Shown here in pieces: positions 1 to 48,692 of a stretch of 48,692 nucleotides of DNA. The DNA comes from a virus (taxonomy: Duplodnaviria; Heunggongvirae; Uroviricota; Caudoviricetes), in the IMG/VR virus record IMGVR_UViG_2654588006_000004. One strand, given 5' to 3'. The position numbers and the translations under genes were made by a program. The notes beneath the pieces are model-generated. The model had not been told where the DNA came from. It did not search any database and was given only the letters and a program-made list of their open reading frames with translations. Numbering within the stretch: position 1 is the first letter of the stretch; every line of letters begins with the position of its first letter.

Positions 1-7
1 CATCCAG

Positions 8-40
8 CCGCAGCACGTTCTTGCGCACGACGTGCTGCGG
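8..40. repeat. Perfect 11-bp inverted repeat (CCGCAGCACGT / ACGTGCTGCGG) with 11-nt spacer, just 3' of tfa
   Basis: Read directly: 8-18 is the reverse complement of 30-40. No U-tract follows on the minus strand, so not a canonical intrinsic terminator. Confidence 0.5.
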
Positions 41-54
41 CATAATCCCAATGA

Positions 55-639
55 TTACTCCCTGACAGGATTTGCAGGCCACTCAATATCAGGTGCAGTT
101 GATGTATCAACACGGTTCAGCAATACCCGATACTTCTTCCAGGCTTCCAGCAACGACGCCTCTTCTTCCGTTGCGATCTCCAGATCTACAGCATCCTGAA
201 GCGGCGCTATATGCTCACTGGCTACCTGCATCAGGCTGTTTTTTGTTTCTTCCGCCTCCCGGATCCGGAACAGTTTTTCTGCTTCCGTATCCTTCACCCA
301 GACTGTACCGTTCCACTTCTGAAACTCCCCTTCCGGGGATAACCAGGTGACATTTTCCGGTAATGAGCCGAGTTCAGAAATAAATAACGCGTCGCCGGAA
401 GCCACGTCATAGACCGTTTTACCACGATGGTCTTCAACGAGATGCCACGATGCCTCATCACTGTTGAAAACAGCCACGAAGCCTGCCGGAATATCTGGCG
501 GTGCAATATCGGTACTGTTTGCAGGCAGACCTGTATGAGGCGGAATATATGCGTCACCTTCACCAATAAATTCATTAGTTCCGGCCAGCAGGTTATAAAT
601 TTTTATGGTCCGTGCTTGTTCACTCATTCTGAATGCCAT
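55..639 (-). CDS. tfaR: Tail fibre assembly protein (Tfa)
   Basis: 194-aa ORF immediately downstream of the side tail fibre gene; resembles lambda/Rac Tfa. Start codon overlaps the stf stop at 639. Confidence 0.85.
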
Positions 640-3600
640 TATGCGAGCCTCACAATATAGTTAAATGCGATGTTTTTGACGGTGTTTTCCGCGTTACCAG
701 CAGCGTTAACGGTGATGGTGTGTCCATGTGAGCCAATCGCAACCGAGTGCGTATGCGCACCAATACCTACAGTATGTGCATGTGCGCCAGAACTTGCTGC
801 AGTACCAGACAGCGAGTGGGTATGAGCACCTGCTGACTGTGTCTGAATACGTTGATAATACGATCTACTGGAAGAAGTCCCCGGGCTTACTTGATACTGT
901 GAATCCTTGACATAAGTGAACCCACCGCCATCATAAAATGCTAACGCAGAACCGCCGCCTCCTGGCCAACGAATACCATTACCATGAGTATGAGCACCGG
1001 CAGACCCCGTAGAGCCACTCAGACTGTGCGTATGCGCCCCGGTGTTATTCGTGGATTTAGTGCCGTAATCAAACGACGATGTGGTTTTCGTCCCCAAATC
1101 CGTACTGGATGCGCTGGCGCTGTGGGTGTGCGATTTAATGCCGTCCTGTTCCTGAGACAATACGGCACGACCACTGGCAGGTTTGCCCTTAATCGTCCAG
1201 CCACGCATATCAGGGATCACGCCTGACGGATAAGCGGCAGCAAGTTTCGGGTAGGCAGATTTGTCAAAAGTCTGCCCCTGCATCAGGGCATAACCAGACG
1301 GAACGGTATCTGATGGCCACGGGATTGGTGCGCCGACTGGGTAGCTTTCTGGTGGAAGATTTTTCGAGGTATAAACTTCTGCCCAGTCTTCCTCAAAACC
1401 ATAGCCATCTCTTGAAGAACGGTAGAACAGACCACCATTTCTGTAATGCGCCTTCATCTGCAGGGTCCGGCAACTTCCGACTCCGGTATAGAAGTTAACC
1501 AGAATATAGCTGTCGCCAGAGCGGGTGACATTATAAGCGCCTGATTCGGCATTCCAGGGAACGCCACCATCCGCATCGGCATATGTATCCGTTGCCCTTC
1601 TGGCAAAAGCAGCCACATGCGCGGCGGTTAAAGTAATATCTCTGGAACCATCAAACTCAACACCAGAAACCCGTCTTGGCGTTTGCAGCTTTGTTGCTGT
1701 TAATGCATTACCGTTCAGACTTGCGGACAGTTTGGTTCCAATAACCAGTTCGCCGGTTGCGTTATCAATAGCAAACGGTCTTAATGTATTCCAGCCACCA
1801 TAAACATCACCTTGATTGGTAAGCAGCAGGTAAGTTTTAGCGCCATCATTACGCCATAATGCACCATACTCCCCACCTATCATTCGAATCTGATTACCAC
1901 CACGCGCTACAATTTCGTCTGTGGCAAAAAGTTTTTTGCACGACAAGTTATCGTTAACGATTAACGAATGAGACTCATAAAAACCACGGCCACTCTTAAA
2001 ATCAAGGATAACGTCCGCCGCGATACATTCAGTCGCTGGATTTGTTGCCCCAAACTTATAGGTCGTATCATTAACAACGAGATCAGCACCAGGTGCGGAT
2101 ATTGACAGGCCATCTTCAATAAACGCAAAAACAGGGAAAGCAGCACCATCAACATAGAACACAGAGCGCAAATCATCGCCCTTATTACTCATCATTATTG
2201 AGTGGATGGCTCGTTCATTGTTTTGATATTGCCAGAACATTCCATAAGCATAACGCCCCCTGTCAGTCCAGCCACCAGGCATAACAAACCCGTTAAACTC
2301 GCAGTTATTCATCGGATCGCCTGCGGTTCGCGTTGCCGTGGTGATAATGACCCTTGATGCCAGTTCGCTTACTGAGCCAGCAGAACGCATAACAACAACA
2401 GGGTAATATCTTCCAGATATTGCACCTGCAGGAGCGTTAACCCGCACATAACGCATACCACGCTTATCAGCAAAGTCTGTTTTACTGACCGCGTTAATGT
2501 TGTTCAGGAAGCGTCCCTTATCGGGTATATCAGCGCCGTTCTGGTCTTTCTGCAGACGTTTCTCTGCATTGTCATAGGCTGATTTTACTGCCTTTGGCGT
2601 TGCCGCCAGCGTTTCAGACGAACTGTTGGTCGCACTGCTGAGCTGTACTATCCCCTTTTTCGTCGTGCTCGCATCCTCAAGCGCCACGGCGGATGCAATA
2701 TCCTCTGCCCGTTTTGCCGCTGTCTCAGCGCGCGTTGCTGCGGATTCCGCCGTACTTTTGCTCTGAGCTGCTGCCGTCGCACTGCCAGCTGCCTCTGTCG
2801 CCTTCGTGGATGCCGTCGTGGCGCTGCTCTTCGCTGCTGACGCCTGTCTGGTCGCCTCATCTTTTGAAGCAGACGCAGATGATGCCGATGACGCTGCCGA
2901 ACTGGCGGACGATGCGGCTGCCGTTTTTGAGGATTCTGCACGGGTTTCCGACGCTTTCGCATTCGTTTCGGATGTCTTCGCTGCGGAAGCAGACCTCGCT
3001 GCTGCGCTGGCCTGTACAGCGGCTTCGCCAGCCTTCGTTGTGGCTGTTGAAGCGGACGATGCAGCACTTTCTGCCGATTTTCCGGCGGCGGTGGCACTGG
3101 CTGAGGCCTGCCCGGCATTTGTTGACGCGGCGCTGGCAGATGAGGCAGCCGCTGTTTTTGAGTCTGCTGCTGCGGAGGCACTCTGTGCTGCTGCCGTCTC
3201 AGAAGACTTAGCGTTCGTCTCGGACGTTTTTGCCGCCTTCGCGGAATTTCCTGCCGCTGTTGCCGAGGAAGCTGCGCTGCTGGCGCTCGAGGCTGCGCTC
3301 GTTTCTGATGATTTTGCCGCCTCTTTTGAAGCCGACGCATCCCGGGCTGAGGTGGCAGCTTCTGACGCTTTCGTGGTCGCGGTGGATGCTGAAGTGGCTG
3401 CTGATTGTTGTGACGCTGCCGCATTCGTTTCTGACGTTTTTGCCGCAGCGGCACTGGTGGCCGCCGCGCTTTTTGAGGACTCTGCAGCGGCAGCACTTTT
3501 TGATGCTTCAGTGGCCTTTGCTGATGCCGTTCCTGCGCTGGAAGACGCTGACTGAGCCGACGAAGCGGCCTGTCCGGCTGACGTGCTGGCTGCGCGTGCT

Positions 3601-4052
3601 GAGCCTGCAGCATCAGTCGCATGGGTTGCCGCCTCACGGGCAGATGTGCCGGCATCGCCGGCTGACTTCTTCGCGGCTGCCGTGTTCTGTGCCACTGCGG
3701 ACGCGTTACGCGCCACCTCTTCCACCATCAGTTCAAAACGGCGCAGTGCCTCTGGCCGGACATCATCCTCCGTCATTGCACCGAGGAAATCATTCAGTGT
3801 GCCCGGCTTTGAGTCCTCATATACGGTGATAATCCCGGCGTGTGACGGCGGGAATCCCTCCACCAACAGACTGACGCTGTACTGACCATACTCGACGTCC
3901 ATTGTGTAACGCCCGGCTTCATCCGGGTTTTCTGAGGCCACTGTGTTCACCACCACCGTGGTGCTGTTGCGCCTGGCCTTTAGCTGAATGGTGCAGTTTT
4001 GTATCGGCTTACCTGCGCCATCTTTCAGTACACCTGAAATCCGTACTGCCAT
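639..4052 (-). CDS. stfR: Side tail fibre protein (Stf)
   Basis: 1137-aa ORF; N-terminus [38 protein letters not shown] closely matches the recalled lambda Stf N-terminus; long Ala/Ser-rich repeat core; His-rich C-terminal receptor-binding region. Confidence 0.9.
2650..3650 (-). repeat. Low-complexity Ala/Ser/Thr-rich repeat region inside stf
   Basis: Protein shows reiterated [10 protein letters not shown] / KTSETNA units; compositional bias leaves two other frames open (Arg-rich 2648-3655 minus, Ala/Asp-rich 2806-3555 plus). Confidence 0.7.
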
Positions 4053-4116
4053 ATTCCCCCCACAAAAAAGCCCGCCTGAACCGGCGGGCTGTCATAACAC
4101 TGTGTTACCTGGCTAA

Positions 4117-4716
4117 TCAGAATTTATAACCGACACCCACGATGAAACTGTTGGTACGCCAGTCACCGCTGCCGGAGCCTTCATAAGCGACGTCAACGGC
4201 CACGGATTCGGTCGGGTTAAACTGCACGCCAGCTCCCCACGCCAGAGACGTGTTGCTGTGGCGACCGTCATCACTTCCGGTCAGCACATCGTGCGTTTTC
4301 CCCTTGTTGTCAGTTACGCGGATATAATCCCCGGAGAAAGTCGACACACGGCTGTAAGCCATACCCGCCATCGCATACGCGCTGAACCATTCATTCACGC
4401 GCACAGACGGCCCCGCCATCACGCTGAACCAGCGATTACGCACGGAATCCTCATGCCAGCGGGTATCGCTGTAATGCGTTTTTTGCTCATCTTCAGCGTT
4501 GGCATAACTGAATGACGTAATCAGCCCCAGCGTGTCCGTAAACTCATAACGGTATTTCACGTTAATCCCGTTCAGATTTTCGCTGCCGGGAGCGTTCGTA
4601 CGGGCATGAAGATACCCTGCGCTCAGTGTGGCCTGCTGCTCAGACGCCCATGCAGGCGCACCGGATACGGCCAGACAGATGGCTGCGGACAAAATGGCTG
4701 CACAAACTTTACGCAT
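4117..4716 (-). CDS. lom: Lom-like outer membrane protein (Ail/Lom family)
   Basis: 199-aa ORF with signal peptide (AICLAVSGAPAWA) and C-terminal beta-barrel ending GVGYKF; located between J and stf as in lambda. Intact here. Confidence 0.9.
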   Translation of the reverse strand: MRKVCAAILSAAICLAVSGAPAWASEQQATLSAGYLHARTNAPGSENLNGINVKYRYEFTDTLGLITSFSYANAEDEQKTHYSDTRWHEDSVRNRWFSVMAGPSVRVNEWFSAYAMAGMAYSRVSTFSGDYIRVTDNKGKTHDVLTGSDDGRHSNTSLAWGAGVQFNPTESVAVDVAYEGSGSGDWRTNSFIVGVGYKF

Positions 4717-4783
4717 AATTACCTCTCGCTTTTCTGCAATAAAAAAGGCGCCATTTCTGGCGCCCGTATATGGGTTATAAAAT

Positions 4784-7700
4784 TCAGCTGATACTGATGC
4801 CTGCGGTGGCTTTCTTCATCACCACAACCAGCAAATCGCTGATACTTGCTGTGGGATACCAGTCATTTACCAGCCATGCTGACACCGAAAACTCCAGCGT
4901 CATGTGGCCGTGACCAGCTGGCATATCAATAACACCACTGTAAATCAGCGTATTATCCAGCGCGGTACGGTTATAAATTTCAGCACCATTTTTCTTCACT
5001 ATCAGGCGGCATGAGGAGTAAATATCAGTATGCTCTCTCTCATGTTTAGCACCGCTGAATGCCACCGCCGGAATAACAATCTGCCGGTCAAACGGCTGAT
5101 CGTCATAAATCCTGACGGTAATGGTCCCTGATGGCCACCGCTCCGGTGCCCGGGAGTCCCGCGGGAAAGCCTTACCCACTGTTTTGACAATATCGCCTTC
5201 AATCTGGTTGGCTGACAGTTTCCCTTTAATCTGACAGTTCTCATTTATCGTAACGTTGTTGAGCGTCCCGGCGTTCGCATTCACACTGCCACTGATATCT
5301 GCATTTTTAGCGGTCAGCTTTCCGTCCGGTGTCATGGAAAATGCAGGAGGATTACCGCCGCTGGTAATGGTGGGAGCCGTCAGATATTTCAGGAACACTT
5401 CATTCATGAATATCTGATCACCCTGACCAACAAACATCGGTTTTGTGTTGCCATTTGCAGGATTAATCATCGCAATCCTGTCTGCCGCCAGCAGCACCTG
5501 ACTCTGCATGCCGTCGGGGGTGTTCTCAATACCGACACCGATACCCGCAATATAAAGGCGTCCGTCCTGCATCTGCTGCAGCTTCACAGCCCACATGCTG
5601 TTCAGGTTATTATTTGTATCAACCTGAACCTTCTGTATCTGCTGAATTGCCGCACTCTGGTCTTCCAGTTTCTTATTGACGGTCTGCGTGATTTCATTGC
5701 TGACATCCGTAATGGACGTCCTGATTTCAGCCAGGTCAGGCGCAAGCTGACCGTTATCAATCTGCGTCCACAGCTCCTGAGCCAGATGGGTTTTCCCTAT
5801 CTCGCCTTTGAAAAAATCCAGATAACCGGATGCATCATCACTCGGCTGACCAACAGCCTCCACGAATGCCGATTTGCCAACGGTGTTCACACTGCGGATA
5901 TAAAAGTAATAATCATGGCCCGGTTTGATATTGATACTGGCGGCTATCCAGTACAGCGCCGTGCCAAGATAGCGTGCTGTGGTTTCAACCTGCCTGATAT
6001 CCGCAATCCGCTTTTCCGAGAACCAGAACTCAAACTGTACCGTCGGATCATAAACCGCAAGATGCGGCGTGGCGGTTATCTGAAAATAGCCCGGCGTCAG
6101 CTCAATCCGCGACGGCGCTGCCGGTGCGGCAATCCGGAACGATACCGACGCCGGATCGCCCTGCTGCCCCCACGCATTTACTGCCCGGACTGTCAGCCTG
6201 TAGTTCCCCAGCGCCAGTTGTGTGAAGCGGTAAGTGGTTTCCGTCGTCCGGGCCGTGCTGACCAGCCGCTCACTGCCGTCATCCGCTGTTACGGTCAGAC
6301 GGAGCAGGAAGCTCACGCCCTTCACCACCTTCGGCGTGTCCCAGCGCGCCAGCACCTGATATTCCCCGCTGTCTGCGGTGACTTCGGCAGTCAGGTGCTG
6401 CACCGCTGGCGGCGTGACACCATTCACCGTGCCGCTCTGGTCGCCGTCAAAGTGCGCCCCGTTATCCACGATGGCCTCTTTTTCCGGTACATGCTGCACG
6501 GCGGTGATGGCATACGTGCCGTCGTCGTTCTCACGGATACTCACGCAGCGGAACAGGCGCTGGCGCAGCGTCGGCAGCTTCAGCCCCCACACGCTGTATT
6601 CAGCAACACCGTCAGGAACACGGCTCACTTTCACCTTCACGCCGTCGGTGACGGACTGGACCTCCACGCTGACCGGATTGCCACTTCCGTCAACCAGGCT
6701 TATCAGCGTGGTACCGGAGGATGGCAGCGTGATTTCACGGTCGAGCGTCAGCGTCCGGGTCTGGCTGTTCACCGCCAGCACGCGCCCGCCGGTGCTGATA
6801 CCGGCATAGTCATCATCGCAGATTTCAATGACATCGCCCGGTACATGGCGAAGCCCTTCAGCACCCACGCTGAAGTCCACGGTCTGCGTTTCCAGCAGCT
6901 CCGTTTTAATCAGCCACAGCCCGGCGCGGTGTGCCTGCCCCCGGCTGGTACAGCCAAAGGCATCCATCTTCGTGACGTTACGACCGTAACGGGCAATGGC
7001 CTGCGTATCCTCCACAAGCTCTGTCGCCGTCTCCCAGCCGTTGTTCGGGTCAATCCAGTTCACCTCAACGGCATTATGGCGGTCCTTCAGGGCGCTGAAG
7101 CTGTAGCGGAACGGCGCGCCATCATCCGGCATCACCACATTACTGCGGTTATAGGTCCACACCTTATCTGATGGTCGGTCCTGCACGAACGTCAGCGTCT
7201 GCCCGTTCCATACCGGCATACAGCGCATCGCCGAGCAGAAATCACTGAGAACATCCCACACCTTACGCTGTGTGGTCAGCCAGGCATTACAGGTGATGCG
7301 CGGCTCCGTGCCGCCAAAACCGTCCGGCACCGACTGGTCGCAACACTGGCCGATGACATACAGCGCCCATTTATCCACATCTGCCGCACCAAGACGTTTA
7401 CCCATGCCGTAGCGCGGGTGGGTCAGCATATCCCACAGACACCAGGCCATGTTGTTGCTGTATGCTGGCTTAAACGTTCCGTCCCAGATACCGCTGTATT
7501 GCCGCGTCTGCGGGTTATAGTTCGACGGCACCTGCAGAATGCGTCCGCGAAGATGATAATTACGGCTCACCTGCTGGCTGCCGAACTGCTCCGAGTCCAC
7601 CTGCACGCCGACCAGTGCCGTGTTCGGGTAGCACTGTTTCACATCGATGATTTCGGTGTATGACGACCAGAGCGTTTTGTTCTGCAGCTGGTCTGTGGTG

Positions 7701-8263
7701 CTGTCCGGCGTCATCCTGCGCATCCGGATATTAAACGGGCGCGGCGGCAGGTTATCCACCACCACCGAGGCCAGATACTGCGAGGTGGTTTTGCCCTTAA
7801 TGGTGATGTCTTTTTCCGTCACCCAGCCACCATTACGCTGTATCTGAACCAGCAGGCGAACTTCCGACGGATTCCGGTCCCCCTTTGAGGTGGTTTCCAC
7901 CAGTGCCTGCACACCGAAGGTAAAGCGCAGACGGTCGATGTTTGCAGACGTAATGGCGCGGGTGATCGGCGTGTCATATTTCACTTCCGTACCCAGCACC
8001 GTCTCGGAGCCGGAGGATTCAAACCCCTCCGGCGGTGTCTGCTCCTGCTCACCGGCACGGAACACCACCGTGACACCGGCGATGTTGGTATTCCCCTCAG
8101 TGTCCAGCACCGGCGTACTGTTCAGCAGCACGCTTTTTAATCCATCCACCGGACCTTCAACCGGCCCTTCGCTGATGGCATCGATCACACTCAGCAACTG
8201 CGTGGACTTCAGGTTGTCCTTCGCTTCGCGCGGGGTATGCCCCTTACTGCTGCCTTTACCCAT
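4784..8263 (-). CDS. J: Tail tip / host specificity protein J
   Basis: 1159-aa ORF; length, position after I and extensive similarity to recalled lambda J. Confidence 0.95.
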
Positions 8264-8323
8264 TCCTCACGCTCCATAAACGACAAAACCGCCCGGAGGC
8301 GGTTTCACATAAAACATTTTGCC

Positions 8324-8971
8324 TCAGCGACCAATCACCACAACCTGACCACCATCCCCTTCGTCTGCCGTGCTGATCTCCTGAGAAACCACACGTGATC
8401 CCACGCGCATTTCACCGTACAGAACAGGCAGAACATTGCCCTGGGCAACCATGTTATCCAGTGACGAGAAATACGTGTTCTGCTTACCGTTATCCGTGCT
8501 GGTCGTTGTTGCGGTACTGGCTTTCGGTGCCAGCATCTGCGCCACACCGCCAAGGATCATACTGGCCCCCGCAGCATACATGCCCGATAAAGCCGCAGCT
8601 CCCAGCCAGCCTGCAGGGTTCCACCACGCCACTGCAATCAGCGCCGCACCCAGCACCGCCTGAAACACACCGCCACTTTTTGCTCCCGCAAGACGCGGAA
8701 CGATGTGGATCACGGCACCATTTTTCAGCGGCTCATTAAGACGGGCTGATAATTCGTTTTCGCCTGCATCACGCCCGGCAATGCGCACCTGATACCAGCC
8801 ATCGCTCAGTTTCTGACGAAACGCCGGGATCTGCATGGCCAGCGCCCGGATGGCTTCGGCCCCCGTTTTCACACGAAGGTCGATGCGGCGGCCAAATCGT
8901 TGCAAATCCCCGTAAAGGCAGATACGTGCCATGCCCGGTGACGCCAGAGGGAGTGTGTGCGTCGCTGCCAT
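8324..8971 (-). CDS. I: Tail assembly protein I
   Basis: 215 aa; N-terminus MAATHTLPLASPGMARICLYGDLQRFGRRIDLRVKTGAEAIRALA matches recalled lambda I; overlaps K by 103 nt as in lambda. Confidence 0.9.
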   Translation of the reverse strand: MAATHTLPLASPGMARICLYGDLQRFGRRIDLRVKTGAEAIRALAMQIPAFRQKLSDGWYQVRIAGRDAGENELSARLNEPLKNGAVIHIVPRLAGAKSGGVFQAVLGAALIAVAWWNPAGWLGAAALSGMYAAGASMILGGVAQMLAPKASTATTTSTDNGKQNTYFSSLDNMVAQGNVLPVLYGEMRVGSRVVSQEISTADEGDGGQVVVIGR

Positions 8972-9612
8972 TTGTCGGTATACCTCTCTCGTTTGCTCAG
9001 TTGTTCAGGAATATGGTGCAGCAGCTCGCCGTCGCCGCAGTAAATAGCGGCATGATTCGGCACCGATGAACCAAAACAGCACAGCAGCACATCGCCCGGC
9101 TGCGCCGCTGACAACGGCACCTGATACAGCCCCGTTGCCTCCATATTATCCAGATAGAGATTCTGACCGTGACGCCACCAGTCATCCTCACGATGAAAAT
9201 CAGGCATCTCAATTCCCGCCAGATGGTAAGCATCCCGGAACAGCGTGTAACAGTCCGTCACCCCGTGCTCAAAGCGCCGCCCGGTAAGATGTGGCACACA
9301 GCGGAACTTGTGAATCGCCCCCCGGCAGACCAGCCACCACGGCAAATCACTCTGCACCTGCAGCCGCCGGTCGGCCTCACTCAGCCAGGGCAGAGCACCG
9401 GGGTGACTGTGGACCAGCGCCACAATCTCACCCTGCATTTCTGCCCGCAGCCAGTCCTCCGGAGCCATCCGGAAATACGCCTCCGGCTCACCGGAGATAT
9501 TCACGCAGGGAAAATATCTTTCCCCTTCCGGCGTTCTCACCACGAAGCCGCACGACTCCGCTGGCGCACATCGCCGGGCGTGCGCCAGAATCGCTGATTC
9601 TGTCTCTGTCAT
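8869..9612 (-). CDS. K: Tail assembly protein K (JAB/MPN + NlpC/P60-like)
   Basis: Longest ORF is 247 aa; JAMM-like HSHPGALPWLSEAD motif. Lambda K is 199 aa, so the true start may be the internal Met at 9468 (MAPEDWLRAEMQ...). Confidence 0.9.
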   Translation of the reverse strand: MTETESAILAHARRCAPAESCGFVVRTPEGERYFPCVNISGEPEAYFRMAPEDWLRAEMQGEIVALVHSHPGALPWLSEADRRLQVQSDLPWWLVCRGAIHKFRCVPHLTGRRFEHGVTDCYTLFRDAYHLAGIEMPDFHREDDWWRHGQNLYLDNMEATGLYQVPLSAAQPGDVLLCCFGSSVPNHAAIYCGDGELLHHIPEQLSKRERYTDKWQRRTHSLWRHRAWHVSAFTGICNDLAAASTFV

Positions 9613-9617
9613 GGGAT

Positions 9618-10316
9618 TTACTGCGAAAGTTTGTTAATGGAAAGGAAGCCGCCAAAGTTGCCGACATTATTGCGGAACTTACAGCCACTCAGGCATTTGC
9701 TGCATTTATCCTTCGTGATTTCGGATGTCGGCTGGTCATATTCATCCGCGACCGCCGGACCGTGATAACCGCACTCATCACCGCGATAGGTCCAGGTGCA
9801 GGTATTAGCAAGCATGATGCGCCCCGGAAAAACAGCGCCGTCCGTTTCCGTCGGCGTGGACAGTACAAAGGAGGCACTGACCGCGCTCAGTTCGCTGCAC
9901 TGCTCAATACGCCAGCGGCTGATCACCTCCTGCTCCGGATCGGCGTCACTGTTTCCGTTGACGAAGTTCACCGCATCCAGAAAACGGGCGTAAACCTTAC
10001 GCCTGACCACCGTTCCGCCGACCAGACTCTGCAGGTCTTCCGCCATCCCGGTGACCATGCCGTGCAGATTAGAGACTTTCAGCGTTGGCCTTGCACTGGC
10101 ACCTTTGCCGTTCATCTCAAATCCACTCCCCTGAATGGGATAGGCCTGATACTGCCGACTCTGCCAGGTGACAGACTCTCCTTTCTCGTTCTGCTCATTG
10201 CAGAAAAAGTAGCGATCCCCGCCTACCTCGGTCAGGTCGATTTCCCAGAGCACCACGCTGGCCGACTGCTCCGCACGAATGCATTCATTCAGCGTTTCCT
10301 GTTGTATGTCCTGCAT
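9618..10316 (-). CDS. L: Minor tail protein L
   Basis: 232 aa, same length as lambda L; C-terminal Cys cluster (CSKCLSGC); position between M and K. Confidence 0.9.
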   Translation of the reverse strand: MQDIQQETLNECIRAEQSASVVLWEIDLTEVGGDRYFFCNEQNEKGESVTWQSRQYQAYPIQGSGFEMNGKGASARPTLKVSNLHGMVTGMAEDLQSLVGGTVVRRKVYARFLDAVNFVNGNSDADPEQEVISRWRIEQCSELSAVSASFVLSTPTETDGAVFPGRIMLANTCTWTYRGDECGYHGPAVADEYDQPTSEITKDKCSKCLSGCKFRNNVGNFGGFLSINKLSQ

Positions 10317-10320
10317 CAGA

Positions 10321-10653
10321 TCACCACTTCGTCAAACTGACACGAAAAATCGGTATAGGTGATATGTTCTGTCGCTGACCACGTTCGACACACCACTCTG
10401 ATTTTTCTGTTAATACCAGGCGGGCGCCAAAAAAATATTTATAGCCTTCATGCCGGGCTAAAAATTTTTCAAATGAATCACGTTCATTCGCCTCAACTTT
10501 GAAATCACAGGTGAAAACGCGCAGAGAATGATTAAGTCCATTTGGACTTCGTTGCTCATAACCATCGCCAAATCTTACAGTTTTTATCGATGGTTTATTT
10601 TCTGTTTTCATTCCATCCTCTGGTAACCAGTGAAATTCTTCCGTATTAGCCAC
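10321..10653 (-). CDS. M: Minor tail protein M-like
   Basis: 110 aa; VRFGDGYEQRSPNGLN resembles lambda M VRFGDGYSQRAPAGLN; overlaps end of tape measure gene by 8 nt. Confidence 0.7.
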   Translation of the reverse strand: MANTEEFHWLPEDGMKTENKPSIKTVRFGDGYEQRSPNGLNHSLRVFTCDFKVEANERDSFEKFLARHEGYKYFFGARLVLTEKSEWCVERGQRQNISPIPIFRVSLTKW

Positions 10654-11386
10654 TTAACATTCCCCCATCACGTCGCATATTTAACAGATTGCCCTGCACC
10701 CGCTGATCAACCATCCCCATAAGTGCTTTTATTGCCTGAGGGCCAATCTCTCCATTCTGGCCGTCATTTTGAATAGTGATTTGGTATACAGGGGCATAGG
10801 TAATATCTCCGCCTCCATTACCACTTTTACTATTAATAGCTCTGACACCAAGAGAACCATCGGAAGTTCGTGTTAATGGCATAATGGCTTCCGGACCAGC
10901 CTCACCAAAAACACCAGCCCCTTTTGCAAAAGCAAAAAATTGCGGGGAATCATAAATACCGTTCGAATACGTGTTCAATGACGGAGACTCATAAACACCG
11001 CCCTTTGCATTCGGAATAAATTTACTAATAGCACTCCCGATAGTTCCTAAAATCCCCCCCGAAGAACTGTTACTAATGCTGTCGAAAATCCGAGTAATTG
11101 AAGCCTTTAATGCTATTCGACTAAGATCCGAAATCACGGAAGTAGCGAAAGAACGAAAATTTGCCTTGCCTGTCGTGACAAAATCACCCAGCGCATCGGT
11201 CATTCCATCAAACATCTGAGTCGTGGTTGATTTTATCTGCTCACTGATATCCTTAGTGTCATCCAGCCAGTTATTGAATCCCTGGGAGGAACCACTAACC
11301 CAGTCTCCTGCCTGAATATCGAGCTGCTCGTTTTTCTGTCTGACAATTTCTTTTTCTCGTTCCAGAGCATCATTCAGAGCCTGCAT
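10646..11386 (-). CDS. Tape measure protein, C-terminal segment (downstream of an in-frame TAG)
   Basis: 246-aa ORF in the same frame as the 828-aa ORF upstream, separated only by TAG + 2 codons; Gly-rich C-terminal region with GVFGEAGPEAIMPL-type motif. Confidence 0.6.
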   Translation of the reverse strand: MQALNDALEREKEIVRQKNEQLDIQAGDWVSGSSQGFNNWLDDTKDISEQIKSTTTQMFDGMTDALGDFVTTGKANFRSFATSVISDLSRIALKASITRIFDSISNSSSGGILGTIGSAISKFIPNAKGGVYESPSLNTYSNGIYDSPQFFAFAKGAGVFGEAGPEAIMPLTRTSDGSLGVRAINSKSGNGGGDITYAPVYQITIQNDGQNGEIGPQAIKALMGMVDQRVQGNLLNMRRDGGMLSG

Positions 11387-11392
11387 TTTCTC

Positions 11393-13879
11393 CTAAAAAA
11401 CATGATTTGACATCCCACGGGATTTATCTGCATAGTCACGTTCAAGTTGCAGACGCTGATTGTTATATTCACGTTCAATCCGCAGTAATTCCTGCTGGCG
11501 TTGCTGATTTTTATCGCCAACCCCATAACCAGCAATCTGAATATCATACCCCTGTTGACGATTATCAATCGAAGCCTGCAATGAATCACGCCATGCAGCT
11601 ATTTCGGCGGATTCCTTGATTAGCCTGTTATTTTTTTCAATCGCAACATTTTTCTCCATCAACGCGGTTATTTCTTCCCGGTGTAAGAGAAGCGATTTCT
11701 GATCCTTGGTTAATTTCGATGACGGTCGTGACTCCAGGTCGGCAATCTGCTGACGCCACTTAACCAGTTCCTGTTCAGAGGAACTTAATTTAACGGTTAA
11801 TTCAGTTTGTGAACTTAGTAACGCATTCTGTTGATTCAGATGATCAATCATTCGTTGGGCAGCATCATCCGAATAACCTTTCGCCTTTGGTTGCTTTGGA
11901 TCTTTATAACGCTCATTTATTTGAGCGATAAGATTATTATATTCTTCCTTTGAATACTGACTCTTTAGTTTTTCCAGTTTTGCAAGTTCACTAGCTCTCT
12001 GCTGCTCCCGGGTCTGATATTGTTTTGAAAAGGCATCTGCTCTCTGTCTGAGTTCAATTCCTTCCTGTTGTCGCTTGTTGTAATCGTTTATTGATGAATT
12101 TAGTACGTCCTGAGCAATTTTTTCTGCTTGAAGTACGCCCAATTGCTGCTTTAATCGTGCCAGCCTTTTATTTTGAGCTCCGCCATCTCCAATGCCACCT
12201 AACCCGAAAACTCCGGGTCGGGTATTTTTTTCTATTTCATCAATTTGACGGAGAACATCTGAGATTTTTTGATCAAGGGAGGCCTCACGGCCAATATCCA
12301 GCATGGAATCCCATGCCCATTTTGCGGAGTCTGCGACAGCTTTCCATGCAGTCTCAAGATAACCAAGATTTTCTTTAATCTGGTTGGTGCGCTGGATCAT
12401 TGAGGATGAGTATGCTTCTGTCGCAATGCGGGCGGCCTCCTGCTGGTTCCCTTCATCCTGTAGCGCCTTAATCTGGTTATAAGTCGCAATTGTCAGAAAA
12501 TGGTACTGATCATTAAGTTTTGATATGGCACTGACAGGATCCTTTGCAATTTCATTGAAGTCATTAACCAGTTGTTCGGTTGATATTCCTGTTACTTCGC
12601 TCGTTTTTACTATCGCTGTCGTCACTTGCTCCAGCGAACTGCTCGCTACCTTTCCCGAACGCACAAGCTGGTTTAATACTGCCGCCGCAGCGCCAGTTGT
12701 CGAATCAGCCGCATTCCCGGCACGTTGAGCTATATCGGCCAATTGCCCGCTGGTTGTCCCCAACTGATTTCCGGTAAGAATAAGAGATTTATTAAATTCG
12801 TCCTGCTCCTGAGAGCCTTTATAGTAAGCCAGCCCTAAGACGCCAACGGCTGCTGCGGCCAGGGTAAAAGGATTAATTAATCCCAGCACATAAGAACCAA
12901 CACCTTTGATCGCCGGGCCAATCCCACCGAACATATCTTTTAGCTGGCCGCCCTGCTGCATTAACACCATAAAAGGCGACTGACCAGTGGACAACCCAAC
13001 AACAATATCCGTCATTTGTGCAGGCAACATGCGCATAGCAAAAGCCGTTTGTTTTGCCGACATTCCGGTTTTGCTTAATTGAGATTGAGTAACCTCAAGC
13101 TCACTCCGCATAGCACGAAGTTTTCCAGAAAGTTCCTCATACATTTCAGGAGAGAGCATCCCCTTAGCTTTTGCTTCATTGAGCTGTTTCTGTTGTTCTA
13201 CCAGACGATTAAAAGCAGTTCCGACAGGGTCAAGTTGAGCAATCAGACGTTGCAAAGCAGCAACCTGTTCATCATGCGCTTTTGCTGCTTCTCGCTCTGC
13301 CTGAGCCTCTCCGGTAAGCTCTCGCCGTGTTTCCTGTATTTTTCGGCTATAATTCTCAAACTGAGAACCATTTATTTTCCCGGATGCAAACGCAGCATTA
13401 AGTTCATCCTGCTGTTGTTCAAGATTTCTTAGCGCCGCAACCAGAGGGTCGATCTTGTCCAGCATTCTTTGAAAGGCCTGAGCCTGCGATTCCTGCTGGG
13501 CGGCAGCAAGTTTTCCGGCCTTCTCGGCTTCTCTCTGCGCTTGCGCAACCCCGCTCAATTCCTCTGTGGTTTCATTAAGTTTACGGACAAGAAATTCATA
13601 TTCTTCTTTATCAATAAGCCCTTTATCGAAAAATTTCTTTAATTCAGAATAGCGTCGACCGACAGTATCAATTGCGGCACCAACTGGATCAATAGCTGCT
13701 TTTAATTTTGCGAGCGCGTTCTTCTCATCTTCTGTTGCCTTAGTCACTTTCCCTGCGCTATTTGCAGCAGTTTCCCCGGCCTGCGTCATTTTGACTAATG
13801 AGGAGGTCAGATTGTCAGCATTATTTTTTGCTCCAGTGCTATCAATAATTATTGCGAGACGCGAGGTTTGCTCTGCCAT
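11393..13879 (-). CDS. Tail tape measure protein, N-terminal 828-aa portion ending at an in-frame amber codon
   Basis: Long coiled-coil-rich ORF between G/T and M; ends ...SNHVF then TAG at 11393-11395. Confidence 0.75.
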
Positions 13880-13894
13880 TTATTAAAACTCCAG

Positions 13895-13920
13895 ACAACA
13901 AAAAGCCCACCGAAGTGGGT
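13895..13920 (-). terminator. Hairpin with UUCG loop plus U-tract on the minus-strand transcript, between T and tape measure genes
   Basis: Plus strand acaacaaaaaGCCCACcgaaGTGGGT; on the minus strand this gives CCCAC-UUCG-GUGGG followed by CUUUUUGUUG, immediately upstream of the tape measure RBS. Confidence 0.4.
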
Positions 13921-14042
13921 TTCAGGCGACATAATAGTAGATATAGCGATTACGAGGCCACGCAATGCTTTTCTCCAGGAGCATCATCGATTTAATTAAA
14001 GACACCATCACATCTCTGTAACAGAGTGTACGTAATTAACAA

Positions 14043-14363
14043 CTACACACACTGCTCCTGAAAATACTGGTCATCCAGTGCAAAGATCACTGCTTCAAAT
14101 TCATCGCGCTCAATCAATACCGGATGAGTGGCTAAATATTCATTTATCTCTGTCAGAGATAAAGGCAAAGGCACCCCAGCCATTCCAGCATAACGTCGGG
14201 CACGGGATATTACCGAATAGGCGTACAACAACTCCTTAAGCACCGGGTCTATTTCTGGTTCCGGTATCGGTGGCAACCTGAGTTTTTCTCGCTTCCATCT
14301 TGCCTTTTCCCCCCTTTCTCCCCCGAACTCCGATAACCACCGCTGGGCAGCTATGGCTTTTTT
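14043..14363 (-). CDS. Tail assembly chaperone T-frame extension (G-T fusion via -1 frameshift)
   Basis: The -1 frame relative to G is open from the slippery heptamer to the stop at 14043-14045 (104 codons); the track ORF 14043-14276 (TTG start) is its C-terminal part. Confidence 0.7.
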   Translation of the reverse strand, partial: KKAIAAQRWLSEFGGERGEKARWKREKLRLPPIPEPEIDPVLKELLYAYSVISRARRYAGMAGVPLPLSLTEINEYLATHPVLIERDEFEAVIFALDDQYFQEQCV

Positions 14364-14812
14364 ATCGTATCCTGCTTCTGCTGCTCTTTACCCTGGGCGA
14401 TGCTGGCTGCTTCTGCAAGGATCTGCCAGTACAACTCTGGATTCTGCTTGAGCAGCGCGATCCCTCGTTCTGCCGTATATTCCAGTGCAACCTCAACACC
14501 ATTAACCAGTTCACCAACCCCTTTCCAGTCTTTCAGCAGATAACGAGCGGCATTATCAATGAGTAAATCATCAACAGAATCCACCTCGGAAACCTTTGAA
14601 ATATCAAACTCCTTCGTTCCGACGTGCAAACTGGCATCCATTTTCTCAATGTGGCGACGGATTAATGCATTACGGGAGCGATACTGATCGTTATCGCTGC
14701 TTGCCACCAACAGTTTTAACCCGTCTACAGGTTTTAAGTCCTTCATTGGCGTAAACCAGCGTTCTCCACCAATGATAATTTTCTGATTAAGAATAAACAT
14801 CCATAACCTCAT
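14351..14812 (-). CDS. G: Tail assembly chaperone G
   Basis: 153-aa ORF directly upstream of the tape measure gene, with a 3' slippery site and overlapping -1 frame ORF (G/GT arrangement). Confidence 0.75.
   Translation of the reverse strand: MRLWMFILNQKIIIGGERWFTPMKDLKPVDGLKLLVASSDNDQYRSRNALIRRHIEKMDASLHVGTKEFDISKVSEVDSVDDLLIDNAARYLLKDWKGVGELVNGVEVALEYTAERGIALLKQNPELYWQILAEAASIAQGKEQQKQDTIKKP
14357..14363 (-). other. Programmed -1 frameshift slippery heptamer A_AAA_AAG
   Basis: mRNA reads GAT ACG ATA AAA AAG CCA TAG; the heptamer is identical to the E. coli dnaX slippery sequence and sits two codons before the G stop. Confidence 0.7.
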
Positions 14813-14860
14813 TCAATGCGTCCCCCTGTAGGGCAGTACCACAGGAGGAATAACGGAAAA

Positions 14861-15823
14861 TCAACTAATCGCCTCAGCACTGGCTTTTGCGATCACGGCA
14901 GCCGGGGAATTTTTTTTTCTGGTTATCGTAGGTGCTTCATCTGCTGCGGTAATGCTCAATTGAACCTGGATAATGTCGCTATTACCCCCATCAGGCCATT
15001 CACCTGACACCTGAACCTTCGGGAAACTGAAAGTGTATGCCCCCTCTCCATTCGAAAGCGTGAAGCTGAACGGAACTGTTTCTCCAGTCAGTGTTTTACT
15101 CCAGATTTCCCACGCGGCTTTAGACCATGAAAGCGTCACCGTACCGGACGGTGTAAAAGTAGTCGGAATATTTGCTCCTGCATAAGGCGAGCCAGTCCCG
15201 ATACAACGCTGTGTCTGGAGTTTGTTATCGAACTGAATATCAAAACTGTCGATACAAAAACCGTTACCTCCGGCAACACCATTCAGGCTTACTGCTGAAA
15301 CCTCCTTAAACGAATAACGTAGCTTTCCTGCACTATCCACAGGTTCGCCTTTGATAAAATTCGTATCATCGGCCTTTGATTCCCAGTCCAGTCCGGCAAA
15401 GGTTACGGTCGCTGTAATATCGCCGTCGTTAGGGATCTGCATTTTCCATGAGCCAACCTGCGCTCCTCTGACGACAGAGGCAATTCCGACATCGGACGCA
15501 TAGGTCGCCAGAGAAAATGTTATTCGCTCATTCCCCATTGTCAGAGAATCGCCTGACCATTCCGCGCCGAAACAGGATGCAAGAAAATCATCATGTTGAC
15601 CCCAGCGAAATTTGGTACCAACATCACCGCCGACATCCACAGTGCCAGGCGTCGCCCCCTGAGCCATCCGGGAGCCACCAATCTCATTATTTTCGCCTTT
15701 ATTCTGGGTGGGTTTTACTCCCCAGCTTGTGCGTTTTAATAAACTCCAGTCACCACTTGCTGGCGTAGTGCCTGCAACCGTCTCCCGGATAAATGCCGAG
15801 ATAACCTTTGCACCTGAACTCAC
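14861..15823 (-). CDS. Major tail (tube) protein, probably with C-terminal Ig-like domain
   Basis: 320-aa ORF immediately upstream of G; position and size consistent with a lambda V-like tube protein. Confidence 0.65.
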   Translation of the reverse strand: MSSGAKVISAFIRETVAGTTPASGDWSLLKRTSWGVKPTQNKGENNEIGGSRMAQGATPGTVDVGGDVGTKFRWGQHDDFLASCFGAEWSGDSLTMGNERITFSLATYASDVGIASVVRGAQVGSWKMQIPNDGDITATVTFAGLDWESKADDTNFIKGEPVDSAGKLRYSFKEVSAVSLNGVAGGNGFCIDSFDIQFDNKLQTQRCIGTGSPYAGANIPTTFTPSGTVTLSWSKAAWEIWSKTLTGETVPFSFTLSNGEGAYTFSFPKVQVSGEWPDGGNSDIIQVQLSITAADEAPTITRKKNSPAAVIAKASAEAIS

Positions 15824-15849
15824 AGGAGCCTCCTATGTCATTAATTGCG

Positions 15850-16299
15850 CTAGAGCGCGCGATATGGAATTTGAAGATTAAGCTGGAACCAGCCATTCTT
15901 TTCGCCGACGGCTATTGAGGAAACAGCCTGGTAACTGAGACGATCGTCATCCTGAAACTCAAACAGTTCCCGCAATTTATCGGCTGTCTCAGTAATGAGT
16001 TTTGAACCAGAACCTGCGGGGACAAATAACTGAATAATGATTATCCCCGTGCGATAAACAACCGGCCCCGCGCCAATTTCATTAACTCCAGCCTGCCCGG
16101 GAATATTACTATCAGATATACCAAAATCGGGATGCTGTAACGACACCAGGTTGTTATTTCTGAAACGTCCGGTATCAACCGGAGCAGCAATATCAATAGC
16201 AGTAAGAATCTGAATAGCGATGTAGCGAATCTTCAGCCCTACATCTTCCTCAATCATCCCGGCAAATATTGACGGTTCTATATCCCATGCCTTTGCCAT
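15850..16299 (-). CDS. Tail terminator / tail completion protein (U-like position)
   Basis: 149-aa ORF between head-tail joining genes and the tube gene; assignment by synteny only. Confidence 0.45.
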   Translation of the reverse strand: MAKAWDIEPSIFAGMIEEDVGLKIRYIAIQILTAIDIAAPVDTGRFRNNNLVSLQHPDFGISDSNIPGQAGVNEIGAGPVVYRTGIIIIQLFVPAGSGSKLITETADKLRELFEFQDDDRLSYQAVSSIAVGEKNGWFQLNLQIPYRAL

Positions 16300-16683
16300 T
16301 TACGCTCTCCTTAACTGGATAGAGTAAACTGATGCGGAAGGATCTACACTTGCTGTAATTACCTCGTATCGTTGTAACTGCCTTGATACAGGATCATAAA
16401 TCTCAATAATATGGTCGACAGCTGGTTTATCCGTAACCTCGCATACCAGAGCGGTTAATTTAAGGTCACCATGCAAAATATTAATCCCATCAATTCTGCC
16501 CAGCTTATAACGTGTCAACACGCCTCGCCCGGTATAGATTGCGGTGGATTCGCCGCCAGTTTCCGTCACAGGATCCCAGTGCCGGTGCGTAACGTAAGAA
16601 CCAGAAAAATCACTCACGGCGTCCGCTAAATCCTCATCAAAAGCAGCGGCAACCTCTGACTGAATCTCTTCACGAAGCCCCAT
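16300..16683 (-). CDS. Head-tail joining protein (Z/FII-like position)
   Basis: 127 aa; start overlaps the stop of the upstream gene; synteny only. Confidence 0.4.
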   Translation of the reverse strand: MGLREEIQSEVAAAFDEDLADAVSDFSGSYVTHRHWDPVTETGGESTAIYTGRGVLTRYKLGRIDGINILHGDLKLTALVCEVTDKPAVDHIIEIYDPVSRQLQRYEVITASVDPSASVYSIQLRRA

Positions 16684-17078
16684 TATCCCCCCCTCACAAC
16701 CCTGACTTGTGAGCGACTAAGTCCGTACGGTTTCAGCAGTGCTATCGCAAGCTGTAAATCGGGTTCAAGCAATGCAGTGCTGTTTGCTGGCAACTCAGAA
16801 AATGATTTCGATACACTGACCCCGTCAGCCGACACGGCTTTACTGATAACAACGCCAGAATCATTTTTCTGCTGAAACAACTTACCGAATGAGGCAATTC
16901 TGGCTGCATATGCTCCCGCAAGTTTTACCTCTTCCGGAATACGGGATGGGTTAATTTTCAGGTTGAAGCCATTAAGCCAGGCATTAGCCATTAAAACAGC
17001 TTTATTTTTAGCGTTCTCACTCGTCCAGGCGTTCCCAAACGCATTATCAACGTCATCACAGGTCACGTAAGTGATCAT
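16683..17078 (-). CDS. Head-tail connector / head completion protein
   Basis: 131 aa; downstream of the capsid gene; synteny only. Confidence 0.4.
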   Translation of the reverse strand: MITYVTCDDVDNAFGNAWTSENAKNKAVLMANAWLNGFNLKINPSRIPEEVKLAGAYAARIASFGKLFQQKNDSGVVISKAVSADGVSVSKSFSELPANSTALLEPDLQLAIALLKPYGLSRSQVRVVRGG

Positions 17079-17269
17079 GTGTTACTCCTGAGTTTTCCAG
17101 CCCATAGCCTTCCAGTTGTCAACTTCATCAGGATGAACATTAGCGATAGTTGGTGCGCCGGGAAACATCTGATAATCGGTCACCATAACCACTAACTCAA
17201 TTTGCGTTTTTTGTGCGGCTTCACGCTGTGCTCTTTGCTCTTTAGTTAATCCGGCCATATGCCCCCCAT

Positions 17270-17290
17270 TAAAAATGGGGCCGAAGCCCC
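17270..17290 (-). terminator. GGGGC-UUCG-GCCCC hairpin with U-tract, directly after the capsid gene
   Basis: Plus strand aaaaatGGGGCcgaaGCCCC at 17271-17290; the minus transcript has the hairpin followed by AUUUUUAAU. Confidence 0.5.
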
Positions 17291-17300
17291 GTTTGAATGT

Positions 17301-18440
17301 TTAACCAAGAATCAGACAACCATGTGCCGGCTTCACTGATGAAACACCCCATGCCAGTCCAACTTCATAGCGCACCTGGCGATACTGACGATACAGTGCA
17401 ATCTGGAACGTAATCCCTGAAATCGGGTCCGTAACATTCATTACATCATCAGCATTATCGCCACCTTCCGGCATTGCCGGAGTACGGGATGCCAGCAGAA
17501 ACGCGTTGCGATCAAACGCCATATTTGCAGTAAAGGCCCCAACAACTGTGATGGCAGTATCATCGGCCAGATCCTGACGCAGTCCGGGCGCTGCAAGAGT
17601 AATCAGATTGCTGGTCGCTGCTGCCACAACATACTGATTCGGATCACCAGCGAACGTAACAATCTGACCTGCAGAAATACTCCCCGAACCAGTATCAATG
17701 GAAATAAGAACATCGCCTTCTTTTTTCTCTCCATTCACGAGATAACCAGTTGCAGCAACCTTTGGCGCTCGTTTCACACCTGCCGAACTGTGAATATTGA
17801 ATCCCTCCAGACGCCCCAACACGCCCTCACGCAGTAGCTGTTCAGTGCCGGATTCATTCACTTTAAACAATACAGACTGTTTTCCGCGCAAATTAGCAAT
17901 GGCAGTGGAGCCAAGCACCATCTGCAGATCGGTTGTCGGTGCGCCGTTATCCTCCAGAACCTGACGAGCCAGAGCAGCATCAGAAAGATCATCTTTAACA
18001 CCAAACGGCGTTGTCCCTGCGGTTCCCACGGCGCGGGAAGCACCGAAATACAACGCACCAAGATCAGCCTCAACCTCGTTTGCAAGGGCGCGAAAAGCCT
18101 GCTTGAACTGATCAGCCAGAATGGTGTTGTAAGTCCCTGAAGGGCCAAGAGCCAGTTGTTCTTCACCATTCCATTTAACCGGTGCCATTTTGGATTTAGT
18201 AATTTTTACATCAACAGTGCCAATATTTTGATCACCGGTATTCGGAGCTGACGGCCCCGGTACGATATCTTCGGTTTTCGCCTCAGGCGCAACTGGCGCG
18301 GTTACCGTCTGATCTTTTGCTGCGGCGTCAGCTTTTGCGTTTTTTGCTACCGCAGGGATAAAACCTACCTGCTCACGGGATACAACATCCAGGGCGGTAT
18401 AAATAGTCGGGATCAACCCGGTCAGGGTATTTCCAGCCAT
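17301..18440 (-). CDS. Major capsid protein
   Basis: Track ORF is 410 aa (17301-18533); the internal start at 18440 (MAGNTLTGLIP...) has an AAGGA SD 11 nt upstream, giving 379 aa. Position after the scaffold-like gene and before head-tail genes; no family-level match verified. Confidence 0.55.
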   Translation of the reverse strand: MAGNTLTGLIPTIYTALDVVSREQVGFIPAVAKNAKADAAAKDQTVTAPVAPEAKTEDIVPGPSAPNTGDQNIGTVDVKITKSKMAPVKWNGEEQLALGPSGTYNTILADQFKQAFRALANEVEADLGALYFGASRAVGTAGTTPFGVKDDLSDAALARQVLEDNGAPTTDLQMVLGSTAIANLRGKQSVLFKVNESGTEQLLREGVLGRLEGFNIHSSAGVKRAPKVAATGYLVNGEKKEGDVLISIDTGSGSISAGQIVTFAGDPNQYVVAAATSNLITLAAPGLRQDLADDTAITVVGAFTANMAFDRNAFLLASRTPAMPEGGDNADDVMNVTDPISGITFQIALYRQYRQVRYEVGLAWGVSSVKPAHGCLILG

Positions 18441-18538
18441 AATTAAATATTCCTTAAAAATTTGCGTAATTGTGAATAGATGGAGTAATGAGCTATCCAG
18501 CCCTGACACCAGCTCCCATCCGGAAGCTGACAAATGTG

Positions 18539-19303
18539 TTAATCAACGATTGTGATACCGTCTTTCAATGCGTTTTGCTTACCTGCAACATCCAGTGCAT
18601 CAAAAGCAGAGCGTTTCATCGTTTTCTGACCAATATCATGCTGTGTCGGACGGGAGCCGCCGCCATTGTTGCCACTGGCTTTCAGGATGTAGTCTTTCTG
18701 AGGGTAATTTTCGACAAGGAACTCCAGCGCCTCATCAAACTGCGCCAGTTCGCCAGGCTTCGCGCGGGAATAAATTTTGTTGCCGGAAGCGTCATAAGCA
18801 ACGATCCTCCCTTCTTCCACTTTGAATGCCTGCCCGAAGCGGGCTTGTAATAAATCTGCCGGGATCGCAATTTTATCGGCAATATATTTTGAACCCGCAA
18901 AACTACCGCCAATCATAGAATCGTAAAGCTGCTTCTCCAGCATCTGAGAGCGTTGCTTTTCTTCATCTAATTGCTGCTGAAAATTTTTCGTAATTTCTGC
19001 CTTAACCTGGTCAACCTGTCCCGCATCGAGCAGCTTTTTCTGGTCGATTTTTGACAGCATTTCCAGTGCCTCGATCGCCTTCTTCGGGTCTTCGATAGCG
19101 GCAAACTTAGCCAGTTTTTCCTCTGCAGCTTCTTTAGCCAGGCGATGATTTTTTGCCTCGCCATTAAGCTCTGTAATTTTTTTTGTCGCCAGCGGTGCAT
19201 CGAAGCCAATTTCTTTACCATCGTCGTGCACATAAACTGGCAGGCCAGCAGTATCAATTTCTGCGTATTGTTTTCCGTTAATCTCGACCGTTTTCAGTTT
19301 CAT
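18539..19303 (-). CDS. Scaffolding protein (coiled-coil, acidic)
   Basis: Track ORF begins at 19375, but a terminator hairpin occupies 19369-19388; start at 19303 (MKLKTVEINGK...) is more likely. Charged, helical composition typical of scaffold proteins. Confidence 0.5.
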   Translation of the reverse strand: MKLKTVEINGKQYAEIDTAGLPVYVHDDGKEIGFDAPLATKKITELNGEAKNHRLAKEAAEEKLAKFAAIEDPKKAIEALEMLSKIDQKKLLDAGQVDQVKAEITKNFQQQLDEEKQRSQMLEKQLYDSMIGGSFAGSKYIADKIAIPADLLQARFGQAFKVEEGRIVAYDASGNKIYSRAKPGELAQFDEALEFLVENYPQKDYILKASGNNGGGSRPTQHDIGQKTMKRSAFDALDVAGKQNALKDGITIVD

Positions 19304-19360
19304 ATTAGTACCTGGTTTAAGTCTTCCGACAGTTACGCTGCTCACCATCCGGATCGCAGC

Positions 19361-19388
19361 AATAAAAAAGGCCACCCGAAGGTAGCCT
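19361..19388 (-). terminator. AGGCUACC-UUCG-GGUGGCCU hairpin plus U6 between Mu-F-like and scaffold genes
   Basis: Plus strand aataaaaaAGGCCACCcgaaGGTAGCCT; on the minus-strand RNA this is an 8-bp stem (one G-U), UUCG loop and UUUUUUAUU tract. Confidence 0.55.
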
Positions 19389-19407
19389 GTTGTAATAAAT
19401 GATTTAT

Positions 19408-20523
19408 TTAAATCCCTGCTTTTCTGAATACCTGTGCATCACGCTCACGGAGCTGCTTCAGCGTCAGCCATTCGCCTTTATCGGTGTAAAATTCATCTGG
19501 CGACATACCACCATCCCGAATCAGCTTTGCTCGGGTTTCCCCCACAATCTGTTTTTGTCTGGTGTAAGGCTGACGCAAAAACCATTCCCTGTAGGTTGTA
19601 TCTCCGGCCACCACGCCATCCATGCTGGCCCGCTCAGCCGGGGAAATATCGCGAACATCAATACCCAGTTCCTTCGCTGATTTCAGAATGAACGTTTCCG
19701 TTGAGCGGCAGCAGAAATGAATTTTTCCCGGCCCCTGCAAATAAGGCACGCTGTGACCTACAGGTTTATTATTCAGCGTATATTTGAGGCGATCCCTGAT
19801 TCGACATTGTGGCGTAGTACGATTATCAAGCGTTGATAACCATTGCTTACCCTTAATCAAATCATTATTCGCGCTGGCAAAACTCTCACGGGCAGTAGCA
19901 GCAAGATGTCCAACCGCTGTTTTTGCAATGCTGGCCGCATTAGCCCGGCTCATCTGCAATGCACCATCCTGAAATCCCTTACTGACATGTCCCCGAATTT
20001 TTCTTGCGATCTGCTCATTGGTATCCCCCAGCAAAAAACCCTGACGCACTGTATTTGTTATGCGTCTGAGCCGATCCGCCTCAAGATCTGAGGCCCACTC
20101 ACTGAGCAGTCGTCCCTGGAATGGTCGCGCCATTGCAGCGGCATAAAGTGCATCAGGAGAGATACCAACCAGAGGGTGAACATCAGCAACAAAATCAGGT
20201 AGCATAGAATCAAACAGACTTAACTGATAACCAGCCTCATAAATTGCCAGCTCGTTCAGCTCTCCGGAGAGACTGGTAAACATGCTGTTAATAGCAGTGC
20301 GGTTAACCTCTCTGACGCTCGCCAGAAGTGACTCCAGGCGCTTAACGGTAAAACTACCTGGATCGAGGCTGTCCAGTGCTATCAGCAGGCGAGCAGTAAG
20401 TTCCGCATCGCTGTCATTCAGTATTTTCACCATTCTGGCAGCCACGCCAGTGCTATAGCGGGATATCCAGACTGCATGAGCAATTGATTCATCACGCAGC
20501 CGTTCATTCACGGTTTGCATCAT
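19408..20523 (-). CDS. Head morphogenesis protein (Mu F / SPP1 gp7-like minor head protein)
   Basis: 371 aa immediately downstream of the portal gene, with 20-nt overlap; typical location and size for the Mu-F family. Confidence 0.6.
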   Translation of the reverse strand: MMQTVNERLRDESIAHAVWISRYSTGVAARMVKILNDSDAELTARLLIALDSLDPGSFTVKRLESLLASVREVNRTAINSMFTSLSGELNELAIYEAGYQLSLFDSMLPDFVADVHPLVGISPDALYAAAMARPFQGRLLSEWASDLEADRLRRITNTVRQGFLLGDTNEQIARKIRGHVSKGFQDGALQMSRANAASIAKTAVGHLAATARESFASANNDLIKGKQWLSTLDNRTTPQCRIRDRLKYTLNNKPVGHSVPYLQGPGKIHFCCRSTETFILKSAKELGIDVRDISPAERASMDGVVAGDTTYREWFLRQPYTRQKQIVGETRAKLIRDGGMSPDEFYTDKGEWLTLKQLRERDAQVFRKAGI

Positions 20524-21910
20524 TGATTTCCATCAGCATTACACTCTGATTTTTTAATTCATCGATCACTTCCTCTGGACGGGAATCCTGATCGATAAAT
20601 TTCAACGCCTGCAACACCCGAACCGCATCAATCTGACGTATATCACCGCCCTGACGCAATGACTGAACAGCCAGCGCGGAGGATGAGTCAAACACCTGGG
20701 CAGATACATCCAGTTCAGTGCGCACATCCACATTGCCACCGCAACTCTCTCCGATCCATTCCGCCATTATCTGGAGAATATTATCGAGGGCATCTTCGAG
20801 GGAGTTCGCCATTGTATAAAGCGGCGAGTTTTCCTGCATTCGCTCTTCATTAGTCTGATCAACAGATTTGGTGGATGTATTTTCAGCACGCAGAAGTTTA
20901 GCGCCGGCATGACGCATCTGATTTTCCAGCTTCTCAAGTGATGTTTCGCCAGATTCTATCGCTGCGCCACTATGTTCAACATATTCGAGGCCATTTTTTG
21001 TTCTGTCCTCAAAAATCGTAGCGGTGGATGCACCAACCGTCAGTTCTTCATTCCTGTCCAGCCCGTAGGCCACCAGCAATGGAACGCGGGCAACATGAAG
21101 AATATTGTCCTGCTCGCTCTGGCTTTGCCAGTGCTTGATATTCAGCAAGCCAAGATTAAGCAATGGCGGTGTACCACGCATAAATCCTGTTTTCTTCGTG
21201 TACAGTGTTACCAGAGGAATATCATCACGGCTGGTATTCCATGACTCATGAAGCGTCCAGACAGATTCGCCATTAGTGCCTTCGCTACGTCGATAAATTT
21301 CAACTCGACGGGGCATAATATGGCGGATCTGCTCCACCTTCTTCTGCCCGAAATCATCACCATCAATAATGATGACCTCTTTTATACGCAAATCAGTGAG
21401 AACAACTTTCCCTTTTTCAACTTTCGATTTCCATCCAATAACCTGGCGTGGATTCAGCATCGTAACGTACGGACGACCACCGGTCGCGTTTTCATCGGCT
21501 TTTGTCCGAATCTCTTTCATATCCGTTCGTGGATAGTCCACCAGCGCATGTGCCACACCATACTGAAATGCGAGGCTGAAAAATTGCTGCGCCCACACAT
21601 CCAGTCGGCTCCCCTCCATGTCGATATTTTCTGCATATTCCCTGATTTTTGCCGGCGTTTCCTCACTCAATACTGTCGGCTCTGCAAATATGCGCCCAAT
21701 ATTTTGCTTGATGCTTTCTTCATACACAGGAAGTAGCGTAGCCACAGACAGGCGTTTTTTATAAGCGTCTTCATCTTCGTTAGGCCATTTTGGGAGATAA
21801 TTTTCCCCCTGCCTGCGCATTTCAAGCGTACCGCCCATCAGTGCGTCGTTAATATCCCACGCCTCCAGCATATCGTTATAGTCGAGGTTGGGTGTTGATA
21901 TATCAGCCAT
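20504..21910 (-). CDS. Portal protein
   Basis: 468 aa directly downstream of the terminase large subunit; acidic C-terminus. Confidence 0.75.
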   Translation of the reverse strand: MADISTPNLDYNDMLEAWDINDALMGGTLEMRRQGENYLPKWPNEDEDAYKKRLSVATLLPVYEESIKQNIGRIFAEPTVLSEETPAKIREYAENIDMEGSRLDVWAQQFFSLAFQYGVAHALVDYPRTDMKEIRTKADENATGGRPYVTMLNPRQVIGWKSKVEKGKVVLTDLRIKEVIIIDGDDFGQKKVEQIRHIMPRRVEIYRRSEGTNGESVWTLHESWNTSRDDIPLVTLYTKKTGFMRGTPPLLNLGLLNIKHWQSQSEQDNILHVARVPLLVAYGLDRNEELTVGASTATIFEDRTKNGLEYVEHSGAAIESGETSLEKLENQMRHAGAKLLRAENTSTKSVDQTNEERMQENSPLYTMANSLEDALDNILQIMAEWIGESCGGNVDVRTELDVSAQVFDSSSALAVQSLRQGGDIRQIDAVRVLQALKFIDQDSRPEEVIDELKNQSVMLMEINDANRE

Positions 21911-21912
21911 AA

Positions 21913-23223
21913 TTAAATCCGAAGTGATGTGACTCTTCCGGTCGGTTTGACAATAGGGAATTGCTTAACGATGAAATAACCTCCGGCATCATTCGGGTGA
22001 TCATTGCCAGATTTTTTATCAGGCTCCCCCTTCTCATCCCAGGCCTGTTGCTCCAGAGATTCGGCATATAACGGGCAACGCTTCACATTAACTTTATAGC
22101 GACGCTCACCATTGGCATTGCAGAACATTGCATTCATTGAGTTAACGCGATCTTTTACTGGCGGGTTCGAGCTGTTCACCACAACGTTAAAACCAGCCTG
22201 CTTAAGCTGGGCTATATCCGTCGTACTTGCGTTACTTGATTTTCTGGAATCCCCGGAAGCATCTGGATAAATATAAATTTCCCTCACTTTCCGGTAATCA
22301 TGCCCGTCATACAGCCAGAAGCGTTCTTTAATGATGCGGATCATATCCGGCGTATCGTAGGCATTGATGATTTCAGTTACCGCACATGGAAGCCCCAAAC
22401 GCAGCACATGGACGATTCCCGCCATCTTTCCAACGTTAAAATCCATCCCAATATAAATCGGCTCCCCTGGCTGCTCCACTTCTTCGCAATTATTCAGTTT
22501 CCGGTCAAACTGATGGTAAACAGTACCACTTGTCAGGTTAGTAAACTGTCCTCGAAGATAGGCTTTAATCAGCTCTGGAGGGTATGATTCAAGAAGCGAA
22601 GGAATGTAATCTGCTGGCAGGTTCTTTTCATTATCGAAAGTAGATGCCTGCACCAGACCATACAGTGAGGCCAGCTCTGTTTTTTCACGCACGGCTTTAA
22701 CAAACTGCTCGTAGACAAATTTGAATCCTTCCGGCGTGGTTGTAACGTCAATACCGTTGCGAAGTCCATCAATCTTATAACGCATACGTGCAATTATCTT
22801 GCGCCACGCCGTTCTGGCTTTTTCCTTCGGCAAAATGTCCAGTTCATCCACCAACGCATTACCAATTTTGAAACCGACGATCGTTTGTGGCTTCTCCATC
22901 GATCTGCAGATAGTGGTTCCCCGATACTGGCGTCCGTAATAAAAGTGAACCTCTTTATTTCCCTCATTAATTTTTACGTTCAATCCCCAGTCAGCAGCAA
23001 CTTCTTCCACTGTAGGGTAAAAAATATCGCGAATTTGGGGATACGTTGGCGCAAAATATCCCTGATTTATACCTGGATGCTCCCAAATCCCCTTGCATAT
23101 GCCGCCACACCCAACCCATGTTTTGCCCGAGCCAAAACCAGCAATATAGGCTTTAAATTTATGGGGCATTGAAAGAAATCGCGCCTGAGGCACATTAAGC
23201 GTCGGAGAGATCATCTTCATCAC
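21913..23223 (-). CDS. Terminase large subunit
   Basis: 436 aa; Walker A AGFGSGKT near the N-terminus; followed by the portal gene. Confidence 0.9.
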   Translation of the reverse strand: MMKMISPTLNVPQARFLSMPHKFKAYIAGFGSGKTWVGCGGICKGIWEHPGINQGYFAPTYPQIRDIFYPTVEEVAADWGLNVKINEGNKEVHFYYGRQYRGTTICRSMEKPQTIVGFKIGNALVDELDILPKEKARTAWRKIIARMRYKIDGLRNGIDVTTTPEGFKFVYEQFVKAVREKTELASLYGLVQASTFDNEKNLPADYIPSLLESYPPELIKAYLRGQFTNLTSGTVYHQFDRKLNNCEEVEQPGEPIYIGMDFNVGKMAGIVHVLRLGLPCAVTEIINAYDTPDMIRIIKERFWLYDGHDYRKVREIYIYPDASGDSRKSSNASTTDIAQLKQAGFNVVVNSSNPPVKDRVNSMNAMFCNANGERRYKVNVKRCPLYAESLEQQAWDEKGEPDKKSGNDHPNDAGGYFIVKQFPIVKPTGRVTSLRI

Positions 23224-24289
23224 TCCTTACTCTGGCATCAACCACATTAATATTGATCGCCACAGGCTGGGGATGTTCATTATCCTCCACCGTTTCGATC
23301 TCTTTGCGCAGCTTCTGGTTTTCTATTCTGCGCCGTTCAATTTCCAGTTCCTGTAGCCGCTTATCTGCACATAATGCCCCGCCAGCAGAAAGCAAACGCA
23401 ACAATTCACGCCGGGCGGCAGCCTTATCCTCCAGCAGGATCTCAACACCGTATTTTCCGAGCTTTGACCCTGCATATAATTGCCGCGCATCCCCATCAAG
23501 CAGTGTGGTATCAGCCATATAAAGCTGTCCCGTTCCCTCACCGCAGCACTTCGGGCAATCAGGATTGGGTATGGCGTTATCAACAAAGCCGAGGCCTCCA
23601 TATTCCGGCTCGGGTTTACCATCTCTGGAGGCCTGTGCCGCAGCCTTATCGAATTCTGCAATATCACGCCACTGGTAGAGATGATTCTCGCCCCAGCAAT
23701 AACGGCAGTTAACACGGCGAAATTGTGCCAACTGATTGGGGTCGGCCTGGACAATGGCCATCAACTGGCTCACCAGTAAATCCAGGTCTGCGGTATAGCG
23801 TTTCTGGTACTGATTGCGGAAGTAGCTGATAGCACGATAAACCCTGGCATTTCTAAGCATACGGCTGGCGTTGCTGTTAGCTGTCGCACCTTGCCCCTCA
23901 TAACCGGCTAGTCGGTACGCCTCTGTCGGCTTTTTACCCTGAGCAACAAGCATCGCAAACTTAGCCTGCTGGTCAGAAATGCCGAATTCATCGGGACAGA
24001 ACGAAAATTCCTCCGCGTCGCCCTCATTCAGGCCCGCATCGAATACTGGCTTTTTTTCCTGAGATTTTTCGTTCCGCTTTTGTGCAGTCTGCGCAGATTT
24101 TTTCTGCGCACTTTTTTGCGCAGTTTTGCGCATTTCTGTCTGCGCATTTTTCGGAGTTTTTTTGATGTAACGACGGGCTGTTGCGTAATTCAGTCCCCTT
24201 GCTTCACACCATGCCACCGGAGATATACCGGAGCGGGTGTATTCAGCAATATACTCCTGCTGCAACGCCCCCCAGTCCGGTCTGCTCAT
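23195..24289 (-). CDS. Terminase small subunit (N-terminal HTH extension)
   Basis: 364 aa; central FAMLVAQGKKPTEAYRLAGYEG...ASRMLRNARV matches the small-terminase (Terminase_2-type) signature; overlaps the TerL start. Confidence 0.7.
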   Translation of the reverse strand: MSRPDWGALQQEYIAEYTRSGISPVAWCEARGLNYATARRYIKKTPKNAQTEMRKTAQKSAQKKSAQTAQKRNEKSQEKKPVFDAGLNEGDAEEFSFCPDEFGISDQQAKFAMLVAQGKKPTEAYRLAGYEGQGATANSNASRMLRNARVYRAISYFRNQYQKRYTADLDLLVSQLMAIVQADPNQLAQFRRVNCRYCWGENHLYQWRDIAEFDKAAAQASRDGKPEPEYGGLGFVDNAIPNPDCPKCCGEGTGQLYMADTTLLDGDARQLYAGSKLGKYGVEILLEDKAAARRELLRLLSAGGALCADKRLQELEIERRRIENQKLRKEIETVEDNEHPQPVAININVVDARVRSDEDDLSDA

Positions 24290-24292
24290 CAG

Positions 24293-24544
24293 TTAGTCCT
24301 GATTTTTATCCACCCTGAGTAGTTCGCGCAGAGCAAAGGCATCCCCTTTTCTGGCAAGCTTAAACAATGCCGCTCGTAACTCGGCTTCACCTTTCGCTCT
24401 GCCCTTACGGATGGCCGCATAAAAATCTGTCATTGCTTCCCGATTTTCTTTCAGTCGGTTCAGATCAACATCCAGAACGTCAGCGATTTGTTGTGCAGTC
24501 ATCCGGCACGCTGCCAGAGACTCGACTTTCGAATACGGAATCAT
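24293..24544 (-). CDS. Small hypothetical protein, possible HTH; coupled to terminase small subunit
   Basis: 83-aa ORF ending 4 nt before the TerS start; no family recognised. Confidence 0.35.
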   Translation of the reverse strand: MIPYSKVESLAACRMTAQQIADVLDVDLNRLKENREAMTDFYAAIRKGRAKGEAELRAALFKLARKGDAFALRELLRVDKNQD

Positions 24545-25433
24545 TTGTCACCCCCATTGATATGCAGGGTGTCTTCTTCCTGTATTTTTCGTGAAGGATT
24601 TTTACTGCAGCGTTGTTCCAGGTGACCTGATGGTGAATGCGTTTATGGCTGGCACCCATCAGTGAAATTTTTACGCACGACGGCGCATACATGACGGAGT
24701 AAAAACTTTTAACGTAGGTTCCGGAATCCAGATACAGCTCGGTCATTCCGCCGCTGTTTTTCTGCGTCTGTTTCTGCCCTAACTGGACAGCACCGATCGT
24801 CATAAACAATTCACCACAGCGACCGAGATTCGTGTACGTATTCACATCCTCGTTAATGCGCCCCATGAATGAGAACGGTCGATCAACCGAACAGATAAAG
24901 CTGTTCATTGCCTTGCGTTTCACCCACGAAGCATGGCCGCCATTGTCACCAAGAAAATCCCCGCCCTGCGACATAGCGATGGAAAGCGCGGGTATTGATT
25001 CGTAATACGCCAGCATTTCAGAAAGGATCGCATCCAGTTTCCTTATCGGAAAATAGGCCTGGTCATAGTTGCGATCCACCCGAAACTGGAACTCGTGATA
25101 ATCATCATCGAGCTGAATGAAGTATTTACACCCGACCAGTTTTGCCAGGTCGAAACAGGCATTACGGGCGTAAAAAATTGAGCGGCGGTCACAGAAATTA
25201 TCGGCTTCGTCAAAACGACTGGCGATATCGGTTTTGGAAAACACCAGCACCTGTTCACCAAATTCAGCCATGTACTGATGCCGTGTCTTATCTTCATCAT
25301 CAACAACGATAAAAATTTTCCCGGTATAGCCAGCACGACGCAACGTTCGGTAAGTCAGAACTTTGTCCGGTCGCCCGTGAGTCAGAATAAAGGCGCAAAA
25401 ATCATCACGCATATTCCTCCTCCTCACCACCAT
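24480..25433 (-). CDS. Hypothetical protein with acidic DxD-type motifs (FIVVDDEDKT, QLDDDY); function unknown
   Basis: 317-aa ORF (likely start at 25412, MRDDF...) translationally coupled to the ParB-like gene upstream; motifs are suggestive of a nucleotide-dependent transferase fold but unverified. Confidence 0.45.
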   Translation of the reverse strand: MVVRRRNMRDDFCAFILTHGRPDKVLTYRTLRRAGYTGKIFIVVDDEDKTRHQYMAEFGEQVLVFSKTDIASRFDEADNFCDRRSIFYARNACFDLAKLVGCKYFIQLDDDYHEFQFRVDRNYDQAYFPIRKLDAILSEMLAYYESIPALSIAMSQGGDFLGDNGGHASWVKRKAMNSFICSVDRPFSFMGRINEDVNTYTNLGRCGELFMTIGAVQLGQKQTQKNSGGMTELYLDSGTYVKSFYSVMYAPSCVKISLMGASHKRIHHQVTWNNAAVKILHEKYRKKTPCISMGVTNDSVFESRVSGSVPDDCTTNR

Positions 25434-26196
25434 GCATGATCTCCACCATGCGCTGCGTCATCCGGACAAATCCATTTTCAATAGCCTGCTGATAATCAAT
25501 GATCACCAGCGCCGACTCCTCGAAAAAACACTGAATTTCAGCGGGGGCGTGAGCGTAATAGTCCGCAATTCTGCTGAAATTAAACACCGTGTGACGTTCT
25601 GCCGCACACAGGAGGAATTTCTCAATATCAGGCTCAAGGGAAGCCGAACGTATCCGGCTGATCAGCTCCTGCGTTTTCGTATCGTCGTACAGTTCACTGA
25701 TATCCGGTTTACCGCCCGACGGCTCATAAACAGGCGTATCAATTTTCGTCGTATACGGCTCCTCCTCATTTCCTGTACCGGGCAAAACATCCGTCAACAG
25801 TTCATCAATTTCTGTCGGGATGAAGCCTGTCAGGGAGACATCAAAATCAGCATTGATTAGGTCCGACAGCTCCATCCGCAACAGATCTTCATCCCAGCCA
25901 GCATTCATCGGCAGGCGATTATCTGCCAGGCGGTACGCCTTTTTCTGCTCATCCGTCAGGCCAGACAGAACAATGACCGGAACAGAATCCATTTTGAGCA
26001 TTTCAGCCGCCATAACACGACCGTGACCCGCAATAATTTCGCCCTTTTCGTCAATCAGCACCGGATTAGTCCAGCCGAATTGCTTAATACTTTCTACCAG
26101 TTGTGCCACCTGCTCAGGGCTGTGCGTCCTGGCGTTGTGCGCATACGGTGACAATTCTTGTAATGGGCGATAGACTATCTTTAATTTCTCGCTCAT
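25405..26196 (-). CDS. ParB-like nuclease domain protein
   Basis: 263 aa; N-terminal region PYAHNARTH...VLIDEKGEIIAGHGRVMAA fits the ParB/Srx-like N-terminal domain pattern. Confidence 0.7.
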   Translation of the reverse strand: MSEKLKIVYRPLQELSPYAHNARTHSPEQVAQLVESIKQFGWTNPVLIDEKGEIIAGHGRVMAAEMLKMDSVPVIVLSGLTDEQKKAYRLADNRLPMNAGWDEDLLRMELSDLINADFDVSLTGFIPTEIDELLTDVLPGTGNEEEPYTTKIDTPVYEPSGGKPDISELYDDTKTQELISRIRSASLEPDIEKFLLCAAERHTVFNFSRIADYYAHAPAEIQCFFEESALVIIDYQQAIENGFVRMTQRMVEIMHGGEEEEYA

Positions 26197-26333
26197 ACAT
26201 CCTTGCTTTATGAATAAAACGCACCCCAGCAGCCAGTGCTACTGGGGGCGGAGGTGTTGCTGGTAAAGTTAGGTATTGGATCAATGAGTGAGTCAACATA
26301 ATATTAAGCTCACAATTATAAATCAGCCATATA

Positions 26334-27791
26334 TTAGGAGCGCCAAAAAAAACCTGAAAACAATATAATAACAGGATAAATTTCAAGGCGACCAAGAATC
26401 ATAGCTATGCACATTAAATATTTTGCAATGTCATTAAGCACTCCGAATGACGATGCAGTAGCCCCAAAACCTAATCCCATATTATTAATACATGCAGCCA
26501 CTGTTGCAAATGATGTAAGAAAATCATATCCCATACCATTTAACACCAGTATAAAAAACACCGTGAAGAGAGTATAAAGAAAAAAGAAACTCCATACAGA
26601 CCTCATTACACGATCTGTAACTATCTTCCCTCCTACATTTACACTCAACAACGCTCTGGGATGAGAAAGCTGATTTATCTCGTGTTTGCTTTGTTTGAAA
26701 AGTATAAGAAATCGAAGTGACTTAATTCCACCACAAGTTGAACCTATACATCCCCCAAAGAAACTTGACAACAGCAAAAACACTATCGTGTGCGTGGGCC
26801 AGCTTGCATAATCCTGCGTAGCTAAACCATTATCAGTGAGCATGGAGCTGGCAAGAAAAAACGAATGAATAAAACTTCCATGCAAGTCATACATACCTAT
26901 ATGCCAGACCTGGAAAGAGGTAACAATGATCACCCCTAAGGCTATTAACAGAAAGAAACGAAGTTCAATATCTCTGATTAAAGGTTTTATCGTTTTCCTG
27001 CTAATAACAATATACCAAAGAGTGAAGTTGAAAGCCGATAGCAGGGAAAAAGAACCAGCCACCAGCTCAACCAAATAGTTATTAAAATATCCGATACTCT
27101 CGCTATGAGTTGAGAAACCACCAAGCGAAACTGTGGAAATCCCGTGACAAATAGCATCAAACAAAGGCATTCCTGCAAGTCTATAACAGACAATACAAGC
27201 AATACCTAATAAAGAATAAGTTATCCACAGTGTCCGTGACGTATCGGCCAGGCGGGGAGTGAGTTTGTCATCCTTAAATGGCCCCGGCATTTCTGACTGA
27301 TAAAGCTTTGCACCACCAATACCCAATAATGGCAATACAGCAACCGCCAGAACAATAACTCCTAAACCACCTATAAAATTTAACTGTGACCGATAGTACA
27401 AATATGCCCGAGGTAATGAACTAACATCATCAATTACAGTTGCTCCTGTTGTTGTTATTCCAGAAACCCCTTCAAACAGAGCATCAATGAACGTTAAATT
27501 AAGTTCTGAGTCAATCCATAAAGGGAATGCACTAATAACAGAAAACAAAATCCAAAACATTACAATTATAATAAACCCATCACGGGTACGTAATTGAATG
27601 CCAGATTTCTTAGTTGTATACCACGCTCCGCCACCAATGCAAAAAAATATAACGAAAGTTATAAAGAAAACGAACAGGCTTTTTTCTTTATAAAACAATG
27701 CTACAACCATTGGTGGCAACATTGAAAGACTATAGAGCCAAACCAGGAACCCACACATATGAGTAACAACTCTTACATGAGATGTATTCAT
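26334..27791 (-). CDS. trkG: Potassium uptake protein TrkG (TrkH family)
   Basis: Polytopic membrane protein whose sequence from MNTSHVRVVTHMCGF... matches the recalled K-12 TrkG (485 aa). The track start at 27809 is a TTG; the ATG at 27791 is more likely. AT-rich gene. Confidence 0.9.
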   Translation of the reverse strand: MNTSHVRVVTHMCGFLVWLYSLSMLPPMVVALFYKEKSLFVFFITFVIFFCIGGGAWYTTKKSGIQLRTRDGFIIIVMFWILFSVISAFPLWIDSELNLTFIDALFEGVSGITTTGATVIDDVSSLPRAYLYYRSQLNFIGGLGVIVLAVAVLPLLGIGGAKLYQSEMPGPFKDDKLTPRLADTSRTLWITYSLLGIACIVCYRLAGMPLFDAICHGISTVSLGGFSTHSESIGYFNNYLVELVAGSFSLLSAFNFTLWYIVISRKTIKPLIRDIELRFFLLIALGVIIVTSFQVWHIGMYDLHGSFIHSFFLASSMLTDNGLATQDYASWPTHTIVFLLLSSFFGGCIGSTCGGIKSLRFLILFKQSKHEINQLSHPRALLSVNVGGKIVTDRVMRSVWSFFFLYTLFTVFFILVLNGMGYDFLTSFATVAACINNMGLGFGATASSFGVLNDIAKYLMCIAMILGRLEIYPVIILFSGFFWRS

Positions 27792-27928
27792 ATCTAAATA
27801 TTCTTTCAATTATAACCACCTTGCTGCAATATTATGATTATACTGTATAAAATTTAACTCCTCTTAGATCTTACTTCACTGTTCCTTATGAAACAATCAT
27901 CAAAATGAATCATATTGTAGTTAAGATT

Positions 27929-28408
27929 TTACTTTAAACACTGTTCGGTTATGTATTGCTGAGCACCTTCAAGTTGGGCCTGCATCATTACCAGTCGTTC
28001 CCGGAGGGTGAAATAATCCCGTTCAGCGGTGTCTGCCAGTCGGGGGGAGGCTGCATTATCCACGCCGGAGGCGGTGGTGGCTTCACGCACTGACTGACAG
28101 ACTGCTTTGATGTGCAACCGACGACGACCAGCGGCAACATCATCACGCAGAGCATCATTTTCAGCTTTCGCATCAGCTAACTCCTTCGTGTATTTTGCAT
28201 CGAGCGCAGCAACATCACGCTGACGCATCTGCATGTCAGTAATTGCCGCGTTCGCCAGCTTCAGTTCTCTGGCATTTTTGTCGCGCTGCTCTTTGTAGGC
28301 GGTGGCGTTATCACGGTAATGATTAACAGCCCATGACAGGCAGACGATGATGCAGATAACCAGAGCATAAATAATCGCGGCGACTCTGCTCACTGATCTA
28401 TCCCCCAA
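27929..28408 (-). CDS. i-spanin Rz
   Basis: 159 aa; N-terminal TM helix then coiled coil; overlaps the endolysin 3' end; contains embedded Rz1. Confidence 0.8.
27988..28173 (-). CDS. o-spanin Rz1 (lipoprotein embedded in Rz, +1 frame)
   Basis: 61 aa; lipobox VVGC and Pro-rich core ([15 protein letters not shown]); wholly inside Rz in a different frame. Confidence 0.75.
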
Positions 28409-28923
28409 CAGGCTAATGCGCTTTCCTGGTCACGACGAATAACCTGTCCATAGCAGTTATTTGAACGTATGCGGCAATCGCGCCCACCATCTTTTATCCA
28501 CCAGCGAATCGCCTCGCATGCACCCTTACGATCACCGGCATTCAGCCGCTTATAAAACGTCGACGGGAAACACTTACCGGGGCCAATGTTATAGGGACAA
28601 AATGACGCTATACCCGCTTTCTGTGGTTCGGTCAGTGGTACTTTAATATTGCGCTCCACCCATGCCAGCGCCTTATCACGTTCAATAGCGTTAACCTGGT
28701 CGCATTTTTCCTTCGACAGCCTCATTCCCGGTATGACGGGCTTACCATCCACCATTGTGGCACCACGACAGATGGTCCATATACCGGAACCATCGCGGTA
28801 TGCCGTTGTGTGGTTACCTTCTTTTTCATCCAGAAACTGGTCGAGAATATCAGGCGCAGGCGCACCGACGGCAATCAGTGCCAGAACGGCAGCCGACAGG
28901 CCGTATCTGATTTTTGCGTTCAT
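28390..28923 (-). CDS. SAR endolysin (T4-lysozyme-like, phage 21 R21 type)
   Basis: 177 aa; N-terminal signal-anchor-release segment ([16 protein letters not shown]) and E...D...T catalytic spacing ([16 protein letters not shown]). Confidence 0.85.
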
Positions 28924-29028
28924 GGATATTTATCAGGATTTATCGGTTTCTGAACCCTGGATATGTTTATCTGTCCCGGCCTGTTGAATCAGGCAAGGAA
29001 TAGTTAAATACAATAGAGAGGATTATTT

Positions 29029-29301
29029 ATGGACAATAGCACCATTTCTCTACAGGAGTTGCTCGACTGCATTTCCAGGCTTCGGGATGATGTAAATGCC
29101 CTTACTGTCGCATTTTCATATCTGGCATTCTCAATTCCCAAGGAACAAATGCAACCAACACTGGCATCGCTCCAGCTTGAATCACTCAACCCCAAATGGT
29201 CCCAGCAACAACAAAATTCTTTCAAGTGGCTGGCGGTATTACTGGAAGAAAAATATGCTGGTGAAATTACCATTTCGGCGGAGTCTTCAGTGAACCAGTA
29301 A
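29029..29301 (+). CDS. Hypothetical acidic protein, opposite strand inside the lysis cassette
   Basis: 90 aa; strong RBS (GAGAGGATTATTTATG); convergent with and overlapping the 114-aa gene by 35 nt. Confidence 0.4.
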   Translation: MDNSTISLQELLDCISRLRDDVNALTVAFSYLAFSIPKEQMQPTLASLQLESLNPKWSQQQQNSFKWLAVLLEEKYAGEITISAESSVNQ

Positions 29302-29611
29302 TTCTTCCCGGCAGTTTTCCTTTGTAGGTTATCCACACACCCTGCGCCTCTAAAATTATGGGGCGCTTTTCCGGTGACTGCTCATCCCCTTCACATAACC
29401 CGGCAGCAACATCCAGGAAGACCTGTCTGATGCTCCTTCTGGCTGCTGCCTCATAAAACTCCAGCGCGGCACCTTCAACACGGTCCAGCGAGATGTCCAG
29501 GTCTAAAATTTCACCGTCAAAGCGTTTTTTGTCCCGTAACGCTAAAGTTACCGTAACTTTATTCTCAAAATTGCGGATCCCTTTCACAATCAGTTCATAG
29601 TTTTGAGTCAT
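29267..29611 (-). CDS. Hypothetical protein inserted between holin and endolysin
   Basis: 114 aa; GGGGAGAG SD; ATG 5 nt after the holin stop; no recognised family. Confidence 0.5.
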   Translation of the reverse strand: MTQNYELIVKGIRNFENKVTVTLALRDKKRFDGEILDLDISLDRVEGAALEFYEAAARRSIRQVFLDVAAGLCEGDEQSPEKRPIILEAQGVWITYKGKLPGRITGSLKTPPKW

Positions 29612-29615
29612 TGAA

Positions 29616-29831
29616 TTACTCTCCCCGTGCAGCCTTACGCTTATCTTCTTTAATCTTGAAATAAAGATTTGTCAGATACGTCAACAGGCCAAACACCAGA
29701 CTACCCAGCACACCTATTGCTGCCCACTGTGAGGGCGTGACTTTATCGAGCAACTGTAAAAACCAGTAGCCAGCACTGCCTGCGGAGGCGCCATAGGCAA
29801 TGCCTGTTGAAATTTTGTCCATGGATTTCAT
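29616..29831 (-). CDS. Class II holin / pinholin, phage 21 S21-like, with dual-start motif
   Basis: From [26 protein letters not shown]... (71 aa) the sequence closely matches the recalled S21; Met-Lys-Ser-Met dual start preserved; GGAGGTGAGG SD upstream of 29831. Confidence 0.8.
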
Positions 29832-30082
29832 AGCCTCACCTCCGCACGGAACGGATGGCATAGTTATTATGTGTAGGCTTTCAGACACATCAATCAGAGC
29901 CTTAATTGATATATATGCTGGAGACGATGCAATATAAAAAGCTCGCCGTAGCGAGCTAATAAAATGTATTTCTCTGATATTATGTTTATTTGTATTAGCT
30001 CAGACTTGACATCACAGGTTTCGTATATAGAACATCATCAAATCTGTCAGTTTGCTATGAATGAGATATAGTAATTGAAGAG

Positions 30083-30478
30083 CTAACCTCGCATGTCAAA
30101 GCCAGATTTCTGAAAATCTCTGTAGACTTCCGGATTGTTGAAGGCCGGAAATTTGGCTTTATGAGCTGCGGACTTTATCGCTTCGCAATAGGCTTTATCA
30201 CCGTTACTGGTAGATATTTTTAACGCCGTGCCATCCTGAGAGAATTCCATATGCAACCTGCATTTTTTCCCTTTCCAATTATGCGGCTCATCAAGTTTGG
30301 CATTAATTGCAGCTCTTATTCCCCGCGCTTGCGCCCCCCATTCATCCTGATCATCCCAGCGTCCTGAACTGCAACTACCTGTAGCAGTAGTTTTGTGGCA
30401 ATCTGAAGGGTGTAAAGGTGTGCATCCCGCAACAAAACCGACCCAAAAAGTCAACATAACGATTTTCTTTAATCCCAC
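30083..30478 (-). CDS. Lipoprotein with TolA-domain-III-like C-terminal domain (paralogue 2)
   Basis: 131 aa; lipobox VAGC; C-terminus KCRLHMEFSQDGTALKI...NPEVYRDFQ parallels the 142-aa neighbour. Confidence 0.6.
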   Translation of the reverse strand: MGLKKIVMLTFWVGFVAGCTPLHPSDCHKTTATGSCSSGRWDDQDEWGAQARGIRAAINAKLDEPHNWKGKKCRLHMEFSQDGTALKISTSNGDKAYCEAIKSAAHKAKFPAFNNPEVYRDFQKSGFDMRG

Positions 30479-30628
30479 TTCTTGCTCCTCAATCCATTAA
30501 AATCTCAGCAATAGTAGTTGTTACGTCCGCCACTGGCTCAGAGCTGACTATCCGCTAAATTTAGCTCAGTGCCGTAGCTGTGTCAGAACAAACCTAAGCC
30601 GAAACCGTTTATTACAAAACAATAAATA

Positions 30629-31057
30629 TCAGGGTTTAAAATCCAGCACCCCATTTTGAAATACTTTATATACTTCCGGCGAAGGGGGGGCAGGTATATC
30701 AGCATTCTTTATCGCATTCATCGCTTCACGACATAAATCGAGGTCTCCACTTTCTCTTTTAACCTCCAGTAGAAGGCCATTCGGGGCCATATGCATTCTC
30801 AGTGTACACTCTTTTCCTGAATACTTACTCGCATCCCCGAACTGTTTTTCGATGGCGCTCTTGATTTGATGGGCATACAGACGGATATCCTCACTAACAT
30901 CAGAAGTACGTTCAGATGAACTCACATACTGTGTCTCTATTGCTTTATCGGAGTAATATGATGTACGGTCATGATAATTTGTCGATACAGCATCAGTGCA
31001 CCCGATAATAATCCCACTAATAATCAACGTAAGAATTGATGCGCTACGAAAACCCAT
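30629..31057 (-). CDS. Lipoprotein with TolA-domain-III-like C-terminal domain (paralogue 1)
   Basis: 142 aa; lipobox IIGC; C-terminal ~85 aa align closely with the recalled E. coli TolA C-terminus (QIKSAIE...CTLR...LAPDG.LL..K.E.GD..LC...PSP.VY.VF.N..LDFKP). Confidence 0.7.
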   Translation of the reverse strand: MGFRSASILTLIISGIIIGCTDAVSTNYHDRTSYYSDKAIETQYVSSSERTSDVSEDIRLYAHQIKSAIEKQFGDASKYSGKECTLRMHMAPNGLLLEVKRESGDLDLCREAMNAIKNADIPAPPSPEVYKVFQNGVLDFKP

Positions 31058-31645
31058 TTTTCCTCACATATGTCATATAGTAAAGGATTATATATACCGT
31101 TGTTTTGGACGCTCAAACAGCGAATCAGATCAAATAAAACGCACATTTGTTAACATTTACACAAAGTCTGCGTGGGATATTCTGAAAGAAGATCCATAAT
31201 GTGGAGAGAATCTATTGAAGTGCATGGTGCCGGGTGCCTCCCGGTGAACAAAATGTTCGTGATACCTGTCGGCGACAGAAAAGGTTAATGGTATCACCCC
31301 ACCGCACAGGGGGATTCACCATGCAGGAGTTTTCTTAGCAAACTCACTGCGCGCCCGGCAACTCCCAACCACATAAAATGCGGAGTTTGTGGCATTTATG
31401 CATATAACTCGCAGGAATTAACTTAAAAAACTGATGTCGATCCGGATTAAAAAGAAGCAGGTCATCATCAGATGACTGGAAAAAAGGAAAACAAAAAATA
31501 CTCATCATACCGTTTTGATTGCAGGGATGAGCCTGCTATGCACAATATGCAGAATATAAGCAAGATAAAAATATGCAGGCATATTATTTCGGATTTTGTT
31601 ATTAACACAACCTTTTTAATAATCATTTGGCATACAATAAACCAG

Positions 31646-31674
31646 CCCAAAAAGAACCGCCTAAACAGGCGGTT
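31646..31674 (-). terminator. Hairpin AACCGCC/GGCGGUU plus U-tract on the minus transcript
   Basis: Plus strand cccaaaaaGAACCGCCtaaacAGGCGGTT; on the minus strand the stem is followed by CUUUUUGGG. Confidence 0.4.
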
Positions 31675-31994
31675 GGTCAATACAAAGGATGCTTCGTCTT
31701 TATTATAGTAATCTGAGGCGTCGGGTGTCTTGTATCAGACAACATATTGTCCCGCTAAACAGCGAATTACAAACCACCCTGCAATGATCTCTCATCTCAT
31801 TTTATATGAGTTGACGACATCAGGATAACGCATCATCAGCCCCTGCCAAGAAATATCAAAACTCCCGCCAGCAATGTGTTATCACAATATTGTAAAAAAA
31901 ACACAGCACCGAAACTATAACTGGTCTCTGTTATAATTTGGAGCAGAAAGACCAGTTGCCCAACTAGCAGCATTCTCCCCTGCTTTCCTGACGT

Positions 31995-32021
31995 AAAAAA
32001 ACCGCATTAAGCGGTTTTTTT
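31995..32021 (-). terminator. Symmetric intrinsic terminator about 80 nt downstream of the Q-like gene (candidate tR')
   Basis: A7-ACCGC-ATTAA-GCGGT-T7; flanking A and T runs make it bidirectional. Confidence 0.6.
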
Positions 32022-32101
32022 ACGATGTCCATGTCTGCAATCCGCCTCGCGATACAGCTTTGCAAAGCATAGCAAAATTGAAGCAGTTTATACGTAAGAA
32101 A

Positions 32102-32644
32102 TCAAGCCATTTTCTCAGCAAATGATTCACGCATGGGAATATATAGGGCATACTCAGCAACAGCTAACCAATTAGCAATCCGTTTTTCGCATGTGCTAAA
32201 ACACCACTCTGGGTGTGCATCATTTAGCAGTTCAGCCATTTTGCGCTTAGTCATCCCCCGCCCTTCATAGCGTTGCCGGAGAATGCAAATCAATCCTGGA
32301 TGCTCTGCCAGCACCTCACTTATGACTCGATCAATACATAACGCCTCTGCATCAGTACAATGCGCCAGCCAGCTCTTTTGCTTGCCGTTGATCATCTCTC
32401 GCAAAAACGCTTCCAGCTCAGCTTTCTCTATTCCCGCTTTTTTCATTCTGCGCAGGGCTTCATTAATGGCTGTTTTCGTCAGTTTTTTGGATGCCAACAA
32501 CTGATTGAACATATTCCCTGACCTGCCACCGCCAATATACGACCAGCGCCCCCACATACGTAGTTTTCCCTGAATCCAGACACTTTCCAGCGTGGTGAGG
32601 CGAAGGTGTTCTCCGCTTTTTCCTGTATTCGTTGGGTAAATCAT
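32102..32644 (-). CDS. Late-gene antiterminator Q-like protein
   Basis: 180 aa; LRMWGRW motif resembles the LERWGAW of phage-82-type Q; Cys pairs (CTDAEALC, CFSTC); immediately upstream of a terminator and the late region. Confidence 0.5.
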   Translation of the reverse strand: MIYPTNTGKSGEHLRLTTLESVWIQGKLRMWGRWSYIGGGRSGNMFNQLLASKKLTKTAINEALRRMKKAGIEKAELEAFLREMINGKQKSWLAHCTDAEALCIDRVISEVLAEHPGLICILRQRYEGRGMTKRKMAELLNDAHPEWCFSTCEKRIANWLAVAEYALYIPMRESFAEKMA

Positions 32645-32931
32645 AAATGACCTTTCTTTCTCCAGATTTCTTGTGTGCGAAAAACCCCTTCAGCATGCAT
32701 CAGGCGCAATTTTTCTTTGGTGTAATCGCTGGTTTTTACCCGCCCGTCGATTAGATCGTGGCATGAGCTACAGGCTATCGCCGCCTGCATATCGTGTGGT
32801 TTTGTCGCTGTTCCGCACGTCCCCGCCAGCCTGTAATGCGCCAGCACAGAGGTTTCGGGATTGTGATTGCAGTAGCCAGGGATTCTGATCTGGCACATCT
32901 GGCCTTTAGCCGCTTTACGTAAATTCACCAT
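32641..32931 (-). CDS. Cys/His-rich small protein, nin region (possible Zn-binding)
   Basis: 96 aa with C-x-n-C and CSSCH clusters; overlaps the Q-like start by 4 nt. Confidence 0.45.
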   Translation of the reverse strand: MVNLRKAAKGQMCQIRIPGYCNHNPETSVLAHYRLAGTCGTATKPHDMQAAIACSSCHDLIDGRVKTSDYTKEKLRLMHAEGVFRTQEIWRKKGHL

Positions 32932-33530
32932 TACGCAAACTCCAGTAGTTCTGCGGCCACATTTTCAACTTCCTCCTGAGAGGAGAATTTACGGAACAGA
33001 ATCCAGTTCCACAGCACATTCAGTACAGATTTATAAACCTGCCGAAACTCGACTTCGTCCATATTCGCAAAAGCGATGGATTTTGCCCGACGCCCACGGC
33101 TACCGTCCGGATAAATATGCTCGGTGTAAAATCCGGCCTGAATGGTTACCCACTCGCGGAAAGCCTCAAACGACTTTAGCAACGCCGTATCCCGGGTTCT
33201 ACGAGTCGCAACGGTGTTAAGGTATTGCTCTGCGGCTTCGCTCAGAGCTGGCGTATGTTCCCGGCCAACTGATTCACATAGGTAATCAACGAATCCTGAA
33301 ACCAGCTTTCGTTCGCGAGGCGTGATCGCCCCACCGACCGGAGTCCAGTAATCGAATCCCAGTTGCAGGAGTTTGAAAAAACGCTTGTGGAATGCGTAGT
33401 TACGCACACGCTTAAAGTCTGCGTGTATCCACTCGCCTATTTTGATTTGATGCAGAAAATCACAACTCTCCGGCGTCGCCGGGAGAAGTAATCCGGAAGA
33501 GGTTTGTTTGACCAGTTGTATATGCGCCAT
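32931..33530 (-). CDS. Conserved lambdoid nin-region hypothetical protein
   Basis: 199 aa; coupled to the downstream Cys-rich gene; family not verified. Confidence 0.45.
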   Translation of the reverse strand: MAHIQLVKQTSSGLLLPATPESCDFLHQIKIGEWIHADFKRVRNYAFHKRFFKLLQLGFDYWTPVGGAITPRERKLVSGFVDYLCESVGREHTPALSEAAEQYLNTVATRRTRDTALLKSFEAFREWVTIQAGFYTEHIYPDGSRGRRAKSIAFANMDEVEFRQVYKSVLNVLWNWILFRKFSSQEEVENVAAELLEFA

Positions 33531-34113
33531 TTCTCAATCTCTCGATGGCGCAGCGCAGCAGATGCCAGTTGTTCAGGCTGACGTATGAAGTATAAATAAA
33601 CTGGCTCCAGTGTAAAGCCCCCACCTTAATGGAATAAAAACCAAACAACAGATTGCTGGGATACAAACAACGCTTATTATTAAAAGCGGTTAAACAAATT
33701 AAATTTTAATGTTATGCAAATCTGCCAGATCACCATAATATCTCATTTGAAAACCGCTGAAATAACAACCCTACCAGGGTTAAGAATATTAAGGTGAGTA
33801 AATATGGAAAACAACAAATTTGCACATTACGTTCCTTTTTTATCTGTAATACTTTTTGTTTTATGCTGTGCGTGGGCATTATTTTTATAAAAATATTCAC
33901 AGATAAAATATACCTGCCAAAGCTGATTAAGTGCGGGTGCGTTGAGGAGGCCTGACACATCAGAGGTGGCGAGGGATTCTTCATCATCTAACCAGCAACC
34001 TTAACTTTGGGATTCACTAATTTAAGTACGCTAAAGGTGTTAAAACCCCGAGCCACCCAGGGACTGCTTGAAAAGTATATAAAAATCAATATCAACTATC
34101 GATTTTACCTAAA

Positions 34114-34127
34114 TGTTATGATATAAA
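34114..34127 (+). promoter_or_regulatory. Candidate extended -10 element (TGTTATGAT / TATAAA) for the island gene
   Basis: TG-n-TATGAT at 34114-34122, overlapping TATAAA at 34122-34127, about 60 nt upstream of the ATG; no good -35. Confidence 0.25.
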
Positions 34128-34184
34128 AAGTTAGCGTATCATTACGCATCCACAATATTCGAAGGTTTCCATATTCAATGTAAG

Positions 34185-36659
34185 ATGTCGACAAAGGCCT
34201 ATTATTCTATGGATATCATAACAAAAATCATTGAAGACGCTCAAAAATTACAGTTATCCTCTGCAAATGAAGCTGAAACACGCCTTAAGATCATAGATCA
34301 AATACTCTTTGAAGTATTGAAGTGGACTAGGGATGATGTATCGGTAGAAACTCGAGTTAGCGAAGATGGCGAGACTACTTTTGCTGATTATGTCATTAAA
34401 ACAGCAAGTACTGCGTTTATAATTGAAGCAAAAAAAATTGGTCAGGCATTCGACACAAAACAATTCGATAGGAGACTGAAACTCAACAACAATAATCTTT
34501 CCGGTCCTTTTGGAGATGCCATAATTCAAGCAAGAGATTATTGTAGAAAACTGAGCATTCAATTTGCTGTTGTAACTAATGGTGAACAATGGGTTATATT
34601 CCCAGCAAATAGAACGGATCAAGTTGCATTCAACTCATCTTACGCAATTGTATTTAACAATTTACAAAGTGCACTTAAAGATGACTATACAGAATTTTAT
34701 GACTTATTATCAAGAAAAGCAGTTATAAACTCTAGCCTTGAAGTTACTTTATTAGGCAACAGGGAAGATCAAATAGAAGAAAGACGCTTAAAAAATACAG
34801 TCCGTAAAAGTATCTCTTATGATGCAAAGAATCCAATATACCCATTAGTCGAAGAAGCAATTATCACTTCATTTTCAGATACAATAACAGAAATCGACAA
34901 TGATCTTTTTGAAAGATGTTATGTAAATACTCCTGACAGGATGAAATTTGATAGGCGTATTAATATGCACATATCAAAAAGTCAACACCTCTTTAGTACG
35001 GCGCCTATAAGACCGATGCAAAAAAGAGATGCTAATGTTTTTAAAGAATCACTATTACGAGCAAAAAAGAATTCAAAACCTTTAGCTATTGTTATATTAG
35101 GAACTGTTGGCGCAGGTAAAACCACATTTTTACATTACACACGAAATATATCTGCCGCATCGTATTTCGAAAAATCAAATAATAAACCCTATCCTCATTG
35201 GATAAAGGTGGATTTTTTACAATACACGAATGACGAGTCCCCTATAGACTACATTTATAATATAATAAAAAACTATATTATAAGTGATCCATTTTTTTGC
35301 AATTATGAGCTATGCATACAGAACGCATACAAAGATGAGATAACTTCTATAAAAAAAGGACCTGCATTTCTTATTGCGAAGGATGAAGAAAAAATCAATC
35401 AACTAATTACAAACAAGCTACAAGCTGATTTTGACAAAGTTAAGCCATATGCTGATACTTTAATCAGCTATGCAACGAAAAACACACCTGTTTTTCTTGT
35501 TGTGGATAACGTTGATCAACTCAGCGAAGAAGTCCAATCTCAAATTTTCACTGATTGTGTAGCATTTTCCCAGAGACTCAAATGTAATCTTGTTATATCA
35601 TTACGTAATTCTACATATGTTGAACACCGTAACTCCCCAGCGTTTAACGCATTTGATTTCGATCCTATTCTTATTGAACCACCAAAAGTAGAGGCTGTTT
35701 TATCTAAACGTTTTTTCTTAGCCAAAAATATGCTTGAAGGAGAAGAAGGTGATTTTCTTTCAGATAATGGGATAAGATTTCACGTTGATAACAAAGCCGA
35801 TTTAATAAGCTTATTACAAAGCTCTGTTTTAGGAACAGAAATCGGCAATTTACTTGAAGTACTTGCTGCCGGAGACATCAGAAATGCACTAAGAATGACA
35901 AGAGAATTTATTGAACATGGTTATACAAATCCAGGTAAAGCTATGCGAATATATAGTGAAGGTGGCAACTATATATTGCCTAAGCATGAGGCTCTCAGAG
36001 CGATACTGCTAGGGAACCAAGCTGTATATTCAGAGGCTTATTCATTGGTTGGCAACCCATTTGATTCAAGACTGGGAAGGACCAACTTCCAACTTTTGAG
36101 ACTATTCGTTTTAGCAGCATTAGTCCAATATAGTGCTGATCCTGCATTTCAATATATCGACGGAATTGACATCCGAAAACAACTTAGAAAAATTGGTGTC
36201 GGTGATGATGACTCAATTGCCATACTGCGTGATTTATGTAAATTACGCTTTATAAGCACGGCTGGTCATGATGTACCAGAATTCAAATCAAGTTTTTATC
36301 CTACAAGACTTGGGGGATATATTACTAAGGAGCTAATCAGTAATTTTACATTTGTTGAATGTACTATGATGGACTCATTCATTGCGAACGAAAAAGTTTG
36401 GGAAGATCTAAAAGGATTTGAACGTTTAATTATAAACTCCTCCAGCGATGTAATCAAAAGACTAGAATATAGAAAGGAACGAGCACAAATATTTTTTGAT
36501 TATATGCTAGAACTATATAGTTCGCTGCTTGAGGAAGCCAATAAACGTGTATTACCTAAAGAATGGCGCACCAATCCTTTGCAGGAAGCTAGATATTCCT
36601 TCATTGAAAATCTAAACAAAGCCCTGCAATCAGCACAGAGAAATTACGGGGAAAAATAA
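34185..36659 (+). CDS. Large nuclease/NTPase fusion: N-terminal HsdR-N/Mrr-like PD-(D/E)xK signature + P-loop NTPase + C-terminal helical domain; candidate defence protein
   Basis: 824 aa; FADYVIK...FIIEAKK (D68, E81, K83); Walker A GTVGAGKT (aa 306-313); Walker B-like VFLVVDNVDQL; sensor-2-like GDIRNALR; AT-rich; opposite strand to neighbours; own terminator. Confidence 0.7.
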   Translation: MSTKAYYSMDIITKIIEDAQKLQLSSANEAETRLKIIDQILFEVLKWTRDDVSVETRVSEDGETTFADYVIKTASTAFIIEAKKIGQAFDTKQFDRRLKLNNNNLSGPFGDAIIQARDYCRKLSIQFAVVTNGEQWVIFPANRTDQVAFNSSYAIVFNNLQSALKDDYTEFYDLLSRKAVINSSLEVTLLGNREDQIEERRLKNTVRKSISYDAKNPIYPLVEEAIITSFSDTITEIDNDLFERCYVNTPDRMKFDRRINMHISKSQHLFSTAPIRPMQKRDANVFKESLLRAKKNSKPLAIVILGTVGAGKTTFLHYTRNISAASYFEKSNNKPYPHWIKVDFLQYTNDESPIDYIYNIIKNYIISDPFFCNYELCIQNAYKDEITSIKKGPAFLIAKDEEKINQLITNKLQADFDKVKPYADTLISYATKNTPVFLVVDNVDQLSEEVQSQIFTDCVAFSQRLKCNLVISLRNSTYVEHRNSPAFNAFDFDPILIEPPKVEAVLSKRFFLAKNMLEGEEGDFLSDNGIRFHVDNKADLISLLQSSVLGTEIGNLLEVLAAGDIRNALRMTREFIEHGYTNPGKAMRIYSEGGNYILPKHEALRAILLGNQAVYSEAYSLVGNPFDSRLGRTNFQLLRLFVLAALVQYSADPAFQYIDGIDIRKQLRKIGVGDDDSIAILRDLCKLRFISTAGHDVPEFKSSFYPTRLGGYITKELISNFTFVECTMMDSFIANEKVWEDLKGFERLIINSSSDVIKRLEYRKERAQIFFDYMLELYSSLLEEANKRVLPKEWRTNPLQEARYSFIENLNKALQSAQRNYGEK

Positions 36660-36660
36660 A

Positions 36661-36700
36661 AAAAAGCCACACCTTACGGTGTGGCTCCTCTGTTGGTTTT
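36661..36700. terminator. Bidirectional intrinsic terminator between convergent genes
   Basis: A5-GCCACACC-TTAC-GGTGTGGC followed by TCCTCTGTTGGTTTT; A-run on the other side serves the minus strand. Confidence 0.7.
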
Positions 36701-36758
36701 ATAGGATCATTCCTTTTTGAGGTGGTCATTATATTCCCTATCTATTTTCCTGGCAATA

Positions 36759-37178
36759 CTAATTTCCTTGATAAAACGCCAGCACTCGCTGCATAGCTTC
36801 GCTTTTCCGGCACTCGCGACAGATTATGTTCAGACGCCTGTCGTAGCGGCGTATTTCTCCGTCTGGTAATGACCAGATAAGGTCCGGATCAACCACAGAT
36901 AGTTTCTTCACCTTTGCCCTAGATAGTTTTTTGCGGGCATTTTGCCAATCCTTACGAGCCTGTTCAGACGGGAATAACCCGTAACCAGAGTTGTATACAT
37001 CGCCACTGGCAACCAGCTCTCTGGCGAGAACGCTCATCAGATATCTTGTCGCACCTGTCTTGGCTTCCAGTTGCCGTAACGTCTCGCGCCCACTCCGGCG
37101 TACTAGCTCAACAACCTGCCCTTTAATTTTTTCCCGCTCTTCTTGTGTAAATACTTTTGCCATAAGCGCCTCCGGCAA
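36759..37178 (-). CDS. Hypothetical protein, possible HTH
   Basis: 139-aa ORF downstream of the ydaW-like gene; basic C-terminus. Confidence 0.45.
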   Translation of the reverse strand: MPEALMAKVFTQEEREKIKGQVVELVRRSGRETLRQLEAKTGATRYLMSVLARELVASGDVYNSGYGLFPSEQARKDWQNARKKLSRAKVKKLSVVDPDLIWSLPDGEIRRYDRRLNIICRECRKSEAMQRVLAFYQGN

Positions 37179-37940
37179 TCACTTTTCCGATACAACACGG
37201 CGGGAAGAATCAGTAATCTGTCGAACAATATCCCGGTGCTTGTTCAGCTCCCGCAGCGCGGCGCAGACTCGCTCCCACTTCTGGACATGATTTTTCGCCC
37301 GACGCAGTTCGCGGTTTGCCATATGCAGCGATGGCAAAATCAGGTCATCAGCTCGCGTTTCAGTAAACGATGGCAGCGACTGCACAATGTCCGCCACAGT
37401 TTCTGTTTTAATATTTTCCTGTGTTGCCGCTTCCTGTACTGGTAACGCAACACCGGCTGGCTGAGGAAAGGTTTTACCATCATTTTTCGTTACCAATGCA
37501 GCTTTCGGTTCTGCTGGTAAATTATCGCCCGCCATGCAGTAACGAAATTTACCGCCCTGATTTACGCGAATCAGACGACCTTTGCTGATTGCCATTGCCA
37601 GCGTTGAAGCCACTTTGCGTGATGTGGTACCAAACAATGTAGCCAGCTCATCAGCCGTTTGTGGTCCTCGTTGTTCAATCGTCGCGGTTAAATCGCACTC
37701 TGAGATTTTCGCTACTGTTGCTGTGGTGATTTCTTCCGGCAGTTCTGCCTGCGCTGGCTGTTCCTGCTGAACATTGTTATCAGCCACACGCCAGGTGTAC
37801 GCGCTTTTATCAACAAAACCAGCCTTTTTCAGTTCCCATAGTTCGTTCAGCACTTCTTCACGACTGATATCAAGTCGCGCAGCAAGTTCTATGGATGTGG
37901 CTTTTCCCATTGCTTTCAGTGCGTCAAAAACAGTCTCCAT
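37179..37940 (-). CDS. YdaW-like protein with two predicted winged-helix segments
   Basis: Track ORF 37179-37991 overlaps ydaV; start at 37940 ([23 protein letters not shown]...) more likely. Confidence 0.5.
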
Positions 37941-37962
37941 TAAATTTTTCTCCCGGTAAAAA

Positions 37963-38709
37963 TTACTTCGCAATTCCTGGCTGGACGACATTCGGACGCC
38001 AGCTCTCCCAGTTAAAATTCACCCATCGCCCGCCGTTCATGGTCATGCGATCCATAATCCGCTCGCCGAGCAATGTTTTCATGGCCTCATAGTTCAGGTT
38101 TGTCAGCATCCCCACGCTGCGCATCGACGCTGTCCGGCGATCAACAATCTGGTGCAGTACCACCTGCTCGTTTTTCGTCTCGCGCTGAATGCCAATTTCA
38201 TCAAGAACCAGCAGATCCACTTCGCACAGTTCCCGCAAAAATTTTTCGCCTGACTGCCCATCGTCATAGCTGGCGTGCAGGGCACTCATAACATCAGCCA
38301 CGGTAACCACAATCACTGTCTGACCGTCTTTCAGCAGGCGATTCCCGATAGCTGCCGCTAAGTGGTTCTTCCCGGTACCAGGTTTTCCGCTGAACGCAAA
38401 ATTTGTACACCCGGTCATCAGTTCATCAGCGATGGATTTCGCCTGACTCAACGCGTATCGCTGCCCTTCGTTCTGCACCTGGTAATTCGAAAACGAGCAT
38501 TTGCGGTGCAATGGCTGGATGCCAGAGCGATTCAGAATTTTTTCCACCCGCAACTGACGATTCTGACGGTTGATCTCCTCACAACGTTTCTGGCCTTCGG
38601 AAAGTTGCCACTCGCGCCACTCCGCTACCGTCTTGAATGGCGCGGTTACATGTGACGGGGCCAGTCTGCGGATACGTTCAAGAACATCGCCTGTCGCAAT
38701 ATTTTTCAT
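37963..38709 (-). CDS. ydaV: DnaC-like helicase loader (replication protein)
   Basis: 248 aa; Walker [16 protein letters not shown] and Walker B LLVLDEIG; matches recalled Rac YdaV. Confidence 0.9.
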
Positions 38710-38715
38710 GGTCAG

Positions 38716-39573
38716 TTACCCCCTGAAGCCTGGCGGGATCGCACTATCCGGTAACGAGACGGTGTTAACCTGTCGGAGTAACGTCTCAGGTCGAACACCT
38801 TTCGGCGCGAACAAGCCCTGGTATTCATTGGCGATGCTGTGTCGAATCACCTGCTCAGGTGAAAAACCCTGCTGGCGGAATTTTTCCAGCTCCCGTATCG
38901 CCCCGTTAGCGCCCTGCTCCGTTCGAATCGGTTTTCGCAATGCCTGGCGAAATTCAACCCACTCACGCCAAAGCGAGACAGAAATCCAGTTCGGCAAAGC
39001 AATATCCAGAGGGTCAAACTTTTTGACACCTCGATTCCCCCGGGGGGGATTTAGGGGGGGATCTGTTTTTAGATCTTTATCTGTATCTTTATTAGTTGCC
39101 TTTGTGTTGACATCATGTTCAAACACCACTTCAACATCTGTTTGAACACCTGTTAAATTTCTCTCTTGTTTTGTTTGAACATCTGCTTCCTTTCTGCTTC
39201 TTCTGGCCTGAACAGATGCTTTTCCTGCGGCTGATTTTTTGGTTAATTTTTCCCTGACTGATGCCAGATCTTCCTCAATCCGAAGATGCACCCATTCCTC
39301 GCCGTTATCGCAAAAAAACTCCTGCAAGGATGGTTCAACATCAGCCCATCGCTCGTTAGTCAGACGGGCAATTTTTGCCAGCCTGTTTTTAGGTATTGGC
39401 TTTCCTGTTTGCCAGTAATTGAACATCAGCAACAAATACGCACCATGCTCCTCTGCTGACAAATGCATGGTGTCAGCCAGGTAATCAGCTATGTACAGTT
39501 GCATGTATGGTAATGCGGCCATAATTGCCCCGTATGATGCTGCCCGGTGGCTTAGAATAAGCACAAACAGCAT
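38716..39573 (-). CDS. ydaU: Replication initiation O-like protein
   Basis: 285 aa, same length as recalled Rac YdaU; upstream of the DnaC-like gene. Confidence 0.8.
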   Translation of the reverse strand: MLFVLILSHRAASYGAIMAALPYMQLYIADYLADTMHLSAEEHGAYLLLMFNYWQTGKPIPKNRLAKIARLTNERWADVEPSLQEFFCDNGEEWVHLRIEEDLASVREKLTKKSAAGKASVQARRSRKEADVQTKQERNLTGVQTDVEVVFEHDVNTKATNKDTDKDLKTDPPLNPPRGNRGVKKFDPLDIALPNWISVSLWREWVEFRQALRKPIRTEQGANGAIRELEKFRQQGFSPEQVIRHSIANEYQGLFAPKGVRPETLLRQVNTVSLPDSAIPPGFRG

Positions 39574-39585
39574 GGAAACTTTTGC

Positions 39586-40008
39586 TTAATGAACAATGAC
39601 AGAATCGTCGGAAGAACCGCCGCCGCTGAAATGCGCTTTCCGGTAAACGGCTTGGACTGCATCATCATGCGCATCAATTGCCGTACTTAACGCTTCCTGC
39701 GCCGCCAGTAATGCACGGCGTTCCAGGGTATCGAAGATGCAGAGTCGGTGACGCAGCTCGCGCGGAAGGATTGCCAGAATTGCTGGGATCAGCTTCTGAA
39801 TTTTTTCTCTTTGCGTTTTCGTTTCACCTTTCAACCAACGGTGATAGATATTCTGCTGATTGTTCCAGTCCTTGCCTGGAACCAGGGGCAATTCGCCGCC
39901 CCCCTGGCGCAGATATTCTTCAGTAATTGCATTGGCTACCCATGCCTGCCCTTTTTCGGCTGCTAGGGCAAACAACACTGATTCGATGTGCTCATGCTTG
40001 ATTTTCAT
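39586..40008 (-). CDS. ydaT: YdaT (CII-like regulator / toxic protein)
   Basis: 140 aa; matches recalled Rac YdaT; follows ydaS. Confidence 0.85.
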   Translation of the reverse strand: MKIKHEHIESVLFALAAEKGQAWVANAITEEYLRQGGGELPLVPGKDWNNQQNIYHRWLKGETKTQREKIQKLIPAILAILPRELRHRLCIFDTLERRALLAAQEALSTAIDAHDDAVQAVYRKAHFSGGGSSDDSVIVH

Positions 40009-40030
40009 GAATCATTTGCCTCTTGATGTT

Positions 40031-40327
40031 TCAGGTATGATCAAATGAGGATTTGTTACTGTCATTTAGTTGCTTCACTGACATATTCTGCGAACAACAT
40101 GCCGAACGTCGTAAATATGACCAGTCAATATCAGGACGAAGTTCTTCGCACAGAACCTCACCTCTTGTTGCACGTTCAATTGCTGGACATCTCTCGGCAG
40201 GCAATTGACGTACCCCTTTGATCCATTGATTTACGCTTGGAGGTGATACACCTAAAAGCCTAGCCATTGCTGATTGCCCACCGACAACAGCACAAGCTTG
40301 CTTGAATGAATAGTTCTCTTTTTTCAT
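40031..40327 (-). CDS. ydaS: YdaS (Cro-like HTH protein)
   Basis: 98 aa; HTH QSAMARLLGVSPPSVNQWIKG; divergent from racR. Confidence 0.85.
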   Translation of the reverse strand: MKKENYSFKQACAVVGGQSAMARLLGVSPPSVNQWIKGVRQLPAERCPAIERATRGEVLCEELRPDIDWSYLRRSACCSQNMSVKQLNDSNKSSFDHT

Positions 40328-40353
40328 CGAATGAACTCCAAAAACACACAGAA

Positions 40354-40383
40354 ATATTAGGCGACGCCTAACGCAATTGTCAA
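40354..40383 (-). promoter_or_regulatory. PR-like promoter for ydaS (consensus -35 TTGACA, 18-bp spacer, -10 TAATAT)
   Basis: Minus strand reads TTGACA-attgcgttaggcgtcgcc-TAATAT; the spacer contains the palindrome TTAGGCGACGCCTAA. Confidence 0.5.
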
Positions 40384-40437
40384 TAGGCTGTGCCTAATGC
40401 GGTAAGGGTAGGGATTGCCTAATGTAATGCGCATAGG
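40357..40437. promoter_or_regulatory. Operator cluster between ydaS and racR (TAGGC/GCCTA palindromes)
   Basis: TTAGGCG-A-CGCCTAA (40357-40371), TAGGC-TGT-GCCTA (40384-40396), imperfect GCCTAAT...CATAGG (40417-40437). Confidence 0.55.
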
Positions 40438-40450
40438 AGAATATTAAGCA

Positions 40451-40927
40451 ATGCTTAGTGGTAAAGACTTAGGCCGAGCGATAGAGCAGGCCATTAACAA
40501 AAAAATCGCATCGGGATCCGTCAAATCAAAGGCGGAGGTCGCACGCCACTTCAAAGTCCAACCACCATCAATTTATGACTGGATTAAGAAAGGCTCTATA
40601 AGTAAAGATAAACTTCCAGAATTATGGCGTTTCTTTTCTGATGTTGTTGGTCCAGAGCATTGGGGGCTTAACGAATACCCCATACCAACCCCCACCAATT
40701 CAGATACAAAAAGTGAACTTTTAGATATAAACAACCTTTATCAAGCAGCCTCTGATGAAATAAGAGCGATTGTAGCTTTCCTGTTATCTGGAAATGCTAC
40801 AGAACCAGATTGGGTTGACCACGATGTTCGCGCCTATATAGCAGCGATGGAAATGAAAGTGGGTAAGTATCTGAAAGCTCTAGAATCTGAACGGAAAAGC
40901 CAGAACATCACAAAAACTGGAACTTAA
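40451..40927 (+). CDS. racR: Prophage repressor RacR
   Basis: 158 aa; matches recalled RacR; GGAG SD 8 nt upstream. Confidence 0.9.
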   Translation: MLSGKDLGRAIEQAINKKIASGSVKSKAEVARHFKVQPPSIYDWIKKGSISKDKLPELWRFFSDVVGPEHWGLNEYPIPTPTNSDTKSELLDINNLYQAASDEIRAIVAFLLSGNATEPDWVDHDVRAYIAAMEMKVGKYLKALESERKSQNITKTGT

Positions 40928-41000
40928 ACTTATATGGTCTGACGGAAAACTCCTGGATTCCGTTATTTAACCCCCCCATCACTTTCTGCTGTCGCCATCA

Positions 41001-41063
41001 CCTATTAGGTTACGCTCAAAACATTAGGCATAGCCTATTGACAATCAATTAGGCATTACCTAT
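41001..41063. promoter_or_regulatory. Second operator cluster downstream of racR (OL-like)
   Basis: CCTA-T-TAGG (41001-41009), TAGGC-ATA-GCCTA (41025-41037), TTAGGCATTACCTA (41049-41062); same half-site as the racR-ydaS operators. Confidence 0.5.
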
Positions 41064-41066
41064 AGT
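41038..41066 (+). promoter_or_regulatory. PL-like promoter (TTGACA, 17-bp spacer, TATAGT) driving ydaG-ydaF and the early-left operon
   Basis: Read directly; -35 abuts one operator palindrome and the spacer/-10 overlap another. Confidence 0.5.
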
Positions 41067-41235
41067 TCCAGCATACCACCCACCCCGCCCCACAGAACGC
41101 CGGGCAATACTTCGAGTTACCAGGCAGTGGTAAGGGGTTAAGTAGCCAGCCCGAGGCGTATGAACATGACGGCGGGATTCAAATTTTGCAGTGCAGCAGT
41201 TAGTTCCGCCACCCGGCGTTAAGGGGAGAGATAAG

Positions 41236-41370
41236 ATGGTGCATTACGAAGTAGTTCAGTATTTGATGGATTGTTGCGGTATCACTTACAACCAGGCTGT
41301 GCAGGCTTTACGCAGCAACGACTGGGATCTCTGGCAGGCAGAAGTCGCTATACGTAGCAACAAGATGTGA
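41236..41370 (+). CDS. ydaG: Small protein YdaG
   Basis: 44-aa ORF MVHYEVVQYLMDCCGITYNQAVQALRSNDWDLWQAEVAIRSNKM (below the track cutoff); AAGGGGAG SD; matches recalled Rac YdaG. Confidence 0.7.
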   Translation: MVHYEVVQYLMDCCGITYNQAVQALRSNDWDLWQAEVAIRSNKM

Positions 41371-41380
41371 GATTCGCAAA

Positions 41381-41536
41381 ATGCAAAAAATCGACCTCGG
41401 CAACAACGAATCCCTGGTGTGCGGCGTGTTCCCCAACCAGGATGGAACGTTCACTGCCATGACGTATACCAAAAGCAAAACATTTAAAACCGAAACTGGT
41501 GCGCGCCGATGGTTGGAGAAGCACACAGTAAGCTAA
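41381..41536 (+). CDS. ydaF: Small protein YdaF
   Basis: 51-aa ORF MQKIDLGNNESLVCGVFPNQDGTFTAMTYTKSKTFKTETGARRWLEKHTVS translated by hand; 10 nt after ydaG. Confidence 0.7.
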   Translation: MQKIDLGNNESLVCGVFPNQDGTFTAMTYTKSKTFKTETGARRWLEKHTVS

Positions 41537-42021
41537 CGATTAAAACGTCTACTCCTGCTGTTCCAGAATAACTTCATAAAATGGGAGTATTTTTCGGTGA
41601 CGAGATAATAAGAACAGTTTGCGCTATCACTCTGATGTTGAATGATGCCCTTCCGTTCTAATTTTTTCATAACCGGGTTACGGCAAGGAGAAGTGATAAT
41701 AAGATTTCCTGTTTTAAGGAAATCTTTAAATACAGCGATTTCTTTCTCAGATAAACGAAGCAATACTCGTTGCTCTGGTAGTAATGAATAATGCTTTTGA
41801 ATATGTGCTCGCAATCTTGAGAAGGAAATGGCGACCACGAAAGAAAAGGCAAAAACGATAATCTGAAAGAGCCAAGGTATTTCAGTATAAGCATTGAATG
41901 CGGCAGTAAACTCTTTCGGTATCAGCCAGAGAGTGAGACCAAAAATGATAATCGTATACATAAGTCTTTCGAGTGGCTCGTTAGCAAAAAGTTTCAACAA
42001 TGGAGTAAATACATCCAACAT
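41533..42021 (-). CDS. sieB: Superinfection exclusion protein SieB
   Basis: 162 aa from MLDVFTPLLKLFANEPLERLMYTIIIFGLTLWLIP...; membrane protein; track ORF extends upstream to 42144. Confidence 0.85.
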   Translation of the reverse strand: MLDVFTPLLKLFANEPLERLMYTIIIFGLTLWLIPKEFTAAFNAYTEIPWLFQIIVFAFSFVVAISFSRLRAHIQKHYSLLPEQRVLLRLSEKEIAVFKDFLKTGNLIITSPCRNPVMKKLERKGIIQHQSDSANCSYYLVTEKYSHFMKLFWNSRSRRFNR

Positions 42022-42462
42022 ATCAATAACTCTCAACTGTAAGGGTATTGAAATGTTAACACAAGCTCTCGCTGTAGGGGTATAGCCGAGACCACCGAAG
42101 CCCGGAGGTGGTGAAATAAAACCGGGCACAACACGAAGGCGCATTTCCGATATCCATAAAGAGTCGGTCTTGTCTGTTAAATTTAAATGGTGGGAGTGCG
42201 CCTCCGGTTGTAAATAACGACATTGCTGTGTGTAGTCCTGGCGGCATCAGTTTTTTTCTTGAAGTTCGGCTGATGTCCGCCCTTTTTAAAGTGAATTTTG
42301 TGATGCGGTGAATGCGGCTAAGCGCACGTGGCACAGTTAAAAGTCATGTTAGTCCTTATTGGTTTGGGTGGGAAAGCCGACTGTAATTGTTAACTGGTTG
42401 CAGTCACCTGGAGGCACCAGGCACCGCATCAACAAAGTTCATTTGTAAAAATGGAGATAATT

Positions 42463-42684
42463 ATGATTGCACATCACTTCGGAACTGATGAAATACCACG
42501 TCAGTGTGTGACTCCTGGCGATTATGTTCTTCATGAAGGCCGGACATATATTGCCTCGGCAAACAATATTAAAAAGCGAAAACTATATATTCGTAACCTG
42601 ACCACAAAAACATGCATTACTGACCGCATGATTAAAGTCTTCCTCGGTCGTGATGGTTTACCTGTAAAGGCGGAGTCATGGTGA
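42463..42684 (+). CDS. kilR: Cell-division inhibitor KilR
   Basis: 73 aa [35 protein letters not shown]... matches recalled KilR; GGAG SD. Confidence 0.9.
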
Positions 42685-42854
42685 TGCCTAAGAAAATAAA
42701 ATGTGCTTACCACCTTTGCAAAAAAGACGTTGAAGAAAGCAAAGCTATTGAAAGAATGCTTCACTTCATGCACGGGATTTTATCAAAAGACGAACCGAGA
42801 AAATATTGCAGTGAAGCTTGTGCCGAAAAAGACCAGATGGCACATGAACTTTAA
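42684..42854 (+). CDS. ydaE: Small Cys-containing protein YdaE
   Basis: 56-aa [59 protein letters not shown]; ATG overlaps the kilR stop (TGATG); below the track cutoff. Confidence 0.7.
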   Translation: MPKKIKCAYHLCKKDVEESKAIERMLHFMHGILSKDEPRKYCSEACAEKDQMAHEL

Positions 42855-42928
42855 TTAATTGACTATTCGAAACTGAATTTATGCCAGAAATGGCAGGTAT
42901 TCGCTCAACCTTAATTAAGGAGAAAAAC

Positions 42929-43204
42929 ATGATTACCAATTATGAAGCCACTGTTGTAACTACCGATGACATTGTTCACGAGGTGAATCTGGAAGGAAAG
43001 CGCATTGGCTACGTAATTAAAACAGAAAATAAAGAAACCCCATTCACTGTGGTTGATATCGATGGTCCATCAGGCAACGTAAAAACACTTGATGAAGGTG
43101 TCAAAAAAATGTGCCTGGTGCATATCGGAAAGAATCTGCCCGCAGAAAAAAAAGCCGAATTTCTGGCAACTCTAATTGCAATGAAATTAAAAGGTGAAAT
43201 CTGA
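42929..43204 (+). CDS. racC: RacC
   Basis: 91 aa from MITNYEATVVTTDDIVHEVNLEGKR...; AAGGAG SD. Confidence 0.85.
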   Translation: MITNYEATVVTTDDIVHEVNLEGKRIGYVIKTENKETPFTVVDIDGPSGNVKTLDEGVKKMCLVHIGKNLPAEKKAEFLATLIAMKLKGEI

Positions 43205-43305
43205 AAGAAATAGCCTGCGTATGGCGCAGGCTATGAACAGTGTGTATCCGGCAAGATCATTCACTGAACAAAACGAATTTTAATCTGAGTTGAGGTTAAA
43301 AAACA

Positions 43306-45906
43306 ATGAGCACAAAACCACTCTTCCTGTTACGGAAAGCGAAAAAATCATCCGGTGAACCTGACGTCGTCCTGTGGGCAAGCAACGATTTTGAATCGAC
43401 CTGTGCCACTCTGGACTACCTGATCGTTAAGTCAGGTAAAAAACTGAGCAGCTATTTTAAAGCTGTTGCCACGAATTTTCCTGTCGTTAATGACCTGCCC
43501 GCTGAAGGTGAGATCGATTTTACCTGGAGTGAACGCTATCAACTCAGCAAAGACTCCATGACATGGGAACTAAAACCGGGAGCAGCACCAGACAACGCTC
43601 ATTATCAAGGCAATACCAACGTCAACGGCGAAGACATGACTGAGATTGAGGAGAATATGCTACTCCCAATTTCTGGCCAGGAACTGCCCATTCGTTGGCT
43701 TGCTCAACACGGCAGCGAAAAACCGGTAACGCACGTTTCACGCGACGGACTCCAGGCATTACACATTGCTCGGGCTGAAGAACTACCGGCTGTTACTGCC
43801 CTGGCTGTTTCCCACAAAACCAGCCTGCTCGACCCGCTGGAAATTCGCGAACTCCACAAACTGGTTCGTGACACTGACAAAGTTTTCCCTAATCCTGGTA
43901 ATTCAAACCTGGGACTGATAACTGCTTTTTTCGAAGCATACCTGAACGCTGACTACACCGATCGAGGACTGCTGACAAAAGAGTGGATGAAGGGTAATCG
44001 TGTTTCACACATCACTCGCACGGCTTCCGGTGCTAATGCTGGCGGCGGAAACCTCACCGATCGCGGCGAAGGTTTCGTACACGATCTGACGTCACTGGCG
44101 CGCGACGTAGCCACTGGCGTACTGGCCCGTTCAATGGATCTGGACATCTATAACCTTCATCCGGCACACGCTAAACGCATTGAGGAAATTATCGCTGAAA
44201 ATAAACCGCCCTTTTCTGTTTTCCGCGACAAATTCATCACCATGCCTGGCGGGCTGGATTATTCCCGCGCCATCGTGGTTGCGTCCGTAAAAGAAGCACC
44301 AATTGGGATCGAGGTCATCCCCGCGCACGTCACTGAATATCTGAACAAAGTACTGACTGAAACCGATCATGCCAACCCTGATCCGGAAATCGTGGATATT
44401 GCCTGCGGTCGCTCCTCTGCCCCGATGCCGCAGCGAGTAACAGAAGAAGGAAAACAGGATGATGAAGAAAAACCGCAACCATCTGGAACAACGGCAGTTG
44501 AACAGGGAGAGGCTGAAACAATGGAACCGGACGCAACTGAACATCATCAGGACACGCAGCCGCTGGATGCTCAGTCACAGGTAAATTCTGTTGATGCGAA
44601 ATATCAGGAACTGCGGGCAGAACTCCATGAAGCCCGGAAAAACATTCCATCAAAAAATCCTGTCGATGCCGATAAATTGCTTGCTGCATCACGTGGTGAA
44701 TTTGTTGACGGAATTAGCGACCCGAACGATCCGAAATGGGTAAAGGGGATCCAGACTCGCGATTGTGTGTACCAGAACCAGCCAGAAACGGAAAAAACCA
44801 GCCCAGATATGAATCAACCTGAGCCAGTAGTGCAACAGGAACCGGAAATAGCCTGCAATGCCTGCGGCCAGACTGGCGGGGATAACTGCCCTGACTGTGG
44901 TGCGGTGATGGGCGACGCAACATACCAGGAAACATTCGATGAAGAGAGTCAGGTTGAAGCTAAGGAAAATGATCCGGAGGAAATGGAAGGCGCTGAACAT
45001 CCGCACAATGAGAATGCTGGCAGCGATCCGCATCACGATTGCAGTGATGAAACTGGCGAAGTCGCAGATCCCGTAATCGTAGAAGACATAGAGCCAGGTA
45101 TTTATTACGGAATTTCGAATGAGAATTACCACGCGGGTCCCGGTATCAGTAAGTCTCAGCTCGATGACATTGCTGATACTCCGGCACTATATTTGTGGCG
45201 TAAAAATGCCCCCGTGGACACCACAAAGACAAAAACGCTCGATTTAGGAACTGCTTTCCACTGCCGGGTACTTGAACCGGAAGAATTCAGTAACCGCTTT
45301 ATCGTAGCACCTGAATTTAACCGCCGTACAAACGCCGGAAAAGAAGAAGAGAAAGCGTTTCTGATGGAATGCGCAAGCACAGGAAAAACGGTTATCACTG
45401 CGGAAGAAGGCCGGAAAATTGAACTCATGTATCAAAGCGTTATGGCTTTGCCGCTGGGGCAATGGCTTGTTGAAAGCGCCGGACACGCTGAATCATCAAT
45501 TTACTGGGAAGATCCTGAAACAGGAATTTTGTGTCGGTGCCGTCCGGACAAAATTATCCCTGAATTTCACTGGATCATGGACGTGAAAACTACGGCGGAT
45601 ATTCAACGATTCAAAACCGCTTATTACGACTACCGCTATCACGTTCAGGATGCATTCTACAGTGACGGTTATGAAGCACAGTTTGGAGTGCAGCCAACTT
45701 TCGTTTTTCTGGTTGCCAGCACAACTATTGAATGCGGACGTTATCCGGTTGAAATTTTCATGATGGGCGAAGAAGCAAAACTGGCAGGTCAACAGGAATA
45801 TCACCGCAATCTGCGAACCCTGTCTGACTGCCTGAATACCGATGAATGGCCAGCTATTAAGACATTATCACTGCCCCGCTGGGCTAAGGAATATGCAAAT
45901 GACTAA
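43306..45906 (+). CDS. recE: Exonuclease VIII RecE
   Basis: 866 aa, the recalled RecE length; long acidic N-terminal region and C-terminal exonuclease domain; overlaps recT. Confidence 0.95.
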
Positions 45907-46708
45907 GCAACCACCAATCGCAAAAGCCGATCTGCAAAAAACTCAGGGAAACCGTGCACCAGCAGCAGTTAAAAATAGCGACGTGATTAGTTTTATTAAC
46001 CAGCCATCAATGAAAGAGCAACTGGCAGCAGCTCTTCCACGCCATATGACGGCTGAACGTATGATCCGTATCGCCACTACAGAAATTCGTAAAGTTCCGG
46101 CGTTAGGAAACTGTGACACTATGAGTTTTGTCAGTGCGATCGTACAGTGTTCACAGCTCGGACTTGAGCCAGGTAGCGCCCTCGGTCATGCATATTTACT
46201 GCCTTTTGGTAATAAAAACGAAAAGAGCGGTAAAAAGAACGTTCAGCTAATCATTGGCTATCGCGGCATGATTGATCTGGCTCGCCGTTCTGGTCAAATC
46301 GCCAGCCTGTCAGCCCGTGTTGTCCGTGAAGGTGACGAGTTTAGCTTCGAATTTGGCCTTGATGAAAAGTTAATACACCGCCCGGGAGAAAACGAAGATG
46401 CCCCGGTTACCCACGTCTATGCTGTCGCAAGACTGAAAGACGGAGGTACTCAGTTTGAAGTTATGACGCGCAAACAGATTGAGCTGGTGCGCAGCCTGAG
46501 TAAAGCTGGTAATAACGGGCCGTGGGTAACTCACTGGGAAGAAATGGCAAAGAAAACGGCTATTCGTCGCCTGTTCAAATATCTGCCCGTATCAATTGAG
46601 ATCCAGCGTGCAGTATCAATGGATGAAAAGGAACCACTGACAATCGATCCTGCAGATTCCTCTGTATTAACCGGGGAATACAGTGTAATCGATAATTCAG
46701 AGGAATAA
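45899..46708 (+). CDS. recT: Single-strand annealing recombinase RecT
   Basis: 269 aa from [21 protein letters not shown]...; ATG embedded in the recE terminal codons. Confidence 0.95.
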
Positions 46709-46764
46709 TTCAGCCTGGCGGTGTAATGCACCGCCAACTTGAAATATTTTTTATGAGAAAAATT

Positions 46765-46959
46765 ATGAGATATGACAATGTTAAACCATGTCCATTTTGT
46801 GGTTGTCCATCAGTAACGGTGAAAGCCATTTCAGGATATTACCGAGCGAAGTGTAACGGATGCGAATCCCGAACCGGTTATGGTGGAAGTGAAAAAGAAG
46901 CACTCGAAAGATGGAATAAACGAACCACTGGAAATAATAATGGAGGTGTTCATGTATAA
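46765..46959 (+). CDS. ralR: Restriction alleviation protein RalR (Lar)
   Basis: 64 aa from MRYDNVKPCPFCGCPSVTVKAISGYYRAKCNGCESR... matches recalled RalR. Confidence 0.85.
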   Translation: MRYDNVKPCPFCGCPSVTVKAISGYYRAKCNGCESRTGYGGSEKEALERWNKRTTGNNNGGVHV

Positions 46960-47161
46960 AATTACCGCCACTATTGAAAAGGAAGGTGGCACTCCTACTA
47001 ACTGGACAAGATATTCAAAATCTAAACTAACGAAATCAGAATGCGAAAAAATGCTCTCAGGTAAAAAAGAAGCAGGCGTTTCCAGAGAGCAGAAAGTAAA
47101 ACTGATAAATTTTAATTGCGAGAAACTTCAGTCCTCGAGAATTGCATTGTATTCAAATTAA
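46952..47161 (+). CDS. ydaC: YdaC
   Basis: 69 aa from MYKITATIEKEGGTPTNWTRY...; GGAGG SD; overlaps ralR 3' end by 8 nt. Confidence 0.7.
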   Translation: MYKITATIEKEGGTPTNWTRYSKSKLTKSECEKMLSGKKEAGVSREQKVKLINFNCEKLQSSRIALYSN

Positions 47162-47239
47162 AACTTCATAGCTGATTATTAATAATCAACATCGGGCGTC
47201 AATTTCAGTCTAACATTGGCGCCTGCCAGAGGTGATGCG

Positions 47240-47455
47240 ATGGCACAAGTAATCTTTAATGAAGAGTGGATGGTTGAATACGGCCTGATGCTTCGCACTG
47301 GTCTGGGGGCCAGACAAATTGAAGCATACCGCCAGAACTGTTGGGTGGAGGGCTTCCACTTCAAACGAGTATCTCCTTTAGGTAAGCCAGACAGCAAACG
47401 AGGGATTATCTGGTACAACTATCCAAAGATAAATCAGTTTATCAAAGACTCATGA
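47240..47455 (+). CDS. xisR: Excisionase XisR
   Basis: 71 aa from [33 protein letters not shown]...; immediately upstream of int. Confidence 0.8.
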
Positions 47456-47456
47456 T

Positions 47457-48692
47457 ATGTCTAAATTACCAACAGGTGTCGAGATTAGAGGTAGATACAT
47501 TCGCATCTGGTTCATGTTTCGAGGAAAACGATGTCGGGAAACATTAAAAGGCTGGGAGATTACAAACAGTAATATTAAAAAGGCCGGAAATTTAAGAGCG
47601 CTGATAGTTCATGAAATAAACTCCGGTGAATTTGAGTATTTAAGACGTTTTCCCCAGTCCAGCACTGGGGCAAAAATGGTGACAACGAGAGTCATAAAAA
47701 CGTTCGGAGAGCTTTGTGATATCTGGACAAAAATTAAAGAGACAGAGTTAACAACAAACACAATGAAGAAAACGAAATCACAATTAAAAACACTCAGAAT
47801 AATAGTTTGTGAAAGTACCCCGATATCACATATTCGTTATAGCGATATCTTAAACTACCGGAATGAACTGCTGCATGGAGAAACGCTTTACCTGGATAAT
47901 CCAAGATCCAACAAAAAAGGAAGAACCGTGCGCACAGTTGATAACTATATCGCCCTGCTCTGTTCGCTGTTGCGTTTTGCGTATCAGTCGGGATTTATAT
48001 CAACCAAACCATTTGAAGGAGTAAAAAAATTACAGCGAAACAGAATAAAGCCTGATCCGTTATCTAAAACAGAATTCAATGCATTAATGGAAAGTGAAAA
48101 AGGACAGAGCCAGAACTTGTGGAAATTTGCCGTTTACTCAGGACTTCGTCACGGGGAACTGGCAGCTCTGGCGTGGGAGGATGTGGATCTCGAAAAGGGA
48201 ATAGTGAATGTCAGAAGAAACCTGACGATACTTGATATGTTCGGTCCCCCAAAAACAAATGCCGGGATCCGAACAGTAACACTACTGCAGCCTGCTCTTG
48301 AAGCACTGAAGGAGCAATACAAACTGACCGGGCATCATCGCAAAAGCGAAATCATCTTTTATCATCGGGAGTACGGCAGAACCGAAAAGCAAAAACTGCA
48401 TTTTGTTTTCATGCCCAGGGTGTGTAACGGAAAACAAAAACCTTATTACTCGGTAAGCAGTTTGGGGGCAAGGTGGAATGCAGCAGTAAAACGTGCTGGT
48501 ATTCGCCGCCGTAATCCGTACCATACGCGGCATACTTTTGCCTGCTGGCTGTTGACGGCAGGAGCGAACCCGGCATTTATAGCCAGCCAAATGGGGCATG
48601 AAACTGCGCAGATGGTGTATGAAATTTACGGTATGTGGATTGATGACATGAACGACGAACAGATAGCCATGTTGAATGCGCGGTTATCGTAG
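47457..48692 (+). CDS. intR: Tyrosine integrase IntR
   Basis: 411 aa; C-terminal catalytic region with HTRHTFA...Y motif region; last gene in the window. Confidence 0.9.
   Translation: MSKLPTGVEIRGRYIRIWFMFRGKRCRETLKGWEITNSNIKKAGNLRALIVHEINSGEFEYLRRFPQSSTGAKMVTTRVIKTFGELCDIWTKIKETELTTNTMKKTKSQLKTLRIIVCESTPISHIRYSDILNYRNELLHGETLYLDNPRSNKKGRTVRTVDNYIALLCSLLRFAYQSGFISTKPFEGVKKLQRNRIKPDPLSKTEFNALMESEKGQSQNLWKFAVYSGLRHGELAALAWEDVDLEKGIVNVRRNLTILDMFGPPKTNAGIRTVTLLQPALEALKEQYKLTGHHRKSEIIFYHREYGRTEKQKLHFVFMPRVCNGKQKPYYSVSSLGARWNAAVKRAGIRRRNPYHTRHTFACWLLTAGANPAFIASQMGHETAQMVYEIYGMWIDDMNDEQIAMLNARLS

Follow-up and report, generated by a model that had tools for sequence, protein, structure and literature searches.

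A Rac-family lambdoid prophage with the structural region that K-12 Rac lacks and three broken tail genes

Introduction

Full-size Rac-like prophages, for example Sp10 and CP-933R, have already been published (PMC4632033, PMC2669165, PMC6379469), and according to one review Rac occupies its locus in 69% of 638 strains (PMC6379469). Here we analyzed a 48,692-nucleotide stretch of viral DNA (the window; IMG/VR record IMGVR_UViG_2654588006_000004), which an initial annotation had described as an intact Rac-family prophage. Judged by its sequence, the window belongs to the Rac family of lambdoid prophages, but "intact" is the wrong term, since three tail genes are broken and only one amber codon had been spotted earlier. 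Very probably, the window represents ~48.7 kb of a ~53-kb prophage at ttcA that corresponds to K-12 Rac before three large deletions and an IS5 insertion; it would be one of many independently decaying copies, unable to build tails and recently inactivated.

Results

Extent and layout of the element

The window ends on the right with the intR stop codon and on the left just upstream of tfa. In relatives, ttcA and the att core are found directly outside these borders, with the 26-bp core 76 bp past the right end and ~4.65 kb left of position 1. Because the att cores and the left-end cargo map outside the window in relatives, the window holds neither an att site nor the left-end cargo.

Module identities were taken from Pfam, PHROGs and RefSeq names, and the genes follow the canonical lambdoid order. 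The RacR repressor stands opposite a rightward operon of YdaS (Cro-like), YdaT, YdaU and YdaV (DnaC-like). Next come a ren-like gene and a cargo slot, and after these the genes for NinB, YbcO and a Q-like regulator. The late operon carries the genes for two lipoproteins with TolA domains, the lysis genes (holin, endolysin and Rz/Rz1), trkG, and the genes for a ParB-like protein and a glycosyltransferase. The packaging and head genes, for a pac-type terminase, a portal, a Mu-F-like protein, a scaffold and a P22-type coat, come next. They lead on to the connectors, a shaft that is not of lambda type, and a lambda-type tip accompanied by Lom and the side fibres. In the leftward early operon, the order is from kilR via recET to xisR and intR.

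Early genes and cargo

The replication and immunity region (36759..40927) comprises genes for a Ren-like DUF977 protein and a DUF1627 protein, ydaV (DnaC/IstB-like), ydaU, ydaT and ydaS (Cro-like), all on the minus strand, and racR (40451-40927) on the plus strand; racR, ydaS, ydaT and ydaV are 100% identical to K-12. The early-left region (41236..48692, mixed strands) contains ydaG, ydaF, sieB (minus strand), kilR, ydaE, racC, recE, recT, ralR, rcbA, xisR and intR (47457-48692; integrase domains), whose products are all 98-100% identical to their K-12 counterparts, as well as the RalA antitoxin RNA (46958-47136, minus strand; Rfam RalA, 225 bits). No S24 peptidase (self-cleavage) domain was detectable in RacR, a protein 100% identical to K-12 RacR, and classical SOS induction would therefore not be expected even of a perfect copy. 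Induction of this prophage by mitomycin C thus appears unlikely. For Sp10, which is non-inducible by mitomycin C, the same repressor feature has been reported as the cause (PMC2669165).

All genes from trkG to ninB lie on the minus strand. The potassium transporter moron trkG (26334..27791; GC 0.38) is 99.8% identical to K-12 TrkG. The lysis module proved as complete as initially annotated, with open genes for Rz (27929-28393; Pfam Phage_lysis), the embedded Rz1/rzoR (27988-28173; lipobox), a SAR-type lysozyme (28390-28923; Pfam Phage_lysozyme) and the holin EssD (29616-29831; RefSeq name in a 99.7%-identical locus); a DUF1327/YdfR gene (29267-29611; Pfam DUF1327) is also present. Two TolA C-terminal-domain lipoproteins (30083-30457 and 30629-31057; PF06519 TolA, phrog_5772), both with lipoboxes (VAGC and IIGC), had been proposed as cargo together with an island gene, and both assignments hold. 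An STnc100 RNA motif (31168..31354, minus strand; Rfam RF02076, 83 bits against a gathering score of 47) sits immediately downstream of the Q-like gene and, from this position, is probably a late-operon leader. The Q-like DUF1133 late regulator (32102-32644), YbcO (32641-32931) and a NinB/Orf-like DUF1367 protein (32931-33530; phrog_319 NinB) were identified with Pfam.

The island gene (34185-36659, plus strand) lies in an AT-rich region (GC 0.35) and encodes an 824-aa protein with an N-terminal HSDR_N restriction-endonuclease-like domain and a STAND/Cdc6-like P-loop NTPase (Pfam), matched over its full length by phrog_14719. The protein has 595 homologues; D68, E81xK83, Walker A (306-314) and D441/D444 are invariant, and the predicted model (pLDDT 81.7) matches the folds of Cdc6/Orc1, Apaf-1/CED-4, NLRP3 and RdrA. 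In each relative, the ren-like/ninB slot carries known or candidate defence genes. The island gene is a candidate single-gene defence protein in a cargo hotspot.

A possible, if doubtful, reading of this content is that the prophage is domesticated and that its cargo and early genes (trkG, recET, sieB, the TolA-like lipoproteins and the island gene) are the reason for its retention, with tail loss tolerated or favoured rather than due to accidental decay. The defence genes in the slot would fit such a role, as would the 69% occupancy of the locus (PMC6379469) and the 99-100% conservation of the early region and trkG in K-12, APEC and environmental strains, among which structural losses differ by lineage. 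However, most of the structural half is kept in 667 of 5426 complete E. coli genomes (~12%, counted as those with at least 80% of it), and structural genes are therefore not purged fast. Domestication is also compatible with decay from a complete Rac element, our preferred explanation, and not exclusive of it.

Comparison with K-12 Rac

The initial annotation had proposed a whole-window alignment against K-12 Rac. With K-12 MG1655, blastn returned six blocks, all colinear and free of rearrangements, in support of Rac-family membership: 73-836 (tfaR and the stfR end, 93%), 1009-4306 (stfR and lomR, 95.4%), 4301-4474 (lomR fragment 1, with IS5 absent from the window), 12945-14702 (ynaA and ydaY, 99.0%), 25943-28366 (ynaK, trkG and rzoR, 99.4%) and 37491-48692 (ydaW to intR, 99.8%). 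Each of the 17 early proteins encoded from intR to ydaV in K-12 had a full-length match at 98-100% identity with no stops. The early genes are thus the same as in K-12 Rac, and the K-12 gene assignments of the initial annotation were borne out.

On these alignments, three clean deletions and an IS5 insertion in lom turn the window element into K-12 Rac. Each deletion could be placed on the window, two to within a few bases and the third to a few tens of bases, so that the window does serve as the suggested reference for K-12 losses. The first deletion (4475-12944, ~8.4 kb) extends from part of lom to most of the tape measure gene, its left edge being approximate because the lom sequences diverge there. 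The second (14703-25942, 11,240 bp) covers the chaperone start, tube, connectors, head, terminase and TAGT and reaches into the ParB-like gene; its flanks adjoin in K-12 (locus 20630/20631), and a K-12-type junction occurs in at most 348 of 5426 genomes. The third (28367-37490, ~9.1 kb) takes in the start of Rz together with the lysozyme, holin and TolA-like genes, the Q/nin genes, the island and the ren-like gene, as well as the end of the DUF1627 gene. Four K-12 genes are truncated or fused bits of longer window genes: ynaA equals the first 312 codons of the tape measure gene, ydaY the C-terminal 116 residues of the chaperone (ydaY residues 4-119 map at 100%), ynaK the first 86 residues of the ParB-like protein, and ydaW the first 151 aa of the DUF1627 protein, joined to Rz DNA. 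K-12 would thus descend from exactly this structure, as judged by the junctions and 99% flank identity rather than by a phylogeny. In the stf/lom region, identity to K-12 drops to 93-95%, which suggests later exchange there.

These junctions bear on whether a different lambdoid phage might share only the Rac early region by recombination, which would make the late region uninformative about K-12 losses. We regard this as very improbable and largely refuted already. Rac-family prophages at ttcA do vary in their late region (Rac-SA53 has a different, baseplate-containing structural module and LT-II toxin genes), relatives that are otherwise close differ in lysis cassettes and cargo, and stfR and tfaR are just 93-95% identical to K-12. 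Yet the K-12 late remnants (Rz/Rz1, trkG, the ParB-like N-terminus, the chaperone C-terminus, the first 312 tape measure codons, lom, stf and tfa) are 99% identical in the same order and orientation, and the flanks of the K-12 gaps are adjacent or nearly so.

Structural modules and tail lesions

The structural genes are all on the minus strand. Between 16300 and 24289, the connector, head and packaging genes, identified with Pfam and PHROGs, are all open, full length and 97-100% identical to APEC E14033, which agrees with the modules having been called complete. They encode Hc1 (16300-16683), Ad1 (16683-17078), a 58-aa protein listed between Ad1 and the coat, a P22-type coat (17301-18440), scaffold DUF6651 (18539-19303), a Mu-F-like protein (19408-20523), portal DUF4055 (20504-21910), TerL (21913-23214; Terminase_6) and a long TerS of 364 aa (23195-24289). 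Beyond these lie a TerS-fragment ORF (24296-24502; phrog_309 positions 145-218 of 319), a TAGT-family glycosyltransferase (24480-25412; PF20691 TAGT) and a full-length ParB-like protein (25405-26196; phrog_842, phrog_620 matched 3-217/217).

In the tail module, Tfa (55-639; Pfam Caudo_TAP, 94% to lambda orf-194) and the 1137-aa side tail fibre StfR homologue (639-4052; Pfam phage_tail_N, Gp34_trimer, Collar) are full length relative to APEC E14033 and to K-12 stfR/tfaR. As annotated, lom (4117..4716) is whole, its 199-aa product matching the Ail_Lom profile over 1-199/199; K-12 lomR is split by IS5, and the window alignment crosses this site without an IS. The tail assembly chaperone pair (14043..14812; G/GT type, phrog_313) has a slippery A-AAA-AAG at 14357-14363 with the -1 frame open across the stop, and next to it lies a 320-aa tail tube protein (14861..15823; Pfam Phage_tube_2).

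A complete tail module had also been claimed, which three lesions contradict. The tape measure gene (10646..13879, 3234 nt) contains the previously noted amber codon at 11393-11395, an in-frame CAG>TAG change at codon 829 where relatives carry CAG; the Tape_meas_lam_C domain (Pfam) lies downstream of it. A 61-bp stretch around the site had no exact match in 704 complete genomes, and the TAG also occurs in contigs L011 and L012. The second lesion is a fusion ORF (15850..16299) left by a 320-bp deletion at 16110/16111, in which the first 63 aa of the tail-completion/Neck1 protein are continued by the last 86 aa of the tail terminator (phrog_169, residues 1-81; phrog_179, residues 64-148). This stretch measures 770 bp, not 450, in 39/39 genomes sampled from 732, and the same fusion protein is found in three public contigs. 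Its junction contains no repeat able to collapse an assembly, only 1 nt of ambiguity. Third, the gpM homologue (10321..10653) is frameshifted by one base missing from a T run at 10430-10437: its final 36 residues are out of frame relative to APEC E14033 M, the Pfam Phage_min_tail match ends at profile position 74 of 108, and lambda M aligns in two frames. None of 666 complete genomes matched this frameshift exactly, and contigs L011 and L012, which are 99.97% identical, have the run whole; being a homopolymer change unique to this sequence, the frameshift may reflect a sequencing error. Two independent draft assemblies (GCA_013047645.1 and GCA_002511815.1, 99.97% identical over 18 kb) carry both the amber and the 320-bp deletion, which are therefore real. 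By these searches, the three lesions occur in none or almost none of several hundred complete E. coli genomes.

That the prophage is fully intact and inducible, with the lesions being sequencing or assembly errors, is scarcely credible: all genes outside the three tail loci are open and full length, and the 1-bp T-run loss in gpM, seen in this sequence alone, is a typical error, but the TAG and the 320-bp deletion occur in at least two other independently assembled genomes, the deletion junction lacks a collapsible repeat, and RacR has no detectable self-cleavage domain (compare PMC2669165).

Discussion

With its immunity, excision, recombination, replication, lysis and head genes all open, the element would be predicted to excise, replicate, fill heads and lyse the cell once the repressor is removed. 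Tails should not be buildable: the tape measure would end at codon 829, ahead of the lambda-type C-terminal domain, and the tail-completion/tail-terminator fusion and, in this copy, the gpM frameshift would block them as well. Particles would be non-infectious unless tails come from another phage, and a supE host would suppress the tape measure amber to wild-type glutamine. As the tail genes are broken and the other modules open, we infer a recently inactivated prophage. Other copies carry other damage: VTB96926v is missing window 775-20303, KMi025 has ydaS and tolA pseudogenes, E62 a stop within the DUF1627 gene, and L012 a split Mu-F gene. Phage-database records at least 99% identical are, where traceable, PHASTER predictions; the best record, SPF_0923, falls outside this traceable set.

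The element is of a common, already known type. The initial annotation had viewed it as a mosaic of a headful head and a lambda-like tail, which applies to the head, pac-type by sequence, and to the tail tip; the shaft is mostly without lambda similarity. The two parts join at the L/M boundary (~10320-10340), where GC falls from 0.567 to 0.445 and near-identical lambda-like phage DNA ends: the tip module (4784..10316, GC 0.567) is 94-95% identical to mEp332, ev099 and Kati only as far as 10338. In the tip, PHROGs and Pfam agree on J (4784-8263, 84% to the lambda protein), I (8324-8971, 79%), K (8869-9612, 95%) and L (9618-10316, 94%). The head and terminase genes show no similarity to their lambda counterparts, and lambda V, U, Z, G, T and the connectors gave no tblastn match in the window, the tail tube protein thus having no sequence likeness to lambda V. 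Compared with lambda, L, K, I, J, Stf and Tfa are 65-95% identical, whereas M (41%) and the tape measure protein H (28%) are distant homologues.

Colinearity with K-12 Rac

Alignment of the window with MG1655 1405000-1440000, which includes K-12 Rac (NC_000913.3 1411899-1434958), returned six colinear blocks and no inversion, translocation or other rearrangement. These blocks correspond to tfaR and the end of stfR (window 73-836; 93% identity to K-12), stfR and lomR (1009-4306; 95.4%), lomR fragment 1 (4301-4474; 97.7%), ynaA and ydaY (12945-14702; 99.0%), ynaK, trkG and rzoR/rzpR (25943-28366; 99.4%), and the 11.2 kb from ydaW to intR (37491-48692; 99.8%). The window keeps ~28.8 kb that is missing in K-12, in three blocks at 4475-12944 (~8.4 kb), 14703-25942 (11,240 bp) and 28367-37490 (~9.1 kb), and in K-12 the sequences bordering the second gap and those bordering the third abut or lie at most 5 bp apart. 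The alignment crosses the K-12 IS5 site without a break, so that lom, IS5-split in K-12, is uninterrupted in the window, where the Pfam profile Ail_Lom is matched over its full length (1-199 of 199). Given the six colinear blocks, their gaps and the IS5 site, K-12 Rac is best described as the window element minus three segments, plus IS5.

Outside these segments the two prophages agree in order, orientation and late-region remnants, and share the integrase, excisionase, immunity region, recET, kilR, sieB, ralR/RalA, replication genes and trkG at 98-100% protein identity. All 17 K-12 early proteins from IntR to YdaV are full length in the window (98-100% identity). IntR (99.5%; Arm-DNA-bind_2 and Phage_integrase domains) and XisR (100%) are encoded side by side, RacR, YdaS, YdaT and YdaV are 100% identical to their K-12 counterparts, and YdaU reaches 99.6%. 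The recE-recT module is accompanied by kilR, sieB and ralR/RalA, with RalA scoring 225 bits in Rfam.

Mapping of the K-12 proteins onto the window explains four K-12 genes of unknown function, ynaK, ydaY, ydaW and ynaA, all of which are deletion products, that is, truncated or fused remnants of longer genes. YnaK corresponds to residues 1-86 of a 263-aa ParB-like protein, hence to the first third of its gene; YdaY to the C-terminal 116 residues of the tail-assembly chaperone (phrog_313); YdaW to residues 1-151 of a DUF1627 protein, continued by Rz DNA in a fusion; and YnaA to the first 312 tape measure codons, running on into lom DNA. The K-12 type of ynaK/ydaY junction was present in at most 348 of 5426 genomes. 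The initial annotation had proposed this prophage as a reference for what K-12 Rac lost; alignment and protein mapping bear out both that use and its K-12 gene assignments, including the intact lom. The main practical value of the window lies in this base-level account of the present form of K-12 Rac, for which it serves as an annotation key.

Lesions in the tail genes

The initial annotation had also called the prophage intact. We compared every structural protein of the APEC E14033 relative with the window, and all are full length there except at three loci.

In the tape measure gene, codon 829 (11393-11395) is TAG where relatives have CAG, and the lambda-type C-terminal domain lies downstream of this stop. 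The 61-bp site has no exact match in any of the 704 complete genomes carrying the segment. In a supE/glnV44 host, a genotype common in laboratory K-12 strains, amber suppression would insert glutamine at this codon, exactly the residue of the wild type. At the second locus, 320 bp are missing at window 16110/16111, which leaves a 149-aa in-frame fusion: residues 1-63 of the tail-completion/Neck1 protein run directly into the C-terminal 86 residues of the tail terminator. The region measures 770 bp instead of 450 in 39 of 39 genomes sampled evenly from 732 matches. The third lesion is the loss of one base in a T run (10430-10437) of the gpM homologue, which puts the final 36 residues out of frame; the Pfam match ends at profile position 74 of 108, lambda M aligns to the window in two frames, and the tract has no exact match among 666 genomes.

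No complete E. coli genome searched has the three lesions. An exact-sequence look-up of the fusion protein retrieved three public contigs, among them contigs of the draft assemblies GCA_013047645.1 and GCA_002511815.1, which are 99.97% identical to window 8053-26300 and 9607-26300, respectively. In each of these two, the TAG and the 320-bp deletion are present and the M tract is intact. Because of this recurrence, the TAG and the deletion are genuine and have been inherited within a small lineage. The gpM change is private to the window sequence and may reflect an error in sequencing; even without it, the other two lesions would be disabling. The prophage is therefore recently inactivated, with an amber codon in the tape measure gene, a Neck1-terminator fusion and a gpM frameshift among its virion genes; the first of these had already been seen in the initial annotation, which had missed the other two. 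A prophage that is complete by gene content can thus be killed by lesions as small as a single nonsense codon, an in-frame fusion through the loss of 320 bp and an indel in a homopolymer, and PHASTER-style scoring misses lesions of this size.

A chimeric assembly of the window was ruled out, with near-identical public sequences overlapping across 1-16110, 8053-26300 and 21501-48692. In the GCA_002511815.1 contig (NLVV01000048.1, positions 5778-6892), otherwise 99.97% identical, gene calling splits the Mu-F-like head gene into ORFs of 190 and 181 aa, owing either to another lesion specific to that lineage or to a fault of assembly.

Packaging and head module

The packaging and head genes encode a 364-aa TerS (Terminase_2, phrog_51), a TerL with the Pfam domains Terminase_6N/6C, a portal (DUF4055, phrog_145), a Mu-F-like head morphogenesis protein, a scaffold (DUF6651, phrog_206), a P22-type coat protein, and Ad1 and Hc1 connectors, the Mu-F-like, coat and connector proteins being assigned by Pfam and PHROGs. 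In tblastn searches, lambda head and terminase proteins, including Nu1/A, had no match in the window, and its terminase belongs to a pac-type family. Among isolated phages, the nearest TerL is that of Pseudomonas phage Medea1 (70%), followed by Kagunavirus (~52%) and Jerseyvirus (~44%). Medea1 and the Kagunavirus and Jerseyvirus siphophages are lytic, have genomes of 41-59 kb and share no DNA-level identity with the window; these groups package by headful. The Mu-F-like protein and the scaffold agree with SPP1/P22-style heads. The long TerS, Mu-F-like protein and scaffold had led the initial annotation to a headful-type head module, and the domain and family assignments concur; headful packaging is a reasonable, if predicted, reading of the head and terminase families.

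A search for solved structures by sequence found none for TerL, coat or the AT-rich island gene product discussed below, and only distant portal matches for the portal. Directly upstream of the real TerS gene, a 69-aa ORF (24296-24502, minus strand) matches positions 145-218 of 319 of phrog_309, another TerS family, and is probably the scar of a past packaging-module exchange. The whole element, at ~53.4 kb, exceeds the genome size of most phages whose terminases are related to that of the window (41-45 kb); bearing on the resulting worry over capsid size, Medea1, the closest TerL relative, has a genome of 58.9 kb.

Tail module and mosaic joint

Identity to lambda is high for L (94%), K (95%), I (79%), J (84%) and Tfa (94%), ranges from 64 to 85% over Stf segments, and is lower for Lom (44%), M (41%) and H (28%). 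In tblastn searches, lambda V, U, Z, G and T had no match in the window (E ≤ 1e-3), FII and W had no detectable similarity, and the tail tube belongs to the Phage_tube_2 family (Pfam). The tail had initially been described as lambda-like, which holds for the tip (M-L-K-I-J), lom, stf and tfa, and fails for the shaft. DNA that is 94-95% identical to the lambda-like phages mEp332, ev099 and Kati ends at window 10338, and GC content, 0.567 across J to L, drops to 0.445 in M and the tape measure. Together, these two features place the mosaic joint at the L/M boundary, which confines the lambda-like part to tail tip and fibres.

Gene order from the tail tip to the side fibres (L, K, I, J, lom, stf, tfa) is that of lambda, and a G/GT-style -1 frameshift chaperone is likewise shared, whereas the shaft and completion proteins have gene order and frameshift logic alone in common with lambda, their sequences being without match. 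A slippery A-AAA-AAG at 14357-14363 (minus strand) precedes the chaperone stop by two codons, and no stop interrupts the -1 frame as it runs on into the adjoining ORF, an arrangement that indicates a predicted, conserved programmed frameshift of the G/GT type. K-12 still has this A-AAA-AAG site, inside ydaY. A separate Rfam match, to IS009 (222 bits; 98-296, minus strand), falls wholly within the tail fibre assembly gene.

Lysis, regulation and expected behaviour

The lysis cassette is complete, comprising holin, SAR-type lysozyme, Rz and Rz1. A Q-like DUF1133 antiterminator gene is followed by a gene-poor stretch of ~1 kb containing an STnc100 sRNA match (Rfam, 83 bits; 31168-31354, minus strand), and this motif is plausibly the leader transcript of the late promoter. 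The genes for immunity, excision, recombination, replication, lysis, packaging and head formation have open reading frames and are near-identical to homologues that are either functional or conserved. Derepression would be expected to lead to excision, replication, head filling and lysis with no tails made, and the released particles would be non-infectious unless another phage supplied tails.

RacR has no Pfam match and no S24 peptidase domain. The repressor of Sp10, a Rac-like prophage, is likewise reported to be without a peptidase domain, and Sp10 to be non-inducible by mitomycin C (PMC2669165). For these two reasons, a mitomycin C assay would be unlikely to work on the window prophage. 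None of the deposited records found with this structural module is documented as a plaque-forming isolate.

Element boundaries and distribution among E. coli genomes

The window consists of a minus-strand gene run (~55 to 40300) and a plus-strand block (~40450 to the window end), with AT-rich patches at 26-28 kb and 34-36 kb; a tRNA scan found no tRNA genes in it. In a megablast search of 5426 complete E. coli genomes, the left half (1-24500) was present at ≥80% coverage in 667 and the right half in 41, three of the latter at 99.9% identity. The closest right-half relative is APEC VTB96926v, whose RefSeq annotation lists the Rac early genes in K-12 order.

By position in relatives, both attachment sites lie outside the window, whose last base is the end of the intR stop codon. 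In VTB96926v (among relatives 99.7-99.9% identical), ttcA starts 52 bp past intR and the 26-bp att core, TTGTTCAGGTTGTATTGTTCTTTCTT, lies 76 bp past the right end of the window. The core recurs ~4.65 kb left of window position 1 in APEC E14033, and the distance from core to core is ~53.4 kb in KMi025. The missing left end carries an alpha/beta hydrolase gene and ompT in both E14033 and KMi025, and a SAM-dependent methyltransferase gene in E14033 only (flanking stretches L003, 1165-5000, and L007, 7051-9673). The K-12 pinR-ynaE genes are not in this end in either relative, nor is ynaM; thus the pinR-ynaE-ttcC end of K-12 Rac is outside the window, and its closest relatives have methyltransferase, hydrolase and ompT cargo instead.

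Damage differs among copies: VTB96926v is without window 775-20303, KMi025 has ydaS and tolA pseudogenes, and E62 has a stop within the DUF1627 gene. Rac is a widespread ttcA element that decays independently in different lineages; the element type is common and already known, and the understanding of Rac is unchanged.

Cargo genes and the island slot

Between a ren-like DUF977 gene and a ninB-like DUF1367 gene lies a slot (33531-36758) which in the window is occupied by one opposite-strand, AT-rich gene (34185-36659, plus strand), referred to as the island gene. VTB96926v has the same gene, KMi025 has iteA/iteS, E62 has DUF262, AAA ATPase and hok genes, and NCTC9699 has DUF262, TPR protein and hok genes, making the slot a cargo hotspot whose contents vary by strain.

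According to Pfam, the island protein combines an HSDR_N-type nuclease-like domain with a KAP/STAND-like P-loop domain. It has 595 homologues at E ≤ 1e-5; the 120 listed span 49-100% identity and many Gammaproteobacteria, and those in Pseudomonas putida and Marinomonas are stand-alone genes. Its catalytic residues are conserved, with D68, E81xK83, the Walker A motif (306-314) and D441/D444 of Walker B invariant. The structural model, which is confident (pLDDT 81.7), matches the folds of Cdc6/Orc1, Apaf-1/CED-4, NLRP3 and RdrA, and the protein has the architecture of STAND (Avs-like) proteins, an N-terminal effector domain and a central STAND NTPase with conserved Walker motifs. PADLOC assigned no known defence-system model to the island gene, the TolA-like proteins, sieB or the ren-like gene, and the only island protein matches were weak and N-terminal (DrmMI, 1.3e-5; PDC-M54B, 3.9e-5). 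The island protein is a plausible candidate for a role in defence. That it represents an undescribed single-gene anti-phage defence protein, with a restriction-endonuclease-like effector and a STAND/Cdc6-like NTPase carried in a swappable slot, we put forward tentatively, as a possibility with somewhat the weaker chance of being correct.

Other cargo comprises trkG, two TolA-domain lipoproteins, and a TAGT-family glycosyltransferase gene adjoining a ParB-like gene. The paralogous lipoproteins, defined by a TolA C-terminal domain, are encoded between the late leader and the holin gene (30083-31057, minus strand); the second (30629-31057) is intact in the window and an N-terminally truncated pseudogene in KMi025, E62 and NCTC9699. 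At a guess, these lipoproteins might block Tol-dependent entry of phages or colicins. At 24480-26196 (minus strand), the 263-aa ParB-like protein is followed by the TAGT-family protein (PF20691; 'GREB1-related' in RefSeq), and no gene for TET/JBP or a methyltransferase lies nearby. In relatives, the ParB-like gene bears the PGAP label 'ynaK pseudogene', and truncation in the window was rejected, as the ORF covers PHROG 620 from end to end. The PADLOC ParB-methyltransferase profile matches only the N-terminal part of the protein, so derivation from a longer ancestral fusion is conceivable.

Relation to other Rac-like elements

Rac occupies the ttcA locus in 69% of 638 strains according to a review that describes K-12 Rac as incomplete and its EDL933 counterpart as intact (PMC6379469). 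Elements near-identical to the window have been deposited as PHASTER-predicted 'phages', for example vB_EcoS-683R6. Escherichia phage Rac-SA53 (KU052037, an LT-IIa prophage) shares the ttcA att site, intR, recET, kilR, ydaT/U/V-type genes and the DUF1367-YbcO-Q arrangement, its early region being ~92% identical over 34% of the right half of the window, but differs in a wholly different structural module (baseplate, lytic transglycosylase), toxin cargo and dicA/dicC-type immunity.

Full-size Rac-like prophages with a Rac-type left end have been reported in ttcA, namely Sp10 of O157 Sakai and CP-933R of EDL933; both are described as keeping their morphogenetic genes and as transferable to K-12, and Sp10 is reported to keep all of these genes together with an intact ExoVIII-type recombination system (PMC2669165, PMC4632033). 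Set against these published descriptions, the window copy has broken tail genes. Sp10 is reported to share only ~8 kb at 99% identity with K-12 Rac (PMC4632033), whereas the window shares its 11.2 kb early block at 99.8%, and the late remnants of K-12 match as well.

Follow-up and report, generated by a model that had tools for sequence, protein, structure and literature searches.

The tape measure gene of the Rac prophage described here has very probably been broken by a recent C to T transition that turned the glutamine codon 829 into an amber stop, which would make this a decaying, tail-defective prophage and not one with a programmed or conserved arrangement of two genes. The window, that is, the whole stretch of DNA analysed, comprises 48,692 nucleotides of an IMG/VR record (IMGVR_UViG_2654588006_000004). 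The locus shows ordinary prophage decay rather than some novel route to the tape measure protein.

Identity of the divided gene and its prophage

Two open reading frames (ORFs) on the minus strand make up the locus. In the window ORF analysis an 828-codon ORF (13879..11393) ends in a TAG at 11395..11393; GAG AAA follows at 11392-11387, and the ATG at 11386-11384 opens a second ORF of 246 codons (11386..10646). Both share one frame, with 1077 sense codons and an internal stop, and the coordinates agree with those given in a first-pass annotation of this DNA, which had described the two ORFs as split by TAG, GAG AAA and ATG. The 5' part of the gene (11393..13879) encodes the ruler part of the protein and closes with the premature amber at codon 829 (11393..11395), where the C to T change falls on gene nucleotide 2485, window position 11395. 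The 3' part (10646..11386) encodes a Tape_meas_lam_C domain, a Gly-rich segment and a C-terminal tip-anchoring helix. The tape-measure character noticed earlier in both ORFs is borne out by Pfam, with TMP_2 (aa 267-471, 6.9e-82, 274.6 bits) and TMP_4 (aa 671-748, 1.2e-24, 86.6 bits) in the 828-aa part and Tape_meas_lam_C (8.9e-26, 90.2 bits) in the 246-aa part, all three above their gathering cut-offs of 30.2, 27 and 23 bits. GenBank holds the ORFs as two proteins, EFN8383293.1 (the 828-aa product) and EFN8383294.1.

The pair is no accidental juxtaposition, since both ORFs are collinear with uninterrupted 3234-nt genes of other E. coli at 99.6-99.9% nucleotide identity. In gene order the tape measure is preceded by the tube gene and by a chaperone pair of the G/GT type, and followed by homologues of M, L, K, I and J. 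The tail assembly chaperone pair (14043..14812, minus strand), a G/GT analogue named ydaY, matches the PHROG 'tail assembly chaperone' (4e-46) and PF27119 Phage_YdaY, and contains a slippery A_AAA_AAG at 14363-14357 in the correct phase, where a -1 shift would give a 256-aa fusion; the tape measure gene follows this pair directly, which confirms that the tail genes stand in lambda-type order. A single uninterrupted ruler frame is present in the relatives and is absent in the window, where codon 829 is TAG, and the window thus holds a disrupted allele of a lambda-family tape measure. The two ORFs together form a single tape measure gene of the lambda family, 1077 codons long, in a full-length Rac prophage.

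The 'Rac-like' label of the first-pass annotation agrees with the annotation of FDAARGOS_1058, which shows a lambdoid prophage by ttcA with intR, xisR, recET, kilR, sieB, racR, ydaSTUV and trkG, and with the alignment of the window to that genome at 98-99% over 3211-29846 and 36769-48692. A SieB domain is encoded by the window ORF at 41533-42144. Two sets of entries were considered as proof of gene function and rejected: the vB_EcoS-xxxRx GenBank 'phages' are PHASTER 'intact' calls from draft genomes, and Salmonella phage SPF_0923 is a software-predicted prophage region that includes chromosomal sitABCD, uspF and ompN. Both are predicted prophage regions and are therefore silent on viability.

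Origin of the amber codon and probable decay of the prophage

Codon 829 is CAG (Gln) in intact relatives and TAG in the window; CAG occupies the codon in every other relative examined, the sole other amber among them lying at Gln833. The comparison with intact Rac-like tape measure genes that had been proposed earlier thus marks the stop as a derived CAG (Gln829) to TAG point mutation, a single C to T transition. The 81-nt segment is found in 704 complete E. coli genomes, none of which has the TAG829 allele, the best match being 98.8%, or one mismatch. The surrounding 37-mer occurs on 29 IMG/VR contigs, of which 28 read CAG/CAG, one has the other amber and none has TAG829, and 18 of the 19 full-length genes on these contigs are uninterrupted. 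No homologue sharing the same stop and two genes was found among these 704 genomes and 29 contigs. A collection of one genome per species gave no match to the 37-mer with either allele and is uninformative on this point. Two intact 1077-aa alleles are found on at least 1000 and on 917 contigs, respectively; the 828-aa and 246-aa products are found on 2-3 contigs only, and the identical 828-aa protein on draft contigs only. The amber is confined to one small E. coli clone. Its recent origin is indicated by the nearest intact allele, that of FDAARGOS_1058, from which the window gene differs at 2 of 3234 nt: the amber itself and A864S, a private change that lies in the 246-aa ORF (window 11290) at a residue conserved with lambda gpH. 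Derived with respect to intact orthologues and narrowly clonal in distribution, the allele has the marks of a prophage pseudogene.

The amber is very probably one of a series of mutations through which a resident prophage is decaying; the tail and neck genes of this prophage carry at least one further clone-wide lesion, and one more in the window. The clone-wide lesion is a 320-bp deletion relative to L006, with its junction at window ~16109-16111, that leaves a 149-aa chimeric ORF (15850..16299, minus strand) joining the N-terminal half of a tail completion/Neck1 protein to the C-terminal two-thirds of a tail terminator, with PHROG matches to phrog_169 on aa 1-81 and to phrog_179 on aa 64-148. 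This deletion is common to the clone and absent elsewhere, a restriction that rests on an exact-protein look-up, in which the chimera appeared on only 3 contigs (including AJE55747.1); in a BLAST search with a junction query, which joined the two flanks and so could not by itself separate the counts of deleted and undeleted genomes, every complete-genome match listed fell into two pieces ~441 nt apart, that is, the undeleted two-gene form. The other lesion affects the gpM-like minor tail protein gene (10321..10653, minus strand), which is frameshifted from aa 73 in the window by a net loss of 1 nt at ~10429-10437 (A7+T against A8+G in drafts and relatives). The gene is intact (112 aa) in same-clone drafts and in FDAARGOS_1058, and the PHROG 'minor tail protein' match of the window version is limited to aa 2-76; found in the window only and in a homopolymer, this frameshift could be an assembly error. 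In the drafts the minor head protein gene is frameshifted. The deletion chimera and the window-only gpM frameshift are further lesions in the same module, again as in a prophage pseudogene. Among the options first put forward, that of a nonsense mutation in a tail-defective prophage is thus supported, with a derived stop private to one clone and other tail genes also broken.

The same gene has been broken repeatedly and independently in E. coli, where at least six independent disruptions were seen. One of them, Q833am, is an independent CAG to TAG change four codons downstream of codon 829, present in 32 complete genomes and on 293 contigs (for example NZ_CP026723.1 and ON470581.1) and annotated by PGAP/RefSeq as a pseudogene with 'internal stop'. 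It shares gene and mutation type with the window allele but differs in codon and lineage, and by clonal expansion it has become much more widespread than TAG829; its TAG comes directly after ATG832, so that there is no restart at Met832. The others include IS110 and ISVsa5 insertions (matches H42 and H43, E. coli), a 638-aa truncated version on 21 contigs and one frameshifted IMG/VR copy.

Translation at the stop and alternative readings

In an ordinary non-suppressor host translation would end at codon 829 and yield an 828-aa ruler fragment. The 249 C-terminal residues that would be lost correspond by homology to lambda gpH ~600-853, and among them is the helix with which gpH of lambda rests on gpI inside the tail-tip lumen. 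Ribosomes would probably restart at Met832 and make a separate 246-aa tip-anchoring chain. Since a tape measure is expected to act as an unbroken chain, fixed at the tip, along which the tube polymerises, two unlinked pieces would not be expected to give tails of defined length.

At the stop/restart junction (11384..11394, minus strand) a Shine-Dalgarno-like AGGAG at 11394-11390 overlaps the TAG and is followed by a 3-nt spacer, AAA, and by the ATG of Met832 at 11386-11384. Because AGGAG overlaps the stop and the ATG is only 6 nt downstream of it, the 246-aa piece can probably be translated, so that both halves would be made. AGGAG and Met832 pre-exist inside the intact gene, where the allele reads TTTTTCAGGAGAAAATG; in ON032529.1 the motif is weaker, CAAGAG. 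The junction is unpaired in the predicted mRNA fold, and the 100-nt fold (-14.2 kcal/mol, z = +0.99) is no better than shuffles and offers no stimulatory structure or context for readthrough. When homologues of the 246-aa piece were sought as stand-alone proteins, no conserved family of ~250 aa emerged: the matches, dominated by partial proteins and a weak test for distant phages, were for the most part truncated at contig ends, with scattered small clusters besides. Reinitiation, one of the options of the first-pass annotation, is accordingly plausible as a translation event, given the AGGAG, the near ATG and the unstructured region, but the split at codon 829 occurs in no relative, and among the relatives examined there is no sign of a functional or conserved split.

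A sequencing or assembly error, with a true base at window 11395 giving CAG, had also been considered. The change makes a T5 run into T6, and the gpM gene of the window has a homopolymer-associated indel without counterpart in the drafts. It is nevertheless a substitution and not an indel, and error is rejected since the same TAG and both ORF products recur in GCA_013047645.1 and GCA_002511815.1, two independent, separately deposited draft assemblies of the window's clone. Over 14-16 kb these drafts match the window at 99.97% identity, with differences at a few other sites. We give this reading next to no credence. It is likewise improbable that the amber is leaky or suppressed, with a suppressor tRNA or near-cognate tRNA-Gln giving enough of the 1077-aa protein, even if Gln insertion at UAG would restore the wild-type residue and only 3-6 tape measure copies are needed per tail (PMC10721106; PMC12617516). 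In a search for a prophage-encoded suppressor no tRNA gene was found in the window, no stimulatory RNA structure is predicted, the other tail lesions would persist, and the conservation expected of programmed recoding was not seen, TAG829 being absent from all 704 genomes and all 29 viral contigs. Amber suppressor alleles are rare in natural isolates. Readthrough, as it had been suggested earlier, would on these points reach a trace level at most.

A functional split is very unlikely. Here the 828- and 246-aa chains, made by termination and reinitiation at Met832, would associate non-covalently and still build tails, like gpH* and gpHC of lambda, and the junction is suited to making them. In lambda, gpH is cut close to the C terminus and the mature virion retains both fragments (PMC12617516), so that non-covalent function is not absurd in principle; the lambda cleavage, however, is proteolytic, takes place after assembly and lies in a Gly-rich region ~100 residues downstream of the equivalent of the window stop (PMC12617516). 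Further against it, the same split is found in no relative, Q833am cannot start an equivalent C-terminal chain at Met832 and is a pseudogene for PGAP, a stand-alone family of ~250 aa did not emerge from the largely partial search results, and the prophage, in which neither the tail terminator nor the tail completion gene is intact, would in any case be unable to complete its tails. The two independent ambers at codons 829 and 833 could instead mark a mutational hotspot or a selected truncation point, keeping the N-terminal 828-832 aa and/or a separate C-terminal domain. For one given pair of nonsense events the chance of falling within 4 codons is 0.8%, but with six events the chance of some pair this close is ~11%, and the downstream restart options differ between the two alleles, so that they do not converge on one product. 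Deamination of 5-methylcytosine at Dcm sites (CCWGG) was rejected as the hotspot mechanism, for the contexts TCAGG and GCAGG do not fit. There is little chance that a hotspot or selection is at work, and the closeness of the ambers at 829 and 833 is a mild coincidence. Barely plausible is a further reading, in which codons 829-833 are a tolerated or favoured breakpoint of lambda-family tape measures, the pre-existing AGGAG-ATG allowing separate synthesis of the tip-anchoring C-terminal domain and the chains joining non-covalently, or in which the fragments are co-opted by the host; if true, it would explain two ambers four codons apart and would be a genetic version of the gpH*/gpHC cleavage.

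Significance and comparison with known tape measures

With a recent amber in a decaying prophage as the preferred reading, the importance of the locus goes little beyond annotation: the two ORFs should be merged into a single pseudogene of the tape measure, marked as having an internal stop, and the prophage should be scored as defective in tail formation whatever prophage predictors report. The locus is a snapshot of early decay, in which, within one clone, a near-complete Rac prophage has collected a nonsense mutation, strain-specific frameshifts and a 320-bp deletion that fuses two genes. Proof that the two chains assemble would bear on the need for covalent continuity in lambda-type tape measures during assembly.

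Lambda gpH (853 aa; PDB 8IYK/8IYL/8K35) shares TMP_2, TMP_4 and Tape_meas_lam_C with the Rac protein, and its gene has the same position among the tail genes, after G/GT and before M-L-K-I-J. With 1077 codons the Rac gene exceeds the 853 of lambda, and the window stop corresponds to gpH ~598. Residues 623-850 of gpH align with the 246-aa ORF (PDB 8iyk_H, E = 4e-19), whose C terminus includes the counterpart of the tip-anchoring helix that docks on gpI; gpH 818-849 has been modelled as a coiled coil in the tip lumen, held by gpI (PMC10721106). The intact Rac tape measure of FDAARGOS_1058 (WP_000840627.1, NZ_CP065970.1) belongs to the same prophage, has like flanking genes and is identical at 3232 of 3234 nt, but has CAG in place of TAG at codon 829 and Ala in place of Ser at 864, and its genes for tail completion, the tail terminator and gpM are all intact. 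Amber mutants of lambda gene H (Ham) give tail-less particles on non-suppressing hosts; these are laboratory-selected conditional mutants, whereas the window amber is a natural allele of a resident prophage. The Rac prophage of E. coli K-12 is defective. It is of the same family and occupies the same chromosomal site as the window prophage, and its tape measure is degraded to the ynaA remnant, a label also found on a tape-measure fragment among the E. coli matches (match H42). In K-12 most structural genes have been deleted, whereas in the window the structural module is still almost complete and its lesions are point-scale, and the window prophage is thus at an earlier stage of decay than K-12 Rac.

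The disrupted tape measure gene and its Rac setting

The tape measure gene of the window lies on the minus strand (13879..10646) and is read in a single frame as 828 sense codons, a TAG at 11395-11393, Glu-Lys, Met832, 245 more codons and the final stop, with the junction sequence ...CAT GTT TTT TAG GAG AAA ATG CAG.... Translation of this frame gives exactly the coordinates and layout of the split gene described in the first-pass annotation, and the tape measure character assigned there to both ORFs is borne out by Pfam, with TMP_2 (6.9e-82) and TMP_4 (1.2e-24) in the 828-aa ORF (13879..11393) and Tape_meas_lam_C (8.9e-26) in the 246-aa ORF (11386..10646). Domains, synteny and C-terminal homology each place the protein among the lambda-family tape measure proteins, and the gene in the window is a disrupted allele of a member of this family. 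Directly upstream is the ydaY tail assembly chaperone pair of the G/GT type (14043-14812, minus strand), in which ydaY encodes the gpG-type chaperone and an A_AAA_AAG slippery heptamer at 14363-14357 (minus strand), in the correct phase, allows a -1 shift that joins ydaY to the small ORF downstream in a 256-aa GT-type fusion. The chaperone pair and the tape measure gene form a canonical lambda-type tail module. In existing annotations this pair is split into 'YdaY' and 'hypothetical protein' as separate ORFs.

The window is a full-length Rac prophage, aligning at 98-99% identity to the Rac element of E. coli FDAARGOS_1058 (NZ_CP065970.1), which has sitD and ttcA at its flanks. The genes annotated in the latter are intR, xisR, recET, kilR, sieB, racR, ydaSTUV, trkG, terminase, portal, capsid, tube, ydaY, tape measure, M, L, K, I, J, lom and stf, and its tape measure gene is one unbroken 3234-nt CDS (WP_000840627.1, 1077 aa). 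Rac is the textbook defective prophage of K-12, where nothing but a remnant, ynaA, is left of the tape measure gene. In the variable Rac slot, where FDAARGOS_1058 has an ATP-dependent nuclease and a cytosine methyltransferase, the window carries an 824-aa ORF (34185-36659, plus strand) with an HSDR_N-like nuclease N-terminus, a KAP/STAND-type P-loop NTPase and weak PADLOC matches to DrmMI and PDC-M54B, possibly an anti-phage defence cargo gene. The two elements also differ in the stretch that separates the lysis genes from the Q-side genes, where the window has a 142-aa ORF (30629-31057, minus strand) with a TolA C-terminal domain (PF06519, 2.4e-23); this interval holds tRNA-Gly and tRNA-Thr in FDAARGOS_1058 and no tRNA in the window.

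A derived amber at codon 829

Codon 829 is CAG (Gln) in the intact genes of ON470609.1, ON032529.1 and FDAARGOS_1058 and TAG in the window, the sole change within the codon being C to T at gene nt 2485. Over the whole gene the window differs from the nearest intact allele, that of FDAARGOS_1058, at this position and at one other, G2590T, a private change that causes A864S in the downstream ORF (window 11290, minus strand); Ala864 is a residue in common with the lambda tape measure protein gpH (NWMAGL). An 81-nt query with the site at its centre hit 704 complete E. coli genomes, in none of them identically, the best having one mismatch. IMG/VR was scanned with a 37-mer pattern in which both relevant positions (codons 829 and 833) could be C or T, and the 29 contigs recovered comprised 28 CAG/CAG and one CAG/TAG, with no TAG/CAG allele among them; the gene is uninterrupted in 18 of the 19 IMG/VR loci that hold it full-length. 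In a collection of 15 billion proteins, two intact 1077-aa alleles occur in at least 1000 and in 917 contigs, and the exact 828-aa and 246-aa products in 2-3. As judged from these comparisons, a point mutation created the stop, which is derived relative to intact Rac-like genes, in agreement with the nonsense mutation that the first-pass annotation had offered as one reading.

Sequencing error, also raised there, is rejected as the source of the TAG. The same TAG and both products are found in two separately deposited draft assemblies of the same small E. coli clone, GCA_013047645.1 (contig AATPKV010000040.1) and GCA_002511815.1 (contig NLVV01000048.1), which share 99.97% identity with the window across 14-16 kb yet differ from it at 5 places, so that they represent close relatives of its strain, sequenced independently.

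The 'phages' that carry the tape measure gene either were predicted as prophages in draft genomes (bioRxiv 10.1101/2022.06.29.498070) or include chromosomal flanks. The GenBank 'phage' records ON4705xx-ON4706xx and ON032529.1 are in-silico prophage calls, and the last, 'Salmonella phage SPF_0923', contains the E. coli-type chromosomal genes sitABCD, uspF, ompN and ydbK, while of Rac it has just the late half. Being prophage predictions or including chromosomal flanks, these records were rejected as evidence of viability for either allele.

Probable consequences for the tail

The 246-aa ORF aligns to lambda gpH 623-850 (PDB 8iyk_H, E = 4e-19), so that the stop corresponds to approximately gpH residue 598, and the break lies about 100 residues upstream of lambda's natural cleavage region. 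Inside the lumen of the tail tip, residues 818-849 of gpH form a coiled coil gripped by the gpI trimer (PMC10721106), and since the equivalent region falls in the downstream ORF, the 828-aa product would lack the tip anchor. An AGGAG at 11394-11390 (minus strand) overlaps the stop, the ATG follows 6 nt downstream of it with a 3-nt spacer, and the mRNA is predicted to be unstructured at the junction (z = +0.99); thus the 246-aa piece is probably translated. Termination-reinitiation at this type of spacing is well established in bacteria, and the spacer is short for de novo initiation. The SD-ATG arrangement is not conserved in the intact gene (CAAGAG in ON032529.1) and is present there by chance.

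Other virion genes are also damaged. Compared with FDAARGOS_1058 and with every complete genome among the matches listed, 320 bp are missing from the window at ~16110, leaving a 149-aa chimeric ORF (15850-16299, minus strand; junction ~16109-16111) in which the first 63 codons of the 126-aa tail completion/Neck1 gene (phrog_169) run into the final 86 codons of the 130-aa tail terminator gene (phrog_179). The exact chimera occurs in only 3 contigs, all of the window's clone, one being a 5,017,219-bp genome (AJE55747.1); its name in the sources, 'electron transfer flavoprotein subunit beta', is wrong. In the gpM-like minor tail protein (10321-10653, minus strand) the frame is shifted from residue 73 by the net loss of 1 nt from an A-run (~10429-10437; A7+T against A8+G). 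This indel is seen in the window only, is absent from the two drafts, and could be either a genuine third lesion or an artefact of assembling the homopolymer. The window keeps the minor head protein gene (19408-20523, minus strand) whole, at 371 aa, and a 1-nt deletion confined to the two drafts (C3 to C2, at ~20039) divides it there into 190-aa and 181-aa ORFs. The clone carries two shared lesions and strain-specific ones, all within structural genes, which is the pattern expected once selection has ceased to act on the virion module of a resident prophage.

A functional split, in which two unlinked chains associate non-covalently during assembly, gains something from the stop/restart junction that makes the 246-aa piece likely to be translated, but nothing supports such association, the split is not conserved as in a naturally two-gene tape measure, and the deletion fusing the terminator and completion genes would stop tail maturation regardless; a working tape measure built from the two reinitiation products suggested in the first-pass annotation is extremely improbable. 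Meaningful readthrough or suppression of the amber, its other suggestion, is very unlikely, as the stop is not conserved and has no predicted stimulatory structure; no tRNA gene was found in the window. We strongly favour a nonsense mutation in a tail-defective prophage. The C to T change at Gln829 would end translation early in one 1077-codon gene, giving the unanchored 828-aa fragment and probably a 246-aa fragment restarted at Met832 as a separate chain, and the amber would be part of the decay of the virion module in a resident prophage. The locus should be annotated as one pseudogene in place of two genes, and the prophage as defective. It is routine for resident prophages to acquire nonsense mutations in their structural genes, and this locus is a clean example of prophage decay at an early stage.

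A second amber at codon 833

An independent CAG to TAG change four codons downstream, at codon 833, is found in 5 GenBank 'phage' records and 32 complete E. coli genomes (carriers include ON470581.1 and NZ_CP026723.1, 155323-158556); its exact 832-aa product occurs in 293 contigs, and RefSeq labels the gene a pseudogene with 'internal stop'. Other independent disruptions of the gene include IS110 and ISVsa5 insertions, a 638-aa truncation (21 contigs), 401-aa C-terminal fragments and a frameshifted copy in IMG/VR. Codons 829-833 might suggest a mutational hotspot, the computed probability that two random single-nucleotide nonsense events in the gene fall within 4 codons being 0.8% (p ~0.008), but given about 6 independent disruptions some pair would be this close ~11% of the time (~0.11), and the closeness is treated as coincidence and not as a sign of a hotspot. 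A hotspot at Dcm sites was rejected, as neither amber position is one. In the codon-833 allele the TAG stands directly after ATG832 and therefore the Met832 restart does not exist there, whereas it is possible in the window; the two amber alleles do not lead to the same pair of products.

Follow-up and report, generated by a model that had tools for sequence, protein, structure and literature searches.

The heptamer A_AAA_AAG lies at the end of a G-type tail assembly chaperone gene in a Rac-type prophage, and tandem -1 slippage of the E. coli tRNA-Lys on this heptamer very probably yields two proteins, G as the main product and a GT fusion as the minor one. The gene is ydaY of the Rac prophage. 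It is encoded on the minus strand of the window, by which we mean the whole stretch of 48,692 nucleotides that was analysed. A preliminary description of this DNA had proposed a G-T chaperone frameshift at A_AAA_AAG, and this proposal is supported by the order of the genes, by a match to phrog_313 that runs across the junction, and by a slippery heptamer at each of 173 loci. The pair is a so far unannotated example of a well-known type of frameshift, real but ordinary, and the occurrence of A_AAA_AAG in tail chaperones of E. coli prophages has already been published for the ECs1801 family.

The slippery site and its two reading frames

The main features of the region, all on the minus strand, are the following:

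14861..15823, minus strand: gene of the tail tube (major tail protein), directly preceding G (Phage_tube_2, E 9.4e-32; PGAP 'phage tail tube protein')
14351..14800, minus strand: G-type tail assembly chaperone open reading frame (ORF) of the YdaY family, 149 aa, matching phrog_313, with its stop TAG at 14353..14351 (an upstream in-frame ATG at 14812 gives 153 aa)
14370..14373, minus strand: AGGA, a tetramer resembling a Shine-Dalgarno sequence, 6 nt before the heptamer, candidate weak stimulator
14357..14363, minus strand: slippery heptamer A_AAA_AAG, proposed site of the tRNA-Lys -1 slip, from its phase and conservation
14330..14356, minus strand: local hairpin directly after the heptamer, -11.3 kcal/mol, probably no stimulator
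14043..14363, minus strand: T (-1 frame) extension of 106 codons (KKAIAAQRWLSEFGG...QEQCV) and stop TAG at 14045..14043, matching phrog_1189 and with coding-type substitutions
14043..14800, minus strand: predicted GT fusion, 252 aa (G residues 1-146 and the 106-residue extension), by a -1 shift at 14363..14357
10646..13879, minus strand: tape measure gene downstream of T (TMP_2), with an in-frame amber codon at 11395..11393

We read the geometry of the site directly from the sequence. The G ORF ends GAT ACG ATA AAA AAG CCA TAG on the minus strand, which bears out the ending described earlier (ATA AAA AAG CCA TAG). At 14363..14357 (-), the heptamer is in the X_XXY_YYZ phase, with a single sense codon (CCA) between it and the TAG. 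In the -1 frame, the last upstream stop is at 14390..14388, and no further stop occurs between 14387 and the TAG at 14045..14043. This makes 106 codons counted from AAA AAA, encoding the 106 residues KKAIAAQRWL...QEQCV, or 104 codons counted from GCC, as had been stated for the frame running to the stop at 14043. The open frames of G and T overlap by 34 nt, and A_AAA_AAG is the sole slippery heptamer within this overlap.

The G ORF has two candidate starts. The ATG at 14812 gives a G of 153 aa and a fusion of 256 aa, and the ATG at 14800 gives 149 aa and 252 aa, so that the fusion of about 255 aa predicted earlier holds with either of them. The ATG at 14800 seems the likelier start because the homologues begin there (MFIL or MLII; MFILNQK... 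in the window) and a GAGG lies six bases upstream. G would then be 149 aa long and GT 252 aa.

Gene identity and neighbourhood

The genes follow one another in the order tail tube (15823..14861), G (14800..14351), T frame (14387..14043), and tape measure (13879..10646), the last with Pfam matches to TMP_2 (E 7e-82) and TMP_4 (E 1e-24). On its own, G matches phrog_313, annotated as 'tail assembly chaperone', with an E value of 4e-46 and only over profile positions 13-149 of 258, and the -1 frame part matches phrog_1189, whose function is not known (E 1.4e-36). The -1 fusion matches phrog_313 over positions 13-246 of 258 (E 6e-51, 174 bits). Since this match crosses the junction, the family profile already includes fusions, with which that of the window is colinear; this directly supports its membership in a chaperone family. 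The match to another 'tail assembly chaperone' profile, phrog_8233, goes from E 0.008 to 4e-8 with the fusion, in an alignment that also spans the junction. The T part and 7 of 16 T homologues have weak, sub-threshold matches to Pfam Phage_TAC_18. Searches of NCBIfam with the fusion, and of the sequences of solved structures with the G profile, gave no match. The local Pfam scan of G gave none either; the G homologues carry the newer family PF27119 (Phage_YdaY), found only in precomputed annotations, and PGAP names the gene ydaY.

The window has Rac-type features: the RalA sRNA, an ORF of the size of trkG, and an ORF at the integrase end. RalA is the sRNA antitoxin to the RalR of Rac. The window's Rfam matches that exceed the gathering score, RalA at 46958..47136 (-), IS009 at 98..296 (-), and STnc100 at 31168..31354 (-), identify the window as a Rac-type prophage. 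It contains no tRNA genes. Of 5,426 complete E. coli genomes, 1,073 contain the same DNA with the same gene pair. Strains of the K-12 type have a 5'-truncated copy of ydaY beside ynaK, and the Rac copy of K-12 is a remnant. The copy of the prophage in the window may not build tails at all, because its tape measure gene contains the amber codon at 11395..11393.

In GenBank phage records the pair appears as 'putative protein YdaY' and 'hypothetical protein'. RefSeq uses the label 'protein YdaY', often from an internal start, with an optional 'hypothetical protein', and the RefSeq records that we inspected do not annotate the GT fusion. The literature that we searched contained no paper tying ydaY to frameshifting or tail assembly. 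The main value of the result is one of annotation; public genome annotation misses the long form GT. Recognising the frameshift gives ydaY a function and adds a well-supported family to the frameshifts of phage tail chaperones.

Conservation of the slippery heptamer

We compared the window with 172 related loci from genomes and viral contigs, i.e., 173 loci in all, in which the identity of G ranges from 100% to 55%. They come from Escherichia, Citrobacter, Klebsiella, Raoultella, Siccibacter, Pantoea, and Scandinavium. At the homologous codons, each of the 173 carries a slippery heptamer in phase, so that conservation of slipperiness is a direct observation. The heptamer is A_AAA_AAG in 171 loci and G_GGA_AAG in the other two (L009 from Raoultella and L011 from Pantoea). 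The codon before AAA AAG is ATA or GTA, and the one before GGA AAG is GTG; the X_XXY pattern is in this way restored, at the cost of a substitution of Lys by Gly in G. Alternatives that would break the slippery pattern (AAG AAA or AAG AAG, and ATT or GTN in the preceding codon) are found in none of the 171 loci with A_AAA_AAG. The stop of G lies 3, 21, 75, or 105 nt after the heptamer, depending on the lineage. Judging by these alignments, the position of the stop is free and that of the heptamer is fixed. An additional scan of viral contigs with a distant homologue (P0119) gave no confirmed loci.

A second in-phase heptamer, G_GGA_AAA (in CAG GGA AAA GAG), is present about 30 nt upstream in loci L068-L072, L074-L080, L083-L085, and L006, all of which have an open -1 frame at that point. 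At the equivalent position (~14393..14399), the non-slippery CAG GGT AAA stands in the window.

We also estimated how often such a site would arise by chance. AAAAAAG is common in the window (22 copies observed versus 14.8 +/- 3.9 expected), and the two strands contain 596 heptamers with the X_XXY_YYZ pattern. We retained those preceded by a 0-frame ORF of 100 codons or more, with a stop no further than 40 codons away and 60 or more open codons following in the -1 frame. Only 4 of the 596 pass this filter. Two of them fall within real genes, read antisense or in an alternative frame, a third is a G-run that the following gene uses as its ribosome binding site, and the site at 14363 is the one high-efficiency motif in the context of a real gene. 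The decisive argument against chance is the conservation at all 173 loci.

Elsewhere in the window, at 16681..16695 (-), the ORF 17078..16683 ends AGG GGG GGA TAA, and the next gene starts at the ATG at 16683 in the -1 frame, overlapping the stop. The G7 run fits the X_XXY_YYZ pattern; a simpler explanation is that it is the ribosome binding site for the separately starting downstream gene.

The -1 frame is coding upstream of any possible start of T

One alternative is that T is an independent gene starting at the TTG at 14276, in which case the in-phase heptamer would be a mere by-product of the two Lys codons that end G. This TTG exists and opens an ORF of 77 aa, and gene callers often predict separate 'hypothetical proteins' at this place. 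Yet it has no usable Shine-Dalgarno sequence, the nearby AGG being directly adjacent to it, and it is missing in most relatives, whose first in-frame start is codon 32 to 60. Across the loci, the first ATG, GTG, or TTG of the -1 frame is codon 29, 32, 40, 42, 50, or 60, and no consistent ribosome binding site precedes these starts. The peptide upstream of them is nevertheless conserved, with variation at third positions, and this conservation extends to its first residues (KKA[IL]xAQxWLxEFGGExGEKAxWxREKLxLPxxPEPEID). The T proteins called in public data vary from 60 to 138 aa, a spread that is expected if no real start exists. Moreover, a by-product of Lys codons does not account for the absence of non-slippery codings of Lys-Lys and of the preceding Ile or Val in 171 loci, nor for the two exceptions, in which Lys is replaced by Gly and the site is still slippery.

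We analysed the substitutions in the 27 codons between the heptamer and the TTG at 14276 of the window, using 15 sequences. The column entropy by codon position of the -1 frame is 0.44, 0.42, and 1.10. The ratio of synonymous to non-synonymous codon differences is 998:694 in the -1 frame, compared with 229:1540 in the 0 frame and 145:1581 in the +1 frame. None of the 15 sequences has a stop in the -1 frame over these codons, whereas 14 of them have one to three stops in the 0 frame. This is direct support for selection on coding in the -1 frame. As the coding pattern lies upstream of any start of T, the stretch must be translated in the -1 frame, which is possible only by continuing from G. 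On these comparisons a separately initiated T protein is very unlikely, because no start codon of the -1 frame is conserved, and we give very little credence to an independent gene starting at TTG 14276. This start was the outcome that the preliminary description had set against its own proposal; it fails because relatives do not conserve this TTG and because the -1 frame already shows a coding pattern over the preceding 27 codons.

The split in distant relatives

Distant relatives in sequenced phages were matched as two pieces in two frames. The Acinetobacter phage vB_AbaS_TRS1 encodes a distant homologue (TRS1_18/TRS1_19, phrog_313; about 39% identity by tblastn over the T part) in the same gene order, and its -1 fusion is annotated as a joined two-piece CDS. 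Its heptamer is G_GGA_AAG, 78 nt before the stop of G, and the Acinetobacter phage TCUAN1 also has G_GGA_AAG. The Pseudomonas phages phiPSA1 (L176) and Aurca01 (L175) have CTG GAA AAG, i.e., G_GAA_AAG, at ...ETLEK|P, and the conserved -1 peptide follows. It also follows in the Erwinia phage Gungnir39 (L178, ~1680..1700), where GTC GCA AAG TAA retains only A_AAG, beside the stop. Over the whole family, the common core of the site is A_AAG.

These relatives bear on a second alternative, in which the frame is changed in transcription, by slippage of the RNA polymerase on the run of A, and not by the ribosome. There are six consecutive A at the site, and realignment on poly-A has been discussed (PMC3711429). 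However, the utilised cases need more than 7 A or more than 8 T (PMC3711429), and relatives with G_GGA_AAG, G_GAA_AAG, or C_GCA_AAG, which have only three or four A, show the same split at the same place. Furthermore, the codon phase of the heptamer is conserved, a feature relevant to ribosomes and not to RNA polymerase. We thus consider transcriptional slippage highly improbable, and slippage of the ribosome remains the preferred explanation.

We searched for an unsplit form of the gene among 1.84 billion representative proteins and found no convincing full-length GT homologue. The G-type matches end at query residues 145-156, mostly 148-150, just past the Lys-Lys, and the T-type matches begin after them. 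Four proteins that cross the junction (P0001, P0002, P0169, and P0207) were rejected as unsplit GT: they are short or come from single contigs, and they resemble assembly indels. That the split is decay, i.e., a frameshift mutation in the once-continuous chaperone gene of a defective prophage, is barely credible: the prophage of the window does have one inactivating mutation, the tape measure amber, and the K-12 copy has degenerated to a remnant, but the same split is found at the same codons in 173 loci and also in sequenced Klebsiella, Erwinia, Pseudomonas, and Acinetobacter phages, with no unsplit full-length homologue among the representative proteins.

Proposed mechanism and frequency of the frameshift

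Most ribosomes would translate G (149 aa) and terminate at the TAG at 14353..14351. A minority, with tRNA-Lys on the AAA and AAG of 14363..14357, would slip back by one base; the tRNA-Lys would then re-pair on AAA AAA, and the -1 frame would be read for 104 codons more to give the GT of 252 aa. By analogy with gpG and gpGT of phage lambda, the role of the G part would be to coat the tape measure protein and that of the T part to recruit the tail tube protein. A fixed low frequency of slippage would set a high G:GT ratio. We infer both the slip itself and the binding partners.

The frequency of slippage is probably between less than 1% and a few per cent. In an E. coli reporter, the -1 efficiency of A_AAA_AAG was 0.29, 4.3, and 39% with no, moderate, and strong stimulators, and that of G_GGA_AAG was 0.28, 3.8, and 43%, respectively (PMC4066793, Table S3). 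The G:GT ratio of lambda is about 30:1 (PMC5009743). The exchange of A_AAA_AAG and G_GGA_AAG within the family agrees with their published equal efficiency in E. coli. A more speculative idea, suggested by the aligned sites and in our view doubtful, is that the series of P-site codons (AAA, GGA, GAA, GCA), combined with an invariant A_AAG, could tune the G:GT ratio. If this were true, the series would include members that use slippage of a single tRNA, perhaps aided by the AGGA or by an adjacent stop.

Candidate stimulatory elements

The preliminary description had suggested a search for a downstream stimulatory structure, and folding found no conserved one. In the window, the fold of the 94 nt that follow the heptamer is no better than those of shuffled sequences (z +0.45). 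The consensus fold of 15 diverse relatives reaches -3.7 kcal/mol and shows no covariation, and the 37-nt windows of six relatives contain no conserved hairpin. We rejected a conserved downstream structure on these three sets of folds. The local hairpin at 14330..14356 (-) has a folding energy of -11.3 kcal/mol, but it does not stand out from shuffled sequences (z -0.43), it is absent in the relatives, and it starts at +1, with zero spacer. Lacking a spacer, it would already be unwound while the heptamer is being decoded.

Upstream, the AGGA 6 nt before the heptamer occurs in TRS1 and in 12 of 13 distinct enterobacterial local contexts, but not in L010, the Pseudomonas phages, or TCUAN1. It coincides with the conserved Gln-Asp/Glu codons of G. 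In 170 of the 173 loci, the heptamer is followed directly by CC. A review gives CC as the most shift-prone 3' dinucleotide for A_AAA_AAG (PMC5009743), and here it is also part of a conserved Ala codon of the -1 frame.

Comparison with known frameshift systems

The pair of the window belongs to the same type of system as the G/GT frameshift of lambda (Levin, Hendrix and Casjens 1993; Xu, Hendrix and Duda 2004, 2013, 2014, as summarised in PMC5009743). Both occupy the same slot between the major tail and tape measure genes, and neither has a known requirement for a 3' structure. The heptamer that the preliminary description had quoted for lambda, G_GGA_AAG, is the one in NC_001416, where we verified the sequence GCG GGA AAG TGT ... 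TGA; its stop comes five codons on, versus one codon in the window. The contrast between this heptamer and the A_AAA_AAG of the window is unsurprising because both occur in this family, two members of which carry the heptamer of lambda, and because both are equally efficient in E. coli. The names G and T taken from lambda are apt for positional analogues, but they do not extend to homology of sequence: hhalign gives probabilities of only 0.14% (G) and 0.16% (T), and the Pfam scan of the window gave no match to the lambda-type families.

The comparison with dnaX, in the earlier wording a dnaX-type heptamer, likewise holds in part. The heptamer is identical, and it is read by the same single tRNA-Lys (mnm5s2UUU), which pairs better with AAA than with AAG (PMC5009743). 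The rest of the dnaX cassette differs: in dnaX the heptamer is preceded at 10 nt by AGGGAG and followed after about 6 nt by a stem-loop, and the shift reaches about 50%, whereas the window has only an AGGA at 6 nt and no conserved 3' structure. The outcome differs as well, as the shift in dnaX leads to early termination and that in the window to an extension of 104 codons.

A parallel in E. coli prophages is ECs1801, from prophage Sp9 of E. coli O157 Sakai, which also has A_AAA_AAG at the very end of a tail chaperone ORF; we confirmed that it ends ...AGA AAA AAG TAG. ECs1801 belongs to cluster A_AAA_AAG_25, listed as a 'true' frameshift and cross-referenced to a GeneTack programmed-frameshift cluster (PMC4066793). 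We take this to be the HK97-like GeneTack cluster of PMC3711429, in which two tail chaperone genes gave 6-7%. ECs1801 is a protein of another family, with 124 aa, and BLASTP produced no alignment between it and the G of the window.

The gap between T and the tape measure gene

The spacing downstream of T also differs from that of lambda. In the lambda record, T and H overlap by 8 nt, whereas the window has a gap of 163 nt between the stop of T (14043) and the start of the tape measure gene (13879). This gap contains a terminator-like hairpin, CCCAC-UUCG-GUGGG followed by CUUUUUGUUG, at 13906..13919 (-), close ahead of the tape measure gene's ribosome binding site. Loci L083, L013, L011, L081, and L148 have different stem sequences, with a hairpin and T-run at the same place, before the Shine-Dalgarno sequence (ggag) of the tape measure gene. 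The hairpin could lower the expression of the tape measure relative to that of the tube and chaperone genes, or it could stabilise the upstream mRNA.

Follow-up and report, generated by a model that had tools for sequence, protein, structure and literature searches.

A ydfR gene and a convergent antisense gene between the holin and endolysin genes of a Rac-type lambdoid prophage

Related systems and layout of the cassette

In DLP12, the lysis cassette is of the S21-R21-Rz type. It comprises a holin gene with a dual start (essD), a gene encoding a SAR-like lysozyme with the residues E35/D44/T50 (rrrD), and Rz/Rz1, and essD directly abuts rrrD. The S21-R21-Rz cassette of phage 21, with its pinholin and SAR endolysin, presumably shares these features. 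A different arrangement is found in K-12 Qin, where the order is essQ-ydfR-rrrQ-rzpQ. There the S21-type holin gene is followed by a gene of the DUF1327 family and then by a lysozyme gene, and the stop codon of ydfR overlaps the start of rrrQ. The K-12 YdfR protein has recently been studied: its residues 1 to 72 are reported to bind the N-terminal, catalytic half of RNase E (residues 1 to 597), as determined by BACTH and co-purification (PMC13232886, 2026). In the same work, Strep-YdfR co-purified with DNase-resistant nucleic acid and RNA binding was reported, while few transcripts were altered when YdfR was overexpressed (PMC13232886). Phage-encoded RNase E-binding proteins, such as Dip of phiKZ, count among the closest known systems. 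So do the lambdoid morons (bor of lambda or borD of DLP12, and lom), which are small genes present or absent in late operons; borD is located on the opposite strand beside the lysis genes.

The sequence analysed here, a stretch of 48,692 nucleotides from the IMG/VR record IMGVR_UViG_2654588006_000004 (hereafter the window), corresponds to an entire lambdoid prophage of the Rac type. Copies of its lysis cassette that are 100% identical occur in many E. coli chromosomes, and in the B-lineage strain NEBExpress a copy with 99.3% identity lies beside sieB-kilR-racC-recET and trkG. The cassette is carried by the minus strand of the window, in the order S21-type pinholin, 114-aa ydfR, SAR-type lysozyme, Rz/Rz1 and trkG. 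The first gene (29616 to 29831, 71 aa), annotated as essD in the 100%-identical genomes, encodes an S21-type class II (pin)holin (PF04971, E 9e-36). It has an MKSM dual start at 29831, by which a holin/antiholin pair is predicted to be encoded within this one gene. The lysozyme gene (28390 to 28923, 177 aa; PF00959, E 1.3e-24) belongs to the same family as that of Qin, and reading of its product revealed a G/A-rich, weakly hydrophobic and SAR-like N-terminal segment together with E35/D44/T50. It is followed by the Rz spanin gene (27929 to 28408; PF03245, E 9e-53), in which the ORF list places an embedded Rz1 (27988 to 28173). With a dual-start PF04971 holin, a SAR-like PF00959 lysozyme bearing the E-D-T triad, and nested Rz/Rz1, as in DLP12, the locus can be assigned to the putative S21 pinholin/SAR endolysin cassettes.

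Unlike in DLP12, two genes intervene between the holin and lysozyme genes of the window. The first is ydfR (29267 to 29611, minus strand), which encodes a 114-aa protein of the YdfR/DUF1327 family. The spacer between the holin stop and the ydfR ATG at 29611 is four bases long (TTCA), so that the gene starts 5 nt past this stop, and its Shine-Dalgarno sequence GGGGAGAG is located within the 3' end of the holin gene. The second, ORF90 (29029 to 29301, 90 aa), lies on the plus strand, opposite to the late operon. Its Shine-Dalgarno sequence AGAGAGGA ends 7 nt 5' of the ATG. The 3' ends of the two genes converge and overlap by 35 nt (29267 to 29301). In contrast to Qin, the ydfR stop of the window is separated from the lysozyme start by 343 untranslated nt, which hold no minus-strand gene. 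The part of this interval between the lysozyme and ORF90 starts is an AT-rich spacer (28924 to 29028), which has no Shine-Dalgarno sequence for the lysozyme. No Rfam match was obtained in 28900 to 29650, and a scan of the minus strand from the holin to the lysozyme detected no terminator-like site. Since all downstream late genes are on the minus strand and no such site was found, late transcription must cross ORF90 in the antisense direction. The original prediction for this locus had described a lysis cassette interrupted by two genes, one of them antisense, through which late transcription has to pass. The ORF coordinates, the 5-nt holin-ydfR distance and the 35-nt overlap that it gave were all confirmed, and the interruption itself and the antisense passage are supported.

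The same prediction contrasted this layout with phage 21-type cassettes, in which holin and endolysin genes would be adjacent. This is the case for essD-rrrD of DLP12. However, ydfR lies directly downstream of an S21-type holin gene in the lambdoid cassettes not only of the window but also of K-12 Qin and of phages 689R5, BP-4795 and mEp460. Moreover, DNA of the ydfR N-domain was found at 4904 places in 3649 of the 5426 complete E. coli genomes (about 67%), and 101 phage records carry ydfR, compared to 438 with the S21-type holin. The interruption by ydfR is therefore a common and already annotated form of the cassette. Because DLP12 does without it, the insert is not essential for lysis.

The ydfR and ORF90 genes

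The 114-aa product matched PF07041 over residues 1 to 112, with a score of 141.8 bits against a Pfam gathering cut-off of 25 (E 8e-42), as well as phrog_406 (E 2.5e-67). It is labelled 'YdfR family protein' in RefSeq. The protein can be divided into an N-domain (codons 1 to 68, 29408 to 29611), for which the AF2 model predicts a beta-beta-beta-alpha arrangement, and a tail (codons 69 to 114). The alleles of the N-domain are deeply divergent, with dS values up to more than 2 and dN/dS of about 0.2 to 0.4, while the tail is common to these alleles (dS 0.03 to 0.23). K-12 YdfR is 64% identical to the protein of the window. It is only 103 aa long, diverges after approximately codon 68 and does not have the ITGSLKxPP tail, although residues 1 to 68 are well conserved between the two proteins. 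The RNase E results of PMC13232886 were obtained with this 103-aa variant, whose tail is different from that of the window YdfR. Searches with YdfR gave no match in NCBIfam or PADLOC, nothing in a sequence search of the PDB, and nothing at E of 0.001 or below when its model was compared to BFVD with Foldseek. A literature search for ydfR together with holin returned nothing.

ORF90 matched phrog_2411, a family of unknown function, over its full length (positions 1 to 90 of 90, E 3.1e-59), and PGAP annotates it as the hypothetical protein WP_000370551.1. The original prediction had considered both intervening genes as unknown; ORF90 is annotated as 'hypothetical' only, and the 114-aa gene is an annotated though uncharacterised ydfR. 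The window contains 136 ORFs of at least 70 aa, so that a 90-aa antisense ORF could, by itself, be due to chance. For ORF90, its conservation across diverged copies argues against a chance origin. Five such copies were compared, from the window, phages 783R2 and Stx2k, an iha-containing island and a plasmid. The plus frame is open in all five, at dS of 1.0 to 1.4 and dN/dS of 0.20 to 0.39. The antisense frame that shares its wobble positions, a 110-aa ORF at 29004 to 29336 of the minus strand, has a mirrored low dN/dS, yet it contains one to three stops in four of the five copies and was rejected as a mirror-frame artefact. This substitution pattern indicates that ORF90 is a real, conserved coding gene, even though some natural copies are frameshifted.

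The AF2 model of the ORF90 protein consists of four helices (pLDDT 72). Neither Pfam, NCBIfam nor PADLOC contained a match to it, no PDB sequence was similar, and the best Foldseek hit had an E of 1.9. For both ORF90 and YdfR, PADLOC-DB gave no family at E up to 1 and no TA family of Pfam was matched. No signal peptide or lipobox was seen in ORF90 by inspection. Neither protein matched a membrane or holin family, and their AF2 models look soluble. No paper was found in a literature search with the ORF90 accessions and phrog_2411. The homology and structure searches proposed along with the original prediction thus provided family identities (DUF1327 and phrog_2411) and no fold match for either protein. 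We found neither evidence that ORF90 is unexpressed nor a relation of the 114-aa protein to a known lysis accessory, the two counts on which that prediction could have failed.

Alignments with the ORF90-less phages 689R5 and BP-4795 showed that ORF90 is part of a present/absent segment of 296 bp (28980 to 29275), which covers 49 nt upstream of the gene and its first 247 nt. In 689R5, this segment is replaced by 23 unrelated bases with clean junctions. Its left junction falls exactly after codon 112 of YdfR (...TPP), the last two codons (KW) and the stop of ydfR being supplied by the 3' end of ORF90. Codon 112 is a mosaic junction, and in other YdfR forms it is followed by the endings ESQP, EF or LA, or by an extension of 65 aa. 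The possibility that this extension, found in the 176/183-aa forms, is a fused ORF90 analogue was rejected (hhalign E 0.23). ORF90 is present at 1353 places in 1220 of the 5426 complete E. coli genomes (about 22%) and accompanies roughly a quarter of the ydfR copies. It is also carried by the isolated phage Chlobot, which shows that the layout is compatible with lytic growth. The GC content of the region (0.426 for 28965 to 29276) differs only slightly from that of the adjoining genes (0.478 to 0.521).

A scan upstream of ORF90 detected no sigma-70 promoter with a 16-18-nt spacer. The sole candidate, TTGAAT-N19-TACAAT, has a -10 box ending 14 nt 5' of the ATG, and a transcript starting from it would omit the Shine-Dalgarno sequence. 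On the downstream side, a terminator-like hairpin (29344 to 29372, plus strand) begins 43 nt after the ORF90 stop, within codons ~82 to 89 of ydfR. It consists of GCGCCTC-N9-GGGGCGC (29344 to 29366) followed by TTTTCC; a 9-nt loop and a 4-T tract such as these are not covered by the criteria of the terminator scan. The plus-strand RNA of 29299 to 29385 folds with -24.3 kcal/mol (z -2.6 compared to shuffled sequences), and the minus strand folds less well (z -1.2). In the iha-island copy, the hairpin has a perfect 9-bp stem (z -2.7) while its loop and flanks have diverged. The stem is also kept, with different loops, in mEp460 and strain F11, and there is one mismatch each in BP-4795 and the Stx2k phage.

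The ORF90 family and its convergent partners

Relatives of ORF90 were sought with a profile among 1.84 billion representative proteins and then by means of a profile word search. Proteins with 30 to 60% identity were found in Citrobacter, Serratia, Sodalis, Chania, Gibbsiella and others, and homologues at 30 to 40% identity are conserved as ORFs of 81 to 106 aa across Enterobacterales, in several genomic contexts. The relatives have in common the motif ELL..I..LR..VN.L.VAFSYLAF....E....I.AL.FES.N, and the distant members P0189 and P0201 also match phrog_2411. In about 20 Serratia species representatives, the relative (X) occupies a fixed chromosomal slot, pyrC-dinI-X-bssS-solA. A second chromosomal slot of the family is DUF1883-X-HxlR. 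The dinI-bssS spacer of K-12 contains neither a gene of the family nor a remnant of one. A LexA-like box was noticed upstream of the S. proteamaculans homologue; S. rubidaea does not conserve it and the window lacks it, and SOS control was rejected. In E. coli, 59 genomes have a diverged ORF90 copy beside iha, and such copies are also carried by about 72 conjugative plasmids. The iha copy retains the antisense of the first lysozyme codons as well as the hairpin, which indicates that it derives from the phage cassette; there, ORF90 alone is intact and the partner frame has been lost.

In every phage-borne case examined, a late-strand gene lies convergent to the ORF90 relative and overlaps it, and the product of this gene ends with [IL][TF]G[SD][LI]xxPxxx-COOH. 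The register of this motif is fixed, with the G at position -9 and the P at -4 from the C-terminus. Such pairs were observed in four phage slots: the E. coli lysis cassette, a pre-holin position in Citrobacter, a gpM-gpL tail operon, and a terminase-proximal site. In the window, the motif corresponds to I104-W114 of YdfR (ITGSLKTPPKW-COOH, 29270 to 29302, minus strand), within the C-terminus RITGSLKTPPKW, and the overlap is 35 nt. In C. meridianamericanus, the gene of a 238-aa partner precedes those of a lambda-S-type holin and a CHAP endolysin. This partner ends with KITGSLRVPMKL, and a 63-aa partner of C. freundii with KITGSLRAPIKL; both genes overlap their ORF90 relative by 14 nt. The overlap is 7 nt for a 71-aa partner located between gpM and gpL in a lambda-like tail operon (C-terminus QIFGDLKKPPSY) and 23 nt for a 62-aa partner near a terminase (C-terminus RLTGDILIPLES). 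No partner bearing the motif was found at the chromosomal homologues.

The tail pattern was then searched in a six-frame translation of all retrieved sequence (1.6 million residues). It gave 106 matches, all in partner genes, compared to 0.05 expected by chance, a statistic weakened by the fact that the pattern was defined after the sequences had been seen. The conserved residues are encoded by different codons in the different contexts, and conservation of the tail is therefore at the protein level. For this reason, the view of the YdfR tail as unconstrained read-through into a moron terminator was dropped. BLASTP aligned the Citrobacter 63-aa partner with residues 88 to 114 of YdfR (E 7e-4) and detected no similarity to YdfR for the partners L022 and L036. 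Homology of the N-terminus of the Citrobacter 238-aa partner to DUF1327 is not claimed (E 0.014, probability 3%). In L015 to L017, the N-domain of ydfR is absent, and the tail codons for GKLPGRITGSL differ from those of the window only synonymously (L015 was read by hand).

An E. coli-type ORF90 is carried by 80 IMG/VR contigs. The 114-aa partner with its 35-nt overlap was recognised in 76 of them; the other four are contig-end cuts or cases in which motif or ORF detection failed. Conversely, roughly three quarters of the ydfR copies carry the tail without ORF90. As judged from these comparisons, the convergent pair looks like a mobile two-gene module of which each gene also occurs alone. The original prediction of a module is thus borne out in that phage-borne ORF90 relatives always face a tail-motif partner, and falls short in that about three quarters of the ydfR copies do without ORF90 and that ORF90 relatives are also found by themselves. 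Our searches returned no earlier description of a conserved convergent pairing in which the partner has a C-terminal motif in fixed register.

Possible origin and role of the pair

The reading that we prefer, and to which we give an even chance, is that the gap between the holin and endolysin genes holds an accessory, moron-like two-gene mobile cargo unit and not lysis machinery. ORF90 resembles the bor and lom morons as a small present/absent gene of a late operon, and borD in its position on the strand opposite to neighbouring lysis genes; a GC content slightly below that of its neighbours and the downstream hairpin, a candidate terminator, may be further similarities. It is unlike bor and lom in having no detected promoter, a 35-nt overlap with its neighbour, a consistent tail-motif convergent partner in phages, neither a signal peptide nor a lipobox seen on inspection, and chromosomal relatives in Serratia. 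According to the cargo reading, the family, which is chromosomal in Serratia and its kin, would have been captured by phages, in which its genes would travel with a converging, tail-bearing partner on the late strand, the pair fitting into different late-operon slots. The ydfR product would be a small soluble protein composed of a DUF1327 N-domain and an ITGSLKxPP-type tail, and the short spacer of 4 nt, together with the location of its Shine-Dalgarno sequence within the holin gene, makes it probable that its translation is coupled to that of the pinholin. ORF90 may be made in the lysogen from its own weak promoter, its transcript ending at the hairpin at 29344 to 29372. Upon induction, Q-dependent late transcription would yield the tail-bearing partner and, by crossing ORF90 in antisense, silence it. 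ORF90 and its partner would then be made in opposite phases of the life cycle, and their products may encounter each other only upon induction. A functional dependence between ydfR and ORF90 is not required, since each also occurs without the other.

The main competitor of the cargo reading is the simpler one that the two genes are independent passengers, ORF90 being a single-gene moron that came to lie beside ydfR by chance, with the tail travelling since the recombination unit includes the 3' end of the partner and the products being functionally unlinked. This is possible but doubtful. Each gene is indeed found without the other, the junction at codon 112 of YdfR accepts several endings (KW, ESQP, EF, LA or the 65-aa extension), and the iha-island copy has kept ORF90 and the hairpin and lost the partner frame. 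However, the tail is conserved as protein in four late-operon slots, with different codons and the same register from the C-terminus, and in L015, where the ydfR N-domain is missing, the tail codons still show purifying selection. This protein-level conservation, together with the synonymous-only changes in L015, argues against passive hitch-hiking of DNA. The same pairing has another possible explanation, namely an antagonistic pair (toxin/antidote or defence/self-immunity) in which the ORF90 protein of the lysogen would target the host or incoming phages and would be neutralised at induction by the late-expressed partner, through its tail and antisense transcription. Of the readings weighed here, this is the closest to the 'regulatory or immunity' module of the original prediction, a role to which no tested line points. 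It would account for a convergent overlap conserved in all phage contexts seen, for two genes on opposite transcriptional programmes and for the frequency of orphan partners without ORF90, as expected of harmless antidotes. We nevertheless consider it unlikely, as PADLOC gave no match and about 20 Serratia species, the plasmids and the iha island stably maintain ORF90 relatives that have no partner, which is hard to reconcile with toxicity; the occurrence of both genes alone also argues against a strict toxin-antidote relation.

In three of the four phage contexts, the pair lies inside or beside a lysis cassette. This location and the apparent translational coupling of ydfR to the holin could suggest lysis-timing accessories, YdfR and/or ORF90 modulating the pinholin or the SAR endolysin as an antiholin-like factor or a release regulator. 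Such a role is very improbable. On inspection of its sequence and AF2 model, neither protein has an evident membrane segment, the dual start of the holin gene already encodes an antiholin of its own, the DLP12 cassette works without the insert, and the holin is far more frequent in phage records than ydfR (438 versus 101). In addition, one of the pairs is located in a tail operon, and ORF90 relatives are found in non-phage loci. The most sceptical reading takes ORF90 as spurious and the segment as a non-coding spacer. It can point to the missing Pfam and NCBIfam family, the missing promoter, the frameshifted natural copies and the equally low dN/dS of the antisense frame; with a plus frame open in five lineages at dS above 1, an antisense frame that gains stops, and homologues of 81 to 106 aa at 30 to 40% identity in several contexts across Enterobacterales, it can hardly be correct.

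A more specific proposal can also be formulated, which we regard as improbable. ORF90-family proteins would be receptors for the free tail of the partner, and the two genes would constitute a mobile two-phase switch. In the lysogen, the helical protein would affect the host or superinfecting phages; at induction, it would be bound or neutralised by a partner with a variable N-terminus (DUF1327, a coiled coil or the 238-aa form). The Serratia homologue between dinI and bssS would represent the ancestral host version of that target.

The understanding of lysis itself is unchanged by these findings, and the interruption by ydfR is already annotated everywhere, while ORF90 is annotated only as 'hypothetical'. 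Nevertheless, about two thirds of the complete E. coli genomes have an unexplained ydfR inside a textbook S21/SAR cassette, and about one fifth, including that of the B-lineage laboratory strain NEBExpress, also have the antisense ORF90. The latter encodes a conserved enterobacterial small protein, which phages move alongside a partner whose C-terminal motif is fixed. For these two widespread genes, binding of the tail by the helical protein and expression in opposite phases offer a cheap and concrete hypothesis, which may also be connected to the binding of RNase E by YdfR (PMC13232886).

The ydfR-lysozyme gap and the reading frames over ORF90

In the window, the insertion left an untranslated gap of 343 bases on the minus strand (28924-29266), from the ydfR stop codon to the ATG of the SAR-type lysozyme gene, and no recognisable Shine-Dalgarno sequence precedes the lysozyme start (...CCTGATAAATATCCATG). 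In the K-12 cryptic prophage Qin, by contrast, the ydfR stop overlaps the start of rrrQ. The translational coupling of Qin is therefore lost in the window, where these 343 bases separate ydfR from the lysozyme gene.

The 90-aa plus-strand gene ORF90 (29029-29301) is itself covered by a 110-aa antisense ORF (29004-29336, minus strand) lying in the frame that shares its wobble positions. The dN/dS of this antisense ORF was 0.1-0.3, below even that of ORF90. As a gene it was rejected, being a clear mirror-frame artefact, a question decided only by the stops present in other lineages. Several natural variants of ORF90 carry a frameshift into the +1 frame at about 29200-29215, codons ~58-62 (CAGCAACAACAAAA). 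The resulting proteins, found in clusters P0046, P0050, P0051 and others, are 94 aa long and differ in their C-terminal third. These variants may be decaying copies or may reflect a slippage-prone sequence.

YdfR also occurs in longer forms, represented by the protein clusters P0086 (176 aa) and P0090 (183 aa), in which 65 further residues (TALRSEKDD...KSLQ) follow the ...SLKTPP junction, so that the tail motif is internal rather than C-terminal. Both forms are common in E. coli and Shigella, P0086 alone being carried by 463 contigs, and both are absent from the window.

Genes flanking the lysis cassette

Two lipoprotein-like ORFs are found in tandem on the minus strand between the Q-like antiterminator gene (32102-32644) and the holin gene. 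The first (30083-30478) encodes 131 aa with an N-terminus ...VAGC and the second (30629-31057) encodes 142 aa with an N-terminus ...IIGC; both contain the C-terminal domain of TolA (PF06519), matched at E 1e-14 in the first and at E 2e-23 in the second. Possible roles are as decoys of TolA domain III, directed against colicins or Ff phages, or as a form of superinfection exclusion. In one genome with an identical lysis cassette, this slot is occupied by tRNA-Gly and tRNA-Thr instead. A minus-strand stretch upstream of these two genes (31168-31354) matches the sRNA family STnc100 (RF02076) over its full length, scoring 83 bits (E 2e-17) where the gathering cut-off is 47.

Immediately after Rz, the late (minus) strand bears the potassium transporter gene trkG (26334-27809, GC 0.38), followed by a ParB-N-like gene (25405-26196) and then by the terminase genes. 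Because of this arrangement, the element was classified as Rac-type.

Surroundings of ORF90 relatives in other genomes

In Serratia and relatives (L026-L031, L043-L045), a chromosomal ORF90 homologue lies between dinI and bssS, and dinI of L026 has a canonical LexA box. In these genomes rne is only a few kb from the dinI-bssS slot. This proximity, curious beside the reported interaction of YdfR with RNase E, is probably just synteny.

In Citrobacter meridianamericanus (L131), the stretch 4087-5847, just upstream of the pair formed by ORF90 and its late-strand partner, holds a HicA/HicB-like pair and an ADP-ribosyltransferase gene. The HicA/HicB-like pair was recognised from its translated ORFs rather than by scoring against a family model. 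The ADP-ribosyltransferase (300 aa) is pertussis-S1/enterotoxin-A-like (PF02917, E 1.4e-10). The late-operon leader of this prophage is a cargo hot spot.

Phage phiSTEC1575-Stx2k (L004, 1785-3803) carries the S21 holin-ydfR-ORF90 trio followed by two more holin-like genes and an M15 metallopeptidase gene. Since the trio precedes this metallopeptidase and not, as in the window, a SAR lysozyme, the S21 holin-ydfR-ORF90 block is mobile between endolysin types.

Follow-up and report, generated by a model that had tools for sequence, protein, structure and literature searches.

Two neighbouring genes, A and B, in a viral window (the whole stretch of DNA that was analysed, 48,692 nucleotides) encode small lipoproteins in which, according to the predicted structures, a disordered linker is followed by a TolA domain III fold, its sole folded part. 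A Rac-like lambdoid prophage would carry both as accessory ('moron') genes, one small lipoprotein being made from each. The periplasmic domain III of TolA is the handle on which the entry of colicins and filamentous phages into E. coli depends, and we tentatively consider that A and B most likely act as motor-uncoupled decoys near the outer membrane, where they would capture Tol-dependent bacteriocins, the g3p of filamentous phages and, possibly, TolB.

Gene A (30629..31057, minus strand) is an open reading frame whose translation is a 142-aa lipoprotein, and gene B (30083..30478, minus strand) is an open reading frame for a 131-aa lipoprotein. In A, a lipobox IIGC with Cys20 precedes a disordered linker (residues 21-54) and a copy of TolA domain III (55-142); in B, a lipobox VAGC with Cys19 precedes a conserved Cys-containing segment (20-44) and a TolA domain III-like fold (45-131). 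The first-pass annotation had described two ORFs with these lipobox signal peptides, and its coordinates agree exactly with the ORF list on the minus strand. Translation of A starts at the ATG at 31057, behind a Shine-Dalgarno GAGG, and yields the signal peptide MGFRSASILTLIISGIIIGC, followed by TD; that of B starts at the GTG at 30478, behind a Shine-Dalgarno GAGGAG, and yields MGLKKIVMLTFWVGFVAGC, followed by TP. The PGAP version of B is shorter (124 aa) and begins at an internal Met, whereas the GTG start gives back a normal, positively charged n-region. Signal peptidase II substrates were recognized by a positive n-region, a hydrophobic core and a lipobox [LVI][ASTVI][GAS]C. By sequence, both proteins are predicted to be lipidated, A having R4 in its n-region, a hydrophobic stretch at 7-18 and IIGC, and B having K4 and K5, a hydrophobic stretch at 6-17 and VAGC. 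The lipobox is present in every full-length family member examined. Directly after the lipid Cys (position +2), A and B have Thr, not the Asp that the Lol criterion for the outer membrane excludes; in 120 B-family members, this residue is one of Ala, Thr, Ser, Gly and Val. Because this residue is Thr, we infer that A and B sit at the outer membrane. In the AlphaFold2 models, only 25-34 disordered residues stand between the lipid Cys and the domain.

The kinship to TolA is carried by this C-terminal domain. Both proteins exceed the gathering threshold (25 bits) of the Pfam family PF06519 (TolA C-terminal), A at 82.6 and B at 54.6 bits, and phmmer searches against the TolA III chains of the PDB gave E = 5e-28 with A and 5e-9 with B. 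In BLASTP against TolA 334-421, 52 of 86 residues of A are identical (60%), without any gap along E. coli TolA 336-421 and up to the extreme C-terminus (VLDFKP in A vs PLDFKP in TolA), while 26 of 77 residues are identical for B (34%). A and B share 29% identity across their full length (E = 2e-18). The resemblance between the 142-aa protein and the TolA C-terminus that the first-pass annotation had noticed is upheld by these searches, which place it far beyond chance. The related C-termini noticed in the two ORFs likewise correspond to their common PF06519 match and to the A-B similarity. At E ≤ 1, Pfam returned TolA for both proteins, together with TonB_2 for A (above its cut-off) and But2 for B (sub-threshold). 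Among library cluster representatives with alignments of at least 80 residues, identity to A's domain reaches at most 57%, and thus stays below the 60% of E. coli TolA III. Both domain cysteines (C363 and C388 in TolA) are invariant in the family alignments, and all full-length family members at 65-91% identity possess the lipobox and the two domain cysteines.

A and B are nevertheless not TolA, despite the RefSeq naming of A as 'TolA', because the membrane anchor and the helical domain II are absent. Their N-termini are lipoprotein signal peptides, with no inner-membrane anchor, and their genes lie outside the tol-pal operon. The full-length TolA model NF007065 (cut-off 213) is not reached by A (107.8) or B (53.7), and the match is confined to profile positions ~293-387. 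The RefSeq name is explained by TIGR02794, for which A scores 75.6, above the cut-off of 59.45, through its C-terminal part only (B, at 47.2, falls below). Whatever the function, the label 'cell envelope integrity protein TolA' on this 142-aa protein is misleading.

The predicted structures lead to the same domain. AlphaFold2 gives a pLDDT above 90 for residues 55-142 of A and 45-131 of B, and leaves the linkers disordered. The best Foldseek match is in both cases an E. coli TolA III structure, 2x9a_B for the model of A (rmsd 0.6 Å, TMt 0.94) and 3qdp for that of B (rmsd 1.1 Å, TMt 0.89), so that the structure prediction suggested by the first-pass annotation agrees with its assignment. Both models display the three-stranded sheet on helices and the conserved Cys pair that characterize the TolA III fold. 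At the surface, the two proteins differ. Mutagenesis has mapped the elements on which ColN, g3p and TolB dock to Y340, I344, I348 and strand beta-3, and the substitutions D418P and K420P in TolA abolish the binding of all three (PMC4339652). In A, Y340, I344 and I348 are identical, beta-3 (L417-P421, LDFKP) is identical and unbroken, and the ColA box, which includes LLDIKP and K368/K379/K396 (PMC3365938), is mostly kept: LLDIKP reads LLEVKR, K379 and K396 are retained, and K368, a member of the ColA cation-pi triad, is changed to His. The surface of B has diverged, with Gln at Y340 and a beta-3 that reads FDMR; beta-3 is free of proline in both A and B.

The domain of A and B cannot be coupled to the TolQR proton-motive-force motor, because these proteins have no transmembrane helix and no helical domain II. 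We propose a competitive capture, in which ligands that dock on TolA III by beta-strand augmentation, i.e., the translocation domains of Tol-dependent bacteriocins, the g3p N1 domain of filamentous phages and the N-terminus of TolB, would bind the copy tethered under the outer membrane. Because this copy would transmit no force, import would stall, making the lysogen tolerant to pilus-specific filamentous phages as well as to group A colicins or cloacins. Of the two, A would be the clearer decoy, its TolA III sequence being the nearest to that of the host and its docking strand being intact, and B, with its diverged surface and its additional conserved motif at the N-terminus, probably has a narrower or different partner, for which TolB is a candidate. 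Ligand binding, expression in the lysogen and a protective phenotype are what we infer for both proteins from these comparisons.

Several observations argue for the decoy reading. In the 1993 work of Levengood-Freyermuth, exported TolA III is said to raise tolerance to colicins E1, E2, E3 and A, and not to the TonB-dependent colicin D. A keeps the mapped docking residues for ColN, g3p and TolB, along with most of the ColA box. Sequestration of TolA by periplasmic g3p-N1 leads to colicin A resistance and to a 4-log lower phage uptake (PMC10424213). Free TolA III, when exported, also disturbs the envelope (PMC6195910, which cites Wan & Baneyx 1998 and Levengood-Freyermuth 1993). Moreover, TolA III has seemingly been captured repeatedly by mobile elements and, by analogy, the Klebsiella plasmids described below, which carry copies of both import hubs, point in the same direction. 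On the other hand, the K368 to His change in A and the altered Y340 and beta-3 of B count against this reading, and the B family, with its single chromosomal genes in ordinary surroundings and its conservation (~93-96%), looks more like a protein with an endogenous partner than like an arms-race decoy. A decoy that binds TolB could also cost envelope integrity.

The genomic position of the pair bears on when the proteins would be made. As the first-pass annotation had placed it, the pair lies between Q and the lysis cassette: upstream, the slot is bounded by a Q-like antiterminator gene (32102..32644, minus strand; DUF1133 for PGAP), which matches PHROG 753 'anti-termination protein Q-like' with E = 2e-79, and downstream by an essD-like holin gene (29616..29888, minus strand), assigned through the PHROG holin families and the PGAP annotation of an identical locus. 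The holin gene is followed by DUF1327/YdfR, lysozyme and Rz/Rz1 genes (ORFs, PGAP). In related prophages the same Q-holin slot is filled differently, by A alone, by tRNAs or by an esterase; no tRNA gene was found in the window. Upstream of A lies an STnc100-family RNA element (RF02076; 31168..31354, minus strand; 83.2 bits vs a gathering threshold of 47, E = 1.4e-17), further copies of which flank A-family genes in related prophages.

The layout resembles that of a moron, with a promoter-like site before A and a strong terminator after B. The sigma-70-like promoter candidate (31087..31116, minus strand; TTGAGC, 18-nt spacer, TATAAT) matches 10 of 12 consensus positions, ~30 nt upstream of A's ATG, and is kept in 91%-identity variant loci with one base changed in the -10. 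A weaker promoter-like site (30558..30586, minus strand; CTGACA, 17-nt spacer, TAAATT; 9/12) in the 150-nt A-B spacer is at chance level taken alone. The site before A is a consensus match only, and the scan of the region returned 11 such sites vs 8.1 expected by chance, which counts against the decoy reading. The intrinsic terminator-like hairpin with its U-run (29940..29957, minus strand), found by scan after B and before the holin gene, folds at -13 kcal/mol (z = -4.9, none of 200 shuffles being equal). Further upstream, the scan located a candidate late promoter (AAGACA, 18-nt spacer, TATAAT at 31731..31702) and a short terminator-type hairpin (31674..31655; -13 kcal/mol, z = -2.25), both on the minus strand within 31655..31731. 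By sequence, these may form a pR'/tR'-like unit, in which case Q-modified transcription starting there would extend across A, B and the lysis genes.

This late-operon place, directly upstream of the holin gene, fits a lysis role too, and the main rival to the decoy reading is indeed a loosening of Tol-Pal for phage exit, which we judge unlikely. Here, free TolA III made in bulk from the Q-antiterminated late transcript would compete with TolA for the TolB N-terminus and cause a transient tol phenotype, i.e., a leaky, vesiculating outer membrane, to the benefit of spanin-mediated lysis or of the release of progeny or cargo. It would account for the position within the late transcription unit and for the periplasmic proteins released by cells that export TolA III (PMC6195910), and it is consistent with the docking of TolB on beta-3 of TolA, where a broken contact gives a tol phenotype (PMC4339652), this strand being identical in A. 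However, a promoter-like site and a terminator belong to the pair itself, as is typical of lysogen-expressed morons, the phage already possesses a full set of holin, endolysin and Rz/Rz1, and the affinity between TolA and TolB is weak (Kd ~40-200 µM, PMC7391070). Such a role also fits poorly with homologues on plasmids and chromosomes with no lysis genes nearby, and leaves the TonB_C partner on the cloacin plasmids unexplained.

The distribution of the two families is uneven. The A-B pair, in copies of at least 99% identity, occurs in 771 of 5426 complete E. coli genomes, and a scan of viral contigs returned near-identical copies only, with no further diversity. A-family genes were found in the prophage slot only, sometimes without B there. 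The 'two tandem' lipoproteins of the first-pass annotation are thus tandem genes here and not a fixed pair, and an obligate A-B pair is ruled out by the A-family genes that stand alone in the same slot of other prophages. B-family genes, for their part, are present on ~600 plasmids, including IncF and IncI types, for instance on an IncF plasmid, where the gene lies in the leading region, and on an IncI plasmid, where it adjoins the relaxase gene; the gene is absent from the classical F plasmid (NC_002483), whose hosts are M13-sensitive. One 430-bp B cassette is common to prophage, IncF and IncI contexts. The B family forms 368 clusters across Enterobacterales and includes single genes in ordinary neighbourhoods of Enterobacter and Serratia chromosomes, the Serratia gene adjoining nrdDG, with GmrSD- and HEPN-type defence genes also nearby.

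B belongs to a separate, slowly evolving family with a strongly conserved Cys-containing N-terminal motif. B-family proteins are ~93-96% conserved across genera, N-terminal segment included, and residues 19-44 of B are 96% conserved across 120 clusters, above the conservation of the domain itself; column by column, conservation in the A family mostly reflected near-identical sequences and fragments and was set aside. We compared the conserved segment of B (SSGRWDDQDEWG) with the TolB box of colicins (DGSGW...W) and rejected this assignment, as the Trp alone align and the spacing differs. Because the B family is also chromosomal and its N-terminal motif is so strongly conserved, a description as two tandem decoys is too simple for B.

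Accordingly, at least B could be an envelope protein with a native partner in the cell. It would be an ancient paralogue of TolA III with a physiological job, for example in adjusting the TolB-Pal cycle or in contacting another protein by means of its Cys-containing N-terminal motif, and mobile elements would transport it for its general fitness value, without any role in exclusion. We consider this improbable, even if the housekeeping-type neighbours in Enterobacter and Serratia, the 368 clusters, the post-lipid-Cys segment more conserved than the domain, and the altered surface of a domain just 34% identical to TolA III all speak for it. So does the frequency of short TolA_C proteins, lipoproteins or secreted: 89 of the best 150 representatives are at most 200 aa long, with a lipobox in at least 45 of them. 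Against it stand the 430-bp cassette, whose movement among prophage, IncF and IncI contexts argues for a portable benefit, independent of host physiology, the restriction of the A family to a prophage cargo slot, and the defence genes among the Serratia neighbours. Finally, that A and B are inert debris, i.e., tolA fragments from illegitimate recombination that make no functional protein, is very improbable: RefSeq calls A plain 'TolA' and the domain copies the 3' end of the host gene, but both ORFs are intact, with complete lipoprotein signal peptides and good ribosome-binding sites, near-identical copies persist in hundreds of genomes, the diverged members all keep lipobox and cysteines, and a recent capture from the host tolA is ruled out since A is just 60% identical to it.

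Returning to decoys, it is possible, if rather doubtful, that mobile elements of Enterobacterales use lipid-anchored or secreted copies of TolA III or of the TonB C-terminus as a general 'import-decoy' immunity. Lambdoid prophages, IncF and IncI plasmids and small bacteriocin plasmids would carry such dead-end receptors, which would intercept bacteriocins and filamentous phages once past the outer membrane, and this class of exclusion would be neither receptor masking nor the work of cognate immunity proteins. The first-pass annotation had stated that prophage TolA-III lipoproteins are uncharacterised, and a search of the full-text literature, RefSeq accessions and PGAP names included, indeed found no functional study of a prophage or plasmid TolA-like lipoprotein. 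A paper on anti-defence genes of the leading region (PMC11541004) does not mention TolA, and a 2025 paper on TolA/TonB evolution does not discuss stand-alone domain III lipoproteins. PADLOC returned no match for A or B, and both fall in phrog_5772, 'unknown function', of PHROGs. If the decoy reading is true, about one in seven sequenced E. coli, many IncF/IncI plasmids (pO157-like ones included) and Klebsiella bacteriocin plasmids carry a portable tolerance to Tol-dependent bacteriocins and filamentous phages. This would matter for colicin- and phage-based therapeutics, for the ecology of the pilus-specific phages that police conjugative plasmids, and for the manipulation of the Tol-Pal hub from the outer-membrane side. 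It would also represent a new logic of superinfection exclusion, in which a periplasmic co-receptor is copied rather than a surface receptor masked.

Compared with E. coli TolA III (~334-421; 1TOL, 1S62, 3QDP/3QDR, 2X9A), A and B are alike in fold, in the order alpha1-beta1-beta2-alpha2-alpha3-beta3 and in the disulfide cysteines. TolA differs by its transmembrane helix, its motor-contact motif, its helical domain II and its tol-pal operon, in place of which A and B start with the signal peptide of a lipoprotein and continue into a short, disordered tether, with no force transduction. T5 Llp, the Cor proteins of phi80, N15 and HK022, and plasmid TraT are, like A and B, small lipoproteins of mobile elements, which the carrier cell probably produces and which probably sit on the inner face of the outer membrane. 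The likeness extends to the expected exclusion of phages or colicins, an outcome and not an ancestry, as Pfam at E ≤ 1 reveals no sequence kinship to the Cor/Llp families. Llp and Cor work by binding the outer-membrane receptor FhuA, whereas A and B would mimic a periplasmic co-receptor, onto which the ligand of the invader would be diverted. On Klebsiella ColRNAI cloacin plasmids, a lipoprotein with a lipobox (LTAC) and a TolA_C domain ending in NAPLDFRP (48% identity to E. coli TolA III, 39% to A) is likewise mobile cargo; unlike A and B, it lies beside the bacteriocin operon, together with a Sec-exported TonB_C domain instead of a second TolA_C. 'TolA' and 'TolB family' genes have been listed on such a plasmid, with no function given (PMC10269471). 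The g3p (pIII) of an infected cell targets the same interface, g3p-N1 with TolA III, and confers superinfection resistance and colicin tolerance (PMC10424213). A and B would be its mirror image, adding extra, dead-end receptor domains where g3p blocks the receptor of the host.

The window holds a complete Rac-like lambdoid prophage read in the minus-strand direction, with tail, head and terminase genes, trkG, a lysis cassette, a Q-like gene, replication and immunity genes and the integrase end. [quoted passage not shown] Read from the translations, both proteins do begin with a classical lipoprotein signal peptide, MGFRSASILTLIISGIIIGC followed by TD in A and MGLKKIVMLTFWVGFVAGC followed by TP in B. 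Since position +2 is a threonine, not an aspartate, in both, the established +2 rule predicts that they are sorted to the outer membrane.

The likeness to TolA III proved to be real, as profile, alignment and structure-model matches agree. With Pfam TolA_C (PF06519, cut-off 25 bits), the scores are 82.6 (A) and 54.6 bits (B), and a phmmer search of PDB sequences recovers TolA III chains of E. coli at E = 5e-28 (A) and 5e-9 (B). When A is aligned with TolA 336-421, 52 of the 86 residues are identical, without a gap and through the last residue; B is 34% identical to TolA III, and the identity between A and B is 29%. AlphaFold2 pLDDT exceeds 90 over residues 55-142 of A and 45-131 of B, the secondary elements follow the TolA III order in both models, and the 25-34 residues preceding the domain are disordered. 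E. coli TolA III is the first Foldseek match for both proteins (A: 2x9a_B, rmsd 0.6 Å, TMt 0.94; B: 3qdp, rmsd 1.1 Å, TMt 0.89). Among library cluster representatives with alignments of 80 residues or more, none exceeds E. coli TolA III in identity to the domain of A (at most 57% versus 60%). Neither protein is TolA itself: with NF007065, the full-length TolA model, A scores 107.8 and B 53.7, both below the cut-off of 213, and the match is confined to the final ~95 (A) or ~80 (B) profile positions. A carries the RefSeq name "cell envelope integrity protein TolA" because it exceeds the looser TIGR02794 cut-off, by its C-terminal part alone. Both proteins belong to phrog_5772 ("unknown function") in PHROGs, and neither is listed by PADLOC. 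The domain assignment is trivial, being already in RefSeq, Pfam and PHROGs; a functional study of A- or B-type proteins was not found in the literature searched.

The two genes lie, as first described, between Q and the lysis cassette. Their upstream neighbor is a Q-like antiterminator gene (PHROG 753, E = 2e-79), and downstream come the holin, then DUF1327/YdfR, lysozyme and Rz/Rz1; in Shiga-toxin phages this slot is occupied by stx. Q is followed by a strong hairpin terminator (-19.7 kcal/mol) and next by a promoter-like consensus match (31731..31702, -) accompanied by a short terminator (31674..31655, -), which we read as a candidate pR'/tR'-like unit. Just upstream of A are an STnc100-family RNA element (RF02076, 31168..31354, -, 83 bits) and a good sigma-70-like promoter candidate (31116..31087, -; TTGAGC, 18-nt spacer, TATAAT), the latter ~30 nt before the ATG. 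The first strong terminator past the cassette stands downstream of B (29957..29940, -; -13 kcal/mol, z = -4.9). All promoter calls are consensus matches only, with 11 such sites in the region against 8.1 expected by chance; judged from the DNA, and with its promoter as such a match, the A-B cassette is a candidate "moron" with promoter-gene-terminator order. In related prophages, the A-family gene is flanked on both sides by several STnc100-family copies (locus L020, 4704-4877, 5599-5803 and 5854-6061; locus L001, 5444-5634), and this RNA seems to be a recurring structured element that marks the borders of cargo in the slot. Inside the lysis cassette, between the lysozyme and DUF1327/YdfR genes, a 90-aa plus-strand ORF (29029..29301, a PGAP hypothetical protein) overlaps the 3' end of the YdfR gene (29267..29611, -).

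Of 5426 complete E. coli genomes, 771 contain the 1.4-kb A-B cassette at 99% identity or more, as does phage mEp460_ev081, and many IMG/VR prophage contigs contain it. The A-family proteins (65-100% identity) are all 142 aa long, all have a lipobox and were found only in E. coli. In other lambdoid prophages, the Q-holin slot holds a 91% or 66% variant of A with no B beside it; the prophages concerned carry lambda-type Q genes, tRNA genes and an stx-neighbor-type esterase. Elsewhere in the A/B prophage, the potassium-transporter gene trkG (26334..27809, -), a Rac-type prophage cargo, separates the lysis cassette from the ParB/terminase genes, and a Lom/Ail-family outer-membrane protein gene in the tail-fiber region (4117..4716, -; Pfam Ail_Lom E = 6e-125) is a second envelope-directed cargo gene. 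On the opposite strand, in the early region upstream of the NinB/Q-like genes, an 824-aa ORF (34185..36659, +) with an HSDR_N-like N-terminus, a KAP/P-loop NTPase and weak PADLOC matches to DrmMI and PDC-M54B is a candidate prophage-borne defense gene.

The B family is distinct from that of A and far wider (368 clusters). A ~430-bp B cassette recurs at 84-87% nucleotide identity on IncF and IncI plasmids and in chromosomes, and the DNA common to prophage and plasmid loci is limited to this length. Homologues of 88% identity lie in the leading region of a pO157-like IncF plasmid, where ssb, psiB, psiA and hok precede the gene (L004 6965-7396), and immediately behind the relaxase gene on an IncI plasmid (L006 6965-7396); ~600 plasmid records hold a copy at 80-90% identity, and the classical F plasmid, when examined, had no B-type gene. 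In Enterobacter and Serratia, a B-family member occurs as a lone chromosomal gene; on one Serratia chromosome (L011 8957-10736) it adjoins GmrSD-like and HEPN genes, likely defense genes.

A HMMER scan of 1.84 billion representatives gave 333 relatives; among the top 150, 89 are at most 200 aa long, a set in which a lipobox is present in at least 45 and some others have ordinary signal peptides. Klebsiella ColRNAI cloacin plasmids encode a 123-aa TolA-III lipoprotein (lipobox LTAC), then a Sec-exported 121-aa TonB_C protein, and this pair adjoins the cloacin, immunity and lysis genes (K. pneumoniae plasmid CP043367, L003 3687-4420). With A as tblastn query, more than 400 mobilizable plasmid records were matched, and a spread sample of them suggests that many are small Klebsiella cloacin-type plasmids. 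The presence of these Klebsiella plasmid genes is recorded, without function, in PMC10269471. On the Klebsiella IncF plasmid NZ_CP070426 (L005 5217-6246), a TolA_C gene immediately follows a thioredoxin-fold gene, which may be relevant to disulfide formation in the domain.

In TolA III, helix alpha-1 and strand beta-3 make up a single site at which g3p-N1, colicin N and the TolB N-terminus all bind by beta-strand augmentation (PMC4339652; review PMC7391070). The substitutions D418P and K420P leave none of the three ligands able to bind and produce a tol phenotype; the site is weakened by Y340A and disrupted by I344D and I348D (PMC4339652). For colicin A the contact is at the opposite edge (L375-P380), where K368, K379 and K396 take part in cation-pi interactions (PMC3365938). 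In A, Y340, I344, I348 and L417-P421 are identical, the colicin A strand is LLEVKR, K379 and K396 are kept and K368 is replaced by His; B keeps I344 and I348, has a proline-free beta-3 (FDMR) and carries Gln for Y340. Since A keeps most of the mapped ligand-site residues, it has, on the evidence of its sequence, what is needed to bind the same ligands, yet without the TolQR motor link. We tentatively favor, with a little less than even confidence, a decoy function, the general idea of which was already proposed at first pass. In our version, the copies of TolA III, tethered under the outer membrane and uncoupled from the TolQR motor, would capture Tol-dependent bacteriocins and g3p of filamentous phages, as well as TolB to some extent. 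Comparative evidence speaks for this most strongly in that mobile elements have repeatedly captured such domains, one case being the TolA-III and TonB_C pair next to a bacteriocin operon. The pili to which pilus-specific filamentous phages attach are encoded by IncF and IncI plasmids. In the 1993 work of Levengood-Freyermuth and colleagues, exported TolA III reportedly raised tolerance to colicins E1, E2, E3 and A, not to colicin D. Conversely, periplasmic g3p-N1 or full-length pIII sequesters TolA, which makes cells resistant to colicin A and lowers phage uptake by 4 logs (PMC10424213). A further precedent is that TolA III exported free to the periplasm causes release of periplasmic proteins (PMC6195910, with reference to Wan & Baneyx 1998 and Levengood-Freyermuth et al. 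1993).

The main rival, a deliberate loosening of Tol-Pal in late gene expression that would aid lysis or release, agrees with the location of the genes just before the holin and with the leakiness that free TolA III causes. It leaves the cassette's own consensus-match promoter and terminator, the plasmid and chromosomal homologues and the TonB_C partner unexplained, and we consider it unlikely. A second rival, to which we give a similarly low probability, concerns mainly B, which would be an envelope protein that acts on a partner of the host's own. B is slow to evolve, and its genes also occur in ordinary chromosomal neighborhoods. Moreover, the 25 residues after its lipid cysteine (PLHPSxCHKTTATGSCSSGRWDDQDEW; PLHPSDCHKTTATGSCSSGRWDDQDEW in gene B, protein residues 20-44, region of 30404..30421), which include two extra cysteines and are left disordered by AF2, are 96% conserved across genera against 93% for the domain (120 clusters); hence this segment is not a passive tether. 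That A and B are inert debris is very improbable.

If the decoy function is real, it would be a new mode of mobile-element exclusion, in which a periplasmic co-receptor is copied and not a surface receptor masked. Compared with TolA, A and B have neither the membrane anchor nor the helical domain II, and their genes lie outside any tol-pal operon.

Follow-up and report, generated by a model that had tools for sequence, protein, structure and literature searches.

A viral sequence of 48,692 nt (IMG/VR record IMGVR_UViG_2654588006_000004; hereafter the window) carries an AT-rich block with one large gene read against the operon around it. The question that this locus raises is what the block is, what its gene encodes and how the product might act. 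The prophage in the window is complete and Rac-like and is identical to one in Escherichia coli strain 789; positions 33531-36700 match the corresponding locus of strain 789 at 100% identity, and the coding sequence there is WP_040091717.1.

A single-gene insert in a Rac-like prophage

Comparison with Rac-like prophages whose cargo differs sets the cargo bounds at 33979-36760 (Table 1). The original prediction had placed the island at 33531-36700; the AT-rich insert is real, but the first 448 nt of that interval (33531-33978) are prophage backbone, found in 3431 of 5426 E. coli genomes. Because Hok/Gef adjoins this segment in other prophages, a hok/sok remnant was considered there and rejected, Rfam giving no match to the segment at either the gathering or the E <= 1 threshold. 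Consistent with the low GC that had been noted, GC content is 0.32-0.38 over 33500-36750 against about 0.50 on either side, and the proposed comparison with flanking genes gave a GC of 0.348 for the cargo and a GC3 of 0.25 for the gene, against 0.44-0.61 in its neighbours. Every flanking gene lies on the minus strand, so that the gene does run opposite to the surrounding operon, and the view of the insert as a horizontally acquired moron is supported. The gene occurs in 8 of the 5426 E. coli genomes, a rarity with which its supposed absence from the Rac prophage of K-12 is consistent.

Table 1. Features of the insert and its margins in window coordinates; residues follow the 824-aa numbering (start 34185).
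Feature	Position	Strand	Basis or detail
Prophage backbone, not insert	33531..33978	.	GC 0.377, unannotated; 95% identical in other Rac-like prophages with different cargo
Cargo-specific upstream region	33979..34208	+	Homology to other Rac-like prophages stops at 33978
DS-14 coding sequence, 816 aa, WP_040091717.1	34209..36659	+	ORF, RefSeq, homologue alignment
HsdR-N / type IIG-type PD-(D/E)xK nuclease	34260..34664 (aa 26-160)	+	D68, E81-A-K83, Q115xxxY119
Helical linker	34665..35054 (aa 161-290)	+	Model pLDDT <50 at 192-197, 207-213, 267-276
P-loop NTPase core	35055..35624 (aa 291-480)	+	Walker A GTVGAGKTT 306-314, Walker B VVDNVDQ 439-445, sensor-1-like R474
Helical lid	35625..36020 (aa 481-612)	+	AGDIRNALR motif
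Winged-helix-like domain	36084..36329 (aa 634-715)	+	Three helices, then beta hairpin
C-terminal helical region	36330..36656 (aa 716-824)	+	Three long helices in model
GC-rich hairpin, tail-to-tail with DUF977 gene	36660..36700	.	Folding; conserved with gene in Serratia
Cargo right end	36701..36760	.	Backbone homology restarts at 36761, the DUF977 stop codon

The cargo-specific region upstream of the gene presumably holds its own promoter. By eye, a candidate extended -10 element (TGaTATAAA) can be placed at 34119-34127; the promoter scan listed no -35/-10 pair in 33979..34208, and this region is not common to the copy of the gene found in a Serratia P2-like prophage. At the other end, the hairpin described as a perfect bidirectional terminator is real and has a perfect stem of 9 bp, folding at -18.4 kcal/mol on the plus strand (z -3.3) and at -21.8 kcal/mol on the minus strand (z -5.3). 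It has a proper U-tract for minus-strand transcripts only, and because the plus-strand tail after the hairpin, UCCUCUGUUGGUUUU, is weak, the earlier description was overstated: the element is predicted to be a strong intrinsic terminator for minus-strand transcripts of the prophage early operon and a weaker one for the transcript of the gene itself. In the Serratia prophage the hairpin is kept along with the gene, homology reaching 36728; gene and terminator travel as one unit between very different temperate phages.

Elsewhere, the same Rac slot contains an OLD/HEC-04-like ATPase nuclease with a cytosine methyltransferase and, in other prophages, Hok/Gef toxins; in E. coli the gene sits in a Rac-prophage slot that exchanges defence cargos. 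The best explanation of the insert is a self-contained defence moron that occupies a cargo-exchange slot of the Rac-like prophage and brings its own promoter region, single gene and terminator.

The gene product and its published phenotype

By sequence, the window protein is identical to DS-14 (working name RMOR), a one-gene anti-phage system reported in the DefensePredictor study (Science 2026; PMC13092281; preprint 10.1101/2025.01.08.631726), so the gene is already known. The protein fragments printed in Tables S6 and S8 of that study match the window ORF from M9, with no difference at the protein level, and in Table S6 WP_040091717.1 is entered as RMOR (DS-14) and scored TRUE for both defensive and replicated. 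Searching full texts for the accession gave nothing; it appears in the supplementary tables only. The original prediction of a single-gene antiphage defence protein has therefore been borne out by experiment on the same protein, whereas its description of that protein as undescribed does not hold: WP_040091717.1 had already been published, and the study assigns the same two domains to it: PDDEXK/BpuSI_N (residues 27-167) and AAA+/ORC1-like (residues 270-569) (PMC13092281). A defence gene read from sequence alone and confirmed by an independent experimental study is a positive control for such scans.

The published DS-14 derives from another E. coli strain (contig NZ_QOZC01000013.1). Constructs were carried on a low-copy plasmid with native promoters, and the clone of DS-14, driven by the predicted region of its native promoter, was active (PMC13092281). 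Challenge of such a clone with a phage panel, which the original prediction had called for, had thus been done: -log10 EOP was 4.70 for Bas50, 3.70 for Candy and 1.15 for RB69 (Table S7, PMC13092281), which amounts to 10^3.7-10^4.7 protection on Candy and Bas50. Bas50 is a Vequintavirus and Candy belongs to the Tevenvirinae; T4, although in the panel, does not figure in the record of phages that RMOR restricts (PMC13092281). DS-14 is undiscussed in the main text, and in the available text and tables of PMC13092281 we found no experiment on its mechanism, no mutants and no account of its genomic slot, family-wide conservation, prophage distribution or full domain map.

The longest ORF, 34185..36659 on the plus strand, had been given as an 824-aa gene. 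It is present with every motif quoted, but the true start is likely the ATG at 34209, giving 816 aa, because it is the start used by RefSeq and DS-14, homologues have their N termini at this point in alignments, and the Serratia copy is homologous at the DNA level from 34208 onwards. Hundreds of full-length homologues rule out a chance ORF or a pseudogene.

The DS-14 family is large, with more than 580 clusters at 50% identity across Proteobacteria. Five unrelated prophage types carry the gene (Rac-like, P2-like, PM2-like, siphovirus-type and inovirus), the P2-like copy occupying the tin/old position, and the GC content of the gene is 12-24 points below that of its flanks in every host. In nine contexts, including the window, it is always solo, with no conserved partner and no methyltransferase. 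A tblastn search of 50,697 phage genomes gave no match; the gene lies on prophages and is absent from those phage records. In PHROGs the full-length match is phrog_14719, function unassigned. PADLOC v2.0.0, run on the protein and 43 distant relatives, returned weak single-domain matches only (DrmMI N-terminus, PDC-M54B and the mad8 NTPase); mad8 membership was rejected, the match covering the NTPase region only with a best E of about 1e-6.

This distribution bears on whether DS-14 is mainly antiphage at all. Carriage by five kinds of temperate phage, a slot that elsewhere contains Hok/Gef toxins and solo chromosomal copies in Marinomonas that adjoin toxin-antitoxin genes would suit a role in mobile-element competition or maintenance (plasmid or satellite exclusion, or addiction), with the plaque effect secondary. 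We regard such a role as very improbable, given the degree of protection against virulent phages from a low-copy plasmid and native promoter, the absence of an antitoxin-like partner in the contexts surveyed, and several solo copies that lie between housekeeping genes with 10-kb flanks free of mobile-element genes.

Domain architecture and conservation

The N-terminal D...ExK signature had been assigned to a PD-(D/E)xK nuclease of HsdR-N type. Consistent with this assignment, the core has an alpha-beta-beta-beta-alpha-beta fold that matches HsdR-type nuclease domains, Pfam HSDR_N_2 scores 26.7 bits (a small margin over its cut-off of 25) and 37 of 40 members match it at E <= 0.01. No substitution occurs at D68, E81, K83, Q115 or Y119 in 40 close or 43 distant members, and the nuclease is the best-conserved part of the protein, with no hypervariable sensor seen. 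The same fold, D...ExK signature and RecB-type QxxxY motif occur in type I HsdR and type IIG/ISP nucleases (EcoR124I HsdR, BpuSI, DrdV and MmeI). DS-14, however, has no SF2 translocase, methyltransferase or specificity subunit, and is therefore not a restriction-modification enzyme; neither Pfam nor NCBIfam finds an SF2 helicase or translocase after the nuclease, where the central module is an AAA+/STAND-like NTPase, and HsdR and R-M membership are ruled out by the missing helicase and methyltransferase.

The Walker A, Walker B-like and sensor-2-like motifs are conserved as well: G306-T314, D441/D444 and D564/R566 are invariant in the 40 homologues, R566 nearly so across the family. Most catalytic and motif residues are also invariant in the 43 members at 21-49% identity, far beyond chance, such that nuclease and NTPase sites are both strictly conserved in this family. 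Between strand 2 and Walker B, the NTPase has an insertion of helices about 80 aa long. Walker B itself has an invariant Asn in place of its second acidic residue (D441-N442); for this reason, hydrolysis may be slow or unusual.

Structurally, the NTPase module is closest to AAA+ proteins of the Cdc6/ORC type, the alignments (265-280 residues) spanning base and lid. A base, a lid with a sensor-2 Arg and a winged helix, with Cdc6/ORC as best structural matches, liken it to the AAA+ initiator clade. The NTPase, lid and winged helix together also resemble TnsC, BrxC, CED-4/Apaf-1 and NLRs, which like Cdc6/ORC are NTP-dependent assemblers, and a sensor-2/lid motif of the GDIRNALR type is a typical AAA+ feature, not a STAND one. 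Pfam KAP_NTPase gives a marginal 23.8 bits over aa 291-454 (cut-off 20; 28 of 40 members match), overlapping AAA_16 and nSTAND5 matches of similar strength; NACHT matches 7 of 40 members weakly; PDB searches with the protein and the family profile returned P-loop noise only, and NCBIfam nothing useful.

Where about 250 aa of helical sequence had been predicted at the C terminus, the model gives the lid, a winged helix of about 80 aa and a helical tail of about 110 aa, so the tail is present but only about 190 aa follow the lid. Pfam finds no C-terminal repeat family (TPR, WD40 or similar). Together with the winged helix and the linker (mean pairwise identity 0.20 among distant members, among the lowest of the domains), the C-terminal region (0.21) is one of the least conserved parts, and its helices (aa 716-824) are in the model a candidate sensor or oligomerisation element.

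The division of labour between the two conserved sites could be read in another way, as an abortive system centred on the NTPase. The PD-(D/E)xK domain would then serve to bind DNA or to sense, not to kill, and protection would come from NTP consumption or from a block of replication or packaging complexes. KAP-type and AAA+ NTPases can defend through Walker-motif-dependent activity with uncharacterised effector regions, and DS-41, a Cdc6-like AAA+ protein, defends with no nuclease domain annotated in the Table S8 rows examined (PMC13092281). We nevertheless consider this reading improbable: D68, E81, K83, Q115 and Y119 persist down to 21% identity, and a complete invariant catalytic set argues for a probably active nuclease over a degenerate binding domain.

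Proposed mechanism and relation to known systems

We favour, at a probability of about one half, a model in which DS-14 is an NTPase-gated nuclease that responds to a phage cue in an NLR/Avs-like manner. DS-14 would be made in the lysogen and kept inactive. When certain large virulent myoviruses infect, the C-terminal winged-helix and helical part would sense a cue from the phage; the central Cdc6/ORC- and STAND-like NTPase would bind NTP and drive oligomerisation, and the N-terminal HsdR-type domains, brought together, would cut DNA. The phage would be stopped and possibly the host too, as in NLR/Avs-like abortive responses. In this model we infer that both nuclease and NTPase activity are needed, that the protein oligomerises, what kind of trigger it answers and which DNA it cuts. 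A specific trigger would suit the narrow and patchy range of phages. Also in favour of this model, the authors' HHblits search gave NLR_like_bNACHT09 as the nearest known system (probability 99, 54% of DS-14; PMC13092281), and REase-NACHT proteins such as bNACHT25 work in this way. Counting against it are the short region after the lid in place of a large Avs-type repeat sensor, best structural matches to DNA-loading AAA+ proteins (Cdc6/ORC, TnsC) rather than NLRs, which direct DNA sensing fits too, and Asn442 in Walker B.

Direct DNA sensing is a possible, if less probable, reading. The Cdc6/ORC-like AAA+ module with its winged helix would load on phage DNA in an ATP-dependent manner and license the HsdR-type nuclease, the cue being a modification, a replication intermediate or DNA ends; there would be no phage protein trigger, the host would survive, and DS-14 would be a type IV-like or NTP-dependent restriction enzyme that has no methyltransferase. 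A nuclease of type I / type IIG restriction type that is the most conserved part of the protein, no hypervariable sensor and no methyltransferase nearby all agree with this. Tevenvirinae DNA carries modified cytosines, and two of the three restricted phages on record are Tevenvirinae; yet T4 is missing from the recorded range, and the best-restricted phage is the Vequintavirus Bas50, which is not known to carry hypermodified DNA. The HHblits relation to an NLR-like system and a winged helix as the sole evident DNA-recognition domain also weigh against it. More doubtful still is that DS-14 founds a class apart from Avs and bNACHT, as an ORC-like loader on phage DNA or on replication or packaging intermediates of large myoviruses that licenses an HsdR-type nuclease without self-marking by methylation; if true, this would be an "origin-recognition-like" restriction mechanism in a family of that size, on at least five prophage types. 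For the NTPase-gated nuclease that we favour, as for its rivals, mutants, susceptible phages and the hotspot are concrete handles for mechanistic work, and no new question is opened.

Among known systems, KAP proteins (PifA, EF_KAP, QatA and PDC-S20, with Tmn a related YobI-type protein) share with DS-14 an NTPase joined to an effector region, antiphage activity and a long helical insert that separates Walker A from Walker B. Transmembrane helices in or near the NTPase domain are typical of many KAP proteins, if not universal; in DS-14 no transmembrane span was seen in the insert (aa 344-435), whose helices are amphipathic and charged in the model and in the sequence as judged by eye. Moreover, DS-14 gives no match to the PADLOC models of PifA and QatA, and its KAP_NTPase score compares with 189 bits for a true KAP protein, PDC-S20 in the Serratia prophage. 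Cdc6/ORC, TnsC and BREX BrxC are only 9-14% identical to DS-14 in sequence; all of them lack a nuclease domain, and they belong to other processes, namely replication licensing, transposition target selection and BREX.

The "Avs/STAND-like" label of the original prediction finds only loose support. Avs/AVAST proteins (Avs3, Avs4 and Avs7) likewise combine an effector nuclease, an NTP switch and a C-terminal sensing region and are often on prophages; by contrast, DS-14 matches no PADLOC Avs or NLR model and lacks a repeat sensor (TPR or other) that reaches 400 aa, the minimum size of sensors in the STAND survey of Lee et al.; WP_040091717.1 was not found in the available part of the supplement text of that survey. 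From bNACHT proteins, DS-14 differs in its best structural matches, in the GDxR lid motif and in a short, different C-terminal region. REase-NACHT (bNACHT25), however, is arranged in the same way, as one antiphage polypeptide with an effector of restriction-endonuclease fold at its N terminus and an NTPase in the centre, and its nuclease is toxic when the NTPase is hyperactivated.

Identity of the gene product and limits of its insert

The open reading frame 34185..36659 (+), which the original prediction read as a candidate undescribed nuclease–NTPase defence gene, exists, and all the motifs quoted for it were found in its translation. Because the sequences are identical, its product is identified as DS-14, a validated defence system that was already known: WP_040091717.1, which RefSeq assigns to this coding sequence, had been published under that name in the DefensePredictor paper (Science 2026; preprint January 2025; PMC13092281). 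The protein is therefore not undescribed, and the proposed single-gene antiphage role has been validated experimentally for the identical protein (PMC13092281). Table S6 of that source lists WP_040091717.1 (working id RMOR) with a maximum log-odds of 14.7, as "Remote defense homolog", defensive TRUE and named DS-14, and another sheet marks RMOR as replicated TRUE. Candidate units with their predicted native promoters were assayed on a low-copy plasmid in MG1655 against 24 phages, and RMOR gave –log10 EOP values of 4.70 on Bas50 (Vequintavirus), 3.70 on Candy (Tevenvirinae) and 1.15 on RB69 (PMC13092281). The main text does not single out DS-14, and mutants, a trigger or biochemistry for it were not found in the text and tables covered. 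That the gene chiefly serves some purpose other than defence against phages is very improbable.

DS-14 probably starts at ATG 34209, giving 816 aa: this codon is used by RefSeq and by the published clone, the N termini of homologues align at that position, and at the DNA level the match with the Serratia copy starts at window 34208.

The window is a complete Rac-like prophage, extending from intR to tfaR, that includes racR, ydaS-V, recET, kilR, sieB and trkG; the stretch compared, 33531-36700, is 100% identical to the matching prophage in E. coli strain 789, which was isolated from a turkey with septicaemia. The predicted AT-rich block is evident (GC 0.32–0.38 over 33500-36750 versus about 0.50 either side; cargo GC 0.348; gene GC3 0.25 versus 0.44–0.61 in neighbouring genes), and the gene runs opposite to its surroundings, with every flanking gene on the minus strand. 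The insert is real, but its proposed edges, 33531 and 36700, needed correction: comparison with three other Rac-like prophages placed the break in backbone homology at 33978 and its return at 36761, so that the insert is 33979-36760. The first 448 nt of the proposed island occur in 3,431 of 5,426 complete E. coli genomes, versus only 8 for the DS-14 gene. A 99.5% identical copy of the insert in E. coli strain C8 (H5, a genome-search match; NZ_CP010125.1 1955320-1958487) carries two hypothetical proteins in its annotation in place of one, a sign that DS-14 may be disrupted there.

The hairpin at 36660-36700, predicted to terminate in both directions, is strong (–21.8 kcal/mol on the minus strand, z –5.3), but the terminator scan scored it for minus-strand transcripts only, on which the U8 tract lies, and it is weaker for the DS-14 gene. 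Given this score and its position, where the insert gene and the DUF977 gene meet tail to tail, its main role would be to shield the DS-14 gene from early-operon read-through, with a weaker terminator function for DS-14 itself. Overall, the original observations were confirmed with small corrections, and their interpretation was largely right.

Features of the window, of the DS-14 structure model (824-aa numbering) and of the contexts of the gene
Feature	Position	Remarks
IS009	98-296 (-)	Rfam match above gathering score
Tape-measure and next tail gene	~10316-13879 (-)	In the record of strain 789, which is identical, the first has an internal stop and the second a frameshift; the prophage, though otherwise complete-looking, is therefore probably defective
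TolA / TolA C-terminal-domain proteins	30629-31057 (-), 30083-30457 (-)	By annotation; speculatively, a phage-borne decoy against colicins or filamentous phages
STnc100 sRNA	31168-31354 (-)	Rfam match above gathering score
Backbone segment	33531-33978	448 nt, GC 0.377 (AT-rich), unannotated; adjoins Hok/Gef in other prophages; several terminator-like minus-strand hairpins; no Rfam family match
Promoter-like site	33616-33589	Within backbone segment, directed at DUF1367 gene
RalA	46958-47136 (-)	Antitoxin RNA for RalR toxin; Rfam match above gathering score
Alpha-beta-beta-beta-alpha-beta N-terminal domain	aa 26-160	Model
Helical linker	Between N-terminal domain and P-loop core	Model
P-loop core	aa 291-480	Model; ~80 aa of helices inserted ahead of Walker B
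Helical lid	aa 481-612	Model
Winged-helix-like unit	aa 634-715	Model
Three long C-terminal helices	After winged-helix-like unit	Model
Rac-like prophage	Window
Serratia P2-like prophage	Flanked by portal gene Q and replication gene A	P2 tin/old position
Vibrio europaeus	PM2-like prophage region
P. syringae tailed prophage	At its end, past lysis genes
Kerstersia inovirus prophage	At its end, past zot and secretin gene
P. putida, Shewanella, Gallaecimonas	Amid housekeeping genes	Single-gene insertions
Marinomonas	Amid housekeeping genes, beside HigBA and Fic	Single-gene insertion

Cargo exchange and mobility of the gene

In Rac-like prophages, the interval that separates the DUF977 gene from the DUF1367 gene (window 33530-36761) is a cargo-exchange hotspot. 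At the comparison loci in other E. coli strains (L002 6466-9660; L010 5469-7980; L011; L012), it holds either Hok/Gef with a 609-aa ABC-ATPase nuclease and a C5 methyltransferase, or Hok/Gef with proteins of 310 and 184 aa. The 609-aa nuclease matches PADLOC HEC-04 (1.5e-34) and also ATPase-Toprim, AriA, PtuA, GajA and Old-like models; the 310-aa and 184-aa proteins have no Pfam or PADLOC match and are possible defence candidates.

The DS-14-family gene stands alone in every context examined, with no conserved neighbour or methyltransferase beside it in the window or in eight other contexts, and its GC lies 12–24 points under that of its flanks in 8/8 other hosts. Homology to the Serratia copy spans the coding sequence and terminator to 36728 and does not include the upstream region. 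The Serratia P2-like prophage (L003/L004) carries, besides a homologue 88% identical to DS-14, a KAP NTPase of 443 aa (18827-20158) whose gene lies between cI and int (PADLOC candidate PDC-S20, E 8e-178; PifA-like, 4e-20), and thus two NTPase-type defence cargos. In Kerstersia gyiorum (L015 894-12463), a family member of 50% identity ends a prophage of inovirus type (integrase, Rep_trans, Zot, secretin), an unusual cargo for a filamentous phage. Small additions to the prior DS-14 report are the exact insert edges, the Rac hotspot, the residues invariant across the family, the presence on five types of prophage and the unit formed by gene and terminator.

Domains, conservation and proposed mechanism

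A word-index search returned 595 homologues, none informatively named, from E. coli, Serratia, Hafnia, Vibrio, Pseudomonas, Shewanella, Endozoicomonas and others; the best 120 of 595 are nearly all full-length. When 1.84 billion cluster representatives were searched exhaustively with a profile, 2,078 matched at E ≤ 1e-3, and 585 of these did so at E ≤ 1e-30; most measure 800–870 aa and align end to end. No solved structure related to DS-14 by sequence was found, and its full length was modelled with AlphaFold from a 40-sequence alignment (mean pLDDT 82). The predicted HsdR-N-type PD-(D/E)xK nuclease domain at the N terminus is borne out by its fold, its motif and an HSDR_N_2 score of 26.7 bits (Pfam cut-off 25), and the domain is of the HsdR-N / type IIG type. 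HHpred assignments by the DefensePredictor authors, PDDEXK (BpuSI_N, residues 27-167, probability 0.99) and AAA+ ATPase (ORC1 7MCA_A, residues 270-569, probability 0.99) (PMC13092281), agree with our independent domain results.

Across 43 members at 21–49% identity, E29, R33, W47, E55, D68, Y69, E81, A82, K83, Q115, Y119, N132, G133, G306, G311, K312, D441, N442, D444, R474 and N624 are invariant, so that the second residue of Walker B is always Asn. Judged by this invariance, strict selection acts on the nuclease set (D...ExK and RecB-type QxxxY) as well as on the NTPase set (Walker A, Walker B, sensor-1-like Arg). An NTPase-centred mechanism with a non-catalytic nuclease fold is contradicted by the invariant catalytic residues and is unlikely. 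Conservation is highest in the nuclease domain and lowest in the linker, winged-helix domain and C-terminal helices, with no hypervariable region among the domains compared.

The identity of DS-14, its defence phenotype, both folds, the conservation of both active sites and single-gene autonomy are established. For its action we favour, with a probability of roughly 0.5, an NLR-like scheme, supported by an HHblits link to a bNACHT system (NLR_like_bNACHT09, the authors' nearest known system, covering 54% of the protein; PMC13092281), by REase–NACHT precedent such as bNACHT25 and by a phage range that is narrow and patchy. DS-14 would be produced in the lysogen and remain idle until a cue from an infecting phage acted on the winged-helix unit and C-terminal helices; the NTPase would then bind nucleotide and oligomerize, and the clustered nuclease domains would cut DNA. 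The main rival, possible though less probable, is a methylase-less restriction enzyme, in which a Cdc6/ORC- and TnsC-like module loads directly, in an ATP-dependent manner, on phage DNA before cleavage. Its structural neighbours (Cdc6/ORC, TnsC) and the lack of a large sensor argue for direct loading, whereas PMC13092281 records no restriction of T4 in its RMOR rows, and Bas50, the phage restricted best, is a Vequintavirus.

Relation to known systems

Identity as HsdR or a restriction–modification enzyme was rejected, as DS-14 has neither helicase nor methyltransferase. Among 40 homologues, Pfam matched HSDR_N_2 in 37, nSTAND5 in 37, AAA_16 in 36, KAP in 28 and NACHT in 7. DS-14 itself is formally above the KAP_NTPase cut-off of 20, but only marginally (23.8 bits, versus 189 for the genuine KAP defence candidate of the Serratia prophage), and membrane helices, a common feature of KAP proteins, were not seen on inspection of its sequence and model. 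The original comparison with Avs/STAND systems is loosely supported: neither DS-14 nor its relatives matched the PADLOC Avs and NLR models, nSTAND5, like AAA_16 and AAA_22, falls under its Pfam cut-off on DS-14, and a large repeat sensor is absent. We therefore rejected filing DS-14 under Avs, although it may work in an Avs-like manner.
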